Source: Oceanispirochaeta sp.
Lineage (GTDB): Bacteria > Spirochaetota > Spirochaetia > DSM-2461
Reading direction: 5' to 3'
Assembly: GCA_963663385.2 (NCBI GenBank)
Contig: CAXXXD010000002.1
Span: forward strand, 1,664,001-1,728,000
Length of the DNA: 64,000 nucleotides
Below, in pieces: positions 1-64,000 of this stretch. The position numbers and the translations under genes are program-made. The stretch's first letter is position 1; the number at the start of each line of letters is the position of its first letter. A model generated the notes under the pieces. That model did not search any database. It worked only from the letters and a program-made list of their open reading frames with translations, and was not told where the DNA came from.

Positions 1-2177
1 ACGGTTATTTCTGCGATTCTCATTGTATCGTTGCCGAATATGTCTACGACTTTTACAGCTATCTTATACCGTCCGGGAGAGCACTCATGGAAAGTGCTTT
101 TCAATTCTAGTGTACGGTCTTTTTTCGTTCGGAAAGACTGCCACTCGTTTTCAAAAATATAATCACCAGTCCAGCGTTCTTCGACTTCGCCTGTTTCTTC
201 GTTAGGAACACGGATGATTTCTCTTTTACTCTCGAAGTTGAAGTCAACTGACCAGTAATCAATCCAGTCTGTCCATTTTTTTGTAAGGATTTCTTTTACA
301 ACAATACCGTTCTTATCTTTGCTGACTTTTACTATCTGGCCATTATCAACGGTTATCTTGTTCTTTCCATTCTTTAAGCCTTCCGCAACACTGTCTATGG
401 TTTCCTGAGTGTAGTAAACAGAAAAGTCTGTCAGTTCAACAGCAATACTGTTTCCTTTTACCAAGGGCTTGATTTCTATATAGCTGACATCATGAAAAAC
501 GACCTGATTTTTTTCGATTGCACGGCGGTCAAAAACTTCCCGGGGAATATATTTGGGAGCAATATCAATTCCCTTATTTTTTGCTTCATCAAGGATATTT
601 GGAAAAAGTCCCATTTCAAACTCAAAAGCAAGAATATCAACACGAGTAACATTGTTCTTACGGCATTCAAGGATGATTTCTTCTACGAAAAGTCGTGTTA
701 CTGGCAAGTTAATCGGGCCAACCGCGACTAGTCTTCCTGCCTTTTTTCCGTGGAACGCAGGGAATCCTTCTACAAGTTGTGCTTTATAGGCATGAAGAAT
801 CAGTTCAGTAAAATTTTTCTCTTTTTCTTCAATCTGCCGCTGTTTTTCTTCTTCCCTGAGGTTTTTATTGATGCCGATGTAGTGCTGTCGTTCGTATTTA
901 CCAAGGTTTAGCACTTCAAAAGCACGGAAATCTTTTCCATCTTCTTTAATTTGACGTTGTACCTGAATCATTCTTTTACGTGTAGTGTGTATTGAAAATT
1001 TACCCAGATCGGCGACTATCCACTTTCTATTCAGTTTTTCGGCAACAGAAGCTAATGTTCCTGAACCACAGAAGAAGTCTGCAACTATGTCATTTTCATT
1101 TGAGCTTGCTTGAATGATACGTTCAAGCAAACCTTCCGGCTTTTGAGTAGCATATCCAAGTCTTTCACTACCCATGGCATTAATCATATTAATGTCATCC
1201 CAAATATTTTCTATTGGCCGTCCTTTAAGTTCCCAAGTATATTGCTTAAATTCAGGATATTTTGCTGTTTCAGAATGTCGCAATCTACTTTCTGACTTTA
1301 ACTGGTTATATCTTTCATCAGAATAAGTTGCCATTACTTGCCATCTATACTTGCCTCGTTCATCTTCATATTTAAATCGTTCATAATATTCATCCGGATA
1401 TTCACCATATTGAATGTTAAATTGATAGTCATCCTTGTTTTTTGTATACAAGAATATGGTGTCTGTATTAACTGAGAATTTCTTTGAAATAGCTTTTACA
1501 GTATTAGTTCTTCTGCGCCAGAGTATTTCATTTAGGAAATTATCTTTTCCAAATATTTCTTCAAGTACGTTTCTTATATAAGAGTTAACTCTCCAATCAC
1601 AATGAACATAAATGCTCCCATTATCTGCTAACAAGTCTCGCATTAGAACTAATCGTTCATATAACATCGCTATAAAACTATCTGCTCCCTTGCCCCAGGT
1701 ATCTCGATAAGCTATTTCTTCTAAAATACCGGGTTCTTTGTGCAGAGTTTCATCACCAATCTCAATATCCATGGAAAAATCAGCACCAACATCAAATGGA
1801 GGATCAATATATATGAGCTTAATTCCGCCATTACGTTCAATTTCTTCACGTAGCGGACCGTTTTTCAAAGATGATAAGATCAATTTATTATCACCCCAGA
1901 TCAGTTTGTTAGTCCATCCTTTTTGTTGTCGCCCGCGGGAATCAAAAAGATTCATTTGCATACTTGAATCTTCCGGCTTTTCTGCACGTGGTTCATCAAC
2001 CTGTTCAATTACCTGAAAAGGAAGAACGATATTACAGACTTCATATGTTTTGCCATTCCAGACAAGTTCTACTTCCCGCTTATCGTCGAAAAGAAGGAAA
2101 CGGTATTTGTCCGGTAGGGGTTTCCCGGCTTCAATGTATTTGATGATGTCACGTTTTTCATTGTCGGTTAGTGTCAT
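1..2177 (-). CDS. Site-specific adenine DNA methyltransferase, type III Mod-like (beta class); runs off left edge
   Basis: Not in the ORF track because there is no stop in the window. ATG at 2177 gives [30 protein letters not shown]..., with IYIDPPF (motif IV) before [10 protein letters not shown] (motif I); the segment at the left edge (...[20 protein letters not shown]) is in the same frame. Confidence 0.9.
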
Positions 2178-3032
2178 TTATATTTCTCCTCTCACAGGTG
2201 CTTTATCATTATCGTGTTGCGGTTCATAATGCCAGAAATTTATCGGGTTCTTCGGGTCATAAGTAAAAAGGCATTGCTTACTGTTCAGACCAACCCCATA
2301 TTTTCCGGCTTTGCATTTATTATTAAAAAGATCTAGAAGTTTAAATCTGTAACTTTCCCGATTAGTGAATAATACATTTTCTTCTTCAAATAAAGAAGGT
2401 GCTTGTTGTTGCTTCCATTGTGCATAGGCTGAATATGAATCTTTTGAGAATACTGCCATTCCGGAAAAAAGGTCAGCCACTTGAATCAATGGTTCCACTT
2501 TGGAACATTGTTCCTGAAAGGATTCAATTGAATAATGTGTGTCTGAAAAGAAAAACCCAAAAAGATTGTGATGAAAATCCTGTTGCCTTCCTTTGGCAGA
2601 GAGGCAGTCATGGATCGTTGTCCAATCAATTCCGTTTCTTTGATCAGGTCGAATATCCCATTTGGCAGATTTCGGTCTTCGTTTCATGGAGCCGCTTAGT
2701 AAATGAAAGAACATCCTTTCATAATTTGCCATATCATCACGCCCCTGGATTTTGTGACGTGAATCGTGAGTGTCCCAAATAAGGGTATCTATTCTCATTT
2801 TATGATTTCGAATATTTGTAAATATATAGTTGACTATTTTTTCAGCACAGAAATAGTATTTCGCGTCTTTAAGCTTTTGCCATTTAAATTCTGAAATATT
2901 TGAACTATCTAAGATTGCGGATATTTCCTCTTGTGCCTTTCCCCATACCTTTCTATGTATAGAAAATGCCGAAAGACTTTGAAATCTTGATGCGGTTATT
3001 TGACTTTCATCTGTAAAGACAACGTATTCCAA
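2178..3032 (-). CDS. DUF3800-family protein (RNase H-like fold)
   Basis: N-terminal VFTDES and C-terminal LIQVADLFSG motifs typical of DUF3800; TTG start; stop abuts the MTase ATG. Confidence 0.7.
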   Translation of the reverse strand: MEYVVFTDESQITASRFQSLSAFSIHRKVWGKAQEEISAILDSSNISEFKWQKLKDAKYYFCAEKIVNYIFTNIRNHKMRIDTLIWDTHDSRHKIQGRDDMANYERMFFHLLSGSMKRRPKSAKWDIRPDQRNGIDWTTIHDCLSAKGRQQDFHHNLFGFFFSDTHYSIESFQEQCSKVEPLIQVADLFSGMAVFSKDSYSAYAQWKQQQAPSLFEEENVLFTNRESYRFKLLDLFNNKCKAGKYGVGLNSKQCLFTYDPKNPINFWHYEPQHDNDKAPVRGEI

Positions 3033-3152
3033 ATTAATCCCTTATTATATCATTCTTTGCCCGGCATGGACGCCGGGCTTCTTAGGGCGCGGTCTTTATG
3101 TCCATATCTCATTATTTGAATCATATTTTCTCTATTTTGAGAAATTTTGTCC

Positions 3153-3244
3153 GTATAACGCCGATTTCTGCTGATTGCCGTATATGGCGGAGTTATTGCG
3201 AACAGCAAGAACTGTGACATAGGCAATTCAGTAGCAAATCTTTG
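3153..3244 (-). other. attC site 1 (98 bp when rejoined with 9831-9836), split by intron copy 1
   Basis: Bottom (+) strand GTATAAC-gcc-GATTTCTGCTGATTGCC...GGCAAT[T]CAGTAG[C]AAATC-ttt-G|TTATAT: R box, spacer, L box and two extrahelical bases. Confidence 0.88.
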
Positions 3245-3850
3245 GTACGCCCGACATGGCTGTACGCTAATGAGGTGAAAGTCCTCTACAGGTGCCCACG
3301 TATAGTGAACATGCTATACCAACTGTTAGCTGAAGGCAAGGGCATTTCCGCGAGGGAATGTCTGGAGGAAGCCGGAATGCAAAACCGGGAGCCCATGTAC
3401 AAGAATGTGATAGAAGGCTCAGTTCCAGAGGCGAGTCAGCCAATGATGACGATGCCCCGTGGGTATGGAATAGGGTAAATCACAGGGTTGTCCGGGGACA
3501 GTGTACAGTCTTATTCGGGGAGATCTGTCTGCGGGGCGGTAATGTGTTCTTTTAAACTGAGAATCCGGTAGGGAACCGGAAAACCAATCCCCGGCTTTTC
3601 AGAGGGTGACACTCTGGAAATGAGCAAGATTATCTTGAGTACAAATAAGTCGTCACAGGTTTAAAAGCACGGTATAGCATCAACGGGAGCAATCTCGTTG
3701 ATTAGCAGGCAGAAGTCAGCAGAAGGCATAGTAACCAACGCCCGGAGTAATGTCCGGTTCACGGTGAAGGCCTGAACATTTCACAAGGAGGAGCCTTATG
3801 GTTCTCAAAGGAACAATTTTAGCACTGGCCGAAATAACTTTTGGCGAATT

Positions 3851-5044
3851 ATGGAGAAACCAGCCTTGAACGATTCTATGATGGATTTGATTTTATCATC
3901 TGAAAACATGCGTAAGGCCTGGAAACAGGTCAAACGCAATGGCGGCAGTCCGGGAGTCAATGGCATGACTATTGAGAAATTTCCGGAATATCTACGCAGA
4001 AGATGGAGTAAAATCAAGCAAGCTTTGCTTTTGGGGTACTATGTACCCTCTCCGGTGCTCAGGGTGGAAATCCCCAAGAGATCCGGAGGTATGCGAATGC
4101 TGGGTATTCCCACTATTTTAGACAGGGTTATCCAACAGGCTATTTCACAGGTTTTGAATCCTCTATTCGATTCGGATTTTTCGGAAAGCAGTTTTGGATT
4201 CAGGCCGGGAAGATCGGCTCACGGAGCAGTACGACAGGTAAATACCTATGTTAAATCGGGATACAAGTATGCAGTTGATCTGGACTTGGAAAAGTTCTTT
4301 GATACGGTAAATCACGATATTCTGATGCATTGTGTGGCTAAGAAAGTCCGGGACAAATCAGTCCTGAAATTGATTGGCCGCTACCTGAGAGCCGGTATTA
4401 TGGACAAGGAGGGGATTAAAATCCCTACTGAAATCGGGACTCCTCAAGGAGGCCCGTTATCACCTCTACTTTCCAATATCCTTCTTGATAATTTCGATAA
4501 GGAGTTGGAACGGAGAAACCTGTGCTTTGCACGTTACGCAGATGATGCATTAATTGTATCAAAACGCCTGTGTGATGGAAAAGCTATATTGACTGAAATA
4601 AGTGATTATCTCAGTCGCAGGTTAAAATTGGTTGTAAACCAGAAGAAAAGCAAGGTGTGTAAAATCTCCGAATGCAGTTTTCTGGGATTCACTTTCAAGG
4701 GTAAGAAAATCCGATGGACTGAATCATCCTTTCGGGAGTTTCAATATCAGTTAAAGCATTTGACAAGACGGTCTTGGGGGGTATCAATGGAATATCGATT
4801 CCGGAAACTTAACGAGTATATCCGGGGGTGGATGAACTATTATGGTATTTCCCAATATTACAGACCTCTACAATCAATTGATGAATGGCTGAGAAGAAGA
4901 ATCCGTATGTGCTACTGGAAACAGTGGCGTTACCCCAGAACAAAAGTCAGGAAACTGATGGAGCTGGGTATTCCGAAAGATTTTGCCATTATGACAGGAG
5001 CAAGTAGTAAGTCCTACTGGCATCTGTCAAAAGGCTATGCGTAA
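3851..5044 (+). pseudogene. ltrA: Group II intron reverse transcriptase/maturase, C-terminally truncated by IS66 (last 29 aa displaced to ~9638-9728)
   Basis: 397 aa versus 426 aa in the intact copies; PQGGPLSP and YADD motifs; the stop codon comes from the IS66 end. Confidence 0.9.
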
Positions 5045-5087
5045 GCGGTAATTCTTCCCACATTGACAGCATTTTAGGACTGATGGA

Positions 5088-6650
5088 TCAGATTGCAATA
5101 TCTTCAGCAGTTAAGTTATAGGGAAGTAATTTTTCATAATCACTCTGTTTTTCACAGCAGGGCAATTCCCGGAAGATAAAGTACAAGTAAGCATAAACTG
5201 GAAGATTGTTCATCTTCGCAGATTCAACGAGACTGTACAGAATTGCCGATGATTCAGCACCTTTCGGGCTTCCGGCAAAAAGCCAGTTTTTTCTCCCGAT
5301 TACGAAGGGTCTGATTGCATTTTCAGCGCTATTGTTCGAAGGAGTCAAAACAGGATTTTTCAGATATAGAACCAACTGCTCCCAGTTGCTCAATGTATAC
5401 TTCATCGCCTTACCGAACTCTAAAGAAGGAGGTACTTGAGGATAAAGCTTCGTCAGTTTTTTCTGTAACTTATCTAGTATCGGTTCTGCTCTATTTTGTC
5501 GCTGTTTATGAAACCCTTTTAGCGAATAATTATCCCGTAATGATTCCAGTTCAAACAGATCCTTTATCAGGTCGAGAATTTGCTTTGCTTCTGCATCTTT
5601 TTTCTTGGTTGATTCCCAATATTGGAAGAACTTTCTTCTGGCATGGGCCCAGCATAAGACATGCTTTATATCTCCATCAACTTTTTTTCGGGCAGTATGG
5701 TAGGCCTCAAAATCATCAGTTTGAACCCAGCCAGAGTAATTTTCCAAGAAATCCAACGGAATTGCATGGGATCGGCCTTGCTCATACTGAAATATGACAC
5801 ATTTTTTATCGGGATCTCCTCTGAGAAAGACCCACATCCATGATTTATCTGAAGCTTTTCGTTTCGGTTCCTTTAGAACCTGAACTCTCGTCTCATCGGC
5901 ATTAATAATGGAACCGGATTTAATGTTTTCTTTCAGCAAATCATATAGAGGCTTACATGCCGTTGCCGATTTTATCGTAAGATTGCTCAATGTCGCCCGG
6001 GGGATCGGTATGCCTATCTGGTTTAACCGTTTTGATTGCCTGTAGAAAGGAAGAGCGAACTCAAACTTTTCGCTTATACTCCAAGCGAGCAGGCTTTCAT
6101 CGGCAATACTGCCCGCGACCAGATGCTTTGCTCCTTCTGCGGTCTGTACAGCAGCTTCATCAAGAGTCGTCCCTTCACAATTCTTGCAGGAGTACTTTTT
6201 TCTACGTTCCTGAATAACAACGACTTTTGACGGAATAATTTTTGCTCTCTCGGAAACATCTTCACCGATACAGGTCTTTTCTGTTCCGCAGGCACAGATC
6301 TTATCTTTATCCGGAATATCATATTCCACGATCTCTCTCGGCAGATCTGCCGGCAGAGGTTTCCGGCCGGATTTTTTAATATTTTTCTTGTAGGAACCGA
6401 CCTCAACCGTTTCAATAACATTTTTCTCCTGCTCTTCATCATTCTGAGCAAAAGCACTATCTTCCGCTTCATTGAAGAGAGAAGCTTGTTTCTTATCTTC
6501 GGCAGTTATCTTCTCTGATTTTGTTCCAAAGTGCAGGAGGTTCAGTTTTGCTACTTGCTCCTGGAGAATGGCATTAAGTCTTTTCAGTTCAGCAATTTCT
6601 ATTTTTTGTGCATCAAGTTGTTCTCTTAAATGCTGTTCTTCATTCTCCAT
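5088..6650 (-). CDS. tnpC: IS66 transposase TnpC
   Basis: Leucine-zipper N-terminus, zinc finger, ADET, CWAHARRKF and SNNSAENAIRPFVIGRKNWLF motifs. Confidence 0.95.
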   Translation of the reverse strand: MENEEQHLREQLDAQKIEIAELKRLNAILQEQVAKLNLLHFGTKSEKITAEDKKQASLFNEAEDSAFAQNDEEQEKNVIETVEVGSYKKNIKKSGRKPLPADLPREIVEYDIPDKDKICACGTEKTCIGEDVSERAKIIPSKVVVIQERRKKYSCKNCEGTTLDEAAVQTAEGAKHLVAGSIADESLLAWSISEKFEFALPFYRQSKRLNQIGIPIPRATLSNLTIKSATACKPLYDLLKENIKSGSIINADETRVQVLKEPKRKASDKSWMWVFLRGDPDKKCVIFQYEQGRSHAIPLDFLENYSGWVQTDDFEAYHTARKKVDGDIKHVLCWAHARRKFFQYWESTKKKDAEAKQILDLIKDLFELESLRDNYSLKGFHKQRQNRAEPILDKLQKKLTKLYPQVPPSLEFGKAMKYTLSNWEQLVLYLKNPVLTPSNNSAENAIRPFVIGRKNWLFAGSPKGAESSAILYSLVESAKMNNLPVYAYLYFIFRELPCCEKQSDYEKLLPYNLTAEDIAI

Positions 6651-6826
6651 ACGGGGAATTCTATCAAAGTTTCTATAATTATAAAATCTCTAAATACGGG
6701 AATGTGAGCAACGGTGCTAGAGTTCCTACATTCAGCGGCGAAAAAGTTCCGCTTTTACTGACATAAAAAGGGGCAAATATCCTAAAGTAGAGATTACCAC
6801 ACCTACTACAAAAGGAACCTGCCCCT

Positions 6827-8110
6827 ATGTGTCAAAAGGAAGATCGCATGCATGTAGCACGCATCATGGCCAACGAAGGCCATACTCAAAAGTATATCGC
6901 TGAGTATCTTGGTGTCAGCGACCGGATGGTAAGGAAATACCTGAATCCGGACTTCAGAACCCGTCCCAGGAAATCCCGGGAAAGCATCCTTAAACCATTC
7001 TACCCCATAATAGAAGATACCTTGGAAAATGATCCATACTTCAACCTCGTTTATCTTCATGAGAGACTACAAAACTCCGGTTATTCTGGAAAAATGACAA
7101 TCCTACGTGACTATGCCCGGAAGTACAGGAAGAAACTGATTGAGAAAGCAGTAATCCGCTTTGAAACAGAGCCGGGAAGACAGGCCCAAGTTGACTGGAA
7201 AGAATGCGGAAAAATGGAGATTGATGGCAAACTTCAGAAAGTATATGCATTTGTCATGCTGCTGGGATATAGTAGGATCCCGTTTGTCCTTTTCTCCTTG
7301 GATATGACCTCGCCGACATTGCTCCAAGCCCATCTGATGGCATTCCGGTTCTTCGGTGCTGTTCCGAAGGAAATTCTTTACGACAACATGAGAACAGCCT
7401 GGTACAACAACGGCGGTGTCTGGCACGTGAACTCAAAGCTCCTGGCCTTTGCTTCAGCCTGTGGTTTCACTCCTCTTCGCTGCCAAGTTCGTAGACCGCA
7501 AACTAAGGGAAAGGTAGAGCGTTTTATCGGTTACCTGGGCCACAACTTCTTGATCCGTGAAGAAGCAATGAAGAGCCGCTCAATAAACGATTTAAACCTG
7601 ACTGTCTCCAAATGGATCAAAACAGTAGTGGAACAGCAGATGAGCCAATTTAAACAGACTCGAAAAGAGAGATTTGAGTACGAAAGGCAGTTTATGAACC
7701 CTTGGAACCCTGAGGCAGCTCCAGATGTAAGGCTGGTTAAAGAACTGCTTGTCTCCAGAGAAGGGTTTATTCGTTTTGAATCAAACAAGTACAGCATTCC
7801 CGCGGACTTCATAGGACAAGTTGCGACACTGAAAGTAGATACGCTGGCAAGAACTGCCGCTATCTTCATTGATGGGGCCCCTGTTAGAACCTTCAAGCTT
7901 CTGACAAAAGGTGCGAAATTAGAATCTATCCGAAAGATTGATACCGACTCACTGGTTAAACGCTGGAAGAAAGAGAATCGCATGACAAAAAGGAATGTCG
8001 TTGCCAGTGTCCCGGAAATAAAGAATACTCCCAGGTCATCATTGATGCATACAGAGGTTGATACACGCCATCCTGAAAGCTACGACAAGCTTATGGGGGT
8101 AACAGCATGA
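6827..8110 (+). CDS. istA: IS21 transposase IstA
   Basis: HTH; RFETEPGRQAQVDW, LYDNM and PQTKGKVER DDE motifs. Confidence 0.95.
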   Translation: MCQKEDRMHVARIMANEGHTQKYIAEYLGVSDRMVRKYLNPDFRTRPRKSRESILKPFYPIIEDTLENDPYFNLVYLHERLQNSGYSGKMTILRDYARKYRKKLIEKAVIRFETEPGRQAQVDWKECGKMEIDGKLQKVYAFVMLLGYSRIPFVLFSLDMTSPTLLQAHLMAFRFFGAVPKEILYDNMRTAWYNNGGVWHVNSKLLAFASACGFTPLRCQVRRPQTKGKVERFIGYLGHNFLIREEAMKSRSINDLNLTVSKWIKTVVEQQMSQFKQTRKERFEYERQFMNPWNPEAAPDVRLVKELLVSREGFIRFESNKYSIPADFIGQVATLKVDTLARTAAIFIDGAPVRTFKLLTKGAKLESIRKIDTDSLVKRWKKENRMTKRNVVASVPEIKNTPRSSLMHTEVDTRHPESYDKLMGVTA

Positions 8111-8871
8111 ATGTACTGCAGGAGACCATAGAGATCAGGATGAACGACTTAGGGCTGGAGTTTATGGCGGCGGGGTTGGAGAGCTTCCTTGAAGCTCAAT
8201 CTCACACAGAAAACACTCTCTCTCAGTCAATTGCAGACCTATTGGAACTGGAGTACGTTCCCCGTAAGGAGAGAGCTGCAAAAAGCCGTCTGAAGCTCTC
8301 TGGAATGCCATCGATCAAGCTATTAGAGGACTTCGACCTATCCTGGTTGAAGGGAGGATTGACCGCTGCTCAACTGGCAGAGTTTTCTAGTCTGGCTTTC
8401 ATTGAAAGAAAGGAAAATCTAGTACTGATGGGGCCAAGTGGATTGGGTAAAACCCATTTGATGCTAGCTCTGGCTCATAAAGCCTGTCAGAATGGTTATA
8501 CTGTATGGTATACAAGCTGCATCGATCTGATGGAGAATCTGACCCATGCCCGGGAGCAGGGGCGGTTGAAGCGACGGCTTACCTGGCTTAGAAAGCCTCA
8601 TCTCATCCTTATCGATGAAGTTGGCTACGAGAACCTGACGAAAGAACAGGCCAACTTGTTTTTTCAGATTGTAAACACCCGCTATGAACAAGGCAGTATG
8701 ATCATCACCACAAACAAGTCTTTCGGTCGTTGGGCTGAGATTCTGGATGATGAAGCCATTGCGACAGCGACTATAGACAGGCTCCTTCACCATGCACATG
8801 TCCTGAGTCTTAAAGGGGATTCATACCGGATGAAAGACCGGTTGAAAATAGGGATCGTTGATCCTGTTTAA
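8107..8871 (+). CDS. istB: IS21 helper ATPase IstB
   Basis: GPSGLGKT Walker A, LIDEVGY Walker B, IDRLLHH; ATGA overlap with istA. Confidence 0.95.
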   Translation: MNVLQETIEIRMNDLGLEFMAAGLESFLEAQSHTENTLSQSIADLLELEYVPRKERAAKSRLKLSGMPSIKLLEDFDLSWLKGGLTAAQLAEFSSLAFIERKENLVLMGPSGLGKTHLMLALAHKACQNGYTVWYTSCIDLMENLTHAREQGRLKRRLTWLRKPHLILIDEVGYENLTKEQANLFFQIVNTRYEQGSMIITTNKSFGRWAEILDDEAIATATIDRLLHHAHVLSLKGDSYRMKDRLKIGIVDPV

Positions 8872-9271
8872 TTTTACCCAGAAGCGGAACTTTTAAACCG
8901 TTGAAATGAGGAACTTTTTCACCGCTGTTGACACGGGAATATGATAATTTTTTATGCGCTTTGAAAAAGTCTATTCCCGTCAGGAGCATTTTCAATTCAT
9001 CCATGCTGATCTCTTTAGCATCTTCATCTGTTTCCGGCCAGGGATATCTGTTCTCTTCCAGTCTCTTCTGCCAGAGACAAAAACCGGTATTATCCCAGTA
9101 GACAATTTTCAGAAGTTTTCTCTGCCGGTTACAAAAGAGGAATAGCGATTTGGCGAATAAATCATGATTCATTTCATTCTGGATAAACAGAGATAATCCG
9201 TTGATCGCTTTTCTTAAGTCTGTCGTGCCGGGTCTCAGAAAGATCCGGTATTCGTTCAGGTCAACAAACAT
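8810..9271 (-). CDS. tnpB: IS66 accessory protein TnpB (native end replaced by read-through into IS21)
   Basis: TDLRKAINGL, FLFCNRQRKLLKIVYWD and KRLE motifs; the native end ...KKLSYSRI* is restored when IS21 is removed. Confidence 0.9.
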   Translation of the reverse strand: MFVDLNEYRIFLRPGTTDLRKAINGLSLFIQNEMNHDLFAKSLFLFCNRQRKLLKIVYWDNTGFCLWQKRLEENRYPWPETDEDAKEISMDELKMLLTGIDFFKAHKKLSYSRVNSGEKVPHFNGLKVPLLGKIKQDQRSLFSTGLSSGMNPL

Positions 9272-9567
9272 TACAACTCTCTCAGAATCTTCAGAAGATC
9301 TATCAGGGATTGCCTGTTATAACCTGATGCCAGATCCAATGAGAAATCCTTGTATCTGAGTATCATTGTGGGGTTTTGTGGCTGTAATACCGGGGCTTTC
9401 TGTTTGATTTCAATAAAACTGCTTTTCTTTAATTTTTTTCGATTCTTGTAGAAAGATGTATAGTGAACTCCTTTATCTGCGCAGAACTCAGAAATTGTTT
9501 TCCCGCTCTGTTTTTGTTCTTCGATTAATTCAGGCCAATTCCAGTTGGTCATATTAGGTTCCTCCAT
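9271..9567 (-). CDS. tnpA: IS66 accessory protein TnpA
   Basis: W..LIEEQKQSGKTISEFC HTH pattern; first ORF of the IS66. Confidence 0.85.
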   Translation of the reverse strand: MEEPNMTNWNWPELIEEQKQSGKTISEFCADKGVHYTSFYKNRKKLKKSSFIEIKQKAPVLQPQNPTMILRYKDFSLDLASGYNRQSLIDLLKILREL

Positions 9568-9844
9568 GATTTTTCATGGAGTATATAATCATTTCGAAAT
9601 CACGCAAGATGGAGAGAATTACCGCTTACGGCTATGCAACCAATGCCGCTATGTCCAATAAATGGTTGGAAGAGCAAGGATTGATCAATATTAAGGCCCT
9701 CTGGTGTAAAATCCAGGGCTACACATGATCAAATTATAGTTTCGTTTGCTCCATGGAGTGAACCGCCCTGTGCGGACCCGCATGCAGGGTGGTGTGGGGG
9801 CTGGAGGTTAAAAGCCTCCGGCTACCCGATTTATATATATCGCA

Positions 9845-11128
9845 TTATTCATCAGCAAATAAATCTTTGAGTCGTCTTGATCTTTTAGGATGTCTTAATC
9901 TTCTAAAAGCCTTAGATTCTAAGAATTCAAAATCATCAATATCAAGATCAAGTTTTTCACAAATTTCCTCATCAGAAATGAAATTAATATTTGTAATATA
10001 TTTTGAAAGTATTATTTCTTTTTCAACATCTGGCAATGTTTCTATGCTCTCTTGCATCAAGTCATAGATTTCCTTTTCACTGTATTTGGTTTTTAGTCTA
10101 GGATTTCGTTCCCCAAATATACGACCAATCAATGTTACCACTAGTTCAATATTTCTTTCATTATTTAATGATTTTAAGAATTCAATTTCCTTAATAGTTG
10201 ATTGTACTTGAAGTTCATCGTTTTTATCTATTTTCATTATTTTGTAATTCTGTGCATACTTTATGAATTCATCTATGCTATACATATAAAAAAGTAGATT
10301 GGTTTCATCAGAAAATTCATTTATCAACTCTGGCCTAGGACCTAATATTTTTTTTCCATCTTTCAACCACCAATCTTCTTTAGTTTCATTTGTGATAAAT
10401 ATGATTGATCTTTTTTCTTTTTTTGCTTTTTCTAGAATTTGATTCCAAATAATTAAATCACCAAATTTCTTTAGATTCTCTTTTTCTTTACTATCCATAT
10501 AACCAGGAGGAATACTATTCTGATATCTAAAATCCCCAATTTTCTCTATTTTCTGAAGTACATCATAAGAATATTTTTCACCAATGCAGTTATCAAAAAT
10601 ATCTGAGACTTTTTCCAAAATAGAATCTGAAACAAGTAATTTAGTGTAATAATTTCTGTATCTCTTTAACTGAATAAAATCATTATATTTGTAAATTGAT
10701 TCAATTGATTCATTTACAGCCTCTAATTCATATTCAAGTTCATTCAGAATATTACTTGTATTAGTAATAAATGGATGGCGCTTTTCCATTTTTGGATTTT
10801 GTCTAAACTTATTCAATTCCTCAATAAATTTCTTTTTAAATGATTCTTTCAAGACACTTTCACTCTCTTCAAATCGCTCGTAAATTCTAATCTGTTCTTT
10901 GATTACTGCAATACGATTATCATGATATTCATGAGCGACTTGATAAGGTAACCATAGTCTATTACTTTTTATTGAGTTGAGTATTTGAATAACATTCTGA
11001 CTTGATTCTTTAGAATATCTATATAAATCTAATAGAACATTTGTATCAAAAACAAAAATACAGTTATTCCATAATTCACTGAATATTTTCTGGTCAAAAT
11101 CATAATATCCTTTTAGAACTTTTCTCAT
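9845..11128 (-). CDS. Cassette gene: PIN-like nuclease domain fused to a C-terminal sigma70 region-4-like domain
   Basis: FVFDTNVLLDLY, PPGYMD, GDLIIW and ITNETKEDWW (PIN_8-like); the C-terminus ESKAFRRLRHPKRSRRLKDLF resembles the RpoD C-terminus. Confidence 0.8.
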   Translation of the reverse strand: MRKVLKGYYDFDQKIFSELWNNCIFVFDTNVLLDLYRYSKESSQNVIQILNSIKSNRLWLPYQVAHEYHDNRIAVIKEQIRIYERFEESESVLKESFKKKFIEELNKFRQNPKMEKRHPFITNTSNILNELEYELEAVNESIESIYKYNDFIQLKRYRNYYTKLLVSDSILEKVSDIFDNCIGEKYSYDVLQKIEKIGDFRYQNSIPPGYMDSKEKENLKKFGDLIIWNQILEKAKKEKRSIIFITNETKEDWWLKDGKKILGPRPELINEFSDETNLLFYMYSIDEFIKYAQNYKIMKIDKNDELQVQSTIKEIEFLKSLNNERNIELVVTLIGRIFGERNPRLKTKYSEKEIYDLMQESIETLPDVEKEIILSKYITNINFISDEEICEKLDLDIDDFEFLESKAFRRLRHPKRSRRLKDLFADE

Positions 11129-11172
11129 CTAATCCTCAATTTTATAAATTTATGCTCTTTAACCTTGTGTCG

Positions 11173-11276
11173 ATATAACATCGATTTAACAAGCGGCCAG
11201 AAAGCTGGCGGATTCTGTGCCTGCGAAGCAGAAAAGCACAGAATGTGAAAGCCTGGACGACTTGTTCAAATCTTTG
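11173..11276 (-). other. attC site 2 (110 bp when rejoined with 13266-13271), split by intron copy 2
   Basis: ATATAAC-atc-GATTT-AACAAG-CG...CG[A]CTTGTT[C]AAATC-ttt-G|TTATAC. Confidence 0.88.
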
Positions 11277-13265
11277 GTACGCCCGACATGGCTGTACGCT
11301 AATGAGGTGAAAGTCCTCTACAGGTGCCCACGTATAGTGAACATGCTATACCAACTGTTAGCTGAAGGCAAGGGCATTTCCGCGAGGGAATGTCTGGAGG
11401 AAGCCGGAATGCAAAACCGGGAGCCCATGTACAAGAATGTGATAGAAGGCTCAGTTCCAGAGGCGAGTCAGCCAATGATGACGATGCCCCGTGGGTATGG
11501 AATAGGGTAAATCACAGGGTTGTCCGGGGACAGTGTACAGTCTTATTCGGGGAGATCTGTCTGCGGGGCGGTAATGTGTTCTTTTAAACTGAGAATCCGG
11601 TAGGGAACCGGAAAACCAATCCCCGGCTTTTCAGAGGGTGACACTCTGGAAATGAGCAAGATTATCTTGAGTACAAATAAGTCGTCACAGGTTTAAAAGC
11701 ACGGTATAGCATCAACGGGAGCAATCTCGTTGATTAGCAGGCAGAAGTCAGCAGAAGGCATAGTAACCAACGCCCGGAGTAATGTCCGGTTCACGGTGAA
11801 GGCCTGAACATTTCACAAGGAGGAGCCTTATGGTTCTCAAAGGAACAATTTTAGCACTGGCCGAAATAACTTTTGGCGAATTATGGAGAAACCAGCCTTG
11901 AACGATTCTATGATGGATTTGATTTTATCATCTGAAAACATGCGTAAGGCCTGGAAACAGGTCAAACGCAATGGCGGCAGTCCGGGAGTCAATGGCATGA
12001 CTATTGAGAAATTTCCGGAATATCTACGCAGAAGATGGAGTAAAATCAAGCAAGCTTTGCTTTTGGGGTACTATGTACCCTCTCCGGTGCTCAGGGTGGA
12101 AATCCCCAAGAGATCCGGAGGTATGCGAATGCTGGGTATTCCCACTATTTTAGACAGGGTTATCCAACAGGCTATTTCACAGGTTTTGAATCCTCTATTC
12201 GATTCGGATTTTTCGGAAAGCAGTTTTGGATTCAGGCCGGGAAGATCGGCTCACGGAGCAGTACGACAGGTAAATACCTATGTTAAATCGGGATACAAGT
12301 ATGCAGTTGATCTGGACTTGGAAAAGTTCTTTGATACGGTAAATCACGATATTCTGATGCATTGTGTGGCTAAGAAAGTCCGGGACAAATCAGTCCTGAA
12401 ATTGATTGGCCGCTACCTGAGAGCCGGTATTATGGACAAGGAGGGGATTAAAATCCCTACTGAAATCGGGACTCCTCAAGGAGGCCCGTTATCACCTCTA
12501 CTTTCCAATATCCTTCTTGATAATTTCGATAAGGAGTTGGAACGGAGAAACCTGTGCTTTGCACGTTACGCAGATGATGCATTAATTGTATCAAAACGCC
12601 TGTGTGATGGAAAAGCTATATTGACTGAAATAAGTGATTATCTCAGTCGCAGGTTAAAATTGGTTGTAAACCAGAAGAAAAGCAAGGTGTGTAAAATCTC
12701 CGAATGCAGTTTTCTGGGATTCACTTTCAAGGGTAAGAAAATCCGATGGACTGAATCATCCTTTCGGGAGTTTCAATATCAGTTAAAGCATTTGACAAGA
12801 CGGTCTTGGGGGGTATCAATGGAATATCGATTCCGGAAACTTAACGAGTATATCCGGGGGTGGATGAACTATTATGGTATTTCCCAATATTACAGACCTC
12901 TACAATCAATTGATGAATGGCTGAGAAGAAGAATCCGTATGTGCTACTGGAAACAGTGGCGTTACCCCAGAACAAAAGTCAGGAAACTGATGGAGCTGGG
13001 TATTCCGAAAGATTTTGCCATTATGACAGGAGCAAGTAGTAAGTCCTACTGGCATCTGTCAAAAGGCTATGCAACCAATGCCGCTATGTCCAATAAATGG
13101 TTGGAAGAGCAAGGATTGATCAATATTAAGGCCCTCTGGTGTAAAATCCAGGGCTACACATGATCAAATTATAGTTTCGTTTGCTCCATGGAGTGAACCG
13201 CCCTGTGCGGACCCGCATGCAGGGTGGTGTGGGGGCTGGAGGTTAAAAGCCTCCGGCTACCCGAT
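11277..13265 (+). mobile_element. Group IIC-attC intron copy 2 (1989 bp, intact)
   Basis: GTACG...CCCGAT ends; short domain V with CGC triad; RT ORF without endonuclease domain. Confidence 0.95.
11883..13163 (+). CDS. ltrA: Group II intron reverse transcriptase/maturase (class C, no En domain)
   Basis: RT0-7 motifs, YADD, maturase X domain (IRGWMNYY...WLRRRIR). Confidence 0.95.
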   Translation: MEKPALNDSMMDLILSSENMRKAWKQVKRNGGSPGVNGMTIEKFPEYLRRRWSKIKQALLLGYYVPSPVLRVEIPKRSGGMRMLGIPTILDRVIQQAISQVLNPLFDSDFSESSFGFRPGRSAHGAVRQVNTYVKSGYKYAVDLDLEKFFDTVNHDILMHCVAKKVRDKSVLKLIGRYLRAGIMDKEGIKIPTEIGTPQGGPLSPLLSNILLDNFDKELERRNLCFARYADDALIVSKRLCDGKAILTEISDYLSRRLKLVVNQKKSKVCKISECSFLGFTFKGKKIRWTESSFREFQYQLKHLTRRSWGVSMEYRFRKLNEYIRGWMNYYGISQYYRPLQSIDEWLRRRIRMCYWKQWRYPRTKVRKLMELGIPKDFAIMTGASSKSYWHLSKGYATNAAMSNKWLEEQGLINIKALWCKIQGYT

Positions 13266-13754
13266 TTATACAGTGTTTATTTTTTTCACAATCCTTACTT
13301 CTGATTCAACTAATAATTCTGCTTCAAAATTTGTATCTATTGTATTAATACCTTGCCAATATTGATGAGCTTGTAACTCAAGAGCTGGTAATACTGGTCT
13401 GCTATGAGGTATTCTTTCGTATAGTTTCATTGAACATCTGTGTATCATTTTATCTGAGATAATTTCAACTTCGTATAAATGACAACCTTCTCTATTGTCT
13501 TTTTTTAAGAAATCAGTTGATTCTTCTATTGTTTCAAATAAAAATATGGATTTTAATCTACTAGGATGCTCTGGATAATGTTTTAATCGAATTAATTCAA
13601 AGGTTTGTTCTTGAAATAGCCTCCAAATCATAGCCCTTTCATTATCATTGCCATATAAAATGTAATTCTCATTTATTATTTTACCCATGCTTCCTGGTTG
13701 GAGAATATCACCAGCGGATAATTTTCTTTCATTTAGATGATAGTATTTCTTCAA
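13266..13754 (-). CDS. Cassette gene: DUF2441-like / ADP-ribosyltransferase-fold protein
   Basis: YYH...L..GDIL.PG start (Arr-like), FELIRLKHYPEHPSRLKSIFLF, YW and a terminal ELLV glutamate; stop codon lies within the attC R'' box. Confidence 0.6.
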   Translation of the reverse strand: MKKYYHLNERKLSAGDILQPGSMGKIINENYILYGNDNERAMIWRLFQEQTFELIRLKHYPEHPSRLKSIFLFETIEESTDFLKKDNREGCHLYEVEIISDKMIHRCSMKLYERIPHSRPVLPALELQAHQYWQGINTIDTNFEAELLVESEVRIVKKINTV

Positions 13755-13756
13755 CG

Positions 13757-14476
13757 TTAAAATCCTTCTTTAGGAATACAAGCATTGATGAAGAGTTTCC
13801 CAAAATCTGTTAAAACCCACCGACTTCTTCTACGTGTGCCTGTTTGAGTGTTGCTTTCACGTATTGGTTTTTCATCATATACTGGCCAATTGACTAAGCT
13901 TAAAGAGTCTAAATGGTTATAATAAAGATCTAAATTGTCAGGAAATATCAATGACTCTAATGGTGCTTCTTTTTTTTCAAATCTACGATTTATAAATCGA
14001 TTATTTATTCTGTCCATATCAAATACGTCTACGAACTCAAACTCAACCTTATTTAGTTCATATAGAAGAATTGCTTCATCATGTGATAGTTGTGAAATTA
14101 TATGAACAAATGATGGATGAGCTTTATCTAATTCATCTTTATTTACGGATTTAAGTAATAACTCTTCAAACATTTTCCATAAAGGTGAATCCTCATTAAG
14201 ATATTGCATTTTTTCAATTGCTGGCCCTACTATCTCAGGTGATGCAGATATTTGTTTATCTTTGGGAATTTTGCTAATTCTATTTTTTACAAATTTTTCG
14301 AATCGATCTTGAAAGGCTGAGGTAATCTGTAGTGGTGCAAGTAACAATCTTGCAGTCTTTACAACATCTAATCCTATTTTGCTAATTTCTGTAAGTGGTT
14401 TTGATGCTACATCCTTATATGTTTCTAGTAAAACCTCAGGTGGTATGTTTTTCATTATTTCTTCTGGATCAGACAT
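13757..14476 (-). CDS. Cassette gene: Abi-alpha (DUF4393)-family protein
   Basis: YKDVASKP, EIVGPAIE, MFEELL, AHPSFVHIISQLSHDEA and LTDFGKLFINAC motifs. Confidence 0.8.
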   Translation of the reverse strand: MSDPEEIMKNIPPEVLLETYKDVASKPLTEISKIGLDVVKTARLLLAPLQITSAFQDRFEKFVKNRISKIPKDKQISASPEIVGPAIEKMQYLNEDSPLWKMFEELLLKSVNKDELDKAHPSFVHIISQLSHDEAILLYELNKVEFEFVDVFDMDRINNRFINRRFEKKEAPLESLIFPDNLDLYYNHLDSLSLVNWPVYDEKPIRESNTQTGTRRRSRWVLTDFGKLFINACIPKEGF

Positions 14477-14497
14477 TTTTTACCCCCATTTTCATCT

Positions 14498-14609
14498 GTA
14501 TAACGCCCGCATCAGCTGCAATTTTGTCCCGAAGGGTTGGCGTAGTTTTTGAAATGAGCGAAGCGACTTCAAAAACTATGACAAAAAAATTGTCAGTTGC
14601 ATGCGATTG
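14498..14609 (-). other. attC site 3 (118 bp when rejoined with 16599-16604), split by intron copy 3
   Basis: GTATAAC-gcc-CGCAT-CAGCTG-CAATTTT...AAAATTG[T]CAGTTG[C]ATGCG-att-G|TTATGT. Confidence 0.88.
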
Positions 14610-16598
14610 GTACGCCCGACATGGCTGTACGCTAATGAGGTGAAAGTCCTCTACAGGTGCCCACGTATAGTGAACATGCTATACCAACTGTTAGCTGAAG
14701 GCAAGGGCATTTCCGCGAGGGAATGTCTGGAGGAAGCCGGAATGCAAAACCGGGAGCCCATGTACAAGAATGTGATAGAAGGCTCAGTTCCAGAGGCGAG
14801 TCAGCCAATGATGACGATGCCCCGTGGGTATGGAATAGGGTAAATCACAGGGTTGTCCGGGGACAGTGTACAGTCTTATTCGGGGAGATCTGTCTGCGGG
14901 GCGGTAATGTGTTCTTTTAAACTGAGAATCCGGTAGGGAACCGGAAAACCAATCCCCGGCTTTTCAGAGGGTGACACTCTGGAAATGAGCAAGATTATCT
15001 TGAGTACAAATAAGTCGTCACAGGTTTAAAAGCACGGTATAGCATCAACGGGAGCAATCTCGTTGATTAGCAGGCAGAAGTCAGCAGAAGGCATAGTAAC
15101 CAACGCCCGGAGTAATGTCCGGTTCACGGTGAAGGCCTGAACATTTCACAAGGAGGAGCCTTATGGTTCTCAAAGGAACAATTTTAGCACTGGCCGAAAT
15201 AACTTTTGGCGAATTATGGAGAAACCAGCCTTGAACGATTCTATGATGGATTTGATTTTATCATCTGAAAACATGCGTAAGGCCTGGAAACAGGTCAAAC
15301 GCAATGGCGGCAGTCCGGGAGTCAATGGCATGACTATTGAGAAATTTCCGGAATATCTACGCAGAAGATGGAGTAAAATCAAGCAAGCTTTGCTTTTGGG
15401 GTACTATGTACCCTCTCCGGTGCTCAGGGTGGAAATCCCCAAGAGATCCGGAGGTATGCGAATGCTGGGTATTCCCACTATTTTAGACAGGGTTATCCAA
15501 CAGGCTATTTCACAGGTTTTGAATCCTCTATTCGATTCGGATTTTTCGGAAAGCAGTTTTGGATTCAGGCCGGGAAGATCGGCTCACGGAGCAGTACGAC
15601 AGGTAAATACCTATGTTAAATCGGGATACAAGTATGCAGTTGATCTGGACTTGGAAAAGTTCTTTGATACGGTAAATCACGATATTCTGATGCATTGTGT
15701 GGCTAAGAAAGTCCGGGACAAATCAGTCCTGAAATTGATTGGCCGCTACCTGAGAGCCGGTATTATGGACAAGGAGGGGATTAAAATCCCTACTGAAATC
15801 GGGACTCCTCAAGGAGGCCCGTTATCACCTCTACTTTCCAATATCCTTCTTGATAATTTCGATAAGGAGTTGGAACGGAGAAACCTGTGCTTTGCACGTT
15901 ACGCAGATGATGCATTAATTGTATCAAAACGCCTGTGTGATGGAAAAGCTATATTGACTGAAATAAGTGATTATCTCAGTCGCAGGTTAAAATTGGTTGT
16001 AAACCAGAAGAAAAGCAAGGTGTGTAAAATCTCCGAATGCAGTTTTCTGGGATTCACTTTCAAGGGTAAGAAAATCCGATGGACTGAATCATCCTTTCGG
16101 GAGTTTCAATATCAGTTAAAGCATTTGACAAGACGGTCTTGGGGGGTATCAATGGAATATCGATTCCGGAAACTTAACGAGTATATCCGGGGGTGGATGA
16201 ACTATTATGGTATTTCCCAATATTACAGACCTCTACAATCAATTGATGAATGGCTGAGAAGAAGAATCCGTATGTGCTACTGGAAACAGTGGCGTTACCC
16301 CAGAACAAAAGTCAGGAAACTGATGGAGCTGGGTATTCCGAAAGATTTTGCCATTATGACAGGAGCAAGTAGTAAGTCCTACTGGCATCTGTCAAAAGGC
16401 TATGCAACCAATGCCGCTATGTCCAATAAATGGTTGGAAGAGCAAGGATTGATCAATATTAAGGCCCTCTGGTGTAAAATCCAGGGCTACACATGATCAA
16501 ATTATAGTTTCGTTTGCTCCATGGAGTGAACCGCCCTGTGCGGACCCGCATGCAGGGTGGTGTGGGGGCTGGAGGTTAAAAGCCTCCGGCTACCCGAT
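14610..16598 (+). mobile_element. Group IIC-attC intron copy 3 (1989 bp, intact)
   Basis: Same ends, length and RT translation as copy 2. Confidence 0.95.
15216..16496 (+). CDS. ltrA: Group II intron reverse transcriptase/maturase
   Basis: Translation identical to 11883-13163. Confidence 0.95.
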   Translation: MEKPALNDSMMDLILSSENMRKAWKQVKRNGGSPGVNGMTIEKFPEYLRRRWSKIKQALLLGYYVPSPVLRVEIPKRSGGMRMLGIPTILDRVIQQAISQVLNPLFDSDFSESSFGFRPGRSAHGAVRQVNTYVKSGYKYAVDLDLEKFFDTVNHDILMHCVAKKVRDKSVLKLIGRYLRAGIMDKEGIKIPTEIGTPQGGPLSPLLSNILLDNFDKELERRNLCFARYADDALIVSKRLCDGKAILTEISDYLSRRLKLVVNQKKSKVCKISECSFLGFTFKGKKIRWTESSFREFQYQLKHLTRRSWGVSMEYRFRKLNEYIRGWMNYYGISQYYRPLQSIDEWLRRRIRMCYWKQWRYPRTKVRKLMELGIPKDFAIMTGASSKSYWHLSKGYATNAAMSNKWLEEQGLINIKALWCKIQGYT

Positions 16599-16624
16599 TT
16601 ATGTGTCCTCGTTTTGATACATAT

Positions 16625-18295
16625 TCATAATAGATTGATCATCACATGATGTAAATTTACTTCCATTCCATTTCTATTATGAACTGTTGTTATGTTCCGA
16701 ACATCCGCATATATTTTCTCATCTATAATTTGATCTGTCCGCTCATAAACGAAATTATATTCTTCTATGTAAGTACAATATTTCTCCCATAATTTATCAA
16801 AATATACAGCATTTGAATAAATCAATATAATATTTTGCTTTAATCCAGTTGAGTCGTAATTAAATATTTTATCAATATGTAAATTGATATATGTTTTATC
16901 AAGAGAATCAAGATTTAAAGCCTCTATTATTGTGAATGGACGCTTCTTCTTATCATAAACAAGTATATCAATCTCGCCTGCATTCTTTCCAGTTGCTGAT
17001 TTACTCCATCTTGTCTGATCTTTTACATGATATTTAGATGTTTCAAGCAGAGTGGCAATAAATGTATTTCTATCATCTTCAGAAAAATTACCTCTATAAT
17101 TTCTATTCCCTTGCATTTTAATGCAGGCAGAAATTAAACTATCAAAAATATTTTGAAATGAATATTCTTGCAATTCTTCAAAACACTTTAATATACTTAC
17201 AGGATCATCTGGATCTATTTTTGATATGACAATATCTCTTCTACTTTGTGGAATATAATGAAACAATTCTGACATTTTGCTTTTTATACTCTCATTCTCA
17301 ACTTTTTTTTTTAGATTTTTATCTCTAATTATATTGGTCATATTCTGTAAAAATTGTAATTTTTCTTCTTCTGAAATACATTCCTTTTTTAATAACTCTA
17401 TTTTCGATAGCTGGGATTGAAAATTACAAGAGAAGAAAGGAACAATAAACTTAGTATTGATAATATTCTTAAATTGTTTAGAGATTGTACTCTTATTCAA
17501 TCGTTCGTTTAATAATTCGTTTTCAATTTCAGAATAATAGAGAAATAGCTCATCCATATCTGATCTAAAATTCAACCAATCATCTGGTTTTTTTGAATAT
17601 ATTTTTGCCACAGAAAAAAGAATCCTGTAAAATCCAAAATAGAAAGAACTGATTAGATTATTGATTGAAAGAGATACAATTTTAAAGATTAATTCAGGGA
17701 TTTTGCTCAAGTATTGATCTACTAAAGGTGTTTGATGTTTTACTAAATTTAATAATACAGCTGTTACAAGACTGAAAAACTCTGAATCTACTCTATTTTC
17801 AATAGTGTTTTTTGATTGAAGAAAAAAGTCATTTGATCTTTCAATATTCTGTATGAAATTAATTGTATCTAAAGAGAAAAAACTCTTTTGCATAAAGATA
17901 AGACCAAGATTATACAGAGCCTCTGAAGATATCTCTAAATCACTATTAATCGATGAAGTTTCATAAACTGACTCAATCTCTGAAGATTCTTTTTCGTAGA
18001 ATAAATGTAAGATTTTTAGTCTCTGAACCTCGAGAAAGGCGTCATTTTCAGATTGCCAATCATCTAATAGTAATGATAGTATTTGTCTTTCTTTAATATT
18101 ACCAAGCAAGAAATGATCAAAAAGAAGAGTTAGTGCTTCTTTTTTGACATATGAGTTTTCAGATCTATGTAAGATAATACCTTTGATAAATATAAAGAAA
18201 TCGCTTTGAGTTTTATTGCAAAATATATTATCATCTCTTAAATAGTTGAGTTTTTCATTCATTCCTTTTTTGTTAAATCTCTCTAGATTAGACAT
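16625..18295 (-). CDS. Cassette gene: alpha-helical N-terminus plus C-terminal PD-(D/E)xK-like nuclease
   Basis: C-terminal EDDRN...GEIDILV...IIEAL restriction-endonuclease-like pattern. Confidence 0.6.
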   Translation of the reverse strand: MSNLERFNKKGMNEKLNYLRDDNIFCNKTQSDFFIFIKGIILHRSENSYVKKEALTLLFDHFLLGNIKERQILSLLLDDWQSENDAFLEVQRLKILHLFYEKESSEIESVYETSSINSDLEISSEALYNLGLIFMQKSFFSLDTINFIQNIERSNDFFLQSKNTIENRVDSEFFSLVTAVLLNLVKHQTPLVDQYLSKIPELIFKIVSLSINNLISSFYFGFYRILFSVAKIYSKKPDDWLNFRSDMDELFLYYSEIENELLNERLNKSTISKQFKNIINTKFIVPFFSCNFQSQLSKIELLKKECISEEEKLQFLQNMTNIIRDKNLKKKVENESIKSKMSELFHYIPQSRRDIVISKIDPDDPVSILKCFEELQEYSFQNIFDSLISACIKMQGNRNYRGNFSEDDRNTFIATLLETSKYHVKDQTRWSKSATGKNAGEIDILVYDKKKRPFTIIEALNLDSLDKTYINLHIDKIFNYDSTGLKQNIILIYSNAVYFDKLWEKYCTYIEEYNFVYERTDQIIDEKIYADVRNITTVHNRNGMEVNLHHVMINLL

Positions 18296-20381
18296 TAGAA
18301 TATAAACTCATTTTCTGGTGTATTTAGTTCGTTATCAACAATATTTGAGAGCTTCCTCTCTGCTGTTCCTATTAATATTTGTAAATTATCACCAAAACGA
18401 CTATGAATACTTTTTAATACGCGAGATAATCCACTAGATATTTATCATCAGCTTCTTCTTTCCCGGGACTATCGATTATCAAAAAACGCGTATGTCTACC
18501 AAAATTTCTTTCAATATCTAATTGAATTAAACTCAAATAAAATGCAAGTTTAGCTCGTAGCTGTTCTCCTTCAGCTATATCATTAAATGAGATGAAATCA
18601 CCATCTTGATTATAAAGTATATCAAATTTATCATTTATTGAAATTTCAGAGATTGAAGTTAATCCCAATTCGTTGATCTCATTAAGCATTATAGATTTCA
18701 ATTTATCAAGAATATCTTTACCTTCTTTAAAACGTATGATGTTCAATCTATTAATAGCATCTTCTATAACAGTAATTTGACTATCAAAATCAATTTCTTT
18801 GTTCTCTACAACTTTTTGATTTCCCTCAATTTGAAATTGAATTACTGCCTTTTTTGCTAATAACTTATCTCGTAGATCTCTTGTAGGTGATATGGATTCT
18901 ATTTCTTCTTTCGTTTTAGTTAATTCTTCATTTAATTTATCAAGAACTGTTGAATTTTGTCTCATTACATTTATATTATCTAGTTCGGAATATAAGTCTT
19001 TCTCTTTATTCTTATATTCACCATATTCTATTTCTAAACTTTGAAGTTCTTTAGTAATATTACTATTTAGATTCTTCAAGTCTTCGATTTTGTTCTGAAT
19101 ATTATCAATTTGAAAGTCAGATTCGGAATTTAACTCTTCACTGCATAATGAACACTTACGGTCGTGAACATTTCCTTTAGCTTTATCTTTGCTAATTTTG
19201 TGATTACAGCTAGGACATTGAGTAATATTGAGGTTTGAAAAAAAGACTCCTATATCACTGTATTCAGTTAAGTCATTTATTCTTTTAATATTTTTATTGA
19301 TTTCTCCATTTAGTCTCGATATTTTCTGCTCTAAACTTTTTAACTCATTATTGGTTTTTTTTAATATTAAGTATTTATCATTATATAGTTTCTCATTTTC
19401 TGCTGTCTTATTGTTCTCATTTTTTATTTGAACAATTAGAGATTCACTTTTATCCAATAAGGGTTTTAATGTTATATCAGATTCTGATTCTATTCTTGAT
19501 AACTCTTGTTCAACAGTCGCTAATTGATTTTTCAGTTCAACAAAATCTTTATGTTGTGTATCATTTTTTTCTAAATATTGCTGTTTAGATTTTTCATTGA
19601 GAATGAAATCCTTACGAATACAAAGTTGATTGATGGGGTAAGTAAAATGTAAACCGAGAAGCATTTGAAATACTTTTCTATCTTGACCTCCAAAAATGAG
19701 GCTTGAAGAATCTTTGGACTCAAGAAAAATAGATTTAAAATAAGTTCTCCAACTTGTTCCTACTTCCAGTAACTCATTACTGTCTTTTGCAGAGTTTTTT
19801 TGTGTCCATTTTAATGAATAATATGAAAATTGTTGAAAGAAAAAATCCTCAATCTTCTTTTGATATTCGATTTCACTCTTTGCATTGAAAATTTCTTTAT
19901 CTTTATTCTGTTCTAGTTCATTAATATTTTTATAGTGACCAAATAATAATGATGCACTAAGTCTTCCTTCAAGATTGAGGTATGCTGTATATTTTCTTTC
20001 CCCTATAGAAAAACAAAGAAGTAAATCATCAATCCACTTTTTTATATTTTGCTTAATTGAATTACTACCAGTTAAAATATATTTAATCATTTTAAAAATG
20101 CTAGATTTTCCTTTTAGGTTATCAGCAATAATGATATTTATTCCATTTCCAAACTCTTGATTATAGTCAATAATATTACCTGTATAAATATGTCTATCAG
20201 AAGTTCTCTTTTGGCCTTTAAAATGGATATAATCAATTTTAATATTTTTTCCTGTTGATATAGGAGTATCCTTTAAATAAGATTCTTCAAGACTAAGAAG
20301 CTCTTCTATTTCATTTAGAGTATATTTATCCTTATAATCATCATATAACTCATTTAAAAATTTCTTGAAATCAAAAATCAT
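18295..20381 (-). pseudogene. SMC/Rad50-like ABC ATPase (LmuB/ABC-3C-like) with a 1-nt frameshift near 18434
   Basis: ADNLKGKSS Walker A, coiled coils with CPSC/CSLC, IAEGEQ signature, FLIIDSP Walker B. The ORF stops at 18414, but the shifted frame continues GLSRVLK...LQILIGTA...EFIF* to a TAATG overlap with the next gene. Confidence 0.8.
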
Positions 20382-21031
20382 AAAGGCTCTCCATAAATAT
20401 TCCTAAATTTATTTAATACTTGATCTTCTATACTACCGATATAGTCTTTATACGAAGTATTTTTGTATTCTGAAATCTTGTATTGTGAAATTTTTAATTC
20501 AGTTCCAGATAAATTTCCAAAGTATTTTTTTATTAATGCACATCTATTAGCGTACCATTGAAAACTTTTATGATCTTCAAAATCATCTTTCATTTTATTA
20601 ACTGCTATTTCAGTTATATAGTATTCCTTTTCAATTGTACGCATAGATGTGCTTTTTTTACTATGAAATTCAATAAACTCAATACCAACAAGAAAAGCTA
20701 TAATATCATCAATATCCTCATAAGCTCCAAAGAAAAATCGTTCCATTTCAAGCCTTCTAATTTGAGGTTCATTGTTCTTAAAAATTGATTGTACTTCTTC
20801 TTTTATTGTCTTTTTGTCTTCAATATTTTTTTCAGCAATTTCAAGTAATTCATAAGCCAAATAATCAGGATTTCGTAATAAAAAATCGATTTTCTGAATT
20901 TTCACTTCGCTCTTAAAAAGTTTCTTTCTTGAAGGAAATTGTGAATCAGAAAAGTTCTCTGAAAAAAAATATAAAATGAGAAAGATCCTCAACTTATCTT
21001 TATAATCTCTTATTATTTCATTTTCAGTCAA
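20378..21031 (-). CDS. Cassette gene: small winged-helix-like protein (ABC-3C middle component / Panacea-like pattern)
   Basis: KIQKIDFLLR...RFFFGAYE...YYIT pattern; AGGAG 7 nt before TTG at 21031 (the track ATG at 21070 lies inside the attC R' box); ATGA overlap with the ATPase. Confidence 0.55.
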   Translation of the reverse strand: MTENEIIRDYKDKLRIFLILYFFSENFSDSQFPSRKKLFKSEVKIQKIDFLLRNPDYLAYELLEIAEKNIEDKKTIKEEVQSIFKNNEPQIRRLEMERFFFGAYEDIDDIIAFLVGIEFIEFHSKKSTSMRTIEKEYYITEIAVNKMKDDFEDHKSFQWYANRCALIKKYFGNLSGTELKISQYKISEYKNTSYKDYIGSIEDQVLNKFRNIYGEPL

Positions 21032-21066
21032 ATTTATTCTCCTGTAATTATTGATACCTTTTGTAC

Positions 21067-21235
21067 ACATAACGCCAAAATATGCTGCGGAGCGGCCTGG
21101 CCGAAGGACAGGTACAGGCGCTTTTCTTGCAGACTTATTTTAAACAGTAATTTGTTTTTAAGAAAGAACTATTTATCAGCATACTGTATCTCTGCAAGAA
21201 ATGTGATCTGTAGCGACGACAGTATAATTTTCTTG
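21067..21235 (-). other. attC site 4 (175 bp when rejoined with 23225-23230), split by intron copy 4
   Basis: ACATAAC-gcc-AAAAT-ATGCTG-CG...TTTCTTGCAGA...TCTGCAAGAAA...CG[A]CAGTAT[A]ATTTT-ctt-G|TTATGT. Confidence 0.82.
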
Positions 21236-23224
21236 GTACGCCCGACATGGCTGTACGCTAATGAGGTGAAAGTCCTCTACAGGTGCCCACGTATAGTGAA
21301 CATGCTATACCAACTGTTAGCTGAAGGCAAGGGCATTTCCGCGAGGGAATGTCTGGAGGAAGCCGGAATGCAAAACCGGGAGCCCATGTACAAGAATGTG
21401 ATAGAAGGCTCAGTTCCAGAGGCGAGTCAGCCAATGATGACGATGCCCCGTGGGTATGGAATAGGGTAAATCACAGGGTTGTCCGGGGACAGTGTACAGT
21501 CTTATTCGGGGAGATCTGTCTGCGGGGCGGTAATGTGTTCTTTTAAACTGAGAATCCGGTAGGGAACCGGAAAACCAATCCCCGGCTTTTCAGAGGGTGA
21601 CACTCTGGAAATGAGCAAGATTATCTTGAGTACAAATAAGTCGTCACAGGTTTAAAAGCACGGTATAGCATCAACGGGAGCAATCTCGTTGATTAGCAGG
21701 CAGAAGTCAGCAGAAGGCATAGTAACCAACGCCCGGAGTAATGTCCGGTTCACGGTGAAGGCCTGAACATTTCACAAGGAGGAGCCTTATGGTTCTCAAA
21801 GGAACAATTTTAGCACTGGCCGAAATAACTTTTGGCGAATTATGGAGAAACCAGCCTTGAACGATTCTATGATGGATTTGATTTTATCATCTGAAAACAT
21901 GCGTAAGGCCTGGAAACAGGTCAAACGCAATGGCGGCAGTCCGGGAGTCAATGGCATGACTATTGAGAAATTTCCGGAATATCTACGCAGAAGATGGAGT
22001 AAAATCAAGCAAGCTTTGCTTTTGGGGTACTATGTACCCTCTCCGGTGCTCAGGGTGGAAATCCCCAAGAGATCCGGAGGTATGCGAATGCTGGGTATTC
22101 CCACTATTTTAGACAGGGTTATCCAACAGGCTATTTCACAGGTTTTGAATCCTCTATTCGATTCGGATTTTTCGGAAAGCAGTTTTGGATTCAGGCCGGG
22201 AAGATCGGCTCACGGAGCAGTACGACAGGTAAATACCTATGTTAAATCGGGATACAAGTATGCAGTTGATCTGGACTTGGAAAAGTTCTTTGATACGGTA
22301 AATCACGATATTCTGATGCATTGTGTGGCTAAGAAAGTCCGGGACAAATCAGTCCTGAAATTGATTGGCCGCTACCTGAGAGCCGGTATTATGGACAAGG
22401 AGGGGATTAAAATCCCTACTGAAATCGGGACTCCTCAAGGAGGCCCGTTATCACCTCTACTTTCCAATATCCTTCTTGATAATTTCGATAAGGAGTTGGA
22501 ACGGAGAAACCTGTGCTTTGCACGTTACGCAGATGATGCATTAATTGTATCAAAACGCCTGTGTGATGGAAAAGCTATATTGACTGAAATAAGTGATTAT
22601 CTCAGTCGCAGGTTAAAATTGGTTGTAAACCAGAAGAAAAGCAAGGTGTGTAAAATCTCCGAATGCAGTTTTCTGGGATTCACTTTCAAGGGTAAGAAAA
22701 TCCGATGGACTGAATCATCCTTTCGGGAGTTTCAATATCAGTTAAAGCATTTGACAAGACGGTCTTGGGGGGTATCAATGGAATATCGATTCCGGAAACT
22801 TAACGAGTATATCCGGGGGTGGATGAACTATTATGGTATTTCCCAATATTACAGACCTCTACAATCAATTGATGAATGGCTGAGAAGAAGAATCCGTATG
22901 TGCTACTGGAAACAGTGGCGTTACCCCAGAACAAAAGTCAGGAAACTGATGGAGCTGGGTATTCCGAAAGATTTTGCCATTATGACAGGAGCAAGTAGTA
23001 AGTCCTACTGGCATCTGTCAAAAGGCTATGCAACCAATGCCGCTATGTCCAATAAATGGTTGGAAGAGCAAGGATTGATCAATATTAAGGCCCTCTGGTG
23101 TAAAATCCAGGGCTACACATGATCAAATTATAGTTTCGTTTGCTCCATGGAGTGAACCGCCCTGTGCGGACCCGCATGCAGGGTGGTGTGGGGGCTGGAG
23201 GTTAAAAGCCTCCGGCTACCCGAT
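21236..23224 (+). mobile_element. Group IIC-attC intron copy 4 (1989 bp, intact)
   Basis: Same ends, length and RT translation as copy 2. Confidence 0.95.
21842..23122 (+). CDS. ltrA: Group II intron reverse transcriptase/maturase
   Basis: Translation identical to 11883-13163. Confidence 0.95.
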   Translation: MEKPALNDSMMDLILSSENMRKAWKQVKRNGGSPGVNGMTIEKFPEYLRRRWSKIKQALLLGYYVPSPVLRVEIPKRSGGMRMLGIPTILDRVIQQAISQVLNPLFDSDFSESSFGFRPGRSAHGAVRQVNTYVKSGYKYAVDLDLEKFFDTVNHDILMHCVAKKVRDKSVLKLIGRYLRAGIMDKEGIKIPTEIGTPQGGPLSPLLSNILLDNFDKELERRNLCFARYADDALIVSKRLCDGKAILTEISDYLSRRLKLVVNQKKSKVCKISECSFLGFTFKGKKIRWTESSFREFQYQLKHLTRRSWGVSMEYRFRKLNEYIRGWMNYYGISQYYRPLQSIDEWLRRRIRMCYWKQWRYPRTKVRKLMELGIPKDFAIMTGASSKSYWHLSKGYATNAAMSNKWLEEQGLINIKALWCKIQGYT

Positions 23225-23448
23225 TTATGTCTACAGCATTTTGTAAATCACCGATGCCATATCAGGCAAGAATATCTTAATAAACGTAGGTGAAGGCGAA
23301 TGCCCTTATTTCCACTTCTGCCAGCCGCAACCGGCGTCAAAGATTGATAATCAGTGTAGTGTGAGCATCAATCAACCCGTATCAAAACCCTAAAACCTAC
23401 TAAATCATCTGGCAATTATGAAAGAACCAGAAGTACAAAATGTGTTCG

Positions 23449-23480
23449 ATATAACTTATTATCTCTTGAACAAGGTATTC
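23449..23480 (-). other. Probable attI site (core G/TTATAT, crossover 23455/23454)
   Basis: Best GTTAT core between the last attC and intI; the following bases GTTATATCGAACACA resemble the start of the PIN cassette (GTTATATCGACACA). Confidence 0.6.
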
Positions 23481-23728
23481 CTCAATTTCCTGAAAAACCT
23501 TGCATTCATATCTATATAGCATATAAATGGTCAGCAAATTACTGATTTATAGCAAGAGATAAGTAAAAAACGCTTCATTTTACACCGGATTTCAACATCA
23601 TTAAAGAGAATATTCTACTAACTTTAGTTAGCATTTCAGCATTGAGGAGCAAAATACCCTGCTTTTGAAGCAGTATTACCCTTATACCCGTAAAAATACC
23701 TTGAAAGACATAATAGGAGAAGATTCAT

Positions 23729-24955
23729 ATGACATATAAAGATTATCTAAGAGAAAAGGCGGGAATCTCTGAAAAATATATTCCATATTATGAACACTGG
23801 ATTACATTGTATCATAAATATATTAAGGAAAACCCGGAGAACTGTCGTTTAACAGCCTTTGAAAAATCATTACTTTCGCAATATAAGGACTGGCAAATCG
23901 ATCAGGCCGTAGAATCAGTAAAGCATTATCAGTTCTATTCAGGCATTAAAAAACAAGAGTCATCAGCAAATTGTCCGGATTCAGATTCTGAATGGAACCG
24001 GTTAATAGAAACAATGAAACAAATGCTGCGACTGAAACACCGTTCCTATCAGACGGAAAAAAGTTATTTAAAATGGATTCAATCATTTCATATATATATA
24101 AAGGGGAAAAATACAGCTCAACTGGATTCTAGGGATATGAAAAACTTTCTTACTTATCTGGCCGTGGAGAAAAAAGTTTCCCTGTCTACCCAAAATCAGG
24201 CATTCAATTCTCTGCTGTTTCTGTACCGTTCTGTGTTGGAGATTCCCGTAGAGGACCTGGGAAATACAATCAGGTCAAAGCTCCCATCCCGGCTGCCTGT
24301 CGTATTAAACAAGGATGAAATCAGAAGCATTTTATCCCTCATGCCGCCGGGTTATCGCCTAATGGCATCCATAATCTATGGCGGTGGATTGAGACTGGAT
24401 GAATGCCTTTCTCTGCGTATAAAAGATCTGGATCTGGATGTACCCTCCGTTACGGTCAGGGAAGGAAAGGGAAAAAAGGATCGAATAACGCTCCTTCCAA
24501 CTGCTCTGGTTCCTCTATTAAAAGATCATATCCTGTCTGTAAAAATAATATATGAATCAGGCGTAAAAAAGGATCTGCCCGGCGTGTCAATTCCGGAATC
24601 CCTGAACAGAAAATACCCCAATGCTTTCAAAGAGTGGGGGTGGTTCTGGTTATTCCCTTCAAAAAACATAACGGTAAACCCTTATACCGGCCAGTTAAAC
24701 CGCTTTCATCTGCATCCTTCAGGATTGCAGAGGGCCTTTAAAGAAGCTGTCAGACAGACCGGGATTACAAAGAGGGCATCCGTACACACCCTGCGTCACA
24801 GCTTTGCCACCCATCTGCTGGAGGCAGGGTACGACATCAGAACCATACAGGAACTTATGGGACACAGCTCCCTGCAGACAACCATGATCTATACCCACGT
24901 GGCCGGTAAAAACCGGCTCGGCGTTATCAGTCCGGGGGAATCTCTTTTTACGTAA
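23729..24955 (+). CDS. intI: Integron integrase (tyrosine recombinase)
   Basis: STQNQAFNSLLFLY, GLRLDE, IntI-specific insert (IPESLNRKYPNAFKEWGWFWLFPS), HTLRHSFATHLLEAGYDIRTIQELMGH, IYTHV. Confidence 0.96.
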   Translation: MTYKDYLREKAGISEKYIPYYEHWITLYHKYIKENPENCRLTAFEKSLLSQYKDWQIDQAVESVKHYQFYSGIKKQESSANCPDSDSEWNRLIETMKQMLRLKHRSYQTEKSYLKWIQSFHIYIKGKNTAQLDSRDMKNFLTYLAVEKKVSLSTQNQAFNSLLFLYRSVLEIPVEDLGNTIRSKLPSRLPVVLNKDEIRSILSLMPPGYRLMASIIYGGGLRLDECLSLRIKDLDLDVPSVTVREGKGKKDRITLLPTALVPLLKDHILSVKIIYESGVKKDLPGVSIPESLNRKYPNAFKEWGWFWLFPSKNITVNPYTGQLNRFHLHPSGLQRAFKEAVRQTGITKRASVHTLRHSFATHLLEAGYDIRTIQELMGHSSLQTTMIYTHVAGKNRLGVISPGESLFT

Positions 24956-25679
24956 GGGAATCCGTATTGTAGATAACGGGAGTCTGTCCCTTCCATTCAC
25001 TCCAGACCTCACCGTTATCAATCAGTTCCGCCATAAAGTGGGCCACATTTATCCGGCTGGTTTTGCCGGGATTGAATATGACGCTCCGTACAGGGGAGGG
25101 GTACAGTTTATAGGGCGTTACGGCCTTGTTATCGATCAGGCTGTCCGGACGGACCGCCGCCCACTCGATAGAGCTGTGATTGCTTCCGATTTTCAGACGA
25201 AGGTGATCGGCCGCCTCTTCGCTGTCCGAATAGGGTGGCACCAGCGCGCGGATCAGTCCGGTTACGATTGTCTCTCCTGTGGAGATCTTCTCACTCAGAC
25301 CGGGATTCCTGTACCCGGAGGTACTCATAAAAACAAATTTTACCGGTTTTTCCTTACTGTTTTCTTCCAGGGCCCCGCACAGCAGGCGAACAGTATCCCT
25401 TACAAGTTTTCTGGGCTTCCCGAAAACCCCCTTGAAGGTAATATTGTGGCCCAGGCAGGACGCAACCGCATCACATCCTTTAAGGTGGCTCCGCATTTCC
25501 TCCTGTGATATATCCAGTACGGATGCCTTGATGATTTCCAGGTTCCGGTTACCCGGAACCGCTTCCGGGAAGCTGTCCGTATGGCGTACAACGGCCCTTA
25601 CCCGGTGACCGCGATTCAGCAGCTCCTCCGTAAGAAGCCGGCCGGTTGCTCCAGTCGCTCCAACAATTAAAACAGTCAT
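24948..25679 (-). CDS. NAD(P)H-binding oxidoreductase (atypical SDR)
   Basis: GATGATG Rossmann motif, VRP, SRINVAHFM. Confidence 0.88.
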   Translation of the reverse strand: MTVLIVGATGATGRLLTEELLNRGHRVRAVVRHTDSFPEAVPGNRNLEIIKASVLDISQEEMRSHLKGCDAVASCLGHNITFKGVFGKPRKLVRDTVRLLCGALEENSKEKPVKFVFMSTSGYRNPGLSEKISTGETIVTGLIRALVPPYSDSEEAADHLRLKIGSNHSSIEWAAVRPDSLIDNKAVTPYKLYPSPVRSVIFNPGKTSRINVAHFMAELIDNGEVWSEWKGQTPVIYNTDSLT

Positions 25680-25775
25680 GGAAACCTCCTGATTTTAAAT
25701 AATAGTATAGCTGTAAAGAATAAGCACTAATAACTTTTCACAAAAAGAAAACAGTATCAGCGAGGTCAGGTTATA

Positions 25776-25805
25776 CCCCTCCCAAGGAGGGGAAAGGGGA
25801 GATCC
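25776..25805. repeat. Dispersed palindromic repeat (CCCCTCC-n-GGAGGGG family)
   Basis: CCCCTCCCAAGGAGGGGAAAGGGGGATCC; near-copy at 28222. Confidence 0.55.
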
Positions 25806-25996
25806 AGAGGGCGGATAACAGAGGCGGCCGCCGAAGCCCGAAAGAGCCCGGCCCGGAGGGATTTGCCATAAAAAATATATATGCTAGTAAAACAGTAATG
25901 AATATATTAACTTATTTATAGGGGAACAGGGAAGCGGGCATTATTTATACTGCTCTGCCCTTTTGTCAGGACCTTCTGTTTTCCCGGGGAGAGAGA

Positions 25997-27991
25997 ATGC
26001 CGAAAGCCAATAGACTGATTAATGAATCCAGCCCCTATCTGCAGCAGCATGCGCACAACCCTGTTGACTGGTACCCCTGGGGGGAGGATGCCTTCCTGAA
26101 AGCCCGGAAAGAGGATAAACCTGTTATTATCAGCGTCGGATACTCGTCCTGTCACTGGTGTCATGTTATGGAAGAGGAGTCGTTTGAAGATATAGATGCG
26201 GCAAGACTGATGAACGAGAGCTTTGTCTGTATTAAGGTAGACCGGGAGGAAAGACCCGATATTGATACCAGCTACATGAATGCCCTGCAGCTGATAACAG
26301 GGCAGGGGGGCTGGCCTATGAATATGTTTGCTCTGCCCGATGGGAGACCTTTTTACGGGGGGACCTATTTTCCTAAAAGTAACTGGATCCGCATATTGAA
26401 GGCTGTTTCTGAGCAGTATTCCTCCAACAGGGAGAACATCCTGAACGCTGCAGAAAGTATCGATACCGGAGTGGACCGCTATAGACTGAGTGTCCTGGAA
26501 CCGGCAGATGTCAAAGATTACGGGATTAAGGATCTTAAAAAAGCCGTATCAAAGGTTATGCCCCAGCTGGACAGACGGAAAGGGGGTATCAGCGGAGTTC
26601 CGAAATTCCCTATGCCTGTGTTCAACCGGTTTCTGCTGGCCTGGTCTTATCTGCAGAATGATGAGGATATTCTGAATTATGCCCTTATGACCCTGGACAG
26701 CATGGCTGCCGGAGGGATATATGACCAGATAGGGGGCGGATTTGCCAGATACTCTACAGACGGGGACTGGAGAGTCCCTCATTTTGAAAAGATGCTCTAC
26801 GACAACGCCCAGCTGGTCTCTCTCTTTTCGGATGCCTATAAAGTATCGGGGAAGGAGCGTTATAAAGATGTCGTAATACATACGCTGGAATTTATAAAAC
26901 GGGAGATGGCCTCTCCCGAGGGAGTTTTTTATTCTGCTCTTGATGCCGACAGCGAGGGCCGGGAAGGTCTGTATTATATCTGGAAGGAAGAGGAGCTGAA
27001 GCTTCTTCTGAAAGAGGACTATGATTTAGCCGCGGATGTTTTCCGGATCGGGAAGGAAGGGCTCTGGGAGGACGGGTACAATATTCTTCTCATGCCGGAA
27101 CCGGAGCGTTTAAGTTCTTCACAGAAGGCGCGTCTGGAAAACATCAGGCGGATTCTGATGGCAAATCGAATTAAAAGGACTCCCCCGGGGCTGGACGATA
27201 AATCTCTAACATCCTGGAACGGCATGATGATTAAAGCCTATGCGGACGCCTATAAAGCTTTTGCGGATCCCTCCTGGCTGAAGAGCGCTGTTACCGCGGC
27301 CGATTTTATACTGGATCATTTTATACGTTCCGACGGGGGCCTGTTTCACGCCTATAAGGACGGTAAGGCCTATATAGGCGGTTTCCTGGAGGATTATGCC
27401 CACCTGGCAGACGGGCTTATCTCCCTGTATGAAGCAGGAGGCAATCCGGAGTATCTGAACAAAGCCGCCGGGCTGATGGAAATAGCCATTGAGGATTTTT
27501 ACAGTGAGGATCACAGGATTCTCTACTCAACCGTAGAAGGGGATAGTCTCCTGAACCGCGATATGGAGATTATTGATACAACCTGGCCTTCGGCCAACGG
27601 GGTCAGCGCACACAACCTGTTCAGGCTGGCCAGGCTTACGGGTTCTTCTCTATATGCGCAGATGGCGGAGGATATAACGGACAGAATGAGCCGCCGGGTA
27701 CTGGATAATCCCCTCTATTTATCTCACTGGGCGGAACTGATGCTGTATATAAAGGGCGATTTTTTTGAGCTTGTTACGGCAGGTCCCGATGCGGAAGAGA
27801 TTCACCGGCAGCTGACTAGGGAGTATCTGCCCCATACGGTGCTGGCTTTCAGCACTGTTCCCCGGGAATCGGACATGCTGTTCCGGGGGCGTTGCAGGAA
27901 TGACAGAACACAGATTTTTGTGTGCCGGGATAACAGCTGCGGACTCCCCTTTGAAAAGCCCGAAGAAGCCCTGAAACAGATATTCCCCTAA
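25997..27991 (+). CDS. Thioredoxin-domain protein, YyaL/DUF255 family
   Basis: [49 protein letters not shown]. Confidence 0.93.
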
Positions 27992-28221
27992 TCCGGCAAA
28001 AACCAGGACAGTTTAACCCTCCGAATCCCCTGGTCACAACCAACGGTTGCTGCTCTGGTAGTACACTTCGTTTACTGCTCGAGTATGTATCCGACTCCGG
28101 TATGCAGCCGGCCTCTCAGTCTCCCGGTCCCGTTTAATCTCACCGGAGAGGAGACGTCAATTTGGTTTCCCGCCTTTGGAGGGATTAAGAGAGGTCCGGG
28201 AGATGCGATTGGAAGGTTGCA

Positions 28222-28377
28222 CCCCTCCTGAGGAGGGGAAAGGGGAGGTCCAAAAAAATCCCCCGCCCGGGATCCCCGAGCGTAGTCGAGGTGGGCGGAG
28301 GGATAAAGGCTGCCCCCTGTCGCAAAAAACAGGACAATTCTCCCCTCTCCCTCTGGGAGAGGGGCTGGGGGAGAGGG
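28222..28377. repeat. Cluster of palindromic repeats downstream of pfp
   Basis: CCCCTCCTGAGGAGGGGAAAGGGG and CCCCTCTCCCTCTGGGAGAGGGGCTGGGGGAGAGGG. Confidence 0.6.
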
Positions 28378-28381
28378 AGGC

Positions 28382-30040
28382 TTAAGCCTTCTCGTATTTC
28401 AGAGTTTCAGTGGGCTGGTTGCACACTTCGTCCGGACCGTAGTACTGAATCGCACCGGGAAAGGTGAAGGCTGTTTCAACGGCCCATTTGTCTCTGTTTT
28501 CCGCCAGGACTTTGAAAGGAGCGCCGTCCAGTTCAACCAGGGCTTTTTTGATAACCGGTTTTTTGGATCCGTGTCTCTGCTCCATATTCATCATCATGGT
28601 AAGAGGACATCCTCCGGGTACCCACTGATCGGCGGGTTTCTGCAGGTCAGCAACATTGGAGATGTAACCGGTCAGACCGTGAGACATCAGGATGAACGCG
28701 GAGTAACCCAGGGAGTAGCAGTAGTCAGAGTCGAAGTTGGAGGGGAAAGCACAACGGCCTTCGTATCCGAAGAAGTGAGCCAGTGCGTTGAATTTCCCGC
28801 TGAAATTACCTTCAACCTTCATCTGGTTCAGTTTTTCTCCCACCATCTCGATCAGGAGTTTTTCGGTTTCGATTCTGGAAACCTGTACGTTTCCATGGGG
28901 GTCTCTGTCCATAAGGAGCTGCATCTGAATGGCTCTGGGGAGAGAAGAGAAGACATAGGAAGCATCCTTGTCCAGCTTCTGGTTCAGCCATTCCTGCTGA
29001 TCTTCGAAAGTTTTAAGGGTTCCGAAGTAATCCGCATGATGGGCCATCAGGTCGTTCAGCTGGGCGATCAGGGCTCCCACTTCGGGGATAAACTCGATCA
29101 GACCTTCGGGGATAAGGGCAACACCGAAGTTGCATCCCTTTTCCGCTCTTTTAACAACCACATCGATAACCTGGTCTACAACCTGTGCCAGGGTCATCTT
29201 TTGGGCTTCCACTTCCTCTGAAATAATACAGAGGTTGGGCTGGGTCTGAAGGGCGCATTCCAGAGCGATATGAGAAGCGCTCCGTCCCATCAGTTTAATA
29301 AAGTGCCAGTATTTTTTGGCGGAGTTTGAGTCTTTTTCGATGTTTCCGATCAGCTCGGAGTAGGTTTTGGTTGCCGTGTCGAAACCGAAGGAGGTTTCGA
29401 TATACTCGTTTTTCAGGTCGCCGTCGATGGTTTTGGGACAGCCCACAACGGTAATGCCGGCCTCTTTCTGGGCAAAGTACTCGGCCAGAACCGCACCGTT
29501 GGTATTGGAGTCGTCTCCGCCGATGATAACAACGCCTGTAATGTCATGTTTGCGGCAGGTTGCCAGAGACATTTCAAACTGTTCTTCCGTTTCCAGTTTG
29601 TCACGGCCGGATCCGATAATATCGAATCCTCCGGTGTTCCTGTAGGCGTCCATCAGGGCATCGTCAATTTCAACAAGCTTGCCGTTCATGATACCGGCGG
29701 GGCCGCCGAGGAATCCGTAGAGTTTGGATTCGGGGTTGGAGTTTTTCAGTCCGTCGTACAGACCGGCGATGACATTGTGTCCGCCGGGAGCCTGTCCGCC
29801 CGAAAGGATAACGCCCAGGTTGACCTTCTTGCCGGCATTGGCGTTGGCGCCTTTTACAAAGCGGGCGATGGGGTTGCCGTAGGTTTTGGCAAACAGAGCT
29901 TTTACGTCAGCCTGATCGGCTACGGATTCTGTGGGTTCTCCCAGTTCGCAGGTGATATTCCTGATATCGCCCTGGAGTACCGCCGGCAGTTTGGGCTGGT
30001 AGGCGTATCGGGCTTTCTGCAGAGGTGATAATTCACTCAT
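28382..30040 (-). CDS. pfp: Pyrophosphate-dependent phosphofructokinase
   Basis: [32 protein letters not shown]. Confidence 0.95.
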
Positions 30041-30257
30041 GGTATAAAACTCCTCGTGGTTTTCATCCCTAGCGGGACGCTGATTAATAGATTTTCAGGG
30101 GTATTTCAAACAGATCAATCCGTATCGGTCTGCACCCCGGTATTACTGATATTATCTATGTTTATAAAGAGAAAGGGGCATAAGGTCAAGGGAAGGAGGG
30201 GGATAAGAAAGCCGGGAAATCCTATTGTCGGACAATTGGACTTCCCGGCGGGGTTTG

Positions 30258-31250
30258 TCATTCGGGAAAATACGCCCTTACGTAAAGGGCGGGACCGGCA
30301 ATTTCCAGGATTTCTATTTTGTTTTTCATCAGCCTGAGTCCGGTAATATAGAGGTAGTCCTCATTTCCGTTGGAGATACCCCATGTCCGGGCCGAAAAGG
30401 GTGTCTCTCCGAAGTTTAGATCGGATCCGCTCCCCACCGTCACATAACCTCTGCCCGACAGGTCGGAAAAAAGGGCCTCCTCCCAGAACCCGACGCTCTT
30501 TTTAGGGTAGTTATCCGTTTTCCGTACCCTGAGTTTCACCCCCTCGGGCGAAATGGCCAGGAATTCCGGGCTGTCGTCGATCAGGGCGAACCCTTCGGGC
30601 AGTTCCATCCTTGGGCCTCCGAACCCCGATCGGCCGGAAAGCCGACCGTTATACAGGAAGTCGAAAAAGTCTACCGAATTGATCCAGTCGAATCGGGACG
30701 GGCGGGAATCGGGAATCGTCTGGTTCTGAAAAGTGAGCCTGACCGTAACCAGAGCATAGCTGCGGTCATTCTCCATTTTCCGTATGATTCCCCGGTACAT
30801 ATCGATTTCGTTCATCAGACGCCGGATCTCCTTCTCCAGGGTAAGTGTCCCTTCCACATCGGAGCTGTCTATGTAGGAGATATTCTTGGCCAGGATCTCC
30901 TCCCGGGCTTCCAGGGCGGAGCGGCTGGCAAGGAGCTGCTCCCGCAGATCATGGGTATTCTGGCTGTATTCCACCAGCTCCTCGCTGATCTCATCCAGAT
31001 AAACCCTGAGACTGTCAACCGCTTTATCGGGAAGGCGGAGGCTGATCTGTTCCTGAGTCTTGTAGATAAAATACCCGTTCTGTTCTTCCGCCCAGTCCGT
31101 AAGGGCGTCCGCAGCCTGCTGCCTGTCTTTTACCAGCAGGCGGGCATCTACCTCATAGTAGAGGGTATCCTCCCTGTCCTGAGCGTACAGAGCTGCTGTA
31201 AGCAGAAGGCCGAATGATATCAGAAGAGTTAATACTTTTTTCCGGTTCAT
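30258..31250 (-). CDS. DUF4349-like exported protein
   Basis: Signal peptide; ISLRLP and coiled-coil pattern; paralogous to 31247-32455. Confidence 0.6.
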   Translation of the reverse strand: MNRKKVLTLLISFGLLLTAALYAQDREDTLYYEVDARLLVKDRQQAADALTDWAEEQNGYFIYKTQEQISLRLPDKAVDSLRVYLDEISEELVEYSQNTHDLREQLLASRSALEAREEILAKNISYIDSSDVEGTLTLEKEIRRLMNEIDMYRGIIRKMENDRSYALVTVRLTFQNQTIPDSRPSRFDWINSVDFFDFLYNGRLSGRSGFGGPRMELPEGFALIDDSPEFLAISPEGVKLRVRKTDNYPKKSVGFWEEALFSDLSGRGYVTVGSGSDLNFGETPFSARTWGISNGNEDYLYITGLRLMKNKIEILEIAGPALYVRAYFPE

Positions 31251-32455
31251 CTTATCTCTCCTTCTTCCAGGGCTTTATAGAGGGGAGAAAAATCCGTATC
31301 TGCATCGGATGAGAAGATTTCCACCACATGGATTTTCCTGTTCTCCACAATCAGGCCGACAAAGTAACGGAAGGGCTCCCTGTCCTTGCTGACAAACTCA
31401 ACGCCGGGCATCTCTTTGCTGCCGAAAACAAGGTCCTTCGGGGCGGCGGAGGCATAATAGTCCCCCAGATGGTGCAGGAGGGCTTTCCGCCAGAAAGCGC
31501 TGTCCCCTTCGGGGCTGTTTTCAACGGAACTGACGGTAATATTCGTTCCATAAGCGTTTTCCGCTATATAAACATCCTCCTTGCTGAACTCGGCGTATTC
31601 GTCTCCCGGATTCAGTTTTACGGAAGTCTCCAGTCTGGAGGAGACCGGGGAAAGGGGCGAGAGGGAGGCAATCCAGGGAAAGGGGATCTCCTGCCGGTAG
31701 GCATCCTCCTGAAGGCGGGGGATCAGCTCCACATTGATCCTTGAAAAGGCGATCCGGCTGTCCAGTATCTGCAGCTGCTGTCTGATGGATTCTATCTCTT
31801 CGGTCAGGCGGCCTATCTCCCGGAGAATCCGGGCCCTCTCCTTCGGGTCCGTGCTCCTTTCCAGCAGAACATAGAGGCGTTTGCGCGTCTCCTCGGCTGT
31901 TTTCAGTCTTGCCTGGGTATCCTGGTACCGGTCGGTTACATCCCAGGTGTCTATCTGCTGATACCTGATTTTTCCCATGCCGAGAACCTCTTTAAACAGG
32001 CTGTCAAACTGTTCGGCAGGAACACGGAGCACCAGATAGTCCGCATAGGACTGTTCCACATACCCCCCTGACGCAATAGCCAGATCTTCCAGGGCTTTAC
32101 GGGTTTCCGGGGGATCCTCCACCACCAGTCCGGCCGAGCCGTTATAGATCCGCTTCCTCTGAGAGCCGGGTTCGGGATCCTCCGCCGGAGAGGACGCGGG
32201 CAGACTCTGATTTTCTGCGGTTATATCCATCAGGGGAACCGGCTGGGCCGCCCCCTCCAGTTTCATGGCGCTCCGGCTCATCTCGGGAGCCGGCTCTTCA
32301 TACTCTTCCATGGCCATGGCTTCTCCGCCGTACCAGTCCGCCTCTTTAGCTGAGGAACTGCAGGAGAGTACCAGGGGGAATGTCAGGAAAAGGGTCAGGG
32401 CGTACAGAAGATACATCCCCGTCCAATGGGTTAACGACAGTTTTCTCTTATTCAT
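31247..32455 (-). CDS. DUF4349-domain lipoprotein
   Basis: LVLSC lipobox; RKRIY...GGYVE...LRVPAEQF...DVTDRYQD. Confidence 0.75.
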   Translation of the reverse strand: MNKRKLSLTHWTGMYLLYALTLFLTFPLVLSCSSSAKEADWYGGEAMAMEEYEEPAPEMSRSAMKLEGAAQPVPLMDITAENQSLPASSPAEDPEPGSQRKRIYNGSAGLVVEDPPETRKALEDLAIASGGYVEQSYADYLVLRVPAEQFDSLFKEVLGMGKIRYQQIDTWDVTDRYQDTQARLKTAEETRKRLYVLLERSTDPKERARILREIGRLTEEIESIRQQLQILDSRIAFSRINVELIPRLQEDAYRQEIPFPWIASLSPLSPVSSRLETSVKLNPGDEYAEFSKEDVYIAENAYGTNITVSSVENSPEGDSAFWRKALLHHLGDYYASAAPKDLVFGSKEMPGVEFVSKDREPFRYFVGLIVENRKIHVVEIFSSDADTDFSPLYKALEEGEIR

Positions 32456-32561
32456 AATAAGGAATATAACCCAGGGCAGGGAAGGTTACAAAGGGAGCCG
32501 GGAATATTTTATTTTCCCAGCCCCCCTTAATTTCCCCGGAGGGGAGAAGTCAATAATGATT

Positions 32562-32743
32562 CCCCTCCTTCGGAGGGGTCAGGGTAGGCCGGGACAAAAG
32601 CTCCTAAAAGTTCGGAGGAAAAAACATGACTCTTCTCCCCCTCCTTCGGAGGGGTCAGGGTAGGCCGGGACAAAAGCTCCTAAAAGTTCGGAGGAAAAAA
32701 ACATGACTCTTCTCCCCCTCCTTCGGAGGGGGCCGGGGGGAGG
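32562..32743. repeat. Tandem 76-77 bp repeat (about 2.3 copies) with three CCCCTCC-TTC-GGAGGGG hairpins
   Basis: CTCCTTCGGAGGGG recurs at 32565, 32641 and 32718. Confidence 0.85.
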
Positions 32744-34021
32744 TTATGACAGTATCATCATGGACGGAAGGGGCCGTATCCGCAGGGGGGTAACGGATCC
32801 TTCCCCGAAGAACCCGCTCATATACTTAATGTAGTCGGCGGCCCGTTCGTTGGGGATATACACCTGTATGGTTCCGGCAAAACCGCCGCCGTGAACCCGG
32901 CAGGCTCCCTCGCCGTGCAGAAAGCTTTCGGTCAGGTTCAGAGCCAGGCTGATCCCCTGTTCCCGGGGCTCTCTGCCGGGGTAGACATTCTGGAGGTAGC
33001 AGAACGAGGAGTGGCCGGAACTGCCTACCTGATGCAGATAGGTGGAAATATCATTCTCCTTCAGGGCTTCCACCTGGGCTTCCACCCGGGCGTTGTCGTG
33101 CAGAAAGTGAAAGGCCCTCAGTATGGCCCTGTCGCCGCATTTCTCTCTCACCGCGGCAAGGTCTCCCAGTATCTCTGTCTCGCTCAGCTGGCGGCAGTAC
33201 TCCCTGCCGAAGTGGGCCGCCACGGATTTCATCTCGGTGGGGATGGCGGCATATTCGGGGGTCAGGTCGGCATGGTTCCCTCCTGTATCAACAACCATCA
33301 GGGTGTAGCCGGCCTTATGGAAATTATAATCAACCGGCGTAATTTTCGGACTGGCGGGATCTTTAAAGTCGATAGCCACAATCCCGCCGTTGGCGCAGGC
33401 CACCTGGTCCATCAGGCCGCAGGGTTTTCCGAAATAGTTATTCTCCGCGTACTGCCCGATCCGGGCAATTTCGGTTGTGCCGACTCCGTTTTCGTTGAAC
33501 AGAGCGCTGAAGATGGTCCCCACCAGAACCTCCAGGGCGGCGGAAGAGCTTAAGCCCGAACCTTTTAAAACGCTGCTGGTGGTATTGGCCCTGAAACCGC
33601 TGACTTTATAGCCCAGTTCGGCAAAACGGGCGGCTATCCCCCGTACCAGGGCATCCGTTGTATTCTCCTCTGCGGGATTAACCTTCAGATCGGAGATATC
33701 CACCTTGACCGCAGGGTAGCCTTCGGAATCGATAATAACCGTGCTGTCACCCGTAAGGGAGACGGCGGCAATGGTATCCAGGTTGATGGAACCGGCCAGC
33801 ACGCGGCCGTGGTTATGGTCCGTATGGTTGCCTCCCAGCTCCGTCCGGCCGGGGGTGCTGAACAGTTTAATATCCTGCTCCCCGTAGAGGTCCTCATGCC
33901 GTTTAACCAGGGCCGTCCAGCGTTCCGCCTGGCCGGCCGTCCCGGATCCTCCGTAGAGCTCTGAAAAAAGGCCCGTCAGTTTTCCCGATGCCAGCTGCTG
34001 TTCAATATCCTGTCGTTTCAT
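32744..34021 (-). CDS. galK: Galactokinase
   Basis: PGRTELGGNHTDH, GSGLSSSAA, CGLMDQ, RVHGGGFAG. Confidence 0.93.
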   Translation of the reverse strand: MKRQDIEQQLASGKLTGLFSELYGGSGTAGQAERWTALVKRHEDLYGEQDIKLFSTPGRTELGGNHTDHNHGRVLAGSINLDTIAAVSLTGDSTVIIDSEGYPAVKVDISDLKVNPAEENTTDALVRGIAARFAELGYKVSGFRANTTSSVLKGSGLSSSAALEVLVGTIFSALFNENGVGTTEIARIGQYAENNYFGKPCGLMDQVACANGGIVAIDFKDPASPKITPVDYNFHKAGYTLMVVDTGGNHADLTPEYAAIPTEMKSVAAHFGREYCRQLSETEILGDLAAVREKCGDRAILRAFHFLHDNARVEAQVEALKENDISTYLHQVGSSGHSSFCYLQNVYPGREPREQGISLALNLTESFLHGEGACRVHGGGFAGTIQVYIPNERAADYIKYMSGFFGEGSVTPLRIRPLPSMMILS

Positions 34022-35079
34022 GATTTATCTCCCAGTGTAATGGTATAGTGTTCTTCCGGACAGGCCCGCAGGCTGGCGGCGCTTCCTTCTGCCGTGATAT
34101 CCCTCTGAGGCATACCGAGCATTTCATAGCCGACCATAAATTTCTTTACTGTGGCGCTGCGGAGCAGGGGCGGGTAGTAGTGGATGTGCATCTGGCACTC
34201 TTCGTGTTCCTCCCCGTCCGTGGGAGCCTGGTGAATCCCCATGGAGTAGGGGAAGCTGGTCTGAAAAAGGTTGTCAAACCGGGTCCCCATCCTTTTCAGG
34301 GCGTCGGAAAGATCCGAGACCTGTTTATCTGTCATGTCATCGATGGATTTAAGAGGCGTCAGGGGCAGGATCATGGCTTCATAGGGCCAAACCGCCCAGA
34401 AGGGCACCACCGCGGCAAAGCTGTCGTTGCTGAAGATGACCCGTTCTCCGCGGGCCATCTCCTTCTCCACATAATCCACCAGCAGGGACTTTCCGTGTTT
34501 CGCCAGATAGGCTTTCTGGTTCTCAATTTCCCTGGCGGGGATGTCGGGGATAATCTCTTCCGCCCATATCTGCCCGTGGGGGTGGGGGTTGGAGCATCCC
34601 ATCACGGCTCCGCGGTTTTCAAAAATCTGTATATGGTTGATAAAATCCTTTCTACCCAGTTCCCGGTACTCCTTCTGCCAGGTTCTTACAACACCCTCAA
34701 TCTGGGCAACATCCATCAGGGCAAGGGTCAGATCGTGCCGGGGGGAAAAACAGATTACCTTGCAGATCCCCCGTTCTGTTCTGGCCTGAAAAAGGTCCCC
34801 CTCATCAAAACGCCCTTCGGGAGTATCGTTCAGGAGGGCGGCAAAGTCGTTGTCAAAAACAAAAGTATCCTTGTAATCGGGGTTTTTATGGCCGCCGGCC
34901 CTTTCGTTGCCGGGGCAGAGGTAGCAGCCGGGGTCGAATTCCGGTTTTCTGTCCAGCATGGGTTTTTCAACCTGACCGTTCCAGGGGCGCTTGGTTCTGT
35001 GGGGGGAAACCTTTATCCACTCCCCGGCCAGGGGATTGTACCGTCTGTGAGGGTGTTCCTGTAAATCTATTTTACTCAT
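34018..35079 (-). CDS. galT: Galactose-1-phosphate uridylyltransferase
   Basis: HRRYNPL, FENRGAVMGCSNPHPHGQIWA. Confidence 0.97.
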   Translation of the reverse strand: MSKIDLQEHPHRRYNPLAGEWIKVSPHRTKRPWNGQVEKPMLDRKPEFDPGCYLCPGNERAGGHKNPDYKDTFVFDNDFAALLNDTPEGRFDEGDLFQARTERGICKVICFSPRHDLTLALMDVAQIEGVVRTWQKEYRELGRKDFINHIQIFENRGAVMGCSNPHPHGQIWAEEIIPDIPAREIENQKAYLAKHGKSLLVDYVEKEMARGERVIFSNDSFAAVVPFWAVWPYEAMILPLTPLKSIDDMTDKQVSDLSDALKRMGTRFDNLFQTSFPYSMGIHQAPTDGEEHEECQMHIHYYPPLLRSATVKKFMVGYEMLGMPQRDITAEGSAASLRACPEEHYTITLGDKS

Positions 35080-35187
35080 TCTGTCCTCCGATAAAACTCT
35101 TCAGTTTTGTACCTTCTAAAATTGTAATTCTTTATGTCCGGGGAGTTAAATTCGATTCACCTCCCCATTTTATCTTAAAAATAATGC

Positions 35188-35241
35188 TTGCCAAAGGCGA
35201 TGTACACGAGTACAATACTATTGGAACATTATACTTGTCAA
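35188..35241. promoter_or_regulatory. Overlapping divergent promoters with a LacI-type operator
   Basis: Plus: TTGCCA-N17-TACAAT (35188-35216). Minus: TTGACA-N18-TATTGT (35241-35212). Palindrome TGTACaCGaGTACA at 35201-35214. Confidence 0.65.
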
Positions 35242-35254
35242 GGAAATTATTGAA

Positions 35255-36274
35255 ATGAGCAGCAAAAATAACAGGGATAAAGTAGCCGAACTGGCAGGAG
35301 TCAGCAGCGCTACGGTCTCCCGTGTCTATAATAACCCTGAAAAGGTATCCGAAGCCAAAAAAAAGGCTGTTCTGGATGCCGCCGGGCTGCTGGGATACTC
35401 TCCGGATAAATCGGCCAGCGCCCTCAGACGCAGAGGAACCGGACAGATCTCGCTGGTCAGCATACGAAAACACAGGGGCACCTGGTACTGGGGGGATTTT
35501 CCCGGGGCCAAATGGTTCTACACGGATGTGGTGCAGGGAATCATGGAGGAGGTTGATTCTTCCATGTACCGCCTTAACCTCAAAACCCTCAAGTCCGCCG
35601 CAGAGATCCGCTCCATCGACTGGTCAAAGGAGTGCGACGGGGCCATTTTCTATGATGTGGATACCTCCGAAGAAGCCGAGGCTATTGCCTCCTGTCCGGT
35701 TCCGACTGTTATCAGTCATCATACGGCCCAGTTTGCCGAATGCAACCGCTGTTCCACAGACAACTACCGGGGGGGGATTATTGCCGGAACCCATCTGATG
35801 GAGGCAGGGTATCAGAGACCCGCCTATATCAGCTATCTTCCCCATCTCATCCTCTCCAACAGGCAGCGGTTTGAAGGATTTCAGCAGGCCTGTTCCGGTG
35901 TGGAGGTTCGGCAGGTTTTAAATGATCCCGGTAAAAAGGGGGGCTATAAGGCAGCCATGTCTCTTCTGGAAAAGATCAAAACCGGAAAAATCGATTCTCT
36001 CGGTGTTGTAAACGATCTTACCGCAATCGGTGTGATACAATGCCTGCAGGACGAAGGATTGAAACCGGGACGGGATGTGGGGCTGATCGGCTACGATAAT
36101 ATGCCCTTTAACTATGTGCTGCCCTTTGAACTGGCTTCTATCGATTTAAGACCCGCCGAACTGTACAGGGAGGCTGTCAGGATGCTTCTGGAAATACTGC
36201 GCTCAGACCAGGAATCGGGAATTCCCGTAAAACGGGTAATTCTGCCTGAACTAGTCAAAGGAGACTCCGTCTGA
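35255..36274 (+). CDS. LacI-family transcriptional regulator
   Basis: VAELAGVSSATVSRV HTH; sugar-binding domain (NDLTAIG, IGYDN). Confidence 0.93.
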   Translation: MSSKNNRDKVAELAGVSSATVSRVYNNPEKVSEAKKKAVLDAAGLLGYSPDKSASALRRRGTGQISLVSIRKHRGTWYWGDFPGAKWFYTDVVQGIMEEVDSSMYRLNLKTLKSAAEIRSIDWSKECDGAIFYDVDTSEEAEAIASCPVPTVISHHTAQFAECNRCSTDNYRGGIIAGTHLMEAGYQRPAYISYLPHLILSNRQRFEGFQQACSGVEVRQVLNDPGKKGGYKAAMSLLEKIKTGKIDSLGVVNDLTAIGVIQCLQDEGLKPGRDVGLIGYDNMPFNYVLPFELASIDLRPAELYREAVRMLLEILRSDQESGIPVKRVILPELVKGDSV

Positions 36275-37248
36275 AAAGACCAGGGACTTATGCCATACAC
36301 CTCCTGTTTCTTCTGGTCACGGCAGTTTGTCTCTCTACCTTTTCCTGTGTTCATCATCCGCCGGATTCTTCTGTCCGTCCCGGTTCCCCCGGATATGAGG
36401 ACGACTTGCCGCAGAAGGAAACCGGAGAAACCATGGTTCCCGAAGTAATGGATAGGAACGAAGCCGCCCCTCGGGAAGAAGAGGATCTTTACGCCGGGGA
36501 CGGCGGTATTATCCTGACTTTTGATGATTTTTTTCCATCCTGGCAGCAGACAGCCGCTTTATTGGAAAATGGTCATGCCCATGCCTCTTTCTATATCTCT
36601 CTTGAGCCCGCAGAGATGGGACATCAGGAGCTGGTCCTTCTTGCTATGCTGCTGGAAAAGGGGCATGAAATCGCCTGGCATACGGCAACTCATCCGGATT
36701 TGAGTCAAATCCCCGAAACAGAAAGACCGGATACCATGGAACAGGAGATCCTGGAACCTCTCCAAATCCTCGGGGAGTCAATTGATACGGAGATACTCTC
36801 TTTTGCCTATCCCTACGGTTTCTATGATGAGGACTGGGAGGCCAGGCTGTCCGGGATTTTTACCAGCAGGCGGGGATTCGGACGAACCCCCCGCTACTAC
36901 AGCGTTCATGAGATCAGAACAGAAGAATTCTTTAAAGCTGTCTCTATTGATAATACCATCTATCGTGATAAAGAGGATGGGGGCGAACAGGGCATTCCGG
37001 GTGGATTCATGTCCTTCTGTCAATCCGTTTTCCGGGAAATAAAGACCTCATCCCGTTATATCATTCTGGGATCTCACGGTTTGGGAAACGACCCCTGGGG
37101 AATCACCCCGGAAAATCTTGAATACCTCCTGTCCGGAGCAGAAAAAAGAGGGATCCCCGTTCTCTCTCTCAGGGAAGCCCGGTTCCGGGAGAGTGAAAAA
37201 CGGGAGCAGATCATGCGGCCCTGTACCGTTCCGTCCCTGTCTCCGTGA
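36271..37248 (+). CDS. Polysaccharide deacetylase-family lipoprotein (probable CTG start)
   Basis: LTFDD, HTATH and FAYPYG motifs; frame is open upstream to CTG 36271, which has an SD and encodes a signal peptide ending FS-C. Confidence 0.75.
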   Translation: MKRPGTYAIHLLFLLVTAVCLSTFSCVHHPPDSSVRPGSPGYEDDLPQKETGETMVPEVMDRNEAAPREEEDLYAGDGGIILTFDDFFPSWQQTAALLENGHAHASFYISLEPAEMGHQELVLLAMLLEKGHEIAWHTATHPDLSQIPETERPDTMEQEILEPLQILGESIDTEILSFAYPYGFYDEDWEARLSGIFTSRRGFGRTPRYYSVHEIRTEEFFKAVSIDNTIYRDKEDGGEQGIPGGFMSFCQSVFREIKTSSRYIILGSHGLGNDPWGITPENLEYLLSGAEKRGIPVLSLREARFRESEKREQIMRPCTVPSLSP

Positions 37249-37320
37249 CAGGGCTGCACAAATGGATCCTTTTTCACGGTAATACTTTCCTATAAGGAAA
37301 CATTCCATTATAATTAAACC

Positions 37321-38517
37321 ATGATACTCAAAATGAAAAATATTATTCAGGACTATGCCTGGGGGTCGAAAACCTACCTTCAGGAAATGACAGATACTGA
37401 TTCGGAGGGACCCCTGGCGGAACTCTGGATGGGCGTACATCCCAGAGGAGAATCTCTGGTTGAAACCGCTGCGGGCAAATGGGAATCCCTGTCCGCCCTT
37501 ATAGCGGCCGATCCTGCGGGCATGATGGGAGATCCATTGGCCGAGCGCTTCGCCAATCTGCCCTTTCTGTTCAAATTGCTGGCAGCGGGAGAGCCCCTCT
37601 CCATTCAGGCTCATCCCAGCAAAACCCAGGCCGAAGAGGGGTTCCGGAAAGAGAACGAAGCCGGAGTGCCTCTTGATGCCTTTAACAGAAATTACAAGGA
37701 CGATAACCATAAACCGGAAATCATATGTGCCATGACCCCCTATTGGGCCCTGAAGGGATTCCGTTCCCCCGATGCCATCAAAGGGTTCTTTGCCTCCTGG
37801 GTGCCGGAGGAGGCCTCGGTAAGCCTCTTTCCTCAGGGAGTAGAGGATGATTCGGAAAAGCTGCGCCGCTTTTTCCAGGCCCTGATGAGCCTTGACGGGG
37901 ATCTGAAGGGAACCGTTCTGAAAGAAGGACTTGCCTGGTGCGGTCGTCAGGATGACGATGCCTGCCGCTGGGTGCTGAAACTGAACAATAAATACCCCGG
38001 CGATATCGGTATCCTCTCACCCCTCTATCTGAATACGGTCTGTCTGCAGCCCGGAGAGGCCCTCTATCTCCCCGCCGGCGAACTTCATGCCTACCTTCAG
38101 GGATTCGGTGTGGAGCTGATGGCCAACTCGGACAATGTCCTGCGGGGAGGGTTGACTCCCAAGCATATGGACATGACCGAACTGATGAAAACCCTGACTT
38201 TTCAAAGTGATTCCCCCAGAATTCTGAAGCCCCGTTCCCTGCCGGACGGCTGCGGGATATACGATACGGTCTCGGAAGAGTTCCAGCTTCTGACGGTAGA
38301 TCTGGGCGGGGATGTCAGCGCCATTCATCTGGAGTCGGGGTATCCCGTATCCATCCTGATTGTAACGGAAGGAAGCATCACGGTTAAGGATAAAGACACC
38401 TCTCTGACCCTGAAAAAAGGCGAGTCCTGTTTCCTTTCGAAAAACGGGAAAGGACGCAATCTGAGCAGCGACGGTTCCTGGGGCAGGGGATTTATTGCCA
38501 GGGCTGTTCCTGAATGA
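37321..38517 (+). CDS. manA: Mannose-6-phosphate isomerase, class I
   Basis: YAWGS, AELWMG, LSIQAHP, NHKPE, NSDNVLRGGLTPKH. Confidence 0.96.
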   Translation: MILKMKNIIQDYAWGSKTYLQEMTDTDSEGPLAELWMGVHPRGESLVETAAGKWESLSALIAADPAGMMGDPLAERFANLPFLFKLLAAGEPLSIQAHPSKTQAEEGFRKENEAGVPLDAFNRNYKDDNHKPEIICAMTPYWALKGFRSPDAIKGFFASWVPEEASVSLFPQGVEDDSEKLRRFFQALMSLDGDLKGTVLKEGLAWCGRQDDDACRWVLKLNNKYPGDIGILSPLYLNTVCLQPGEALYLPAGELHAYLQGFGVELMANSDNVLRGGLTPKHMDMTELMKTLTFQSDSPRILKPRSLPDGCGIYDTVSEEFQLLTVDLGGDVSAIHLESGYPVSILIVTEGSITVKDKDTSLTLKKGESCFLSKNGKGRNLSSDGSWGRGFIARAVPE

Positions 38518-38999
38518 TCCTGTGGGTAGACGGGGACTCCTGTCCCCGGCCTGTCCGGGACATACTCTGCCGGGCGGCTGTCCGTGAAAAGCTGGAGCTG
38601 AAGTTTGTTGCCAACAGGGAGCTCCCCCTAAAAAAATCCGACTGGATCAGCCTGATTATAACATCAGGTGAAGAGGGCAGTGCCGACCGCTATATTATTG
38701 AGCGGTCCGTTCCTGGTGATCTTATTGTCACCAGGGATATCCCCCTTGCCGCGGAACTGGTGGAACGGGGGGTTACTGTTCTGAATGACCGGGGAAAAAT
38801 CTATACAAAAGAGAATGTAAAAGAGCGTCTTGCCGAAAGGGATTTTAATCAGATGCTCCGGGAAGCCGGTTTAAGCGATGAAAAAAGCGGGAATTTTGGA
38901 CAGAAAGAGATCCGGGCTTTTGCCAGCGCCTTCGACAGAACAATCCGTCAGATGCTTGTGGAGGAAAACTTCAGAAGATCCGGATCGGGGAAAGTTTAA
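38514..38999 (+). CDS. YaiI/YqxD (DUF188) family protein
   Basis: WVDGDSCP, VTRDIPLAA. Confidence 0.9.
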   Translation: MILWVDGDSCPRPVRDILCRAAVREKLELKFVANRELPLKKSDWISLIITSGEEGSADRYIIERSVPGDLIVTRDIPLAAELVERGVTVLNDRGKIYTKENVKERLAERDFNQMLREAGLSDEKSGNFGQKEIRAFASAFDRTIRQMLVEENFRRSGSGKV

Positions 39000-39126
39000 A
39001 CGGCTCCACTTATTCTCCTGGGGTAATTGAAGTCCCGGGGGGAAAATATTATACTATTATAGTAATAATTATCAAAAAGAGCCTCCTGGCGAGGCATCAG
39101 ATAGAAACCCAACAAGGAGTAGTGTT

Positions 39127-40356
39127 GTGAAAGCTGTTGAAATGGCAGAGGGAATTTATCGTCTGGGTGTAAACATCGAGACCGGAAAACTGTTTGAGGG
39201 AATCTGGAAGATACCCGACGGGACTTCAATCAATTCTTATGTAGTAAAAGGGGATAAGACCGCCCTTATCGATCTGACGCAGGATATGGATGATTTTCCC
39301 GGAACCCTCACAGCCCAGATGGCCGATGCGGGTGTGTCTGCGGAAAATATTGATTATATTATCGTAAACCATATGGAACCGGATCATTCGGGATGGCTCA
39401 TGGACTTCAGAAAGAAGAATCCCTCCATGGAGATCTTCTGTACAAAAAAAGCGGTTCCCCTGGTCAGGGAGTTCTGCGGCATTGAAGAGAACGTCCATGC
39501 CATTGCAGACGGGGAGCTGCTGGACCTGGGAAAAGGCAAGGTCCTTCAGTTTTTCGAAACCCCGAATATCCACTGGCCCGAAACCATGATGACCTACGAA
39601 CAGAGTGAAAAAATCCTGTTTTCCTGTGATGCCTTCGGCTCCTACGGCAGGGTGGATGATGCGGTCTTCGATGATCAGCTTTCCGATGACGAACACGATT
39701 TTTTTGAAAAGGAAGCCCTGCGTTACTACGCCAATATTGTAGCCTCCTTCTCTGTTTTCGTAGAGCGGGGGCTTAAAAAACTGGAGGGCCTGGACATCAA
39801 AATGATTGCCCCTTCCCATGGTATCATCTGGCGGGAGAATCCTTCGGTCATCGTAAAGCGGTATGCCCGTTATGCCTCGTACCTCAAGGGACCGGCCTGC
39901 GCCGAGATAACTGTCATCTGGGGGAGCATGTACGGGAATACCCAGCAGCTCGTTACAGAAGTTATCAAGGGGATCCGGAGCGAAAAGGTTCCGGTGCATC
40001 AGTACCGTGTTCCCGAAGACGATATCGGATTTATCCTGGCGGATGCCTGGAAGTCTGCAGGGATTGTACTGGGAATGCCTACCTATGAGTATCAGATGTT
40101 CCCCCCCATGGCACATGTCATAGATGATTTTAACAGAAAGAAGGTTCAGAATAAAAAAGCTTTCCGTTTCGGTTCCTTCGGCTGGTCCGGCGGAGCGGAA
40201 AAGGAGCTAGGCCTGTCTACGGAAAAGCTTAACTGGGAGTTTCTGGAATCCGTGGAATGGCAGGGTGCACCAGGTGAGGCAGAGAAGAAAAAAGCCTTCG
40301 AACGGGGGCGGGAGCTGGCTCGTCTGGTAAAGGAATTTGCACAGAATAAGTGTTAA
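39127..40356 (+). CDS. fprA: FprA-family flavodiiron protein
   Basis: NHMEPDHSG, HWPETM, SCDAFG; flavodoxin SMYGNT and GSFGWSGGA. Confidence 0.93.
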   Translation: MKAVEMAEGIYRLGVNIETGKLFEGIWKIPDGTSINSYVVKGDKTALIDLTQDMDDFPGTLTAQMADAGVSAENIDYIIVNHMEPDHSGWLMDFRKKNPSMEIFCTKKAVPLVREFCGIEENVHAIADGELLDLGKGKVLQFFETPNIHWPETMMTYEQSEKILFSCDAFGSYGRVDDAVFDDQLSDDEHDFFEKEALRYYANIVASFSVFVERGLKKLEGLDIKMIAPSHGIIWRENPSVIVKRYARYASYLKGPACAEITVIWGSMYGNTQQLVTEVIKGIRSEKVPVHQYRVPEDDIGFILADAWKSAGIVLGMPTYEYQMFPPMAHVIDDFNRKKVQNKKAFRFGSFGWSGGAEKELGLSTEKLNWEFLESVEWQGAPGEAEKKKAFERGRELARLVKEFAQNKC

Positions 40357-40379
40357 CAGTAAGACCGGGACTTACTATT

Positions 40380-40421
40380 GGGAAGGTTTTTTCCTTACGG
40401 GGAAAAACCTTCCCTTTTTTT
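40380..40421 (+). terminator. Intrinsic terminator after fprA
   Basis: GGGAAGGTTTTT...AAAAACCTTCCC hairpin followed by a T7 run. Confidence 0.8.
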
Positions 40422-40533
40422 ATGTTTATCAGGTAAAGGTTTACGTAAAATAAAAAGATTACATGTGTTTTGTGTGGAAATTGTGTGAAGAAAGAGTCAT
40501 ATTATAACATATCCGCTTCAAAAAGGACATTTA

Positions 40534-41163
40534 ATGCAGAGCAATATAATTGATATGTTTTCTAGCGATCATACGGAAAAATACCTCTACAACTCTCTGT
40601 CTGACAAAATCCGCTACACCGTATCCTGCCAGGACTTCTCTCCTGTTATTTCAGCCCGGAATGTCCGGGAAAACAGGACCCTTCAGATGGACCTGATAGA
40701 CTCGCTTGTCAAAAGGGCCGATAACGAAATCAGTCTCCTGTTCACGGTTGATTGCCCTTTTCTGGGGAAGTTTGAGAAAGTTCTTCGAATTATCTACCGT
40801 TTAACCCGGTTTAATCCCGAGCTTATCCTCATTTTACAGAATCTGATGTGTGAGAATGATACGGAACGTCCCGCTTGCGAAGCTGCAGGGGGCTGTTCCT
40901 TTCTGCAGCTGAACACTATCATCAGCAGGGTTCTGAAGGAGCAGGCGCAGAAAGACGGTGTTATCCGGGAAGAAGGGGGGATGGAACATCTGATCTTTTT
41001 TCTGCTGGAGGAAGTAATCAAACGCTTCGAGTGTGAATTGATCTTCTGCTGTGAGGATCTGATCGAGAACAGAAATGCGTCAGGGTTCCCCAGTGAGGAA
41101 GATATGATAGACCGGTTTTTCAAGCCCATAGCCGATCAGCTTGGCAGTCTGGAAGCATCCTGA
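40534..41163 (+). CDS. Hypothetical protein
   Basis: 209-aa ORF with AAGGA SD filling the gap; no family recognised. Confidence 0.6.
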   Translation: MQSNIIDMFSSDHTEKYLYNSLSDKIRYTVSCQDFSPVISARNVRENRTLQMDLIDSLVKRADNEISLLFTVDCPFLGKFEKVLRIIYRLTRFNPELILILQNLMCENDTERPACEAAGGCSFLQLNTIISRVLKEQAQKDGVIREEGGMEHLIFFLLEEVIKRFECELIFCCEDLIENRNASGFPSEEDMIDRFFKPIADQLGSLEAS

Positions 41164-41224
41164 ACATTTTTTCACTTTTCCTGCACCTTTACAAAAACGG
41201 AGACAGCTTCTATCATTTCTCCCT

Positions 41225-43021
41225 ATGAGCGCCAAAAAGTCAGAATACGATGAAAGTAAAATAAAAACCCTCAGTTCCCTGGAACATATACGCCTCCGTT
41301 CCGGTATGTATATCGGCCGGCTGGGAAACGGATCCAACCCGGATGACGGTATATATATTCTTATTAAAGAAGTAGTCGATAACGCCATTGATGAATTCAT
41401 CATGAGCTTTGGCAACCGCATCGACATTACTGTTGAAGAGAATAAAGTACAGGTACGGGATCAGGGACGCGGTATTCCCCTGGGTAAGATTGTGGACTGT
41501 GTTTCCATCATTAATACGGGAGCGAAATACAACGATGATGTATTTCAGTTCAGTGTAGGTTTGAACGGAGTGGGTACAAAAGCTGTAAATGCCCTCTCTT
41601 CCCACTTCCTTGTCCGGGCCTTCCGGGACGGCAAATATGCAGAGGCCTACTTTCAGCAGGGAAAACTTATAAAAGAAAAAAAAGGAAGCGCTCCGGACGA
41701 ACCGAACGGAACATTCGTGGAATTTATCCCGGATGTTGAAATCTTCGGGGAGTACGCTTTCAATCCGGAATTCCTTGAACAGCGGTGCTGGAACTACGCC
41801 TGTCTGAACAGGGGGCTCAGGCTCTACTTCAATAAACAGAAGTTTGAGTCGAAAAAAGGGCTATGGGATCTGCTAAATGCCGAAGTGGGGGATACGACCC
41901 TCTATGAAATAGGGTATTATAACACGGATAAAATCGAGTGTGCCTTTACCCATACCAATACCTACGGAGAGAGTTATTTCTCCTTTGTTAACGGCCAGTT
42001 CACATCCGACGGGGGAACACACCTCAGCGCCTACCGGGAAGGCCTTTTGAAGGGGGTTAACGACTTCTTTAAAAAGAACTACTCCGGAACGGATGTCCGG
42101 GAAGGTATGGCCGGCGCCATAGCTGTAAAAATCAAAGAACCTGTTTTTGAGAGTCAGACAAAAAACAAACTGGGAAACTCGGATATCCGGGGCTGGATTG
42201 TCAATGAGACCAAAGCGGGGATTGTCGATTTTCTGCATAAGAATAAGGAAGCCGCCAGGGCCATGGAAAACAAGATCATGACCAACGAAAAGCTCCGGAA
42301 AGAGCTCAATGCGGTCAAGAAAGAGGCCAAGGCGGCAGCCAAGAAAATCTCCCTTAATATACCCAAGCTGAAGGACTGCAAGTTCCACAGACAGGACGGT
42401 CCGAAGGGGGAGGGATCCACCATCTTTATTACCGAGGGACAGTCGGCAACCGGATCAATGGTATCCTGCCGGGATGTCTACCTTCAGGCTATCTACTCCC
42501 TGCGCGGTAAACCCTGGAATACATTCGGGAAAAGACAGACCGAGATATACAGGAATGAAGAACTTTTCAATCTGATGATGGCCCTGGGTATTGAAAACTC
42601 CATCGAGGATCTCCGGTACGATAGAATCGTTCTGGCCACCGATGCCGATACGGACGGTTTTCATATACGGAACCTGCTGCTCACCTTTTTTCTGAACTAT
42701 TTTGAAGATCTTGTTCTGGCCGAACATGTCTATATTCTGGAAACCCCCCTTTTCCGGGTTCGGAACAAGAAGCAGACTGTCTACTGCTACAACGAGAAGG
42801 AACGGGATGACGCCATGCGGGCCATCAGGGGGCCGGAAGTAACCCGCTTCAAGGGACTTGGTGAAATTTCACCCAAGGAGTTCGGTCAGTTTATCGGGGA
42901 GGATATGCGGATAGTTCCCGTGGATATCAAATCCATGAAGGATGTCAGCGGGATTCTGGAATTCTATATGGGTAAAAACACACCGACCAGGCGTCAATAT
43001 ATTATGGAGAACCTTGTCTGA
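41225..43021 (+). CDS. parE: DNA topoisomerase IV subunit B
   Basis: EHIRLRSGMYIG, EVVDNAIDE, GLNGVG, TOPRIM ITEGQSA / TDADTDG; ATG 41225 preferred over the track start at 41141. Confidence 0.88.
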   Translation: MSAKKSEYDESKIKTLSSLEHIRLRSGMYIGRLGNGSNPDDGIYILIKEVVDNAIDEFIMSFGNRIDITVEENKVQVRDQGRGIPLGKIVDCVSIINTGAKYNDDVFQFSVGLNGVGTKAVNALSSHFLVRAFRDGKYAEAYFQQGKLIKEKKGSAPDEPNGTFVEFIPDVEIFGEYAFNPEFLEQRCWNYACLNRGLRLYFNKQKFESKKGLWDLLNAEVGDTTLYEIGYYNTDKIECAFTHTNTYGESYFSFVNGQFTSDGGTHLSAYREGLLKGVNDFFKKNYSGTDVREGMAGAIAVKIKEPVFESQTKNKLGNSDIRGWIVNETKAGIVDFLHKNKEAARAMENKIMTNEKLRKELNAVKKEAKAAAKKISLNIPKLKDCKFHRQDGPKGEGSTIFITEGQSATGSMVSCRDVYLQAIYSLRGKPWNTFGKRQTEIYRNEELFNLMMALGIENSIEDLRYDRIVLATDADTDGFHIRNLLLTFFLNYFEDLVLAEHVYILETPLFRVRNKKQTVYCYNEKERDDAMRAIRGPEVTRFKGLGEISPKEFGQFIGEDMRIVPVDIKSMKDVSGILEFYMGKNTPTRRQYIMENLV

Positions 43022-44955
43022 TGGCATATATAAATAAAATTTTCGATACAAACTTCATTGAATACGCATCCTATGTTATCAAGGACAGGGCCATTCCGCA
43101 TCTGAATGACGGACTTAAACCGGTACAGCGCCGAATCATGCAGTCCCTTTTCGATACGGACGACGGAAAATTCAACAAGGTAGCCAATGTGGTAGGCCAC
43201 TGTATGCAGTACCATCCTCACGGTGATGCCTCAATTTACGGCGCTCTTGTCAATCTGGCCAATAAGGACCTCTTCATTGATAAACAGGGAAACTTCGGTA
43301 ATATCTTTACGGGAGACCCTGCCTCGGCTGCCCGGTATATTGAATGCCGGATGCTGCCTTTTGCCAAGGAAGTTCTTTATAATCCCGAGATTACCGAATT
43401 TGAAGACTCCTATGACGGCCGGCGTCAGGAGCCTGTAACCTTTCCCAGTAAACTTCCTCTTCCCCTGATTCTGGGGGCGGAAGGTATCGCCGTCGGTATG
43501 TCTACCCGAATCCTTCCCCATAATCTTATAGAAGTTATTGAAGCGGAGAAGGCCTGTCTGAGGGGTGAGGAATTTGAACTCTACCCGGATTTCCCGACCA
43601 GTGGCCTGGTGGATGTTTCCGACTACAGGGAAGGAAACGGGAAGGTCCTGTCCCGGGCCCGTCTGGACACTTCAGATCCTAAAAAAATAACCATAACCGA
43701 GCTCCCTTTCGGTACAACCACAGAAACCCTTATTGCCTCCATTGAGAATGCCGCCCGTAAAAACAAGATCAAGATAGGCGGCATTAACGATTTTACTACA
43801 GATCAGGTTGAAATTGAGATAAAGCTCCCCCGCGGGGTGCATACAAAGGATGTTCTGGAAGGACTTTATGCCTTTACGGACTGCGAGGTTTCCATCTCGG
43901 TGAATCTCCTGCTGATAAAGGATCATAACCCTGTACAGATGACAGTTCCCGAAGTGATCCGCTATCATGCGGATCAGCTGGTTCTTATTCTGAAGAAGGA
44001 GCTGGAACTGGAGGAGGGGCAGCTTCTGGACAGGCTCCATGCCCGGAATCTGGAGCGGATCTTTATAGAAGAGAGAATCTATAAGCGGATTGAAGAGATG
44101 AAAACTCCCGAATCAATCATTCTGGCGGTCCGGGACGGGTTCAAGCCCTTTCTGGAAGAAATCAAAAGGGATATCACCGAAGAGGATATTGATCGTCTTC
44201 TTAAAATCCCCATCAGGAGAATTTCCCTTTACGATATCCAGAAAATGAAAAAGGAGATGGACGAGATCAGGGCCCGTATCGGGGAGATCCGGAAGCACCT
44301 GAAAAATATCATTGCCTATGCCATCTCCAATCTGGACGGTTTTCTGGAAAAACAGGGAAAGAAACATCAGCGGAAAACGGAACTGATGGCAATAGAAAAA
44401 GTCGATATCCGTGATGCCGCGCAGAAAAACCTGAAAATCCGTTACAACAAGGATACCGGGTATATCGGGTCCGATGTTTCTTCGGGTGTTGTTATGTGCG
44501 ATGCCTCGGTGTACGATCGTATTCTGGTTATCCGCAAGGACTGTACCTACCAGATTATGGATGTGCCCGATAAGTTTTTTATCGGCAAAGGACTCCTCTA
44601 CTGCGGACTCACCGACAAGGAGACCCTGGAAAATACGGTATTCTCTGTGGTCTTCCGGAATATGGAGAACGGATACCCCTATATCAAGCGCTGCAGAATA
44701 ACCCAGTTTATTTTGAATAAAGTCTATGATCTGCTGCCTGAGAACTCCCAGTTTGTCAGGTTTACAACCAAAACAGATGTATCTGTTGTGGTGGACTTCA
44801 AACAGAAGACCCTGATCAGAACAGGGGCGGATACATTCCCCGTTGATGACTATCTTGTGAAAGGGGTGAAAGCCCAGGGCGTACGGATCAAACCGAAGGA
44901 ATTTACCAGTGCCAGATTTATCAAAACTGCGACTATCGAGAAAAAAGAGAATTAG
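43021..44955 (+). CDS. parC: DNA topoisomerase IV subunit A
   Basis: DGLKPVQRR, YHPHGDASI, AARYIE; short C-terminal domain with no GyrA box seen. Confidence 0.88.
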   Translation: MAYINKIFDTNFIEYASYVIKDRAIPHLNDGLKPVQRRIMQSLFDTDDGKFNKVANVVGHCMQYHPHGDASIYGALVNLANKDLFIDKQGNFGNIFTGDPASAARYIECRMLPFAKEVLYNPEITEFEDSYDGRRQEPVTFPSKLPLPLILGAEGIAVGMSTRILPHNLIEVIEAEKACLRGEEFELYPDFPTSGLVDVSDYREGNGKVLSRARLDTSDPKKITITELPFGTTTETLIASIENAARKNKIKIGGINDFTTDQVEIEIKLPRGVHTKDVLEGLYAFTDCEVSISVNLLLIKDHNPVQMTVPEVIRYHADQLVLILKKELELEEGQLLDRLHARNLERIFIEERIYKRIEEMKTPESIILAVRDGFKPFLEEIKRDITEEDIDRLLKIPIRRISLYDIQKMKKEMDEIRARIGEIRKHLKNIIAYAISNLDGFLEKQGKKHQRKTELMAIEKVDIRDAAQKNLKIRYNKDTGYIGSDVSSGVVMCDASVYDRILVIRKDCTYQIMDVPDKFFIGKGLLYCGLTDKETLENTVFSVVFRNMENGYPYIKRCRITQFILNKVYDLLPENSQFVRFTTKTDVSVVVDFKQKTLIRTGADTFPVDDYLVKGVKAQGVRIKPKEFTSARFIKTATIEKKEN

Positions 44956-46177
44956 ACCTTCTCTACCTCTACCTCTGCTGTTTCTTCTGTTGGCCGCCCC
45001 GGTACTGGCCGCTCAGGAAGGGGTTGTATTTTCATTCGATCCGGGAGAAAAATACCGTGTTATAGAAAAATTCAACCTCAGTCAGTACCGGGACGGCCGT
45101 TATACGGGCCATGTGTACAGGGAGAACAGGGGCATTTATGATGCCGAGCCTGCAGGATCCGGCCTCTATAAAATAAGCGGTACCGTTTTTGAACTTCAGG
45201 AGACGGCAAAGGACGGATTCAAGGTTGCAGCAGCCCTGCATGGGCAGAGTGATACGGAGTATACCGCCAGCGACAGAGGTTTTATGCTGGTTTCCGGAAC
45301 AGACTGGCCCCGGTTGAGGAGTTTTCCCACTTTCCCGGAAGAGGCGGTTTTCCCCGGGGATAAATGGGAAGCCGGGCTTGAGATGGTTGTCAGCTCTCCC
45401 GACGGTCTTCAGAAAGCGGTCCTGCCCCTTTATTGTGAGTATACCTTCAAAGGCAGTGATGTCTGGGAAGGACGACCCGTCTATGTGATCCAGGCCCAGT
45501 ATGCCGCCCGTTACAGACAGGGGCGGTCCCGGGAGGCGGACTCTTTTCTGAAAAATCTGAGCGGGAAGCATGTCGTCTCTCTTCTGATAGATCAGGAGAC
45601 AAGGGAATTCCTTTTGATGAAGGATCTGATGGAGGAGGAGTATCTCTATACGGACGGTTCCACCCGCAGGGAGAAAGGTTTTCTCCTGACGTTCTATAAG
45701 GGAATTGCCCTGCTGGACAGAACGGGACTGAGCCGTCAGGTGGAAGCCACCCTGGCGGATAACCTTAAAGAGACCTATGAAGAGCGGGGGGAAGACTGGA
45801 AGGAGCAGGTTACACTGGAAGAAAGAGAGGAGGGGCTGGCCCTGAATCTGAACAACCTTCATTTTCTGCCCGATCAGGCTGTGCTCCTGCCTGAGGATAT
45901 CCCCCTTCTGGATACCCTGGCGGATATACTGAAAACCGTGCCGGACAGGACCTTCCTGGTCAAGGGGCATACCGCAGATATCGGAAGCCTGGAATCCCAG
46001 ATCTATCTTTCCCAGGTCAGGTCAAAAACCATCGTGGATGAACTGACAGCCCGGGGGATAGACCCGGAAAGGTTCCTGTATTCCGGGGTGGGAGGACTGG
46101 AACCGGTGGGGGACAACAGTACCGATGAAGGCCGTAAAATGAACCGGCGGGTGGAAATCCTCATCCTGGAAGACTAA
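44909..46177 (+). CDS. OmpA-domain exported protein (start uncertain)
   Basis: Signal-like LLFLLLAAPVLA; C-terminal GHTAD...LS..R...NRRVEI. Confidence 0.85.
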   Translation: MPDLSKLRLSRKKRIRPSLPLPLLFLLLAAPVLAAQEGVVFSFDPGEKYRVIEKFNLSQYRDGRYTGHVYRENRGIYDAEPAGSGLYKISGTVFELQETAKDGFKVAAALHGQSDTEYTASDRGFMLVSGTDWPRLRSFPTFPEEAVFPGDKWEAGLEMVVSSPDGLQKAVLPLYCEYTFKGSDVWEGRPVYVIQAQYAARYRQGRSREADSFLKNLSGKHVVSLLIDQETREFLLMKDLMEEEYLYTDGSTRREKGFLLTFYKGIALLDRTGLSRQVEATLADNLKETYEERGEDWKEQVTLEEREEGLALNLNNLHFLPDQAVLLPEDIPLLDTLADILKTVPDRTFLVKGHTADIGSLESQIYLSQVRSKTIVDELTARGIDPERFLYSGVGGLEPVGDNSTDEGRKMNRRVEILILED

Positions 46178-46227
46178 TCCCCGGAATCGGGGCTTTTGCT
46201 TTTAAAAAAACCGGGTATAGTGTATTC

Positions 46228-47073
46228 TTGAAATTGATCATGACAGAACTACTAAATCTAGAACAAAAGCCCCTTGTTATGGGCATAATCAACTGCACAC
46301 CAGACTCATTTTTCAGCGGCAGCCGTAATGAGGTTCCGGGTGAGGCGCTTCTTACGGCATCCCGGATGATAGGTGAGGGAGCCCGGATCCTTGATGTGGG
46401 GGGGGAATCCACCCGGCCCGGGTCATCCTATGTCAGTCTGGAAGAGGAGATTCAAAGGGTTATCCCCGTTGTGGAGGCTATTCGAAGCCTTCCTGCAGCG
46501 GAGGGTATTCTTATTTCCGTAGATACCCGGAAAAGGGCCGTGGCCGAAGCGGCTCTCGATGCCGGGGCGGATATTATTAATGATATTTCCGCTCTCAGGG
46601 ATGATCCGGATATGCTCCCCCTGGTGGTAGAGCGGGACTGTCCCGTATGCATCATGCATATGCAGGGGACTCCCGAGAATATGCAGATTAACCCCGATTA
46701 TTCTGATGTGGTGGAGGAGGTTAGGCGCTTCCTGCTTGATACAGCGGAAAAAGCCGTGGCAGCCGGAGCCGAACCCTCCCGTATTATCCTTGATCCGGGC
46801 ATCGGTTTCGGAAAGAGGCAGGAGGATAACCTGGCTCTGATCAGGCATATCGATCAGTTTGCGAAAGAAGGGTATCCGGTTCTTATGGGACTGTCCCGAA
46901 AATCCTTTATCGGCAGGATCCTGAATGATGCGCCTCCGGAGGAGAGACTGATCGGATCCTTGACAGCTAACGGCTGGTGTGCCGCTAAAGGGGTCGACAT
47001 CCTGCGGGTTCACGATGTAAAGGAAACGGTGGATATGATCCGGGTTCTGAAGGAGATACAATGGACTGGCTGA
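46228..47073 (+). CDS. folP: Dihydropteroate synthase
   Basis: MGIINCTPDSF, DVGGESTRPG, DPGIGFGK, SRKSF, RVHDV. Confidence 0.97.
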   Translation: MKLIMTELLNLEQKPLVMGIINCTPDSFFSGSRNEVPGEALLTASRMIGEGARILDVGGESTRPGSSYVSLEEEIQRVIPVVEAIRSLPAAEGILISVDTRKRAVAEAALDAGADIINDISALRDDPDMLPLVVERDCPVCIMHMQGTPENMQINPDYSDVVEEVRRFLLDTAEKAVAAGAEPSRIILDPGIGFGKRQEDNLALIRHIDQFAKEGYPVLMGLSRKSFIGRILNDAPPEERLIGSLTANGWCAAKGVDILRVHDVKETVDMIRVLKEIQWTG

Positions 47074-47858
47074 CAGATACCTGGATTCTCAATGAGCTGA
47101 TCCGTCCTTTTATCGATATCGCTCTCCTGGCCTATCTTATCTATAAGGCTTACAGCATTATGGAAGAGACCCAGGCTATTCAGCTGCTGAAGGGTGCCTC
47201 CATACTGGCTCTCATCTACGTGGGTGCCTGGATACTTAAACTGAATACCCTGCTCTGGATACTGAATATGCTGGCCCCCGGTATCTTTATCGGTCTCGCC
47301 ATTGTGTTTCAGCCGGAACTGCGGAGTATTTTTACACGGATAGGACAGCGGGATCTTTTTAAAATACAATCGCGGAACCGTTCCCTCCAGATGGACTCCA
47401 TTATCGGAGCGGCTGAGGTCTTGTCGGGTAAACGCCGGGGTGCACTGATTGTCTTTTCGCGGAATGTGGGGTTGAAAAATATTATCGACACGGGAACCAA
47501 GCTGAACGCAGACCTTTCATCCAGTCTGATCATTACCATATTCGGGCATGATACGCCTCTGCATGACGGAGCTCTTGTGGTTCAGAACAGCAGAATCGTC
47601 GCAGCGGGGTGTTTTCTGCCCCTCTCCCGGCAGCCGGATATCCGGAGGAGCTTCGGTACCCGCCACAGGGCTGCTCTCGGTCTGGCGGAAGAAACCGATG
47701 CGGTTGTTCTGGTTGTATCAGAAGAGACCGGGGCTCTCTCTCTGGCTTATGATTCCCATATTTTCTATGCCCTGAGTATGGAGGAAGTGCGATACAGGCT
47801 CAGGCAGCTGCTTAATCTCAGGGAAGATGCACTGGAAGAAGCGGGAGGTCTGGGATGA
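47061..47858 (+). CDS. cdaA: Diadenylate cyclase CdaA
   Basis: Three TM helices, FQPELR, PLHDGA, GTRHRAA. Confidence 0.95.
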   Translation: MDWLTDTWILNELIRPFIDIALLAYLIYKAYSIMEETQAIQLLKGASILALIYVGAWILKLNTLLWILNMLAPGIFIGLAIVFQPELRSIFTRIGQRDLFKIQSRNRSLQMDSIIGAAEVLSGKRRGALIVFSRNVGLKNIIDTGTKLNADLSSSLIITIFGHDTPLHDGALVVQNSRIVAAGCFLPLSRQPDIRRSFGTRHRAALGLAEETDAVVLVVSEETGALSLAYDSHIFYALSMEEVRYRLRQLLNLREDALEEAGGLG

Positions 47859-48814
47859 GCCGGAACCAGTTCTTTCAGGGGTTCTTCAATAACTGGATGG
47901 CCAAGATAGTCTCCATACTTGCTGCGGTGCTACTTTCTGTGATGTATCAGATCAACACCCTGCAGGAGAGGGTTCTGAGTGTTCCCCTGACAATCATAAC
48001 GGATGAAAACTTTGCTGTAACAGGAGACTATCCAAAGAATGTCAGGGTCTCTCTGAGGGGATCCGAGGAGCAGATTTTTTCGGTACTGGATAATGATATC
48101 CGGGCCGTCGCGGATTTCAGTTCCTCCACCAGCGAAGGTTCCTACAGAGCCCCCGTTCAGATCCGTTTCAACAAGCAGTTTCCCCTTTCCGAGGAAACTC
48201 TTGAAATCCTGGTAGAACCGGGTGATATCACCATCTATCAGGAGGAGAATATCATCAGGAGCCTTGAAATTGTTCCGGTGCTGGTGGGATTCCCTCCCAA
48301 CGGATATGAACTGGTACAGTACTTCCTGTCGCCATCGTCCGTTATGGTACAGGGTCCCCGGAGTCAGATGGAATCCATAAATTCCATCAGTACGGAAGAG
48401 GTGGACCTGTCCAATCGTTATGATGATTTTTCCCTTTCCACGCGCCTTATTTCTCCGGGGGAGAATGTCTACTTTCCCGGTGGGGATATTGTGGAGATCC
48501 GGGGTGTTATAGACGAATCGATTATTGTTCAAACCCTGACGGAACAGCCTATTGTTACGGTCGATCTGGCTTCCAGCCTTTTTATTACAGAAGCACTGCC
48601 TGAGATCACTCTTACCATACAGGGGCCCCAGCTTCTTCTGGAAACACTCAGGCCCAGGGATTTCCACTTCTTTCTTGACTGTTCCAATATAGCGGTTCCG
48701 GGAACCTATACCCTTCCTATCCGGGCCGATGTACCCCCCGGGATAGCTGTATTGAAATATTTCCCCAGAGAGATCCCCATTACGTTTGATTTGAACAGGG
48801 AGGCAAAGGATTGA
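47855..48814 (+). CDS. cdaR: CdaR/YbbR-like regulator
   Basis: N-terminal TM plus YbbR-type repeats, directly after cdaA. Confidence 0.85.
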   Translation: MSRNQFFQGFFNNWMAKIVSILAAVLLSVMYQINTLQERVLSVPLTIITDENFAVTGDYPKNVRVSLRGSEEQIFSVLDNDIRAVADFSSSTSEGSYRAPVQIRFNKQFPLSEETLEILVEPGDITIYQEENIIRSLEIVPVLVGFPPNGYELVQYFLSPSSVMVQGPRSQMESINSISTEEVDLSNRYDDFSLSTRLISPGENVYFPGGDIVEIRGVIDESIIVQTLTEQPIVTVDLASSLFITEALPEITLTIQGPQLLLETLRPRDFHFFLDCSNIAVPGTYTLPIRADVPPGIAVLKYFPREIPITFDLNREAKD

Positions 48815-49185
48815 TCCTCGGAACAGGAATCGATATGGTTGTAATCGACAGAATACGGAAGTGGCTTGAGGATCCGGATCTGCTGGAGCGGTATTTCTCT
48901 GCAGATGAAATCCTGTATGTACAGAACCGCGGTAGAAGCGCTGCCGCCTCTCTTGCCGCCCGTTTTGCTGCGAAAGAGGCTTTCGGAAAAGCCCTGGGAC
49001 GGGGGCTGAAAGGGTTGGCTCTGAAGGATATCAGAGTATTTTCGGACAGTAGCGGCCGACCCGTGCTTCAGCTGGATGGCAGTGCGGAGAAGGCCCTGCG
49101 GGAAGCCGGCGGAAACCGGGTTCACCTGTCCCTGACTCATGACGGTTCCATGGCAATAGCACAGGTCATTATAGAGGGAGAGTGA
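48811..49185 (+). CDS. acpS: Holo-ACP synthase
   Basis: GTGIDMV, ARFAAKEAFGKALG, HLSLTHD. Confidence 0.96.
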   Translation: MILGTGIDMVVIDRIRKWLEDPDLLERYFSADEILYVQNRGRSAAASLAARFAAKEAFGKALGRGLKGLALKDIRVFSDSSGRPVLQLDGSAEKALREAGGNRVHLSLTHDGSMAIAQVIIEGE

Positions 49186-49186
49186 C

Positions 49187-50050
49187 ATGGCTGAAGAAAA
49201 AAAAGTAAAACTGACTTTCTACCAGAAACAGCCGACTGTCTGTCCCGTGTGCGATAATACCTTTCAGAAGGAGGATCTCCTCTCCGGCGGCGGCCGGATG
49301 AATGCGGGAGATCTGACAAAAGAACTGCACCGGGAGTACAGACCCACCGGCAAATTCGGTAAGGTTTTCCCCCTGCTGTATCCTGTTACCGTATGTCCTT
49401 CCTGTTTTTATGCGGCCTATCCCAGTGATTTCCCGAATGTGGACAGGGCGAGAATCGGCCGCCTCAAAGAAGAGATAGGGGAGAGGAAATCCGTTACAAA
49501 AAAGATCTTCCCCGGGCTGGATTTTCAGGAGAATCGGGGGCTTGCCGAAGGGATCGCCTCCTATATCCTGGGAATAATGTCCTATGAATCGGCATCCGCC
49601 GGTTGTGCTCCCACCCTGAAACAGGCTCTCTGCTGTATACGGGCCTCCTGGTTATCCATGGATTTCCATAAGGAGGAACCGGAGGAAAACTACGATTATC
49701 TGGCACATATCCTCTACAGGAAGGCAGGATACTTTTATAGAAGAGTTGTCGATCTTGAACAAAATGGAAAAGAATCGGTCGAGGGGATTCCCCATCTGGG
49801 GCCGGATATAGATAATAACTACGGTTTTGACGGTGTTATGTATCTGGCCGGTTACCTGGAATACAGGTACGGTCAGAGAGGAAATCCGGAACGCAGAGTG
49901 GCGCAGCTGAAAAAGGCGCGTTCCACTGTCTCCCGGATTGTGGGGATGGGCAAATCCTCCAAGTCGAAACCATCCGCTCTTTTGGATTTAGCGCGGGATC
50001 TGCATAAAGCGATTAAGGAAGAGTTGGATGAAATCGGATGCACAACGTAA
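49187..50050 (+). CDS. DUF2225-family protein
   Basis: CPVC...CPSCFYAA zinc motif; usual spirochaete position between acpS and truA. Confidence 0.8.
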   Translation: MAEEKKVKLTFYQKQPTVCPVCDNTFQKEDLLSGGGRMNAGDLTKELHREYRPTGKFGKVFPLLYPVTVCPSCFYAAYPSDFPNVDRARIGRLKEEIGERKSVTKKIFPGLDFQENRGLAEGIASYILGIMSYESASAGCAPTLKQALCCIRASWLSMDFHKEEPEENYDYLAHILYRKAGYFYRRVVDLEQNGKESVEGIPHLGPDIDNNYGFDGVMYLAGYLEYRYGQRGNPERRVAQLKKARSTVSRIVGMGKSSKSKPSALLDLARDLHKAIKEELDEIGCTT

Positions 50051-50801
50051 TATACGCCTGGATATTTCCTATGACGGAACGGACTTTCAGGGGTGGCAGA
50101 TTCAGAAAGAGGACCGTACGGTACAGGGGGAACTGGAGAAGGCTCTGGCCCGGCTCCATAACCATCCTGTCAATCTGACAGGTTCGGGACGTACGGATTC
50201 GGGGGTTCATGCCAGCAGGCAGGTTGCAAACTTCTACTCGGATCATCCCAGCATCCCGGATGAAAAATTCAGAGAGGCATTGAATTCTCTGCTGCCCCGT
50301 GATGTGAGGATTATGAAGAGTCAGGAGGTCCCCCGGGAATTCCACTCCCGTTTTGATGCCCGGTGCCGGGTGTATAAATACTATATTCTCAATGCGGATG
50401 CCGGAGAAGCTCATTTCCGGAACTTTTCCTACTTTACAAAGCCTCCTCTGGATGTGAACCGGCTGAATCGCCTGGCCGGGCCTTTGACCGGTACCCATGA
50501 TTTCACTTCTTTTGCGGCTGTAAGGGATATGAATGAGAATAAGGTCAGGAGGATCTTCAGTGCCCGTTTCCTGAGGGAAGGTCCGTTTATCGTTTTCCGG
50601 ATTGCCGGAAACGCCTTCCTGTGGCGAATGGTTCGAACCCTGGTGGGAACTCTGATGGAACTGGACAGTATTAAAGCCGGTCCGGAAGAGGTTAAAAGGA
50701 TCCTGGAAGGACGGGACCGGAATCTGGCGGGACCTGCGGCTCCGGCAAGGGGATTATTTCTTCATAAGGTGTTATATGAATCAGAAACAACAATATACTG
50801 A
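50028..50801 (+). CDS. truA: tRNA pseudouridine(38-40) synthase
   Basis: YDGTDFQGWQ, SGRTDSGVHA, FLWRMVR. Confidence 0.96.
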   Translation: MKSDAQRNIRLDISYDGTDFQGWQIQKEDRTVQGELEKALARLHNHPVNLTGSGRTDSGVHASRQVANFYSDHPSIPDEKFREALNSLLPRDVRIMKSQEVPREFHSRFDARCRVYKYYILNADAGEAHFRNFSYFTKPPLDVNRLNRLAGPLTGTHDFTSFAAVRDMNENKVRRIFSARFLREGPFIVFRIAGNAFLWRMVRTLVGTLMELDSIKAGPEEVKRILEGRDRNLAGPAAPARGLFLHKVLYESETTIY

Positions 50802-51510
50802 GTTCTGGGAGCTCCTCTCCCTGACCGAAGACTATATAAAATATGGTAAGAAATCCGGGGAGTATACAATCCCTGATTTTACAGAGGCAGCAGACTCCCT
50901 GCAGACAAATGCCCCCGAGGTGGAATCTCCCGGTCTGGAAATCAGACCGAACAGGGAGCATCCTCTCATCCGGCTCCCATCGGATAATGCCTGCCGCAAC
51001 TGCGGAATGGCCAAGATGGGTAAAAAGCCCCTTGGCGCGGTCGGTTGTGAAACCCCCAGGCTGCTGATACTTTGCGGTCCCCCTTCCGTGGGAGCGGAAC
51101 AGAATCAGATCCCTCTTGCCGCGGAAGAGATGGATTATGTTCTGAAATGGATCAGCGCTATCGATCTGTCTCTTGAACGGGATGTTATGCTGCTGAACTT
51201 TCCCCGCTGCCGTCCCCCCGGAAACAGACCTCCTTTTCCGGAGGAGATGAACGGCTGCGCCAGTGTTGTAAGAACGTTCATCGGAAAGCATAAACCCTCT
51301 GTTATTCTGACGCTGGGGCCGGTCCCATCAGCCTATTTTACGGGAAACCCCGGTCTGAAAGTGAGCGAAATCCGGGAAGGCGTTGCCCAGTGGGAGGGAG
51401 TGCCTGTCCTTTCAACCTACAGCCCGGATCAGGTCCTGACCTACCATGAGCTGAAAAGACCTGTCTGGGAAGATCTCAAGCGGGTGCGGAACTTTATCAA
51501 TGGGGCCTGA
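50776..51510 (+). CDS. Uracil-DNA glycosylase family 4-like protein (divergent active site)
   Basis: CRNC, RCRPPGNRPP..EE..GC, KRPVWEDL. Confidence 0.75.
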   Translation: MNQKQQYTEFWELLSLTEDYIKYGKKSGEYTIPDFTEAADSLQTNAPEVESPGLEIRPNREHPLIRLPSDNACRNCGMAKMGKKPLGAVGCETPRLLILCGPPSVGAEQNQIPLAAEEMDYVLKWISAIDLSLERDVMLLNFPRCRPPGNRPPFPEEMNGCASVVRTFIGKHKPSVILTLGPVPSAYFTGNPGLKVSEIREGVAQWEGVPVLSTYSPDQVLTYHELKRPVWEDLKRVRNFINGA

Positions 51511-53476
51511 GTCCGTCTATATAAATGTTGTTTTCAATCTTCCTCTGGATTCTGTTTTTACCTACTGCCTGCCCGAAAAGGGGGCGTACGGGGGACTGGA
51601 TCTGACAGGACGCCGTGTCAGCGCCCCCTTTGGCCGCCGAGAACTGACCGGGTGGATTATCGGGCATTCCAGCTCTCTCCCTGAAGGGGTTAAGGAGGGC
51701 AAGCCGGTTACGCGGATTGTGGATGACGAACCCCTTTTCGGAGAAGCCGGGCTTAAACTGGCCGGATGGATAAGGGATTTTTATCTCTGTACCCTGGGAG
51801 AAGCTCTGGGTGTTATGCTCCCGGGAGGAAGGAAGGAAAAAGACCTGCCTCCTCTGGGGATCAATACGGATGAGGATATCCGGGAAGACAGTAAAATCGT
51901 TTTGAGCAGTGAGCAGGAAAAGGCTCTGAAGGAAATCCTTGAGAGGAAAGATGACTTTTACTACCTTCATGGCATAACCGGATCGGGGAAGACGGAAGTT
52001 TTTCTCCATGTTGCGGAAGATGTTCTGAAAAAGGGTTCCACGGTCCTTTATCTGGTGCCGGAAATATCACTGACTCACCAGCTTGTCGACTCTCTGACCA
52101 GCCGCTTCAGCACTCCCATTGCGGTTCTTCATTCTCACCTGACGCCCTCCCAGCGGCTGAAGGAGTGGCGGAGGATTCAGAGCGGAGAAGCCCGTCTGGT
52201 TATCGGGGCCCGGAGCGCCGTATTTGCCCCTCTGGATAATCTGGGGCTGATTATTCTGGATGAGGAGCACGAGAACTCCTACAAGTCAGGATCGACCCCC
52301 CGTTATCACGGCAGACAGATTGCCATGAAACGCTGTAAGCAGGAGAATGCCATTCTTCTTATGGGGAGCGCTACACCCTCTGTCGAAGCCTGGCATCTGA
52401 TGGATAAGGGTGTTGTCCGGGAGTTGAAACTGACCACCCGCCCTGCGGGAGGATCCCTTCCCGCCATCCGTATTGTGAATATGAAGAGCTCGAAGAGCCT
52501 GCTCTCCCATGAACTGATTCTCTCTATGGAACGGGTATTGAAAGAGAAAAAACAGGTTATCCTTTTTCTGAATAGAAGAGGCCACTCCTATTTCTTTCAC
52601 TGTAAAAGCTGCGGGTTCGAAATGCAGTGCCGTCAGTGCAGTATCCCCTTAACGTACCATAAGAACCGGAACAGGATGATCTGCCATTACTGCGGGTATC
52701 AGGAACCGCCTCTCACACTCTGTCCTTCCTGCGGATCCATGGATGTGGGGTATGCCGGTTTCGGTACGGAGCATGTAGAGGAGGAGGTGTCCCGTTTTTT
52801 CCCGGATGCCCGGATTGCCAGGCTGGATACGGACGCTGTAAAAAAGAAAGGGGTGCTCCAGGATACCATCAGCAGTTTCCGGAACAGGGAGATAGATATC
52901 CTCCTGGGGACCCAGATGGTTGCCAAGGGGCTTAACTTCCCCGGTGTCAGCCTTGTTGGTATAGTGCTGGCCGATACGGGGCTCTCTCTGCCGGATTTCC
53001 GGGCGGGTGAGCGGACTTTTTCCCTGATTGTGCAGGTTGCCGGCAGGGCCGGGCGTTACAGTGATGACGGAGAAGTGCTGATACAGACCTTCCAGCCTGA
53101 AAATCCGGCTATAGCACTGGCTGCATCGGGAGAGTGGGAGAATTTCTATCATTATGAAAGGGAAGCACGGGACGCGCTGGGATTTCCCCCCTTCTCCCGG
53201 CTGATCCGTATTGTACACAGGGGAAAGCAGATGAAAAAACCTCTGGAGAGCCTGGAAATGCTGACAGACCGCTTCAGACAGGCGGGGATTAAAGATGTCA
53301 TGGGACCCGCAGAGTGTCCCCTGGGGGTTATAGCCGGGAATTTCCGGTTTCATACCCTGATCAGGAGCCGGAATTTCTCGGTTGAGCACAATCTGATTCA
53401 GCGTGTTCTTCTGGATACTCCCGTATCGTCGGGGGTGTACAGGGAAATAGATGTGGATCCGGTTCAGCTCCTCTGA
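51500..53476 (+). CDS. priA: Primosomal protein N' (PriA helicase)
   Basis: GITGSGKTE, DEEH, SATPS, zinc knuckles, GTQMVAKG, QVAGRAGR. Confidence 0.97.
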   Translation: MGPESVYINVVFNLPLDSVFTYCLPEKGAYGGLDLTGRRVSAPFGRRELTGWIIGHSSSLPEGVKEGKPVTRIVDDEPLFGEAGLKLAGWIRDFYLCTLGEALGVMLPGGRKEKDLPPLGINTDEDIREDSKIVLSSEQEKALKEILERKDDFYYLHGITGSGKTEVFLHVAEDVLKKGSTVLYLVPEISLTHQLVDSLTSRFSTPIAVLHSHLTPSQRLKEWRRIQSGEARLVIGARSAVFAPLDNLGLIILDEEHENSYKSGSTPRYHGRQIAMKRCKQENAILLMGSATPSVEAWHLMDKGVVRELKLTTRPAGGSLPAIRIVNMKSSKSLLSHELILSMERVLKEKKQVILFLNRRGHSYFFHCKSCGFEMQCRQCSIPLTYHKNRNRMICHYCGYQEPPLTLCPSCGSMDVGYAGFGTEHVEEEVSRFFPDARIARLDTDAVKKKGVLQDTISSFRNREIDILLGTQMVAKGLNFPGVSLVGIVLADTGLSLPDFRAGERTFSLIVQVAGRAGRYSDDGEVLIQTFQPENPAIALAASGEWENFYHYEREARDALGFPPFSRLIRIVHRGKQMKKPLESLEMLTDRFRQAGIKDVMGPAECPLGVIAGNFRFHTLIRSRNFSVEHNLIQRVLLDTPVSSGVYREIDVDPVQLL

Positions 53477-53533
53477 GCTCAATTGACTCCAATAGCCTAT
53501 GTTTAGTAATATTTCAGTGAGAGGAACTATATA

Positions 53534-54031
53534 ATGGATATATATACAATTGATATAGAAGATCAGCTTGATGTGCTTCGGAAAAAATCCGAAGCTGTCA
53601 AGGAAATTGATCAGAATCTGATAGAGTACATGGACCGTATGGTCGAAGCGATAAGGGGAATCGGAATCGGTCTGGCCGCTCCTCAGGTCGGGCGTAACGA
53701 ACGTTTCTTTGTTATTCAGATAGATAAGGAGCAACCCCTCTATTTTATAAACCCCGAAATTATCGGGACCAGCGAAGAGCTCTCCTCCTACGAGGAAGGT
53801 TGTCTCAGTATTCCCGGGATGTACGGAGATGTAAAGCGCCCCGCTGCCGTTCAGGTACAGGCCTGGAACAGAAGAGGCCGTCCTTTTACCATTGAAGCGG
53901 ACGGTCTGATGGCAACCTGCATCCAGCATGAGTATGATCACCTGAACGGAGTGATGTTTATGGACCATCTTTCGGACCGGAAAAGGGAAAAGCTGGTTAA
54001 AAAGTATATGAAATCCCTGGAGAAAAAATGA
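53534..54031 (+). CDS. def: Peptide deformylase
   Basis: GIGLAAPQ, EGCLS, HEYDH. Confidence 0.97.
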   Translation: MDIYTIDIEDQLDVLRKKSEAVKEIDQNLIEYMDRMVEAIRGIGIGLAAPQVGRNERFFVIQIDKEQPLYFINPEIIGTSEELSSYEEGCLSIPGMYGDVKRPAAVQVQAWNRRGRPFTIEADGLMATCIQHEYDHLNGVMFMDHLSDRKREKLVKKYMKSLEKK

Positions 54032-54972
54032 GAATACTCTTTGCCGGGACCCCCGATATAGGAGTCCCCTCGCTGAAAGCCCTGGCCGGGCAGCATGAGA
54101 TTGTGGGAGTCCTGACCAATCCTGACCGGACCAAAGGACGGGGAAGAAAGGTTATGGCCTCCCATGTAAAGGAAGCCGCGCTGGAACTGGGGCTTCCGGT
54201 TCTTCAGCCGCATAAGCTTGATGAGGAATTCCGGGACGAGGTAAAACGGCTTAAACCGGAACTGCTGGTCTGTATAGCCTACGGGAAAATCTTCCGTCAG
54301 GCTTTTCTGGATCTGTTCCCACTGGGCGGGATAAACCTTCATCCCTCAAAACTGCCTGATTTCAGGGGGCCTTCACCCCTGAATGCCACTATTCTCAGAG
54401 GAGACCGGGAAACGGCCATAACCATACAGAAGCTGGCGCTGGAGATGGACAGCGGCGATATCCTGCTTCAGGAACCTCTTCCGGTAGATCCCCGGGAGAC
54501 AACTGCTTCCCTGACCGATCGGGTTGCCGAAACAGGAGCAGGCTATCTGCTTACAGTCGTTAACGGTCTGGCAGAGGGGAATCTGGCAGCTGTTCCTCAG
54601 GATCACGAAAAAGCAACATTCTGTTCTCTTATCGGGAAGGACGACGGTCAGCTCAGCTGGTCGGAAAGTGCGGTCCGGCTGGACCGGGTTATCAGGGCGT
54701 ATACCCCCTGGCCCCATGGTTTTACAGCCTGGAAGGGACAGCGCCTCAATATCCTGGAAGCCCATCCCCTGGCAGGGGACTCTTCCTGTGCCGAACCCGG
54801 AACAGTCACAGGTATGGACAAGAAAGAGGGAATTCTGATACAAACGGGAGAGGGTCTGCTTGCGGTAACCCGCTTACAACTTCAGTCAAAAAAACCGCTG
54901 GACTTCAAATCCTTTCTAAATGGTTCGAAAGATTTTATCGGTTCAGTTCTGGGAGAAATACATGAGTCCTAA
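54028..54972 (+). CDS. fmt: Methionyl-tRNA formyltransferase
   Basis: FAGTPD, NLHPSKLP..RGPSP, MDSGDI. Confidence 0.97.
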   Translation: MRILFAGTPDIGVPSLKALAGQHEIVGVLTNPDRTKGRGRKVMASHVKEAALELGLPVLQPHKLDEEFRDEVKRLKPELLVCIAYGKIFRQAFLDLFPLGGINLHPSKLPDFRGPSPLNATILRGDRETAITIQKLALEMDSGDILLQEPLPVDPRETTASLTDRVAETGAGYLLTVVNGLAEGNLAAVPQDHEKATFCSLIGKDDGQLSWSESAVRLDRVIRAYTPWPHGFTAWKGQRLNILEAHPLAGDSSCAEPGTVTGMDKKEGILIQTGEGLLAVTRLQLQSKKPLDFKSFLNGSKDFIGSVLGEIHES

Positions 54973-56020
54973 ATGGAACCTGTCCTTTGGAAAAATCACC
55001 CCTGCAAAGGACTCCCTACAGGGGAAAGACGCCGGTAAATCTCCGGACGAGAAAGAGTTCTTCAGAAAAGCCATACTGATGATTCTGGGTTTGCTTATTC
55101 TTCTGTTCCTCTCTTTTCTGCTCTCTTTTTTCGTAGCAGTACGGGGCGCGGAGAAAACCCTTGTTCCGGATATTACGGGGGATCTGTTAATTGACGGTCT
55201 GATTGACCTGCAGGAAAAAGAACTCTATCCCCGGATACAGGTCCGTTTCACCGAGGACCCCCTTGAAAAGGATCATATCATTGCTCAGGACCCCCAGGCC
55301 GGAAGTGTGGTCAAGGCCGGGCGGCGTGTAAAACTTACAGTCAGTAAAGGCGCCGTAGTTGATACGGTGGGGGAATACATAGGAAAAGATCTGCGTGAAG
55401 TTAAAACACAGCTTCAGACCCTTTTTGCGTCCTATAAACCTCTTCTGATTATCAGAGAACCTGTAAGCTACGTTTTTGATGAAGCTCCGGCGGGCACTAT
55501 TCTGGAACAGAAACCGGAAGGAGGGACGCAAATCACAGGTCTTACCGAAATTGAGATGGTAGTCAGCCGCGGCCCGATCGGGGAATCCTATAAACTGGAT
55601 GATTACAGCGGTTTGAAGTGGCAGGACGCGTTAACCCGTCTTGTACGGTCCAGTCAGCCCTTTCAGTTTCAGCTCGCTGAAGAAGAGGCGGAATCCAAAA
55701 TTCCCGTGTCTACTGTTATAGGGCAGGAACCGGCGGCGGGTGAAGTTATCCTGTCGGGAACACCTATTATCCTGACAATCAATAAACCGGCCAAACTGGA
55801 CAGGGATGAGCGCTTCGGCATTTTTACAATAGATCTTCCCGATTACCCCATTTCTGTTGATCTGACTGTGGAAAAGATCGTTACAGGTGGAAAAACCAGG
55901 ACGATACTGGAAATGAAACACCCCGGCGGTACTTTCAGCTTCCCCTACAGGGACATTGCGGGCAGTACCTATATCCTTAAGATCTACGATGAAGAGATTA
56001 AGCAGATAAATATCCAGTAG
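54962..56020 (+). CDS. PASTA-domain membrane protein
   Basis: TM helix followed by three PASTA-like repeats (IIAQDPQAG, ILEQKPEGG, VIGQEPAAG); ATG 54962 follows a GGAG SD. Confidence 0.85.
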   Translation: MSPKWNLSFGKITPAKDSLQGKDAGKSPDEKEFFRKAILMILGLLILLFLSFLLSFFVAVRGAEKTLVPDITGDLLIDGLIDLQEKELYPRIQVRFTEDPLEKDHIIAQDPQAGSVVKAGRRVKLTVSKGAVVDTVGEYIGKDLREVKTQLQTLFASYKPLLIIREPVSYVFDEAPAGTILEQKPEGGTQITGLTEIEMVVSRGPIGESYKLDDYSGLKWQDALTRLVRSSQPFQFQLAEEEAESKIPVSTVIGQEPAAGEVILSGTPIILTINKPAKLDRDERFGIFTIDLPDYPISVDLTVEKIVTGGKTRTILEMKHPGGTFSFPYRDIAGSTYILKIYDEEIKQINIQ

Positions 56021-56038
56021 GGATCTTATTCACTGTAT

Positions 56039-56066
56039 AAAAAAGCCCCCGAGTCGAGGGGCTTAT
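56039..56066. terminator. Probable terminator between convergent genes
   Basis: A-run followed by AAGCCCC...GGGGCTT hairpin. Confidence 0.5.
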
Positions 56067-56117
56067 CTTAAGCGGAGATCCCATCTCCCAAGAGGAAGGC
56101 GGGTGAATCGGGTTAAA

Positions 56118-56981
56118 TCAGATCCCGGCCGCTGTCAGCGCATCTCTTTTATTATGAAAGAAGCGGAGCATATACTCCTGAATCCCCTCAAAAAACTCCG
56201 CTTCCATCTCTGTTCCGGCCGGAGTCAGATAGCGGTAGTGCCAGCACTCCCACATATATCCTGTAAGCTCCTCTTTTCCAAAGGGGTAGCTTAGGGAAAA
56301 CCCGTATTCTCCGGCGTGTTTTTTCAGCCATATCCCCTCGGGTGTCGCAGCAAAGGATTCATCAATGGAGCCGAAATCCATCGCCAGTCCAAGCTGATGC
56401 TGTGATGTTCCGGGGCGGGCTGAATAGCGGTCGGCGGCTTCCTGTCCATCTGTTGCCGCGTACCTTTCATATAAACCTTTCTGATAGTCGTAAGAACGGT
56501 AGGCTGATGAGATCATCAGGTTTAAACCTTCCTGGCCGGCCGCTTCGTTCATGGCAAGCAGGGCAGGCATCAGGTACTTCCTGAGTTTGTGCCCCGGTCG
56601 TGACAGGGACAGGATTTGTTTGTAATCGTCCAGTTCTACAAGGTCTTCCGGTTCAAAATCTGCACCCAGACCTGTTTCCTTGTTAACAAGAATCAGGACC
56701 TCTTCCGGAAGATCAAGCAGCTTCCCGGCCAGTTCCAGAAAGTATTCAGGACGTCCCAGAATATTCTGCTGTATGGAAGAGGGAAGATCTGCAATTATTT
56801 TTTTCAGTTCTGATTCTGTACAGCTGAAAGAAGGATGGACAGGGAGAGGCTGTATTTCCGGGGTATCCGCTATCGGGGTAATCTCTTCAGCTTTCCGGCA
56901 GCCTGGAAACAGAATCAGGACTGATGCCAATAGGAGGGCTGTTACATGGTGTTTCATTTTAATTGGAACTGTTTTTTTCAT
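56118..56981 (-). CDS. D-Ala-D-Ala carboxypeptidase (M15B/VanY family) lipoprotein
   Basis: SAYRSY..Q, SARPGTSQHQLGLAMD, WECWHYRY; FPGC lipobox. Confidence 0.92.
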   Translation of the reverse strand: MKKTVPIKMKHHVTALLLASVLILFPGCRKAEEITPIADTPEIQPLPVHPSFSCTESELKKIIADLPSSIQQNILGRPEYFLELAGKLLDLPEEVLILVNKETGLGADFEPEDLVELDDYKQILSLSRPGHKLRKYLMPALLAMNEAAGQEGLNLMISSAYRSYDYQKGLYERYAATDGQEAADRYSARPGTSQHQLGLAMDFGSIDESFAATPEGIWLKKHAGEYGFSLSYPFGKEELTGYMWECWHYRYLTPAGTEMEAEFFEGIQEYMLRFFHNKRDALTAAGI

Positions 56982-57097
56982 GAGGAGAGTATACTGCTCT
57001 CCTGAGAAAATGAAAACAGCTACTGTACTGTAGGTCCTTTTAAAGTTCTCCAGGTAAAATTCTGACTTTTTTTTTTCTATCAGGTATAATAATAAGA

Positions 57098-58606
57098 GTG
57101 GATAATTTTTTGAAACATTTACAGGCCGCCCGGGGAAAGATGTCTGCCGGGCAGTATCAGGAAGCGTTCGATCTTATCGTTGATCAGGAGGTTCAGAGCC
57201 TTTCAGCGCTATTGAAAAAGATTGAATGCATGGTTGATATTGGTTTTATCATCCGGGATGAAAGGATTCTCCGCTACGGACTGTACCTGCTGGAAAAACA
57301 CGGCAGTGAAGTGCTGGAAGTGGAAGATCTGGCACCTGTATACTTTCTGAATCTTGCCAATCAGTATATCAATATGGTAACCCTCTCGTCTTATAATAAT
57401 GAGTATTTCGGTTATTATGAGGGAACAGAACTCATAAGGGCCAGGGAGTTCTACGAAAAAGCCCTTTCCTACGGAAATATTACCGGGGAAATAGCCGTTT
57501 CTGTTCATCTTGGACTGGCCCGTGCTCTCTCCATAGGAGGCCGCGGGGCGGAAGCCCTTGAACATTATCAGGCCGCCGTCAAACTGAATCCCGATCTCAG
57601 GGAAGCTCTCCTTGAAAAAGCTCAGCTGATGATTGAATACGCCGGTATCAACAGTGAAAACTCCAGGATCATTATGAAAGAAGCCTGGCACCTCTCGTTT
57701 TTAACAGAAGAGATGGCTGTAAGGGATGCAATAGATGATCAGCAGGAGCTGGAAATCAGGGGGAAAATCCGGGAACTCGTTCCGGACAGGAGCTTTCTTG
57801 AATCCGAAGAAGAGTATCCTCAGCACAGTATTGTGACGAATTCAGAAGAAGAGCATCGGTTCACCATGTTTACCCTTCGCCATAACCTGTATCTGAATCT
57901 GTGCGGTTTCTGCCGGAAATGCGACTGCGCCGTAGGGGATCAGCTTCGCCTCCGCAGCAGCAGCCTGACAATCCGGACAAACCAGAAGAAACGTTTTACT
58001 TCTCTGGCAGTCTGCTACAGCCGTCTGAATGAGCTGTACAGGGTCGGACGCTATTTCCTGACCCGGGAGGAAGCCGGAGGAAAGCCTGAAGACTACACCG
58101 ATCCGGGTGATCCCAAAACAGGCCTGACCGGATTTGAATCGGGTAGTATAGAGTATTATTTCCTGCGCGAAGCCTATCTTCACGGTTGGGATCTCTGGGA
58201 TTCTGTCAAGGATTATCTTGCTACTTACTGGGATAAAGAAGTACGGCCCGAGGAAACTCTGTACCAGATGCTTCACAGTAATGGAAAAATACGGGATGAG
58301 TGGAAGAAAAAATCACCCTCTTTTCATGCTGTCTATGACCTTTTCATGGACTGTTTTCAAGGGCGCCGGAAATATCTGAAAGATACATATCTGATATTGA
58401 AAAGACCTCTGAAAGGCGGCCATTCCATCTCCTTCAATGCGGAAGATCTGAAGAAAAGAGGCATTGAGCTCTATAAAATTCAACGATCCGTTATTCTCTA
58501 TCTCGGCATTATGCATGAGAGGAATGAGTTTCAGAATCAGAACTGGATTTTCCCCCGTCCTTTATACAATTTTTTTATGTCGGGAAAGGAATTGAAAGAT
58601 AAATAA
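57098..58606 (+). CDS. TPR-containing protein, possibly with a degenerate LA2681-like HEPN C-terminus
   Basis: TPR-like ALEHYQAAVKLNPD; HNLYLN...GRYFL...AY..WD pattern. Confidence 0.5.
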   Translation: MDNFLKHLQAARGKMSAGQYQEAFDLIVDQEVQSLSALLKKIECMVDIGFIIRDERILRYGLYLLEKHGSEVLEVEDLAPVYFLNLANQYINMVTLSSYNNEYFGYYEGTELIRAREFYEKALSYGNITGEIAVSVHLGLARALSIGGRGAEALEHYQAAVKLNPDLREALLEKAQLMIEYAGINSENSRIIMKEAWHLSFLTEEMAVRDAIDDQQELEIRGKIRELVPDRSFLESEEEYPQHSIVTNSEEEHRFTMFTLRHNLYLNLCGFCRKCDCAVGDQLRLRSSSLTIRTNQKKRFTSLAVCYSRLNELYRVGRYFLTREEAGGKPEDYTDPGDPKTGLTGFESGSIEYYFLREAYLHGWDLWDSVKDYLATYWDKEVRPEETLYQMLHSNGKIRDEWKKKSPSFHAVYDLFMDCFQGRRKYLKDTYLILKRPLKGGHSISFNAEDLKKRGIELYKIQRSVILYLGIMHERNEFQNQNWIFPRPLYNFFMSGKELKDK

Positions 58607-58678
58607 AAAAAAAGCTTGTATACTATATTATAGTGTTGTTACATATTAGTTGATAGGATTTTTTGAAGGGGGAACTCC

Positions 58679-61528
58679 ATGACAAGGGACAGCCGTGATA
58701 TTCAGTACCGTGTATTTCATCTGGGTCCCGAATGTTACGTCATATATCTGGGAAGTGACAGGCAGGATGAAAATCCGTTTCTGAGAATAGGCAATATGCC
58801 CGACATTCCCGAAGACCTGCATAATATTACCTCACGGATAATTATTACATCCAGTTTTACAGGTAACCCTTTTCAGGAAGTCCGGTATGCCAGAAAACAT
58901 AAGCTTTCCTATCTGGGTGATGTGGAAGTCATTGATCATTTCCGCCGGTTTTTTCAGAGTATGAATCTTCCCGCCAGGGAGTTGACCGACTACAGGTATA
59001 TTAAAGGTTCCGGCAACAGGCACACTTTGTATTTCTACAATAATGGCAATATCCATCTTAACTATGATGACCAGCTCCTTTTTGATCTGCAGAAAAGAGA
59101 GGAGGTTGATCTGCACTGTCTGCAGCGCTGTGACAGAATCAAGAATCTTCTTCTGAAAAACCCTCTTCGCTATACCAGGGAGGAGTTGAATAAACCCGCT
59201 TTTTTTATCAGTGAGAATGCCAAATTCTATCTCTATCATAAGGAGTGGATGGCCCTTGATCTGGAAGACAGGTACTTTTCCGAGTTAGCCTCACAGGGGA
59301 TCGACCCTGATGAAGTGCATGCCGTCTTTACCCATGTTTCTGAAGCGTCAATGAATATTCAGGAGCGGGAATCTCTGGTTCAGCATATAAAAAGAAGGGT
59401 TTTAAGGAAAAAAAGCCTAACCATACTTACCACCCGTCCGGAGATTCCGGTACATCTGATCAAACTCTTTCCCGGGGGAGAAAAAGCAGGTGATTCTCCT
59501 GTTAAACCCGTTCTTCTGGAAGAAGGTACCAAATGGGATCATGCTGACATGAATGCGGAGGTATTAAAAGAGAACCTTTTAATCCGGTTTGGTAATGATA
59601 ATACGATCTTTGTCCCCTTTGGTAATGAAAATGCCGTTCCTGTAAATGAAAAGGGCTGGCATATTTCGGCAGATAGAAAAATACTCACATGGAAAAATAC
59701 CGATGGTTCTGAGACAGAACTGAAAACCCTGCGCGGGTACCCGCTTGTTCTGGAAAAAAATCTGCCTTCAAAAGAGAAACTGATACCCAAATACCTGGGA
59801 TTCCTTCACTCCTATCTGGAAGCCTGGGAGGGACGTGATGCCTGGGAGAACCTGTATGCCCTGGAGGAAGGGATTACTTCCATTCTTGATAACGGAAATT
59901 CCCCCCTCAGTCAGTTTTCCCTGAAAGAACCTGTCACTCCCGGTCTGGAATATCTCTATCTGAGCAATGTTTTAACTCTGCTGGAACAGCTGGAAGATAA
60001 ACCTTCCGATATTCAGTTAAAAATACAGAACTACCTGAATCAATGGAAGAAACCTTCCACACTCCTGCCGGTTCTGGGGGATCTGTACCATGGGGATAAA
60101 GGACCCTTTATCCTGTACAGAATCAGCACTCATAAACTCAACCCTCACAACTTCAGAAAAGCCGAGGAAATTTCCCGGGAGATGATAGATCTGGAGATTC
60201 CGGATCTTGAGCTCTTCAAGAAAGAAAGGAAAAGACTCCTTGATTTGATTGAGAGTTTATACGGCGTACAGTCTGCTTTTCCGGAACGGTCTCTTCCTCC
60301 CCGGAAGACAGTCGCTCCCTCAACCCCGAAACCGGCTCCTCAAAAAACAAGTCGGGTGTCCGGTAGTTCGCCTTCAGGGACTGATTCTGCTTTCGGGACA
60401 TCGGATACCGGTACTGTATCCCGCCTTTCCGGTTCTCCGGCTTCCGGATATAAAGCTCCGTCAAATCAGAGACGCATCCGGCCTCTGATTCTTATTTTGG
60501 CACTACTTCTGCTGGGAGCTGCAGGATTCGGGATCTATGGATTATTAAACAGATCGGACAGATCGGGTACCGTAAGGGAAACTTCCATTAGCAGGTCAAC
60601 TGCTGACAGCTCTTCTAAAAAGGATCAGAGGGCAGGAGCGGGCGAAACCGCCGGAGCGGGCGAAACTGCCGGAGCGGGCGAAACTGCCGGAGCGGGCGAA
60701 ACCGCCGGAGCGGGCGAAACCGCCGGAGCGGGCGAAACCGCCGGAGCGGGCGAAACCGCCGGAGCGGGCGAAACCGCCGGAGCGGGCGAAACCGCCGGAG
60801 CGGGCGAAACCGCCGGAGCGGGCGAAACCGCCGGAGCGGGTGAAACCGCCGGAGCGGGCGAAACCGCCGGAGCGGGCGAAACCGCCGGAGCGGGCGAAAC
60901 CGCCGGAGCGGGCGAAACCGCCGGAGCGGGCGAAACCGCCGGAGCGGGCGAAACCGCCGGAGCGGGCGAAACCGCCGGAGCGGGCGAAACCGCCGGTGCG
61001 GGCGAAACCGCCGGAGCAGGTGAAACCGCCGGAGCGGGCGAAACCGCCGGAGCGGGCGAAACCGCCGGAGCGGGCGAAGTCATTGTCGAAACAGAACGAC
61101 GTCCCCTTACTGCAGCCGAAGCCAATGCCTATCTGGATATTGATGATATTCATATCACTCTGGTGGATATTCATCTGGTTTCAAACAGTATTGCTGTCAG
61201 AAACGGATACCGCGATCTGGATTATAAAGTCTTTGAAGGGAAAGATCCTGATTGGATCTGGGCCGGTAATATACTAATTCTTCCAGATGAAAGTGCGTAT
61301 GAAATCGTCAAGGGCGATAATATATGGTTTATCGCTTCCCGGCTTATTCGCCGGGATGTGGAGACCAGGATTTCCCGTATGCAGGAAATCGATAAAGAAC
61401 TTGATCAAGGTGATCTTTCCGGAGAACACAGAATGCAATTGCTTGCAGAATTAAGAGAAATGGCCGAGGCTTCATACAGTGAGCAACTCAGGGAGAAGAT
61501 CAATAATAAACTGAAAAGTTTTGAATAA
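58679..61528 (+). CDS. Large bitopic membrane protein with (AGAGET)n linker and LysM-like C-terminal motifs
   Basis: Single TM LILILALLLLGAAGFGIYGLL; DPDWIWAGNILILP and YEIVKGDNIWFIA. Confidence 0.7.
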   Translation: MTRDSRDIQYRVFHLGPECYVIYLGSDRQDENPFLRIGNMPDIPEDLHNITSRIIITSSFTGNPFQEVRYARKHKLSYLGDVEVIDHFRRFFQSMNLPARELTDYRYIKGSGNRHTLYFYNNGNIHLNYDDQLLFDLQKREEVDLHCLQRCDRIKNLLLKNPLRYTREELNKPAFFISENAKFYLYHKEWMALDLEDRYFSELASQGIDPDEVHAVFTHVSEASMNIQERESLVQHIKRRVLRKKSLTILTTRPEIPVHLIKLFPGGEKAGDSPVKPVLLEEGTKWDHADMNAEVLKENLLIRFGNDNTIFVPFGNENAVPVNEKGWHISADRKILTWKNTDGSETELKTLRGYPLVLEKNLPSKEKLIPKYLGFLHSYLEAWEGRDAWENLYALEEGITSILDNGNSPLSQFSLKEPVTPGLEYLYLSNVLTLLEQLEDKPSDIQLKIQNYLNQWKKPSTLLPVLGDLYHGDKGPFILYRISTHKLNPHNFRKAEEISREMIDLEIPDLELFKKERKRLLDLIESLYGVQSAFPERSLPPRKTVAPSTPKPAPQKTSRVSGSSPSGTDSAFGTSDTGTVSRLSGSPASGYKAPSNQRRIRPLILILALLLLGAAGFGIYGLLNRSDRSGTVRETSISRSTADSSSKKDQRAGAGETAGAGETAGAGETAGAGETAGAGETAGAGETAGAGETAGAGETAGAGETAGAGETAGAGETAGAGETAGAGETAGAGETAGAGETAGAGETAGAGETAGAGETAGAGETAGAGETAGAGETAGAGETAGAGETAGAGETAGAGEVIVETERRPLTAAEANAYLDIDDIHITLVDIHLVSNSIAVRNGYRDLDYKVFEGKDPDWIWAGNILILPDESAYEIVKGDNIWFIASRLIRRDVETRISRMQEIDKELDQGDLSGEHRMQLLAELREMAEASYSEQLREKINNKLKSFE
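60632..61078 (+). repeat. 18-bp coding tandem repeat (GCCGGAGCGGGCGAAACC), 24 full units plus 15 nt
   Basis: Directly visible; encodes AGAGET. Confidence 0.97.
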
Positions 61529-61707
61529 ACGATAAAAAAATGGAAAATTATTTTTCAAATATGGTAAAAAAAATTATTATTATACTGTAAGATTCATTAT
61601 TAATTGAAAATGTGCTTGGAAAAAGAGCATGATGTACTATAATTTATAGTTAATAGTTCGTTGCTTTTACGTATTGCTAGAAATCAATGATTTAAGAGGA
61701 GAGTAAA

Positions 61708-63666
61708 ATGGCTGGTGATCTACCCAGAAGTCCTAATGTATTTCATCCTACAAAACCTTCAGCAGTTGGTTCAAGAAACAGTCTTGCCCAGGAAGGACGT
61801 ATTCAGAATGAAGAGTTTGAACGAGTAGTTCAGGAAGAGTCTGACAAAATCTTATCTGAAATGCAGACAAAGCTCCCACCCGAGGTTCTTAAGCAACTGG
61901 ATGTAATGGGTGGTTTGAAGCAGAAGCTGTATAACTACTACAACCAGAACTATCAGAACATGTTCAACCGTTACGTTGTAACGACCGAAGATGAAATGGT
62001 AAAAAAAATCCGGGGTTTTATCGACAAGGAAGAAACAAAATCCCTTGCACGTTATACTCCGAAAGAAATAGCAGAAATGCTGGACCAGATCGGTGGTGCG
62101 GACAAGTTCAATACCGGTGAGATTGAGAAATCAATTGTTAACATGTATGGACACCTGCAGGGGCATGTTCAGCGTGGACTGAATGACCTTGAAAATGAAA
62201 CCAATGCCCTTCTGAGACAGAAGACTGATGTTGGTGCGTTTATTCGTGGTGAAAATGCCTACTCCATCATTAAATGTTCCTTCAAGGACAATCAGTACAA
62301 ACCCAAAACTGTTACAGATGTAAAACTGTCAATCAACATACTGGAATCCGAGCTGATCAGTCCGATTTTTCAGTATCAGGCATCTGTGGAGTACATTATC
62401 AAAGATCAGATTTCCAAAACCGTAATGGACATGATTGATAAGGAGATTGAAGTTCTCCAGGATCAGCTTGTTGATGAAGGAAAGGAAGAGCTGAGCGATA
62501 CAGAACTGATGTTCGAAAGAATCAAGAAAATTCCTGAGTTCACGGATGATGAGAAGGAAGATGAAAACTCCAGAAGATATGCTTTTATGGCAAAATCCCT
62601 GGTTGAAAAGATTGAAGGCTTGAGAGCAGAGATTGCTCAGGAAGAGTTCGATCCTCAGAATATCCGTGAAAACATCAAGAAAATTATTGATAATGAAAAC
62701 ATCAGAAACAGGGGATTCAATACCGCTGTAAATAATCTGACGTCTATTCTGGATACCAGTAAAATGGGTTATCAGTATATCGAAAACCTGAAAAATGCCA
62801 GAGAACTGATTGTACGTGAATATGAGGATACAGATCCCCTGCAGCTGCCTGATGAAAGATATCAGATCATGCTGAAATTCTACGACAATGATCAGCTGGA
62901 AAAACTGAGAAAGAATTATGACGACCAGATGGATGAATTCCATCGGGAAGTTCTTCATATCTGGGATGTGGCAGAGGTTGTCTACCAGGGGAAGAAAGCC
63001 AGGGGTATCAACGATTTTGACGACCTGGCTAAAAAAGTGGCTCCCCAGATCAAGAAAACAATCAAGGATATCAGCGGTGATCCTGTATATGAAGAGCAGG
63101 AAAAGAACTGGAATGAGATTCTTAAAATGAGAGTGGAGGATACGGATGTTGAACGCCTGAATCAGACCTATCTTTACGAAAAAGATCTCATGAAGAGAAT
63201 GCTGCGGAGAACCAGAGATAAAATTTCTACAACTTTCGGGTATGAAAATCCCAAAACCCGTGTGGTTATGGATCAGAGAATTGATTTTCTCGAAAAAATG
63301 TTCGATGAGTTTGACTACATGATTAATCCCTACCATGTACAGCCCGGTCTGGTCCTGGATATGGATATCAATAGTATCAAACGTAAGAAGTTTACTCTGA
63401 ACAGCATGGCTAATGTTATGAATGAATTCCTTAACGGTGTATCCAAAGGCTTTCAGGATGCCGCATTTGCTTCGTTCAAGAGAAGACGGTCTACCGTTCG
63501 TGACGACATTAATCAGAGCTTTGCTGCAGAGCCCGTTGCTGTTGCTGCCTCTTCCGAATATGCAGAAGCAATAAAAGAAAAAAACACAGAGGCTCCCAAA
63601 GGGAAAGCGGATGTAACTCCTTCCAGAAGGAAAAAAGTCAATCTGGATGAATTAAGCGAGATCTGA
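61708..63666 (+). CDS. cfpA: Cytoplasmic filament protein A
   Basis: N-terminus [24 protein letters not shown]...NYQNMFNRY matches treponemal CfpA as I recall it. Confidence 0.92.
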
Positions 63667-63667
63667 T

Positions 63668-64000
63668 ATGACTCAAAACATCAGCGATAATAAATTCAAT
63701 TTGTTATCCACCAGGGCCGGATTCAATCTTGCCCTGGGGCATTTTAAGAAATCACTGTCCTTCTCGGGCGACCTTGAGGACGGGATGAATTTGGCTGATG
63801 TACTGACTGAAGCTCTTGAGGAGGGAGGAATCTCTCCTCATCAGCTGAGGCCTGTACTCAATATTCTGCTAGTCGATAAATTCAGCTATACCTGTCAATC
63901 CCGAAACCTTGAAAAAACAGTGGAATCCGTGGATGAATTAGTTGAAGTTGTGTCTGAGTGGACCCAGTTGGATCTGGTGATGGCTTTCTATGATTCAAAC
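63668..64000 (+). CDS. Hypothetical protein downstream of cfpA (partial)
   Basis: ATG 1 nt after the cfpA stop; MTQNISDNKFNLL... open to the window end. Confidence 0.7.
   Translation, partial: MTQNISDNKFNLLSTRAGFNLALGHFKKSLSFSGDLEDGMNLADVLTEALEEGGISPHQLRPVLNILLVDKFSYTCQSRNLEKTVESVDELVEVVSEWTQLDLVMAFYDSN

Follow-up and report, generated by a model that had tools for sequence, protein, structure and literature searches.

The usual picture of an integron is that of an array which its integrase keeps fluid, with attC-targeting group II introns as rare passengers. The locus described here raises the question of how one such intron can occupy an entire cassette array, and what then becomes of the cassettes. 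We analysed a 64,000-nt stretch of an Oceanispirochaeta sp. genome (the window; Table 1). Within it lies the integrase-proximal part of a sedentary chromosomal integron (SCI) whose cassettes are anti-phage defence systems, and the best explanation of the locus as a whole is, with good probability, that a retromobile IIC-attC intron has inserted into R'' of every attC of the array.

The intI gene gave the only TIGR02249 match above cut-off in the genome (380.6 bits against 265; profile positions 2-313 of 315). Together with its Pfam domains, Phage_int_SAM_4 and Phage_integrase, this match identifies a true integron integrase. The family match spans residues 93-404 of the 408-aa frame, which has either an N-terminal extension of about 90 residues or a later start. 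The cassettes are bounded by attC sites in which the R boxes and the L boxes pair, with extrahelical bases and G|TTRRRY-type junctions, and all lie in one orientation, divergent from intI. We placed the attI/cassette junction where the homology of the first cassette to its five paralogues ends, at 23455; with its attC of about 170 nt, this cassette occurs six times in the genome. The cassettes are large, at up to 4.4 kb within the window, and the one that follows measures about 5.9 kb. PADLOC recognised all three Lamassu components in cassette 2 (LmuC, 1.3e-68; LmuB, 8.7e-135; LmuA, 9.2e-42). A stop codon of cassette 3 lies within R'', and cassette 5 continues beyond the window to a type III restriction enzyme, followed by the next intron-split attC.

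Table 1. Integron, intron and insertion-sequence features, numbered from the first nucleotide of the window.
Feature	Position	Strand	Details
intI, integron integrase	23729..24955	+	TIGR02249 and Pfam
attI region	23449..23520	-	attI/cassette junction G|TTATATC (cassette sense) at 23449-23455
Cassette 1 body	23225..23455	-	231 bp, no ORF >45 aa
attC of cassette 1, 5'-exon side (R', L', variable structure, L'', TTG)	21068..21235	-	TTATG at 23225-23229; restored fold -29.1 kcal/mol
Intron copy 4	21236..23224	+	1989 bp, intact; RT 21842-23122
Cassette 2, Lamassu defence system	16625..21070	-	lmuC 20378-21070, lmuB 18414-20381, lmuA 16625-18295
attC of cassette 2, 5'-exon side	14498..14609	-	TTATG at 16599-16603
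Intron copy 3	14610..16598	+	1989 bp, intact; RT 15216-16496
Cassette 3	13266..14476	-	Abi_alpha / PDC-S47 protein 13757-14476; DUF2441 protein 13266-13754
attC of cassette 3, 5'-exon side	11173..11276	-	TTATA at 13266-13270
Intron copy 2	11277..13265	+	1989 bp, intact; RT 11883-13163, 426 aa
Cassette 4, PIN_8-domain protein	9845..11128	-	Pfam PF18476, 3.1e-63
attC of cassette 4, 5'-exon side	3153..3244	-	TTATA at 9831-9835
Intron copy 1	3245..9830	+	split: 3245-5040 (intron 1-1796) and 9630-9830 (intron 1789-1989)
IS66-family element	5041..9629	-	tnpC 5088-6650, tnpB 8810-9271, orf 9271-9567; 8-bp duplication GGCTATGC
Nested IS21-family element within IS66	~6703-8933		istA 6827-8110, istB 8107-8871
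Cassette 5 start	1..3152	-	DUF3800 / PDC-M04A protein 2178-3032; type III R-M methylase from 2177 leftward

The + strand of the window carries four copies of one group II intron, antisense to the cassettes, with starts spaced by 8032, 3333 and 6626 bp. The boundaries GTACG...CCCGAT set its length at exactly 1989 bp, as the preliminary description had proposed, and three Rfam group II intron models exceeded their gathering thresholds in each copy (12 of 12 matches; RF02001, 114.3 bits; RF01998, 62.2; RF00029, 48), which places ribozyme domains including D5/D6 in all four. Copies 2-4 are 100% identical, with neither mismatches nor gaps. The earlier claim that the copies show no differences and encode identical reverse transcriptases (RTs) thus stands for these three and fails for copy 1, which is interrupted at 5040/9630 by a 4589-bp insertion and has a truncated RT frame (397 against 426 aa). 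The insertion is an IS66-family element with a nested IS21-family element, bounded by perfect GTAAGCGGTAATTC... terminal inverted repeats and an 8-bp target duplication. A Pfam search of the intron RT returned RVT_1 and GIIM only and found no endonuclease (En) domain; TIGR04416 scored 401 bits, and the YADD motif is at residue 229.

All four junctions in the window read ...TTG|intron|TTAT followed by A or G. The intron lies inside R'' on the attC bottom strand, with 92, 104, 112 or 168 nt of the attC on its 5'-exon side and 5 nt only on its 3'-exon side. Once the intron was removed in silico, every site folded into a canonical attC bottom-strand hairpin (-23.0 to -29.5 kcal/mol) with an R-box stem of 6-8 bp, spacers of two unpaired nucleotides, a bulge-containing L-box stem and a variable terminal structure, as judged by a home-made fold test. 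In cassette sense the R' boxes are GTTATAC, GTTATAT, GTTATAC and GTTATG, and a gap-permissive global alignment gives 45-67% shared columns between the sites. Elsewhere in the genome, paralogues of the site-4 attC that lack the intron read ...TTCTTGTTATGTC..., which makes the insertion point unambiguous and shows that the target is not duplicated. Junctions, restored folds and empty-site paralogues therefore agree with the proposal that four different attCs are cut at TTG|TTAT inside R''. Across the genome, six of eight full-length intron sites (four of four in the window) lie in an attC bottom strand, antisense to the cassettes; seven of the eight present a hairpin followed by TTG|T, in line with the class C target of a stem-loop, an IBS1 of 3-4 nt and a single-nucleotide IBS3, and the eighth, inside an IS66 element, has a weak hairpin only (-5.4 kcal/mol).

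By sequence, the intron can be assigned to the known IIC-attC lineage, within a spirochaete subclade. The class C-attC identity first suggested for it is upheld by the RVT_1 and GIIM domains, the YADD motif, the lack of an endonuclease domain and a 96%-supported clade with the attC intron of a class 1 integron. This lineage is known mainly from Proteobacteria. The first 15 and last 16 nt of the present intron are those of the Klebsiella pneumoniae class 1 integron intron between arr-2 and aac(6')-Ib, and the two RTs are 48.5% identical. In a quick maximum-likelihood search without bootstraps on 25 RTs (5 of 30 candidates were left out: L098, L107 and L139, with longest frames <300 aa, and L093 and L110), the present RT, that of a congener and that of a spirochaete MAG formed a clade (SH-aLRT 100). 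This clade is nested in one of 15 (SH-aLRT 96) that also takes in the intron of the class 1 integron and introns of Desulfobacterota whose junctions are of the TTGT|T type, a label given to MAG loci from junction motifs only. Terminator-targeting Firmicutes introns fell outside the clade of 15, and those sampled were 40-46% identical to the present RT. Such introns, of the B.h.I1 type, were reportedly described by Robart, Seo and Zimmerly in 2007 as targeting a stem-loop followed by a short IBS1. One present copy resembles them in lying after a hairpin and T-run (C2:97525), but most present copies occupy attC sites.

The element shares with published IIC-attC introns (S.ma.I2, E.c.I7, Kl.pn.I1, Sh.ba.I2 and G.s.I1; Quiroga, Centron, Leon, Roy; PMC3001079 and PMC7923331) a class C RT, no endonuclease domain, a length of about 2 kb, and bottom-strand R'' insertion antisense to the cassettes, with terminator insertion also possible. 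Its ends, GTACGCCCGACATGG...CCTCCGGCTACCCGAT, are also close to the Sh.ba.I2 primer given in PMC3001079. It differs in its spirochaete host, its RT divergence and its insertion point, G|TTAT in place of the published TTGT/T (GT|TAT in the K. pneumoniae example). This junction is one base upstream of the consensus, as the empty-site paralogues leave no doubt, and is common to the spirochaete subclade; the difference is one of register within R'', not of target. According to PMC3001079, IIC-attC introns block Pc transcription and may carry outward promoters (Pout) in domain I or II, with P2out at 387-415. Our search of the 5' part of the intron gave one weak sigma-70-like match (9/12, - strand, intron positions 385-412), in a region with 5 promoter-like matches against 4.6 in shuffles; spirochaete promoters may differ. 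The intron is thus a known kind of element, and the unusually complete occupancy of the array is what stands out.

Exact 2-kb repeats in a genome of four contigs with >10 IS66 copies could suggest that one or two real intron copies had been multiplied or misplaced during repeat resolution. We consider this highly improbable, since each copy is bordered left and right by unique sequence of its own. In addition, short-read contigs of two runs that probably derive from the source isolate (X1 and X2) contain both junctions of copy 2, extending 20 nt beyond the PIN cassette into the intron, and from the last 24 nt of the intron into the Abi cassette, as well as the 3' junction of copy 1 and the 5' junction of copy 3. 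Intron read depth was 7.0x and 10.4x that of the unique cassettes in the two runs, which matches the seven uninterrupted full-length and two interrupted copies of the assembly. None of the X1 and X2 contigs joined across an empty site, although contigs drop rare variants. The support from the short reads extends to the junctions and the copy number, not to the cassette order.

Beyond the window, the intI-linked array (C2:1651864-1687455) contains eight intron 3' ends, each followed by TT[ACT][CT]R. Three home-made scans found no empty attC in it, with the proviso that such scans recovered 7/11 and 4/11 known empty sites and could miss an atypical one. Three integrase-less attC clusters elsewhere in the genome hold 11 empty attCs, with canonical fold and intact TTG|TTAT, and 3 occupied ones; these sites are not independent, as five of the 11 belong to one attC family, four of them 95-99% copies of a single repeated cassette. 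Saturation is therefore local, and the description of a saturated array applies to the intI-linked array and not to the genome.

The suggestion of a recent burst was correct in that the present copies are recent. Of the seven uninterrupted full-length copies, six differ from one another by no more than 0.1% (four of these six lie within 30 kb), and identical copies appear in fresh insertions: one at C2:97525, 1.5 Mb from the array, behind a rho-independent terminator (junction TTTG|TACA, 3' of a GC-poor hairpin and T-run), and another inside an IS66 element that itself sits inside a further intron copy. A single burst into a virgin array is contradicted, on the other hand, by three remnants of older related introns in the same array (82-89% identity) and by the congener G007. 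There, intI (C1:1063760) adjoins an orthologous array that contains no fewer than 10 introns or intron fragments; every one is on the + strand, and they are of several subtypes and 74-88% identical to the present intron. Since this array is full of diverged introns, intron and array have long been associated, and it is the present copies alone that are recent.

The same remnants and congener introns would also fit a different history, in which the introns entered the attCs at a much earlier time, and the copies stay identical through gene conversion or unequal crossing-over between the 2-kb repeats, which spreads one variant along the array. Such exchanges would leave no trace, given the 5 nt of attC on the 3'-exon side, and a remnant on C3 with an IS66 at the same intron position as in copy 1 (1789-1796) suggests that segments have moved between clusters. 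Identical copies nevertheless lie at sites that cannot derive from conversion of an older copy, namely the C2:97525 terminator and a recently inserted IS66, and the attI-adjacent first cassette, expected to be the newest arrival, is occupied too. We regard homogenisation as rather unlikely to be the main cause, while noting that it and new retrohoming are not mutually exclusive. With retrohoming as the preferred reading, the intron, equipped with an RT/maturase but no endonuclease, would recognise the folded bottom-strand attC hairpin and then TTG (IBS1) and T (IBS3), and would reverse-splice between G and TTAT into the strand antisense to the cassettes. The element is probably mobile still, or was until very lately, and belongs to a lineage long resident in the array.

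Why the intI-linked array alone should be full may relate to replication. GC skew is positive in 18 of 19 100-kb bins of C2, which makes the C2 + strand the lagging-strand template; it is also positive around the clusters on C3 and C4, whose bottom strand is the - strand, and negative around the + strand cluster on C1. By this measure, the saturated array, as against the three other clusters, appears to be alone in presenting its attC bottom strands as lagging-strand template, although the skew is of modest size (~0.04). The left flank of the C2 array is positive in 13 of 20 10-kb windows only, and skew to the right of the C1 cluster is ambiguous (-0.012; 9/20 windows positive). All eight sites of the lagging-template array were hit, against 3 of 14 in the oppositely facing clusters. 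The congener repeats the pattern: its array has positive skew in 10 of 10 sampled 20-kb flanks, and its - strand attC cluster (C1:1.29-1.31 Mb) contains no intron ends. Because its + strand clusters also retain some empty attCs, one with a TTG target, orientation is insufficient on its own.

According to the literature, attC folding is easier for bottom strands that serve as lagging-strand template (PMC5371416), and En-minus introns are primed at replication forks (PMC4424553). Bottom strands of the present array might thus fold from single-stranded DNA where an endonuclease-less intron finds its primer, and the integrase-less clusters, facing the other way, would stay mostly empty. PMC5371416 gives the opposite orientation, bottom strands on the leading-strand template, for 25 of 30 SCIs; the lagging-template minority (5/30) are all Xanthomonas. 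Like Vibrio-type SCIs with defence cassettes (PMC5371416 and PMC12614218), the present integron has one intI divergent from a long array and extra integrase-less attC clusters; unlike them, its bottom strands lie on the lagging-strand template by GC skew, its cassettes are large and every attC is interrupted.

The contrast in occupancy may instead be unrelated to replication, through local RNP hopping within the array or through recent arrival or duplication of the empty clusters, a possibility that we regard as rather unlikely. The near-identical repeated-cassette attCs among the empty sites may indeed be young, the many IS66 and IS21 copies in the clusters point to frequent rearrangement, and the near-identical introns are themselves concentrated in one neighbourhood. 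Yet the full-length copies in the other clusters are the most diverged (9 and 2 mismatches), suggesting longer rather than shorter exposure, the copy at C2:97525 shows that the intron is not confined to its neighbourhood, and the congener has the same strand pattern. It is likewise a tentative proposal of ours, and one that may well fail, that array direction relative to the replication fork decides whether attC-targeting introns overrun an array, and that overrun introns may supply RecA homology and perhaps promoters.

As to the cassettes, the R box of an occupied attC would be unable to form, so that IntI should not excise or shuffle them, and read-through from the cassette promoter would be interrupted at every cassette. 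Failure of IntI on split attCs, and hence the 'frozen array' proposed earlier, is plausible in the light of established knowledge on how attCs are recognised. A truly frozen array is nonetheless unlikely, because every cassette is flanked by identical 2-kb direct repeats, through which RecA-dependent homologous recombination could delete, duplicate or exchange cassettes.

A whole intI-linked array is thus occupied here and in a sister species, while similar sites at other places in the same genome have escaped. This natural contrast can be used to ask how single-stranded attC hairpins are found by the introns, whether most chromosomal integrons are shielded from them by the direction of replication, and what happens to stored defence genes when the integrase has lost the ability to move their cassettes. 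The attC-intron lineage gains a spirochaete branch with a shifted insertion register. If general, the orientation effect would explain the rarity of attC introns in most integrons (25/30 SCIs being leading-template in PMC5371416) and would provide a second selective reason for the leading-template orientation of SCIs. The persistence of an overrun array across species of the genus suggests that the introns may have assumed part of the integron's work, with 2-kb stretches of homology through which RecA could drive the exchange of cassettes, and perhaps with a promoter for each of the large defence cassettes.

The intron reported in the preliminary description is present as four copies of one 1989-bp element on the + strand, antisense to the cassette genes. 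The boundaries GTACG...CCCGAT set its length exactly, and all 12 Rfam group II intron matches, three per copy (RF02001, RF01998 and the D5/D6 model RF00029), lie above gathering. Its 426-aa ORF encodes a reverse transcriptase/maturase (RT) with RVT_1 and GIIM domains and a YADD motif (TIGR04416, 401 bits), and a domain search of this ORF found no endonuclease domain. No base differs between copies 2, 3 and 4, as described earlier, but this does not hold for copy 1, whose interruption had been overlooked: intron position 1796 is the site of an insertion of 4589 bp, bounded by perfect terminal inverted repeats and accompanied by an 8-bp duplication, and the RT frame stops after 397 aa. The insertion is an IS66-family element, itself invaded by an IS21-family element.

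Coordinates of the intron copies, the integrase gene and related features (bare coordinates, window, which is C2:1664001–1728000; C1–C4, contigs of this genome; G007, congener genome)
Feature	Location	Strand	Details
Intron element, four copies	3245-23224	+	1989 bp
Copy 1	3245-9830	+	interrupted
Copy 2	11277-13265	+	
Copy 3	14610-16598	+	
Copy 4	21236-23224	+	
intI	23729-24955	+	TIGR02249, 380.6 bits vs cut-off 265
intI-linked array	C2:1651864-1687455		
ORF-less cassette copy	23225-23455 plus 21068-21235		
ORF-less cassette copy	C1:37320-37744		
ORF-less cassette copy	C3:727912-728319		
ORF-less cassette copy	C3:730634-733022		
ORF-less cassette copy	C3:740154-742790		
ORF-less cassette copy	C4:1188327-1188742		
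Intron/IS66 nest	C2:1655000-1661227		7-9 kb left of the window
Ectopic intron copy	C2:97525		
Intron remnant with IS66	C3:747712-750412		
intI-like fragment	C4:1012702-1013010		family positions 2-112; one stop codon
Tandem array	60524-61171		18-bp unit, ~36 copies; shifted copies up to 98% identical
G007 intI	G007, C1:1063760		390 bits

Short-read contigs from two runs, probably of the source isolate, contained four of the junctions (PIN cassette to intron, intron to Abi cassette, copy 1 3′ and copy 3 5′); no contig skipped exactly the interval of copy 2, although rare variants are lost from contigs. Intron depth was 7.0 and 10.4 times cassette depth in the two runs, which fits the assembled copy number and does not by itself prove the cassette order. 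Another run, X4, shared the junction of IS66 with the intron and also contained the 3′ junction of copy 3, and therefore represents the same or a near-identical strain, not an independent one; run X5 spans the stretch only in part.

The split sites are genuine attCs and belong to a genuine integron. With the intron deleted in silico, all four restored an attC-type bottom-strand hairpin (−23.0 to −29.5 kcal/mol) with a paired R box, 2-nt spacers, a bulged L box and a variable terminal structure. The sites differ in their central parts, and their 5′-exon sides measure between 92 and 168 nt. In general, attC lengths span 100 to 178 nt. Each of the four junctions nevertheless reads TTG, intron, then TTAT[A/G], in agreement with the shared cut position noted earlier. 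The exact insertion point is fixed by intron-free paralogues of the attC split by copy 4, found elsewhere in the genome, since these show the uninterrupted sequence ...CTTGTTATGTC....

The intI gene is the sole above-cut-off TIGR02249 match in the 5.3-Mb genome, and all cassette genes lie on the − strand, divergent from it. Its frame includes ~90 residues (window 23729–24000) upstream of the portion matching the integron-integrase family; three relatives have open frames of similar length (412–452 aa) around this match, and a conserved N-terminal extension is possible. The short intI-like fragment on C4, ~165 kb from the attC cluster of that contig, may be a relic of a second integrase.

The cassettes carry defence systems, namely a three-gene Lamassu, an Abi_alpha/PDC-S47 protein with a DUF2441 partner and a PIN_8 protein; a further cassette extending beyond the window holds a DUF3800 protein and a type III restriction-modification pair. 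We rejected the 118-nt lmuB–lmuA gap (18296–18413) as an attC inside the Lamassu cassette, as it folds at only −5.3 kcal/mol. The cassette adjoining attI is a 231-bp unit without an ORF, with an attC of ~170 nt. Together (~398 bp) they occur in six copies in the genome at 95–100% identity, one of them first next to attI, one with an IS21 and two with an intron. Possible roles for this cassette are those of a promoter or a small RNA.

At its ends (first 15 and last 16 bases), the intron matches one from a K. pneumoniae class 1 integron that lies between arr-2 and aac(6′)-Ib, antisense to both genes; the two RTs are 48.5% identical. Among 80 related RT loci, taken from one genome per species, the nearest were those of spirochaete MAGs (79–81%), followed by a second tier of Desulfobacterota and Lentisphaerae with full-length matches (54–63%), while Firmicutes RTs reached 40–46%. 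A motif search recovered a complete intron of plausible length at 35 of the 80 loci; 5′ exons of the Desulfobacterota introns end in TTGT, TGGT or similar, followed by T, and the Firmicutes introns are located after hairpins with T-runs. In a quick maximum-likelihood tree of 25 RTs (five of 30 candidates were omitted, L098, L107 and L139 for short frames and L093 and L110 because they were not entered), this RT, that of the congener and that of one MAG formed a clade (SH-aLRT 100) nested in a clade of 15 (SH-aLRT 96) that includes the class 1 integron intron, with the terminator-targeting introns outside. Based on the shared ends, RT identities, junction motifs and this tree, we place the intron in the IIC-attC lineage known from the work of Quiroga, Centron, Leon and Roy. 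The insertion consensus given for this lineage is TTGT/T (PMC7923331). The K. pneumoniae intron obeys it (GT, then TAT), whereas in the spirochaete subclade the insertion point lies one base upstream (G, then TTAT).

The claim that every attC is occupied stands for the intI-linked array and fails for the genome as a whole. Eight intron 3′ ends lie in the array, all with TT[ACT][CT]R after them, and three scans found no empty attC in it; of 11 known empty sites, however, the strict scan recovers only 4 and the relaxed scan 7. The strict scan spanned C2:1620000–1690000. None of the three + strand TTGTTAT occurrences in the array has a closing stem, and at C2:1652598 a TATAAC...GTTATG element of 45 nt folds at −1.8 kcal/mol; all of these were rejected as attCs. 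The integrase-less clusters on C1, C3 and C4, by contrast, hold 11 canonically folding empty attCs in which TTG and TTAT are intact, five of them sharing the attC family of the site split by copy 4, and only three occupied sites. Saturation thus applies to the array but not to the genome. A Fisher test of 8/0 vs 3/12 gave p = 3.4e-4, a value that includes one empty site later dropped and to which we attach no weight because the sites are non-independent. One relaxed-scan candidate (C1:40665–40822) failed on refolding and was left out of the count, and C1:33577 and C3:755304, with attC-like 5′ halves and no matching R″, were counted as neither empty nor occupied. These two and three further attC 5′ halves (C3:734548, C4:1180654 and C4:1191853) start with CAGTCTCAAC and not with a TATAAC-type R′ box, a common start suggesting that they recurrently adjoin one and the same following cassette or element.

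A genome-wide census counted seven uninterrupted full-length copies, the complete but interrupted copy 1, a 5′-truncated copy left of the window and several fragments. The truncated copy is broken at position 1634 by an IS66 with an 8-bp duplication, and this IS66 in turn contains a full-length, 100%-identical intron in sense orientation between its tnpA-like and tnpB genes (junction GTTTG, then TTGAC; weak upstream hairpin). Another 100%-identical copy lies downstream of a classical rho-independent terminator. These nested and ectopic insertions show that the intron was mobile very recently. The proposed recent burst is borne out to that extent only, as three of the eight array ends belong to older remnants, 82–89% identical to the current intron.

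Replication orientation offers one explanation for the local saturation. GC skew on C2 is positive in 18 of 19 100-kb bins, the sole non-positive one containing the array, and is +0.049 and +0.037 in the array flanks; by this measure, the lagging-strand template is the + strand, on which both the introns and the attC bottom strands lie. The attC bottom strands of the C3 and C4 clusters lie on the − strand in positive-skew surroundings and those of the C1 cluster on the + strand in negative-skew surroundings; all three clusters face the opposite way to the C2 array, on weak evidence for C1. Priming at the replication fork is described for En-minus group II introns (PMC4424553), and attC bottom strands are described as folding most readily when borne by the lagging-strand template and as belonging to the leading-strand template in 25 of 30 sedentary integrons (PMC5371416). 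The congener repeats the picture of array and orientation: ~30 kb before its intI hold at least 10 introns or fragments, all on the + strand and 74–88% identical to this intron, the flanks show positive skew in 10 of 10 sampled stretches, and no intron ends were found in a − strand attC cluster at 1.29–1.31 Mb. The pattern is not absolute, however. Some attCs in the + strand clusters of the congener are empty; several end in CATG instead of TTG, and the target of one is a proper TTG. Because of these empty sites, we hold orientation as the main cause of saturation only tentatively, at somewhat less than an even chance.

Beyond each intron, all that is left of the attC is TTAT[A/G]. The R box of a split site would be unable to pair, and IntI, given how attCs are known to be recognised, should lack a site to bind or cut there. 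For the intron S.ma.I2, transcription from Pc is described as blocked, and the next cassette can be driven by the intron's outward promoter (PMC3001079); at the equivalent place here (intron positions 385–412, − strand), a promoter-like match is weak and no better than chance. The word 'frozen', used earlier for the array, overlooks that each cassette is now bracketed by identical direct repeats of 2 kb, ideally suited to homologous recombination. The intron remnant on C3 carries an IS66 at intron position 1789–1796, exactly as in copy 1. Either one insertion event was combined with movement of a segment between clusters, or IS66 prefers a target within the intron; the shared position hints that segments may move between clusters.

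This kind of element is already known, and high occupancy in itself is probably not unique. In the literature searched, outside the 2008–2009 primary studies of such introns, we found no description of a fully occupied attC array. What is unusual here is that an integrase-linked array is completely occupied, that this occupied state persists across species of a spirochaete genus, that the insertion point is shifted by one base, and that the array contrasts, within one genome, with empty sites facing the other way.
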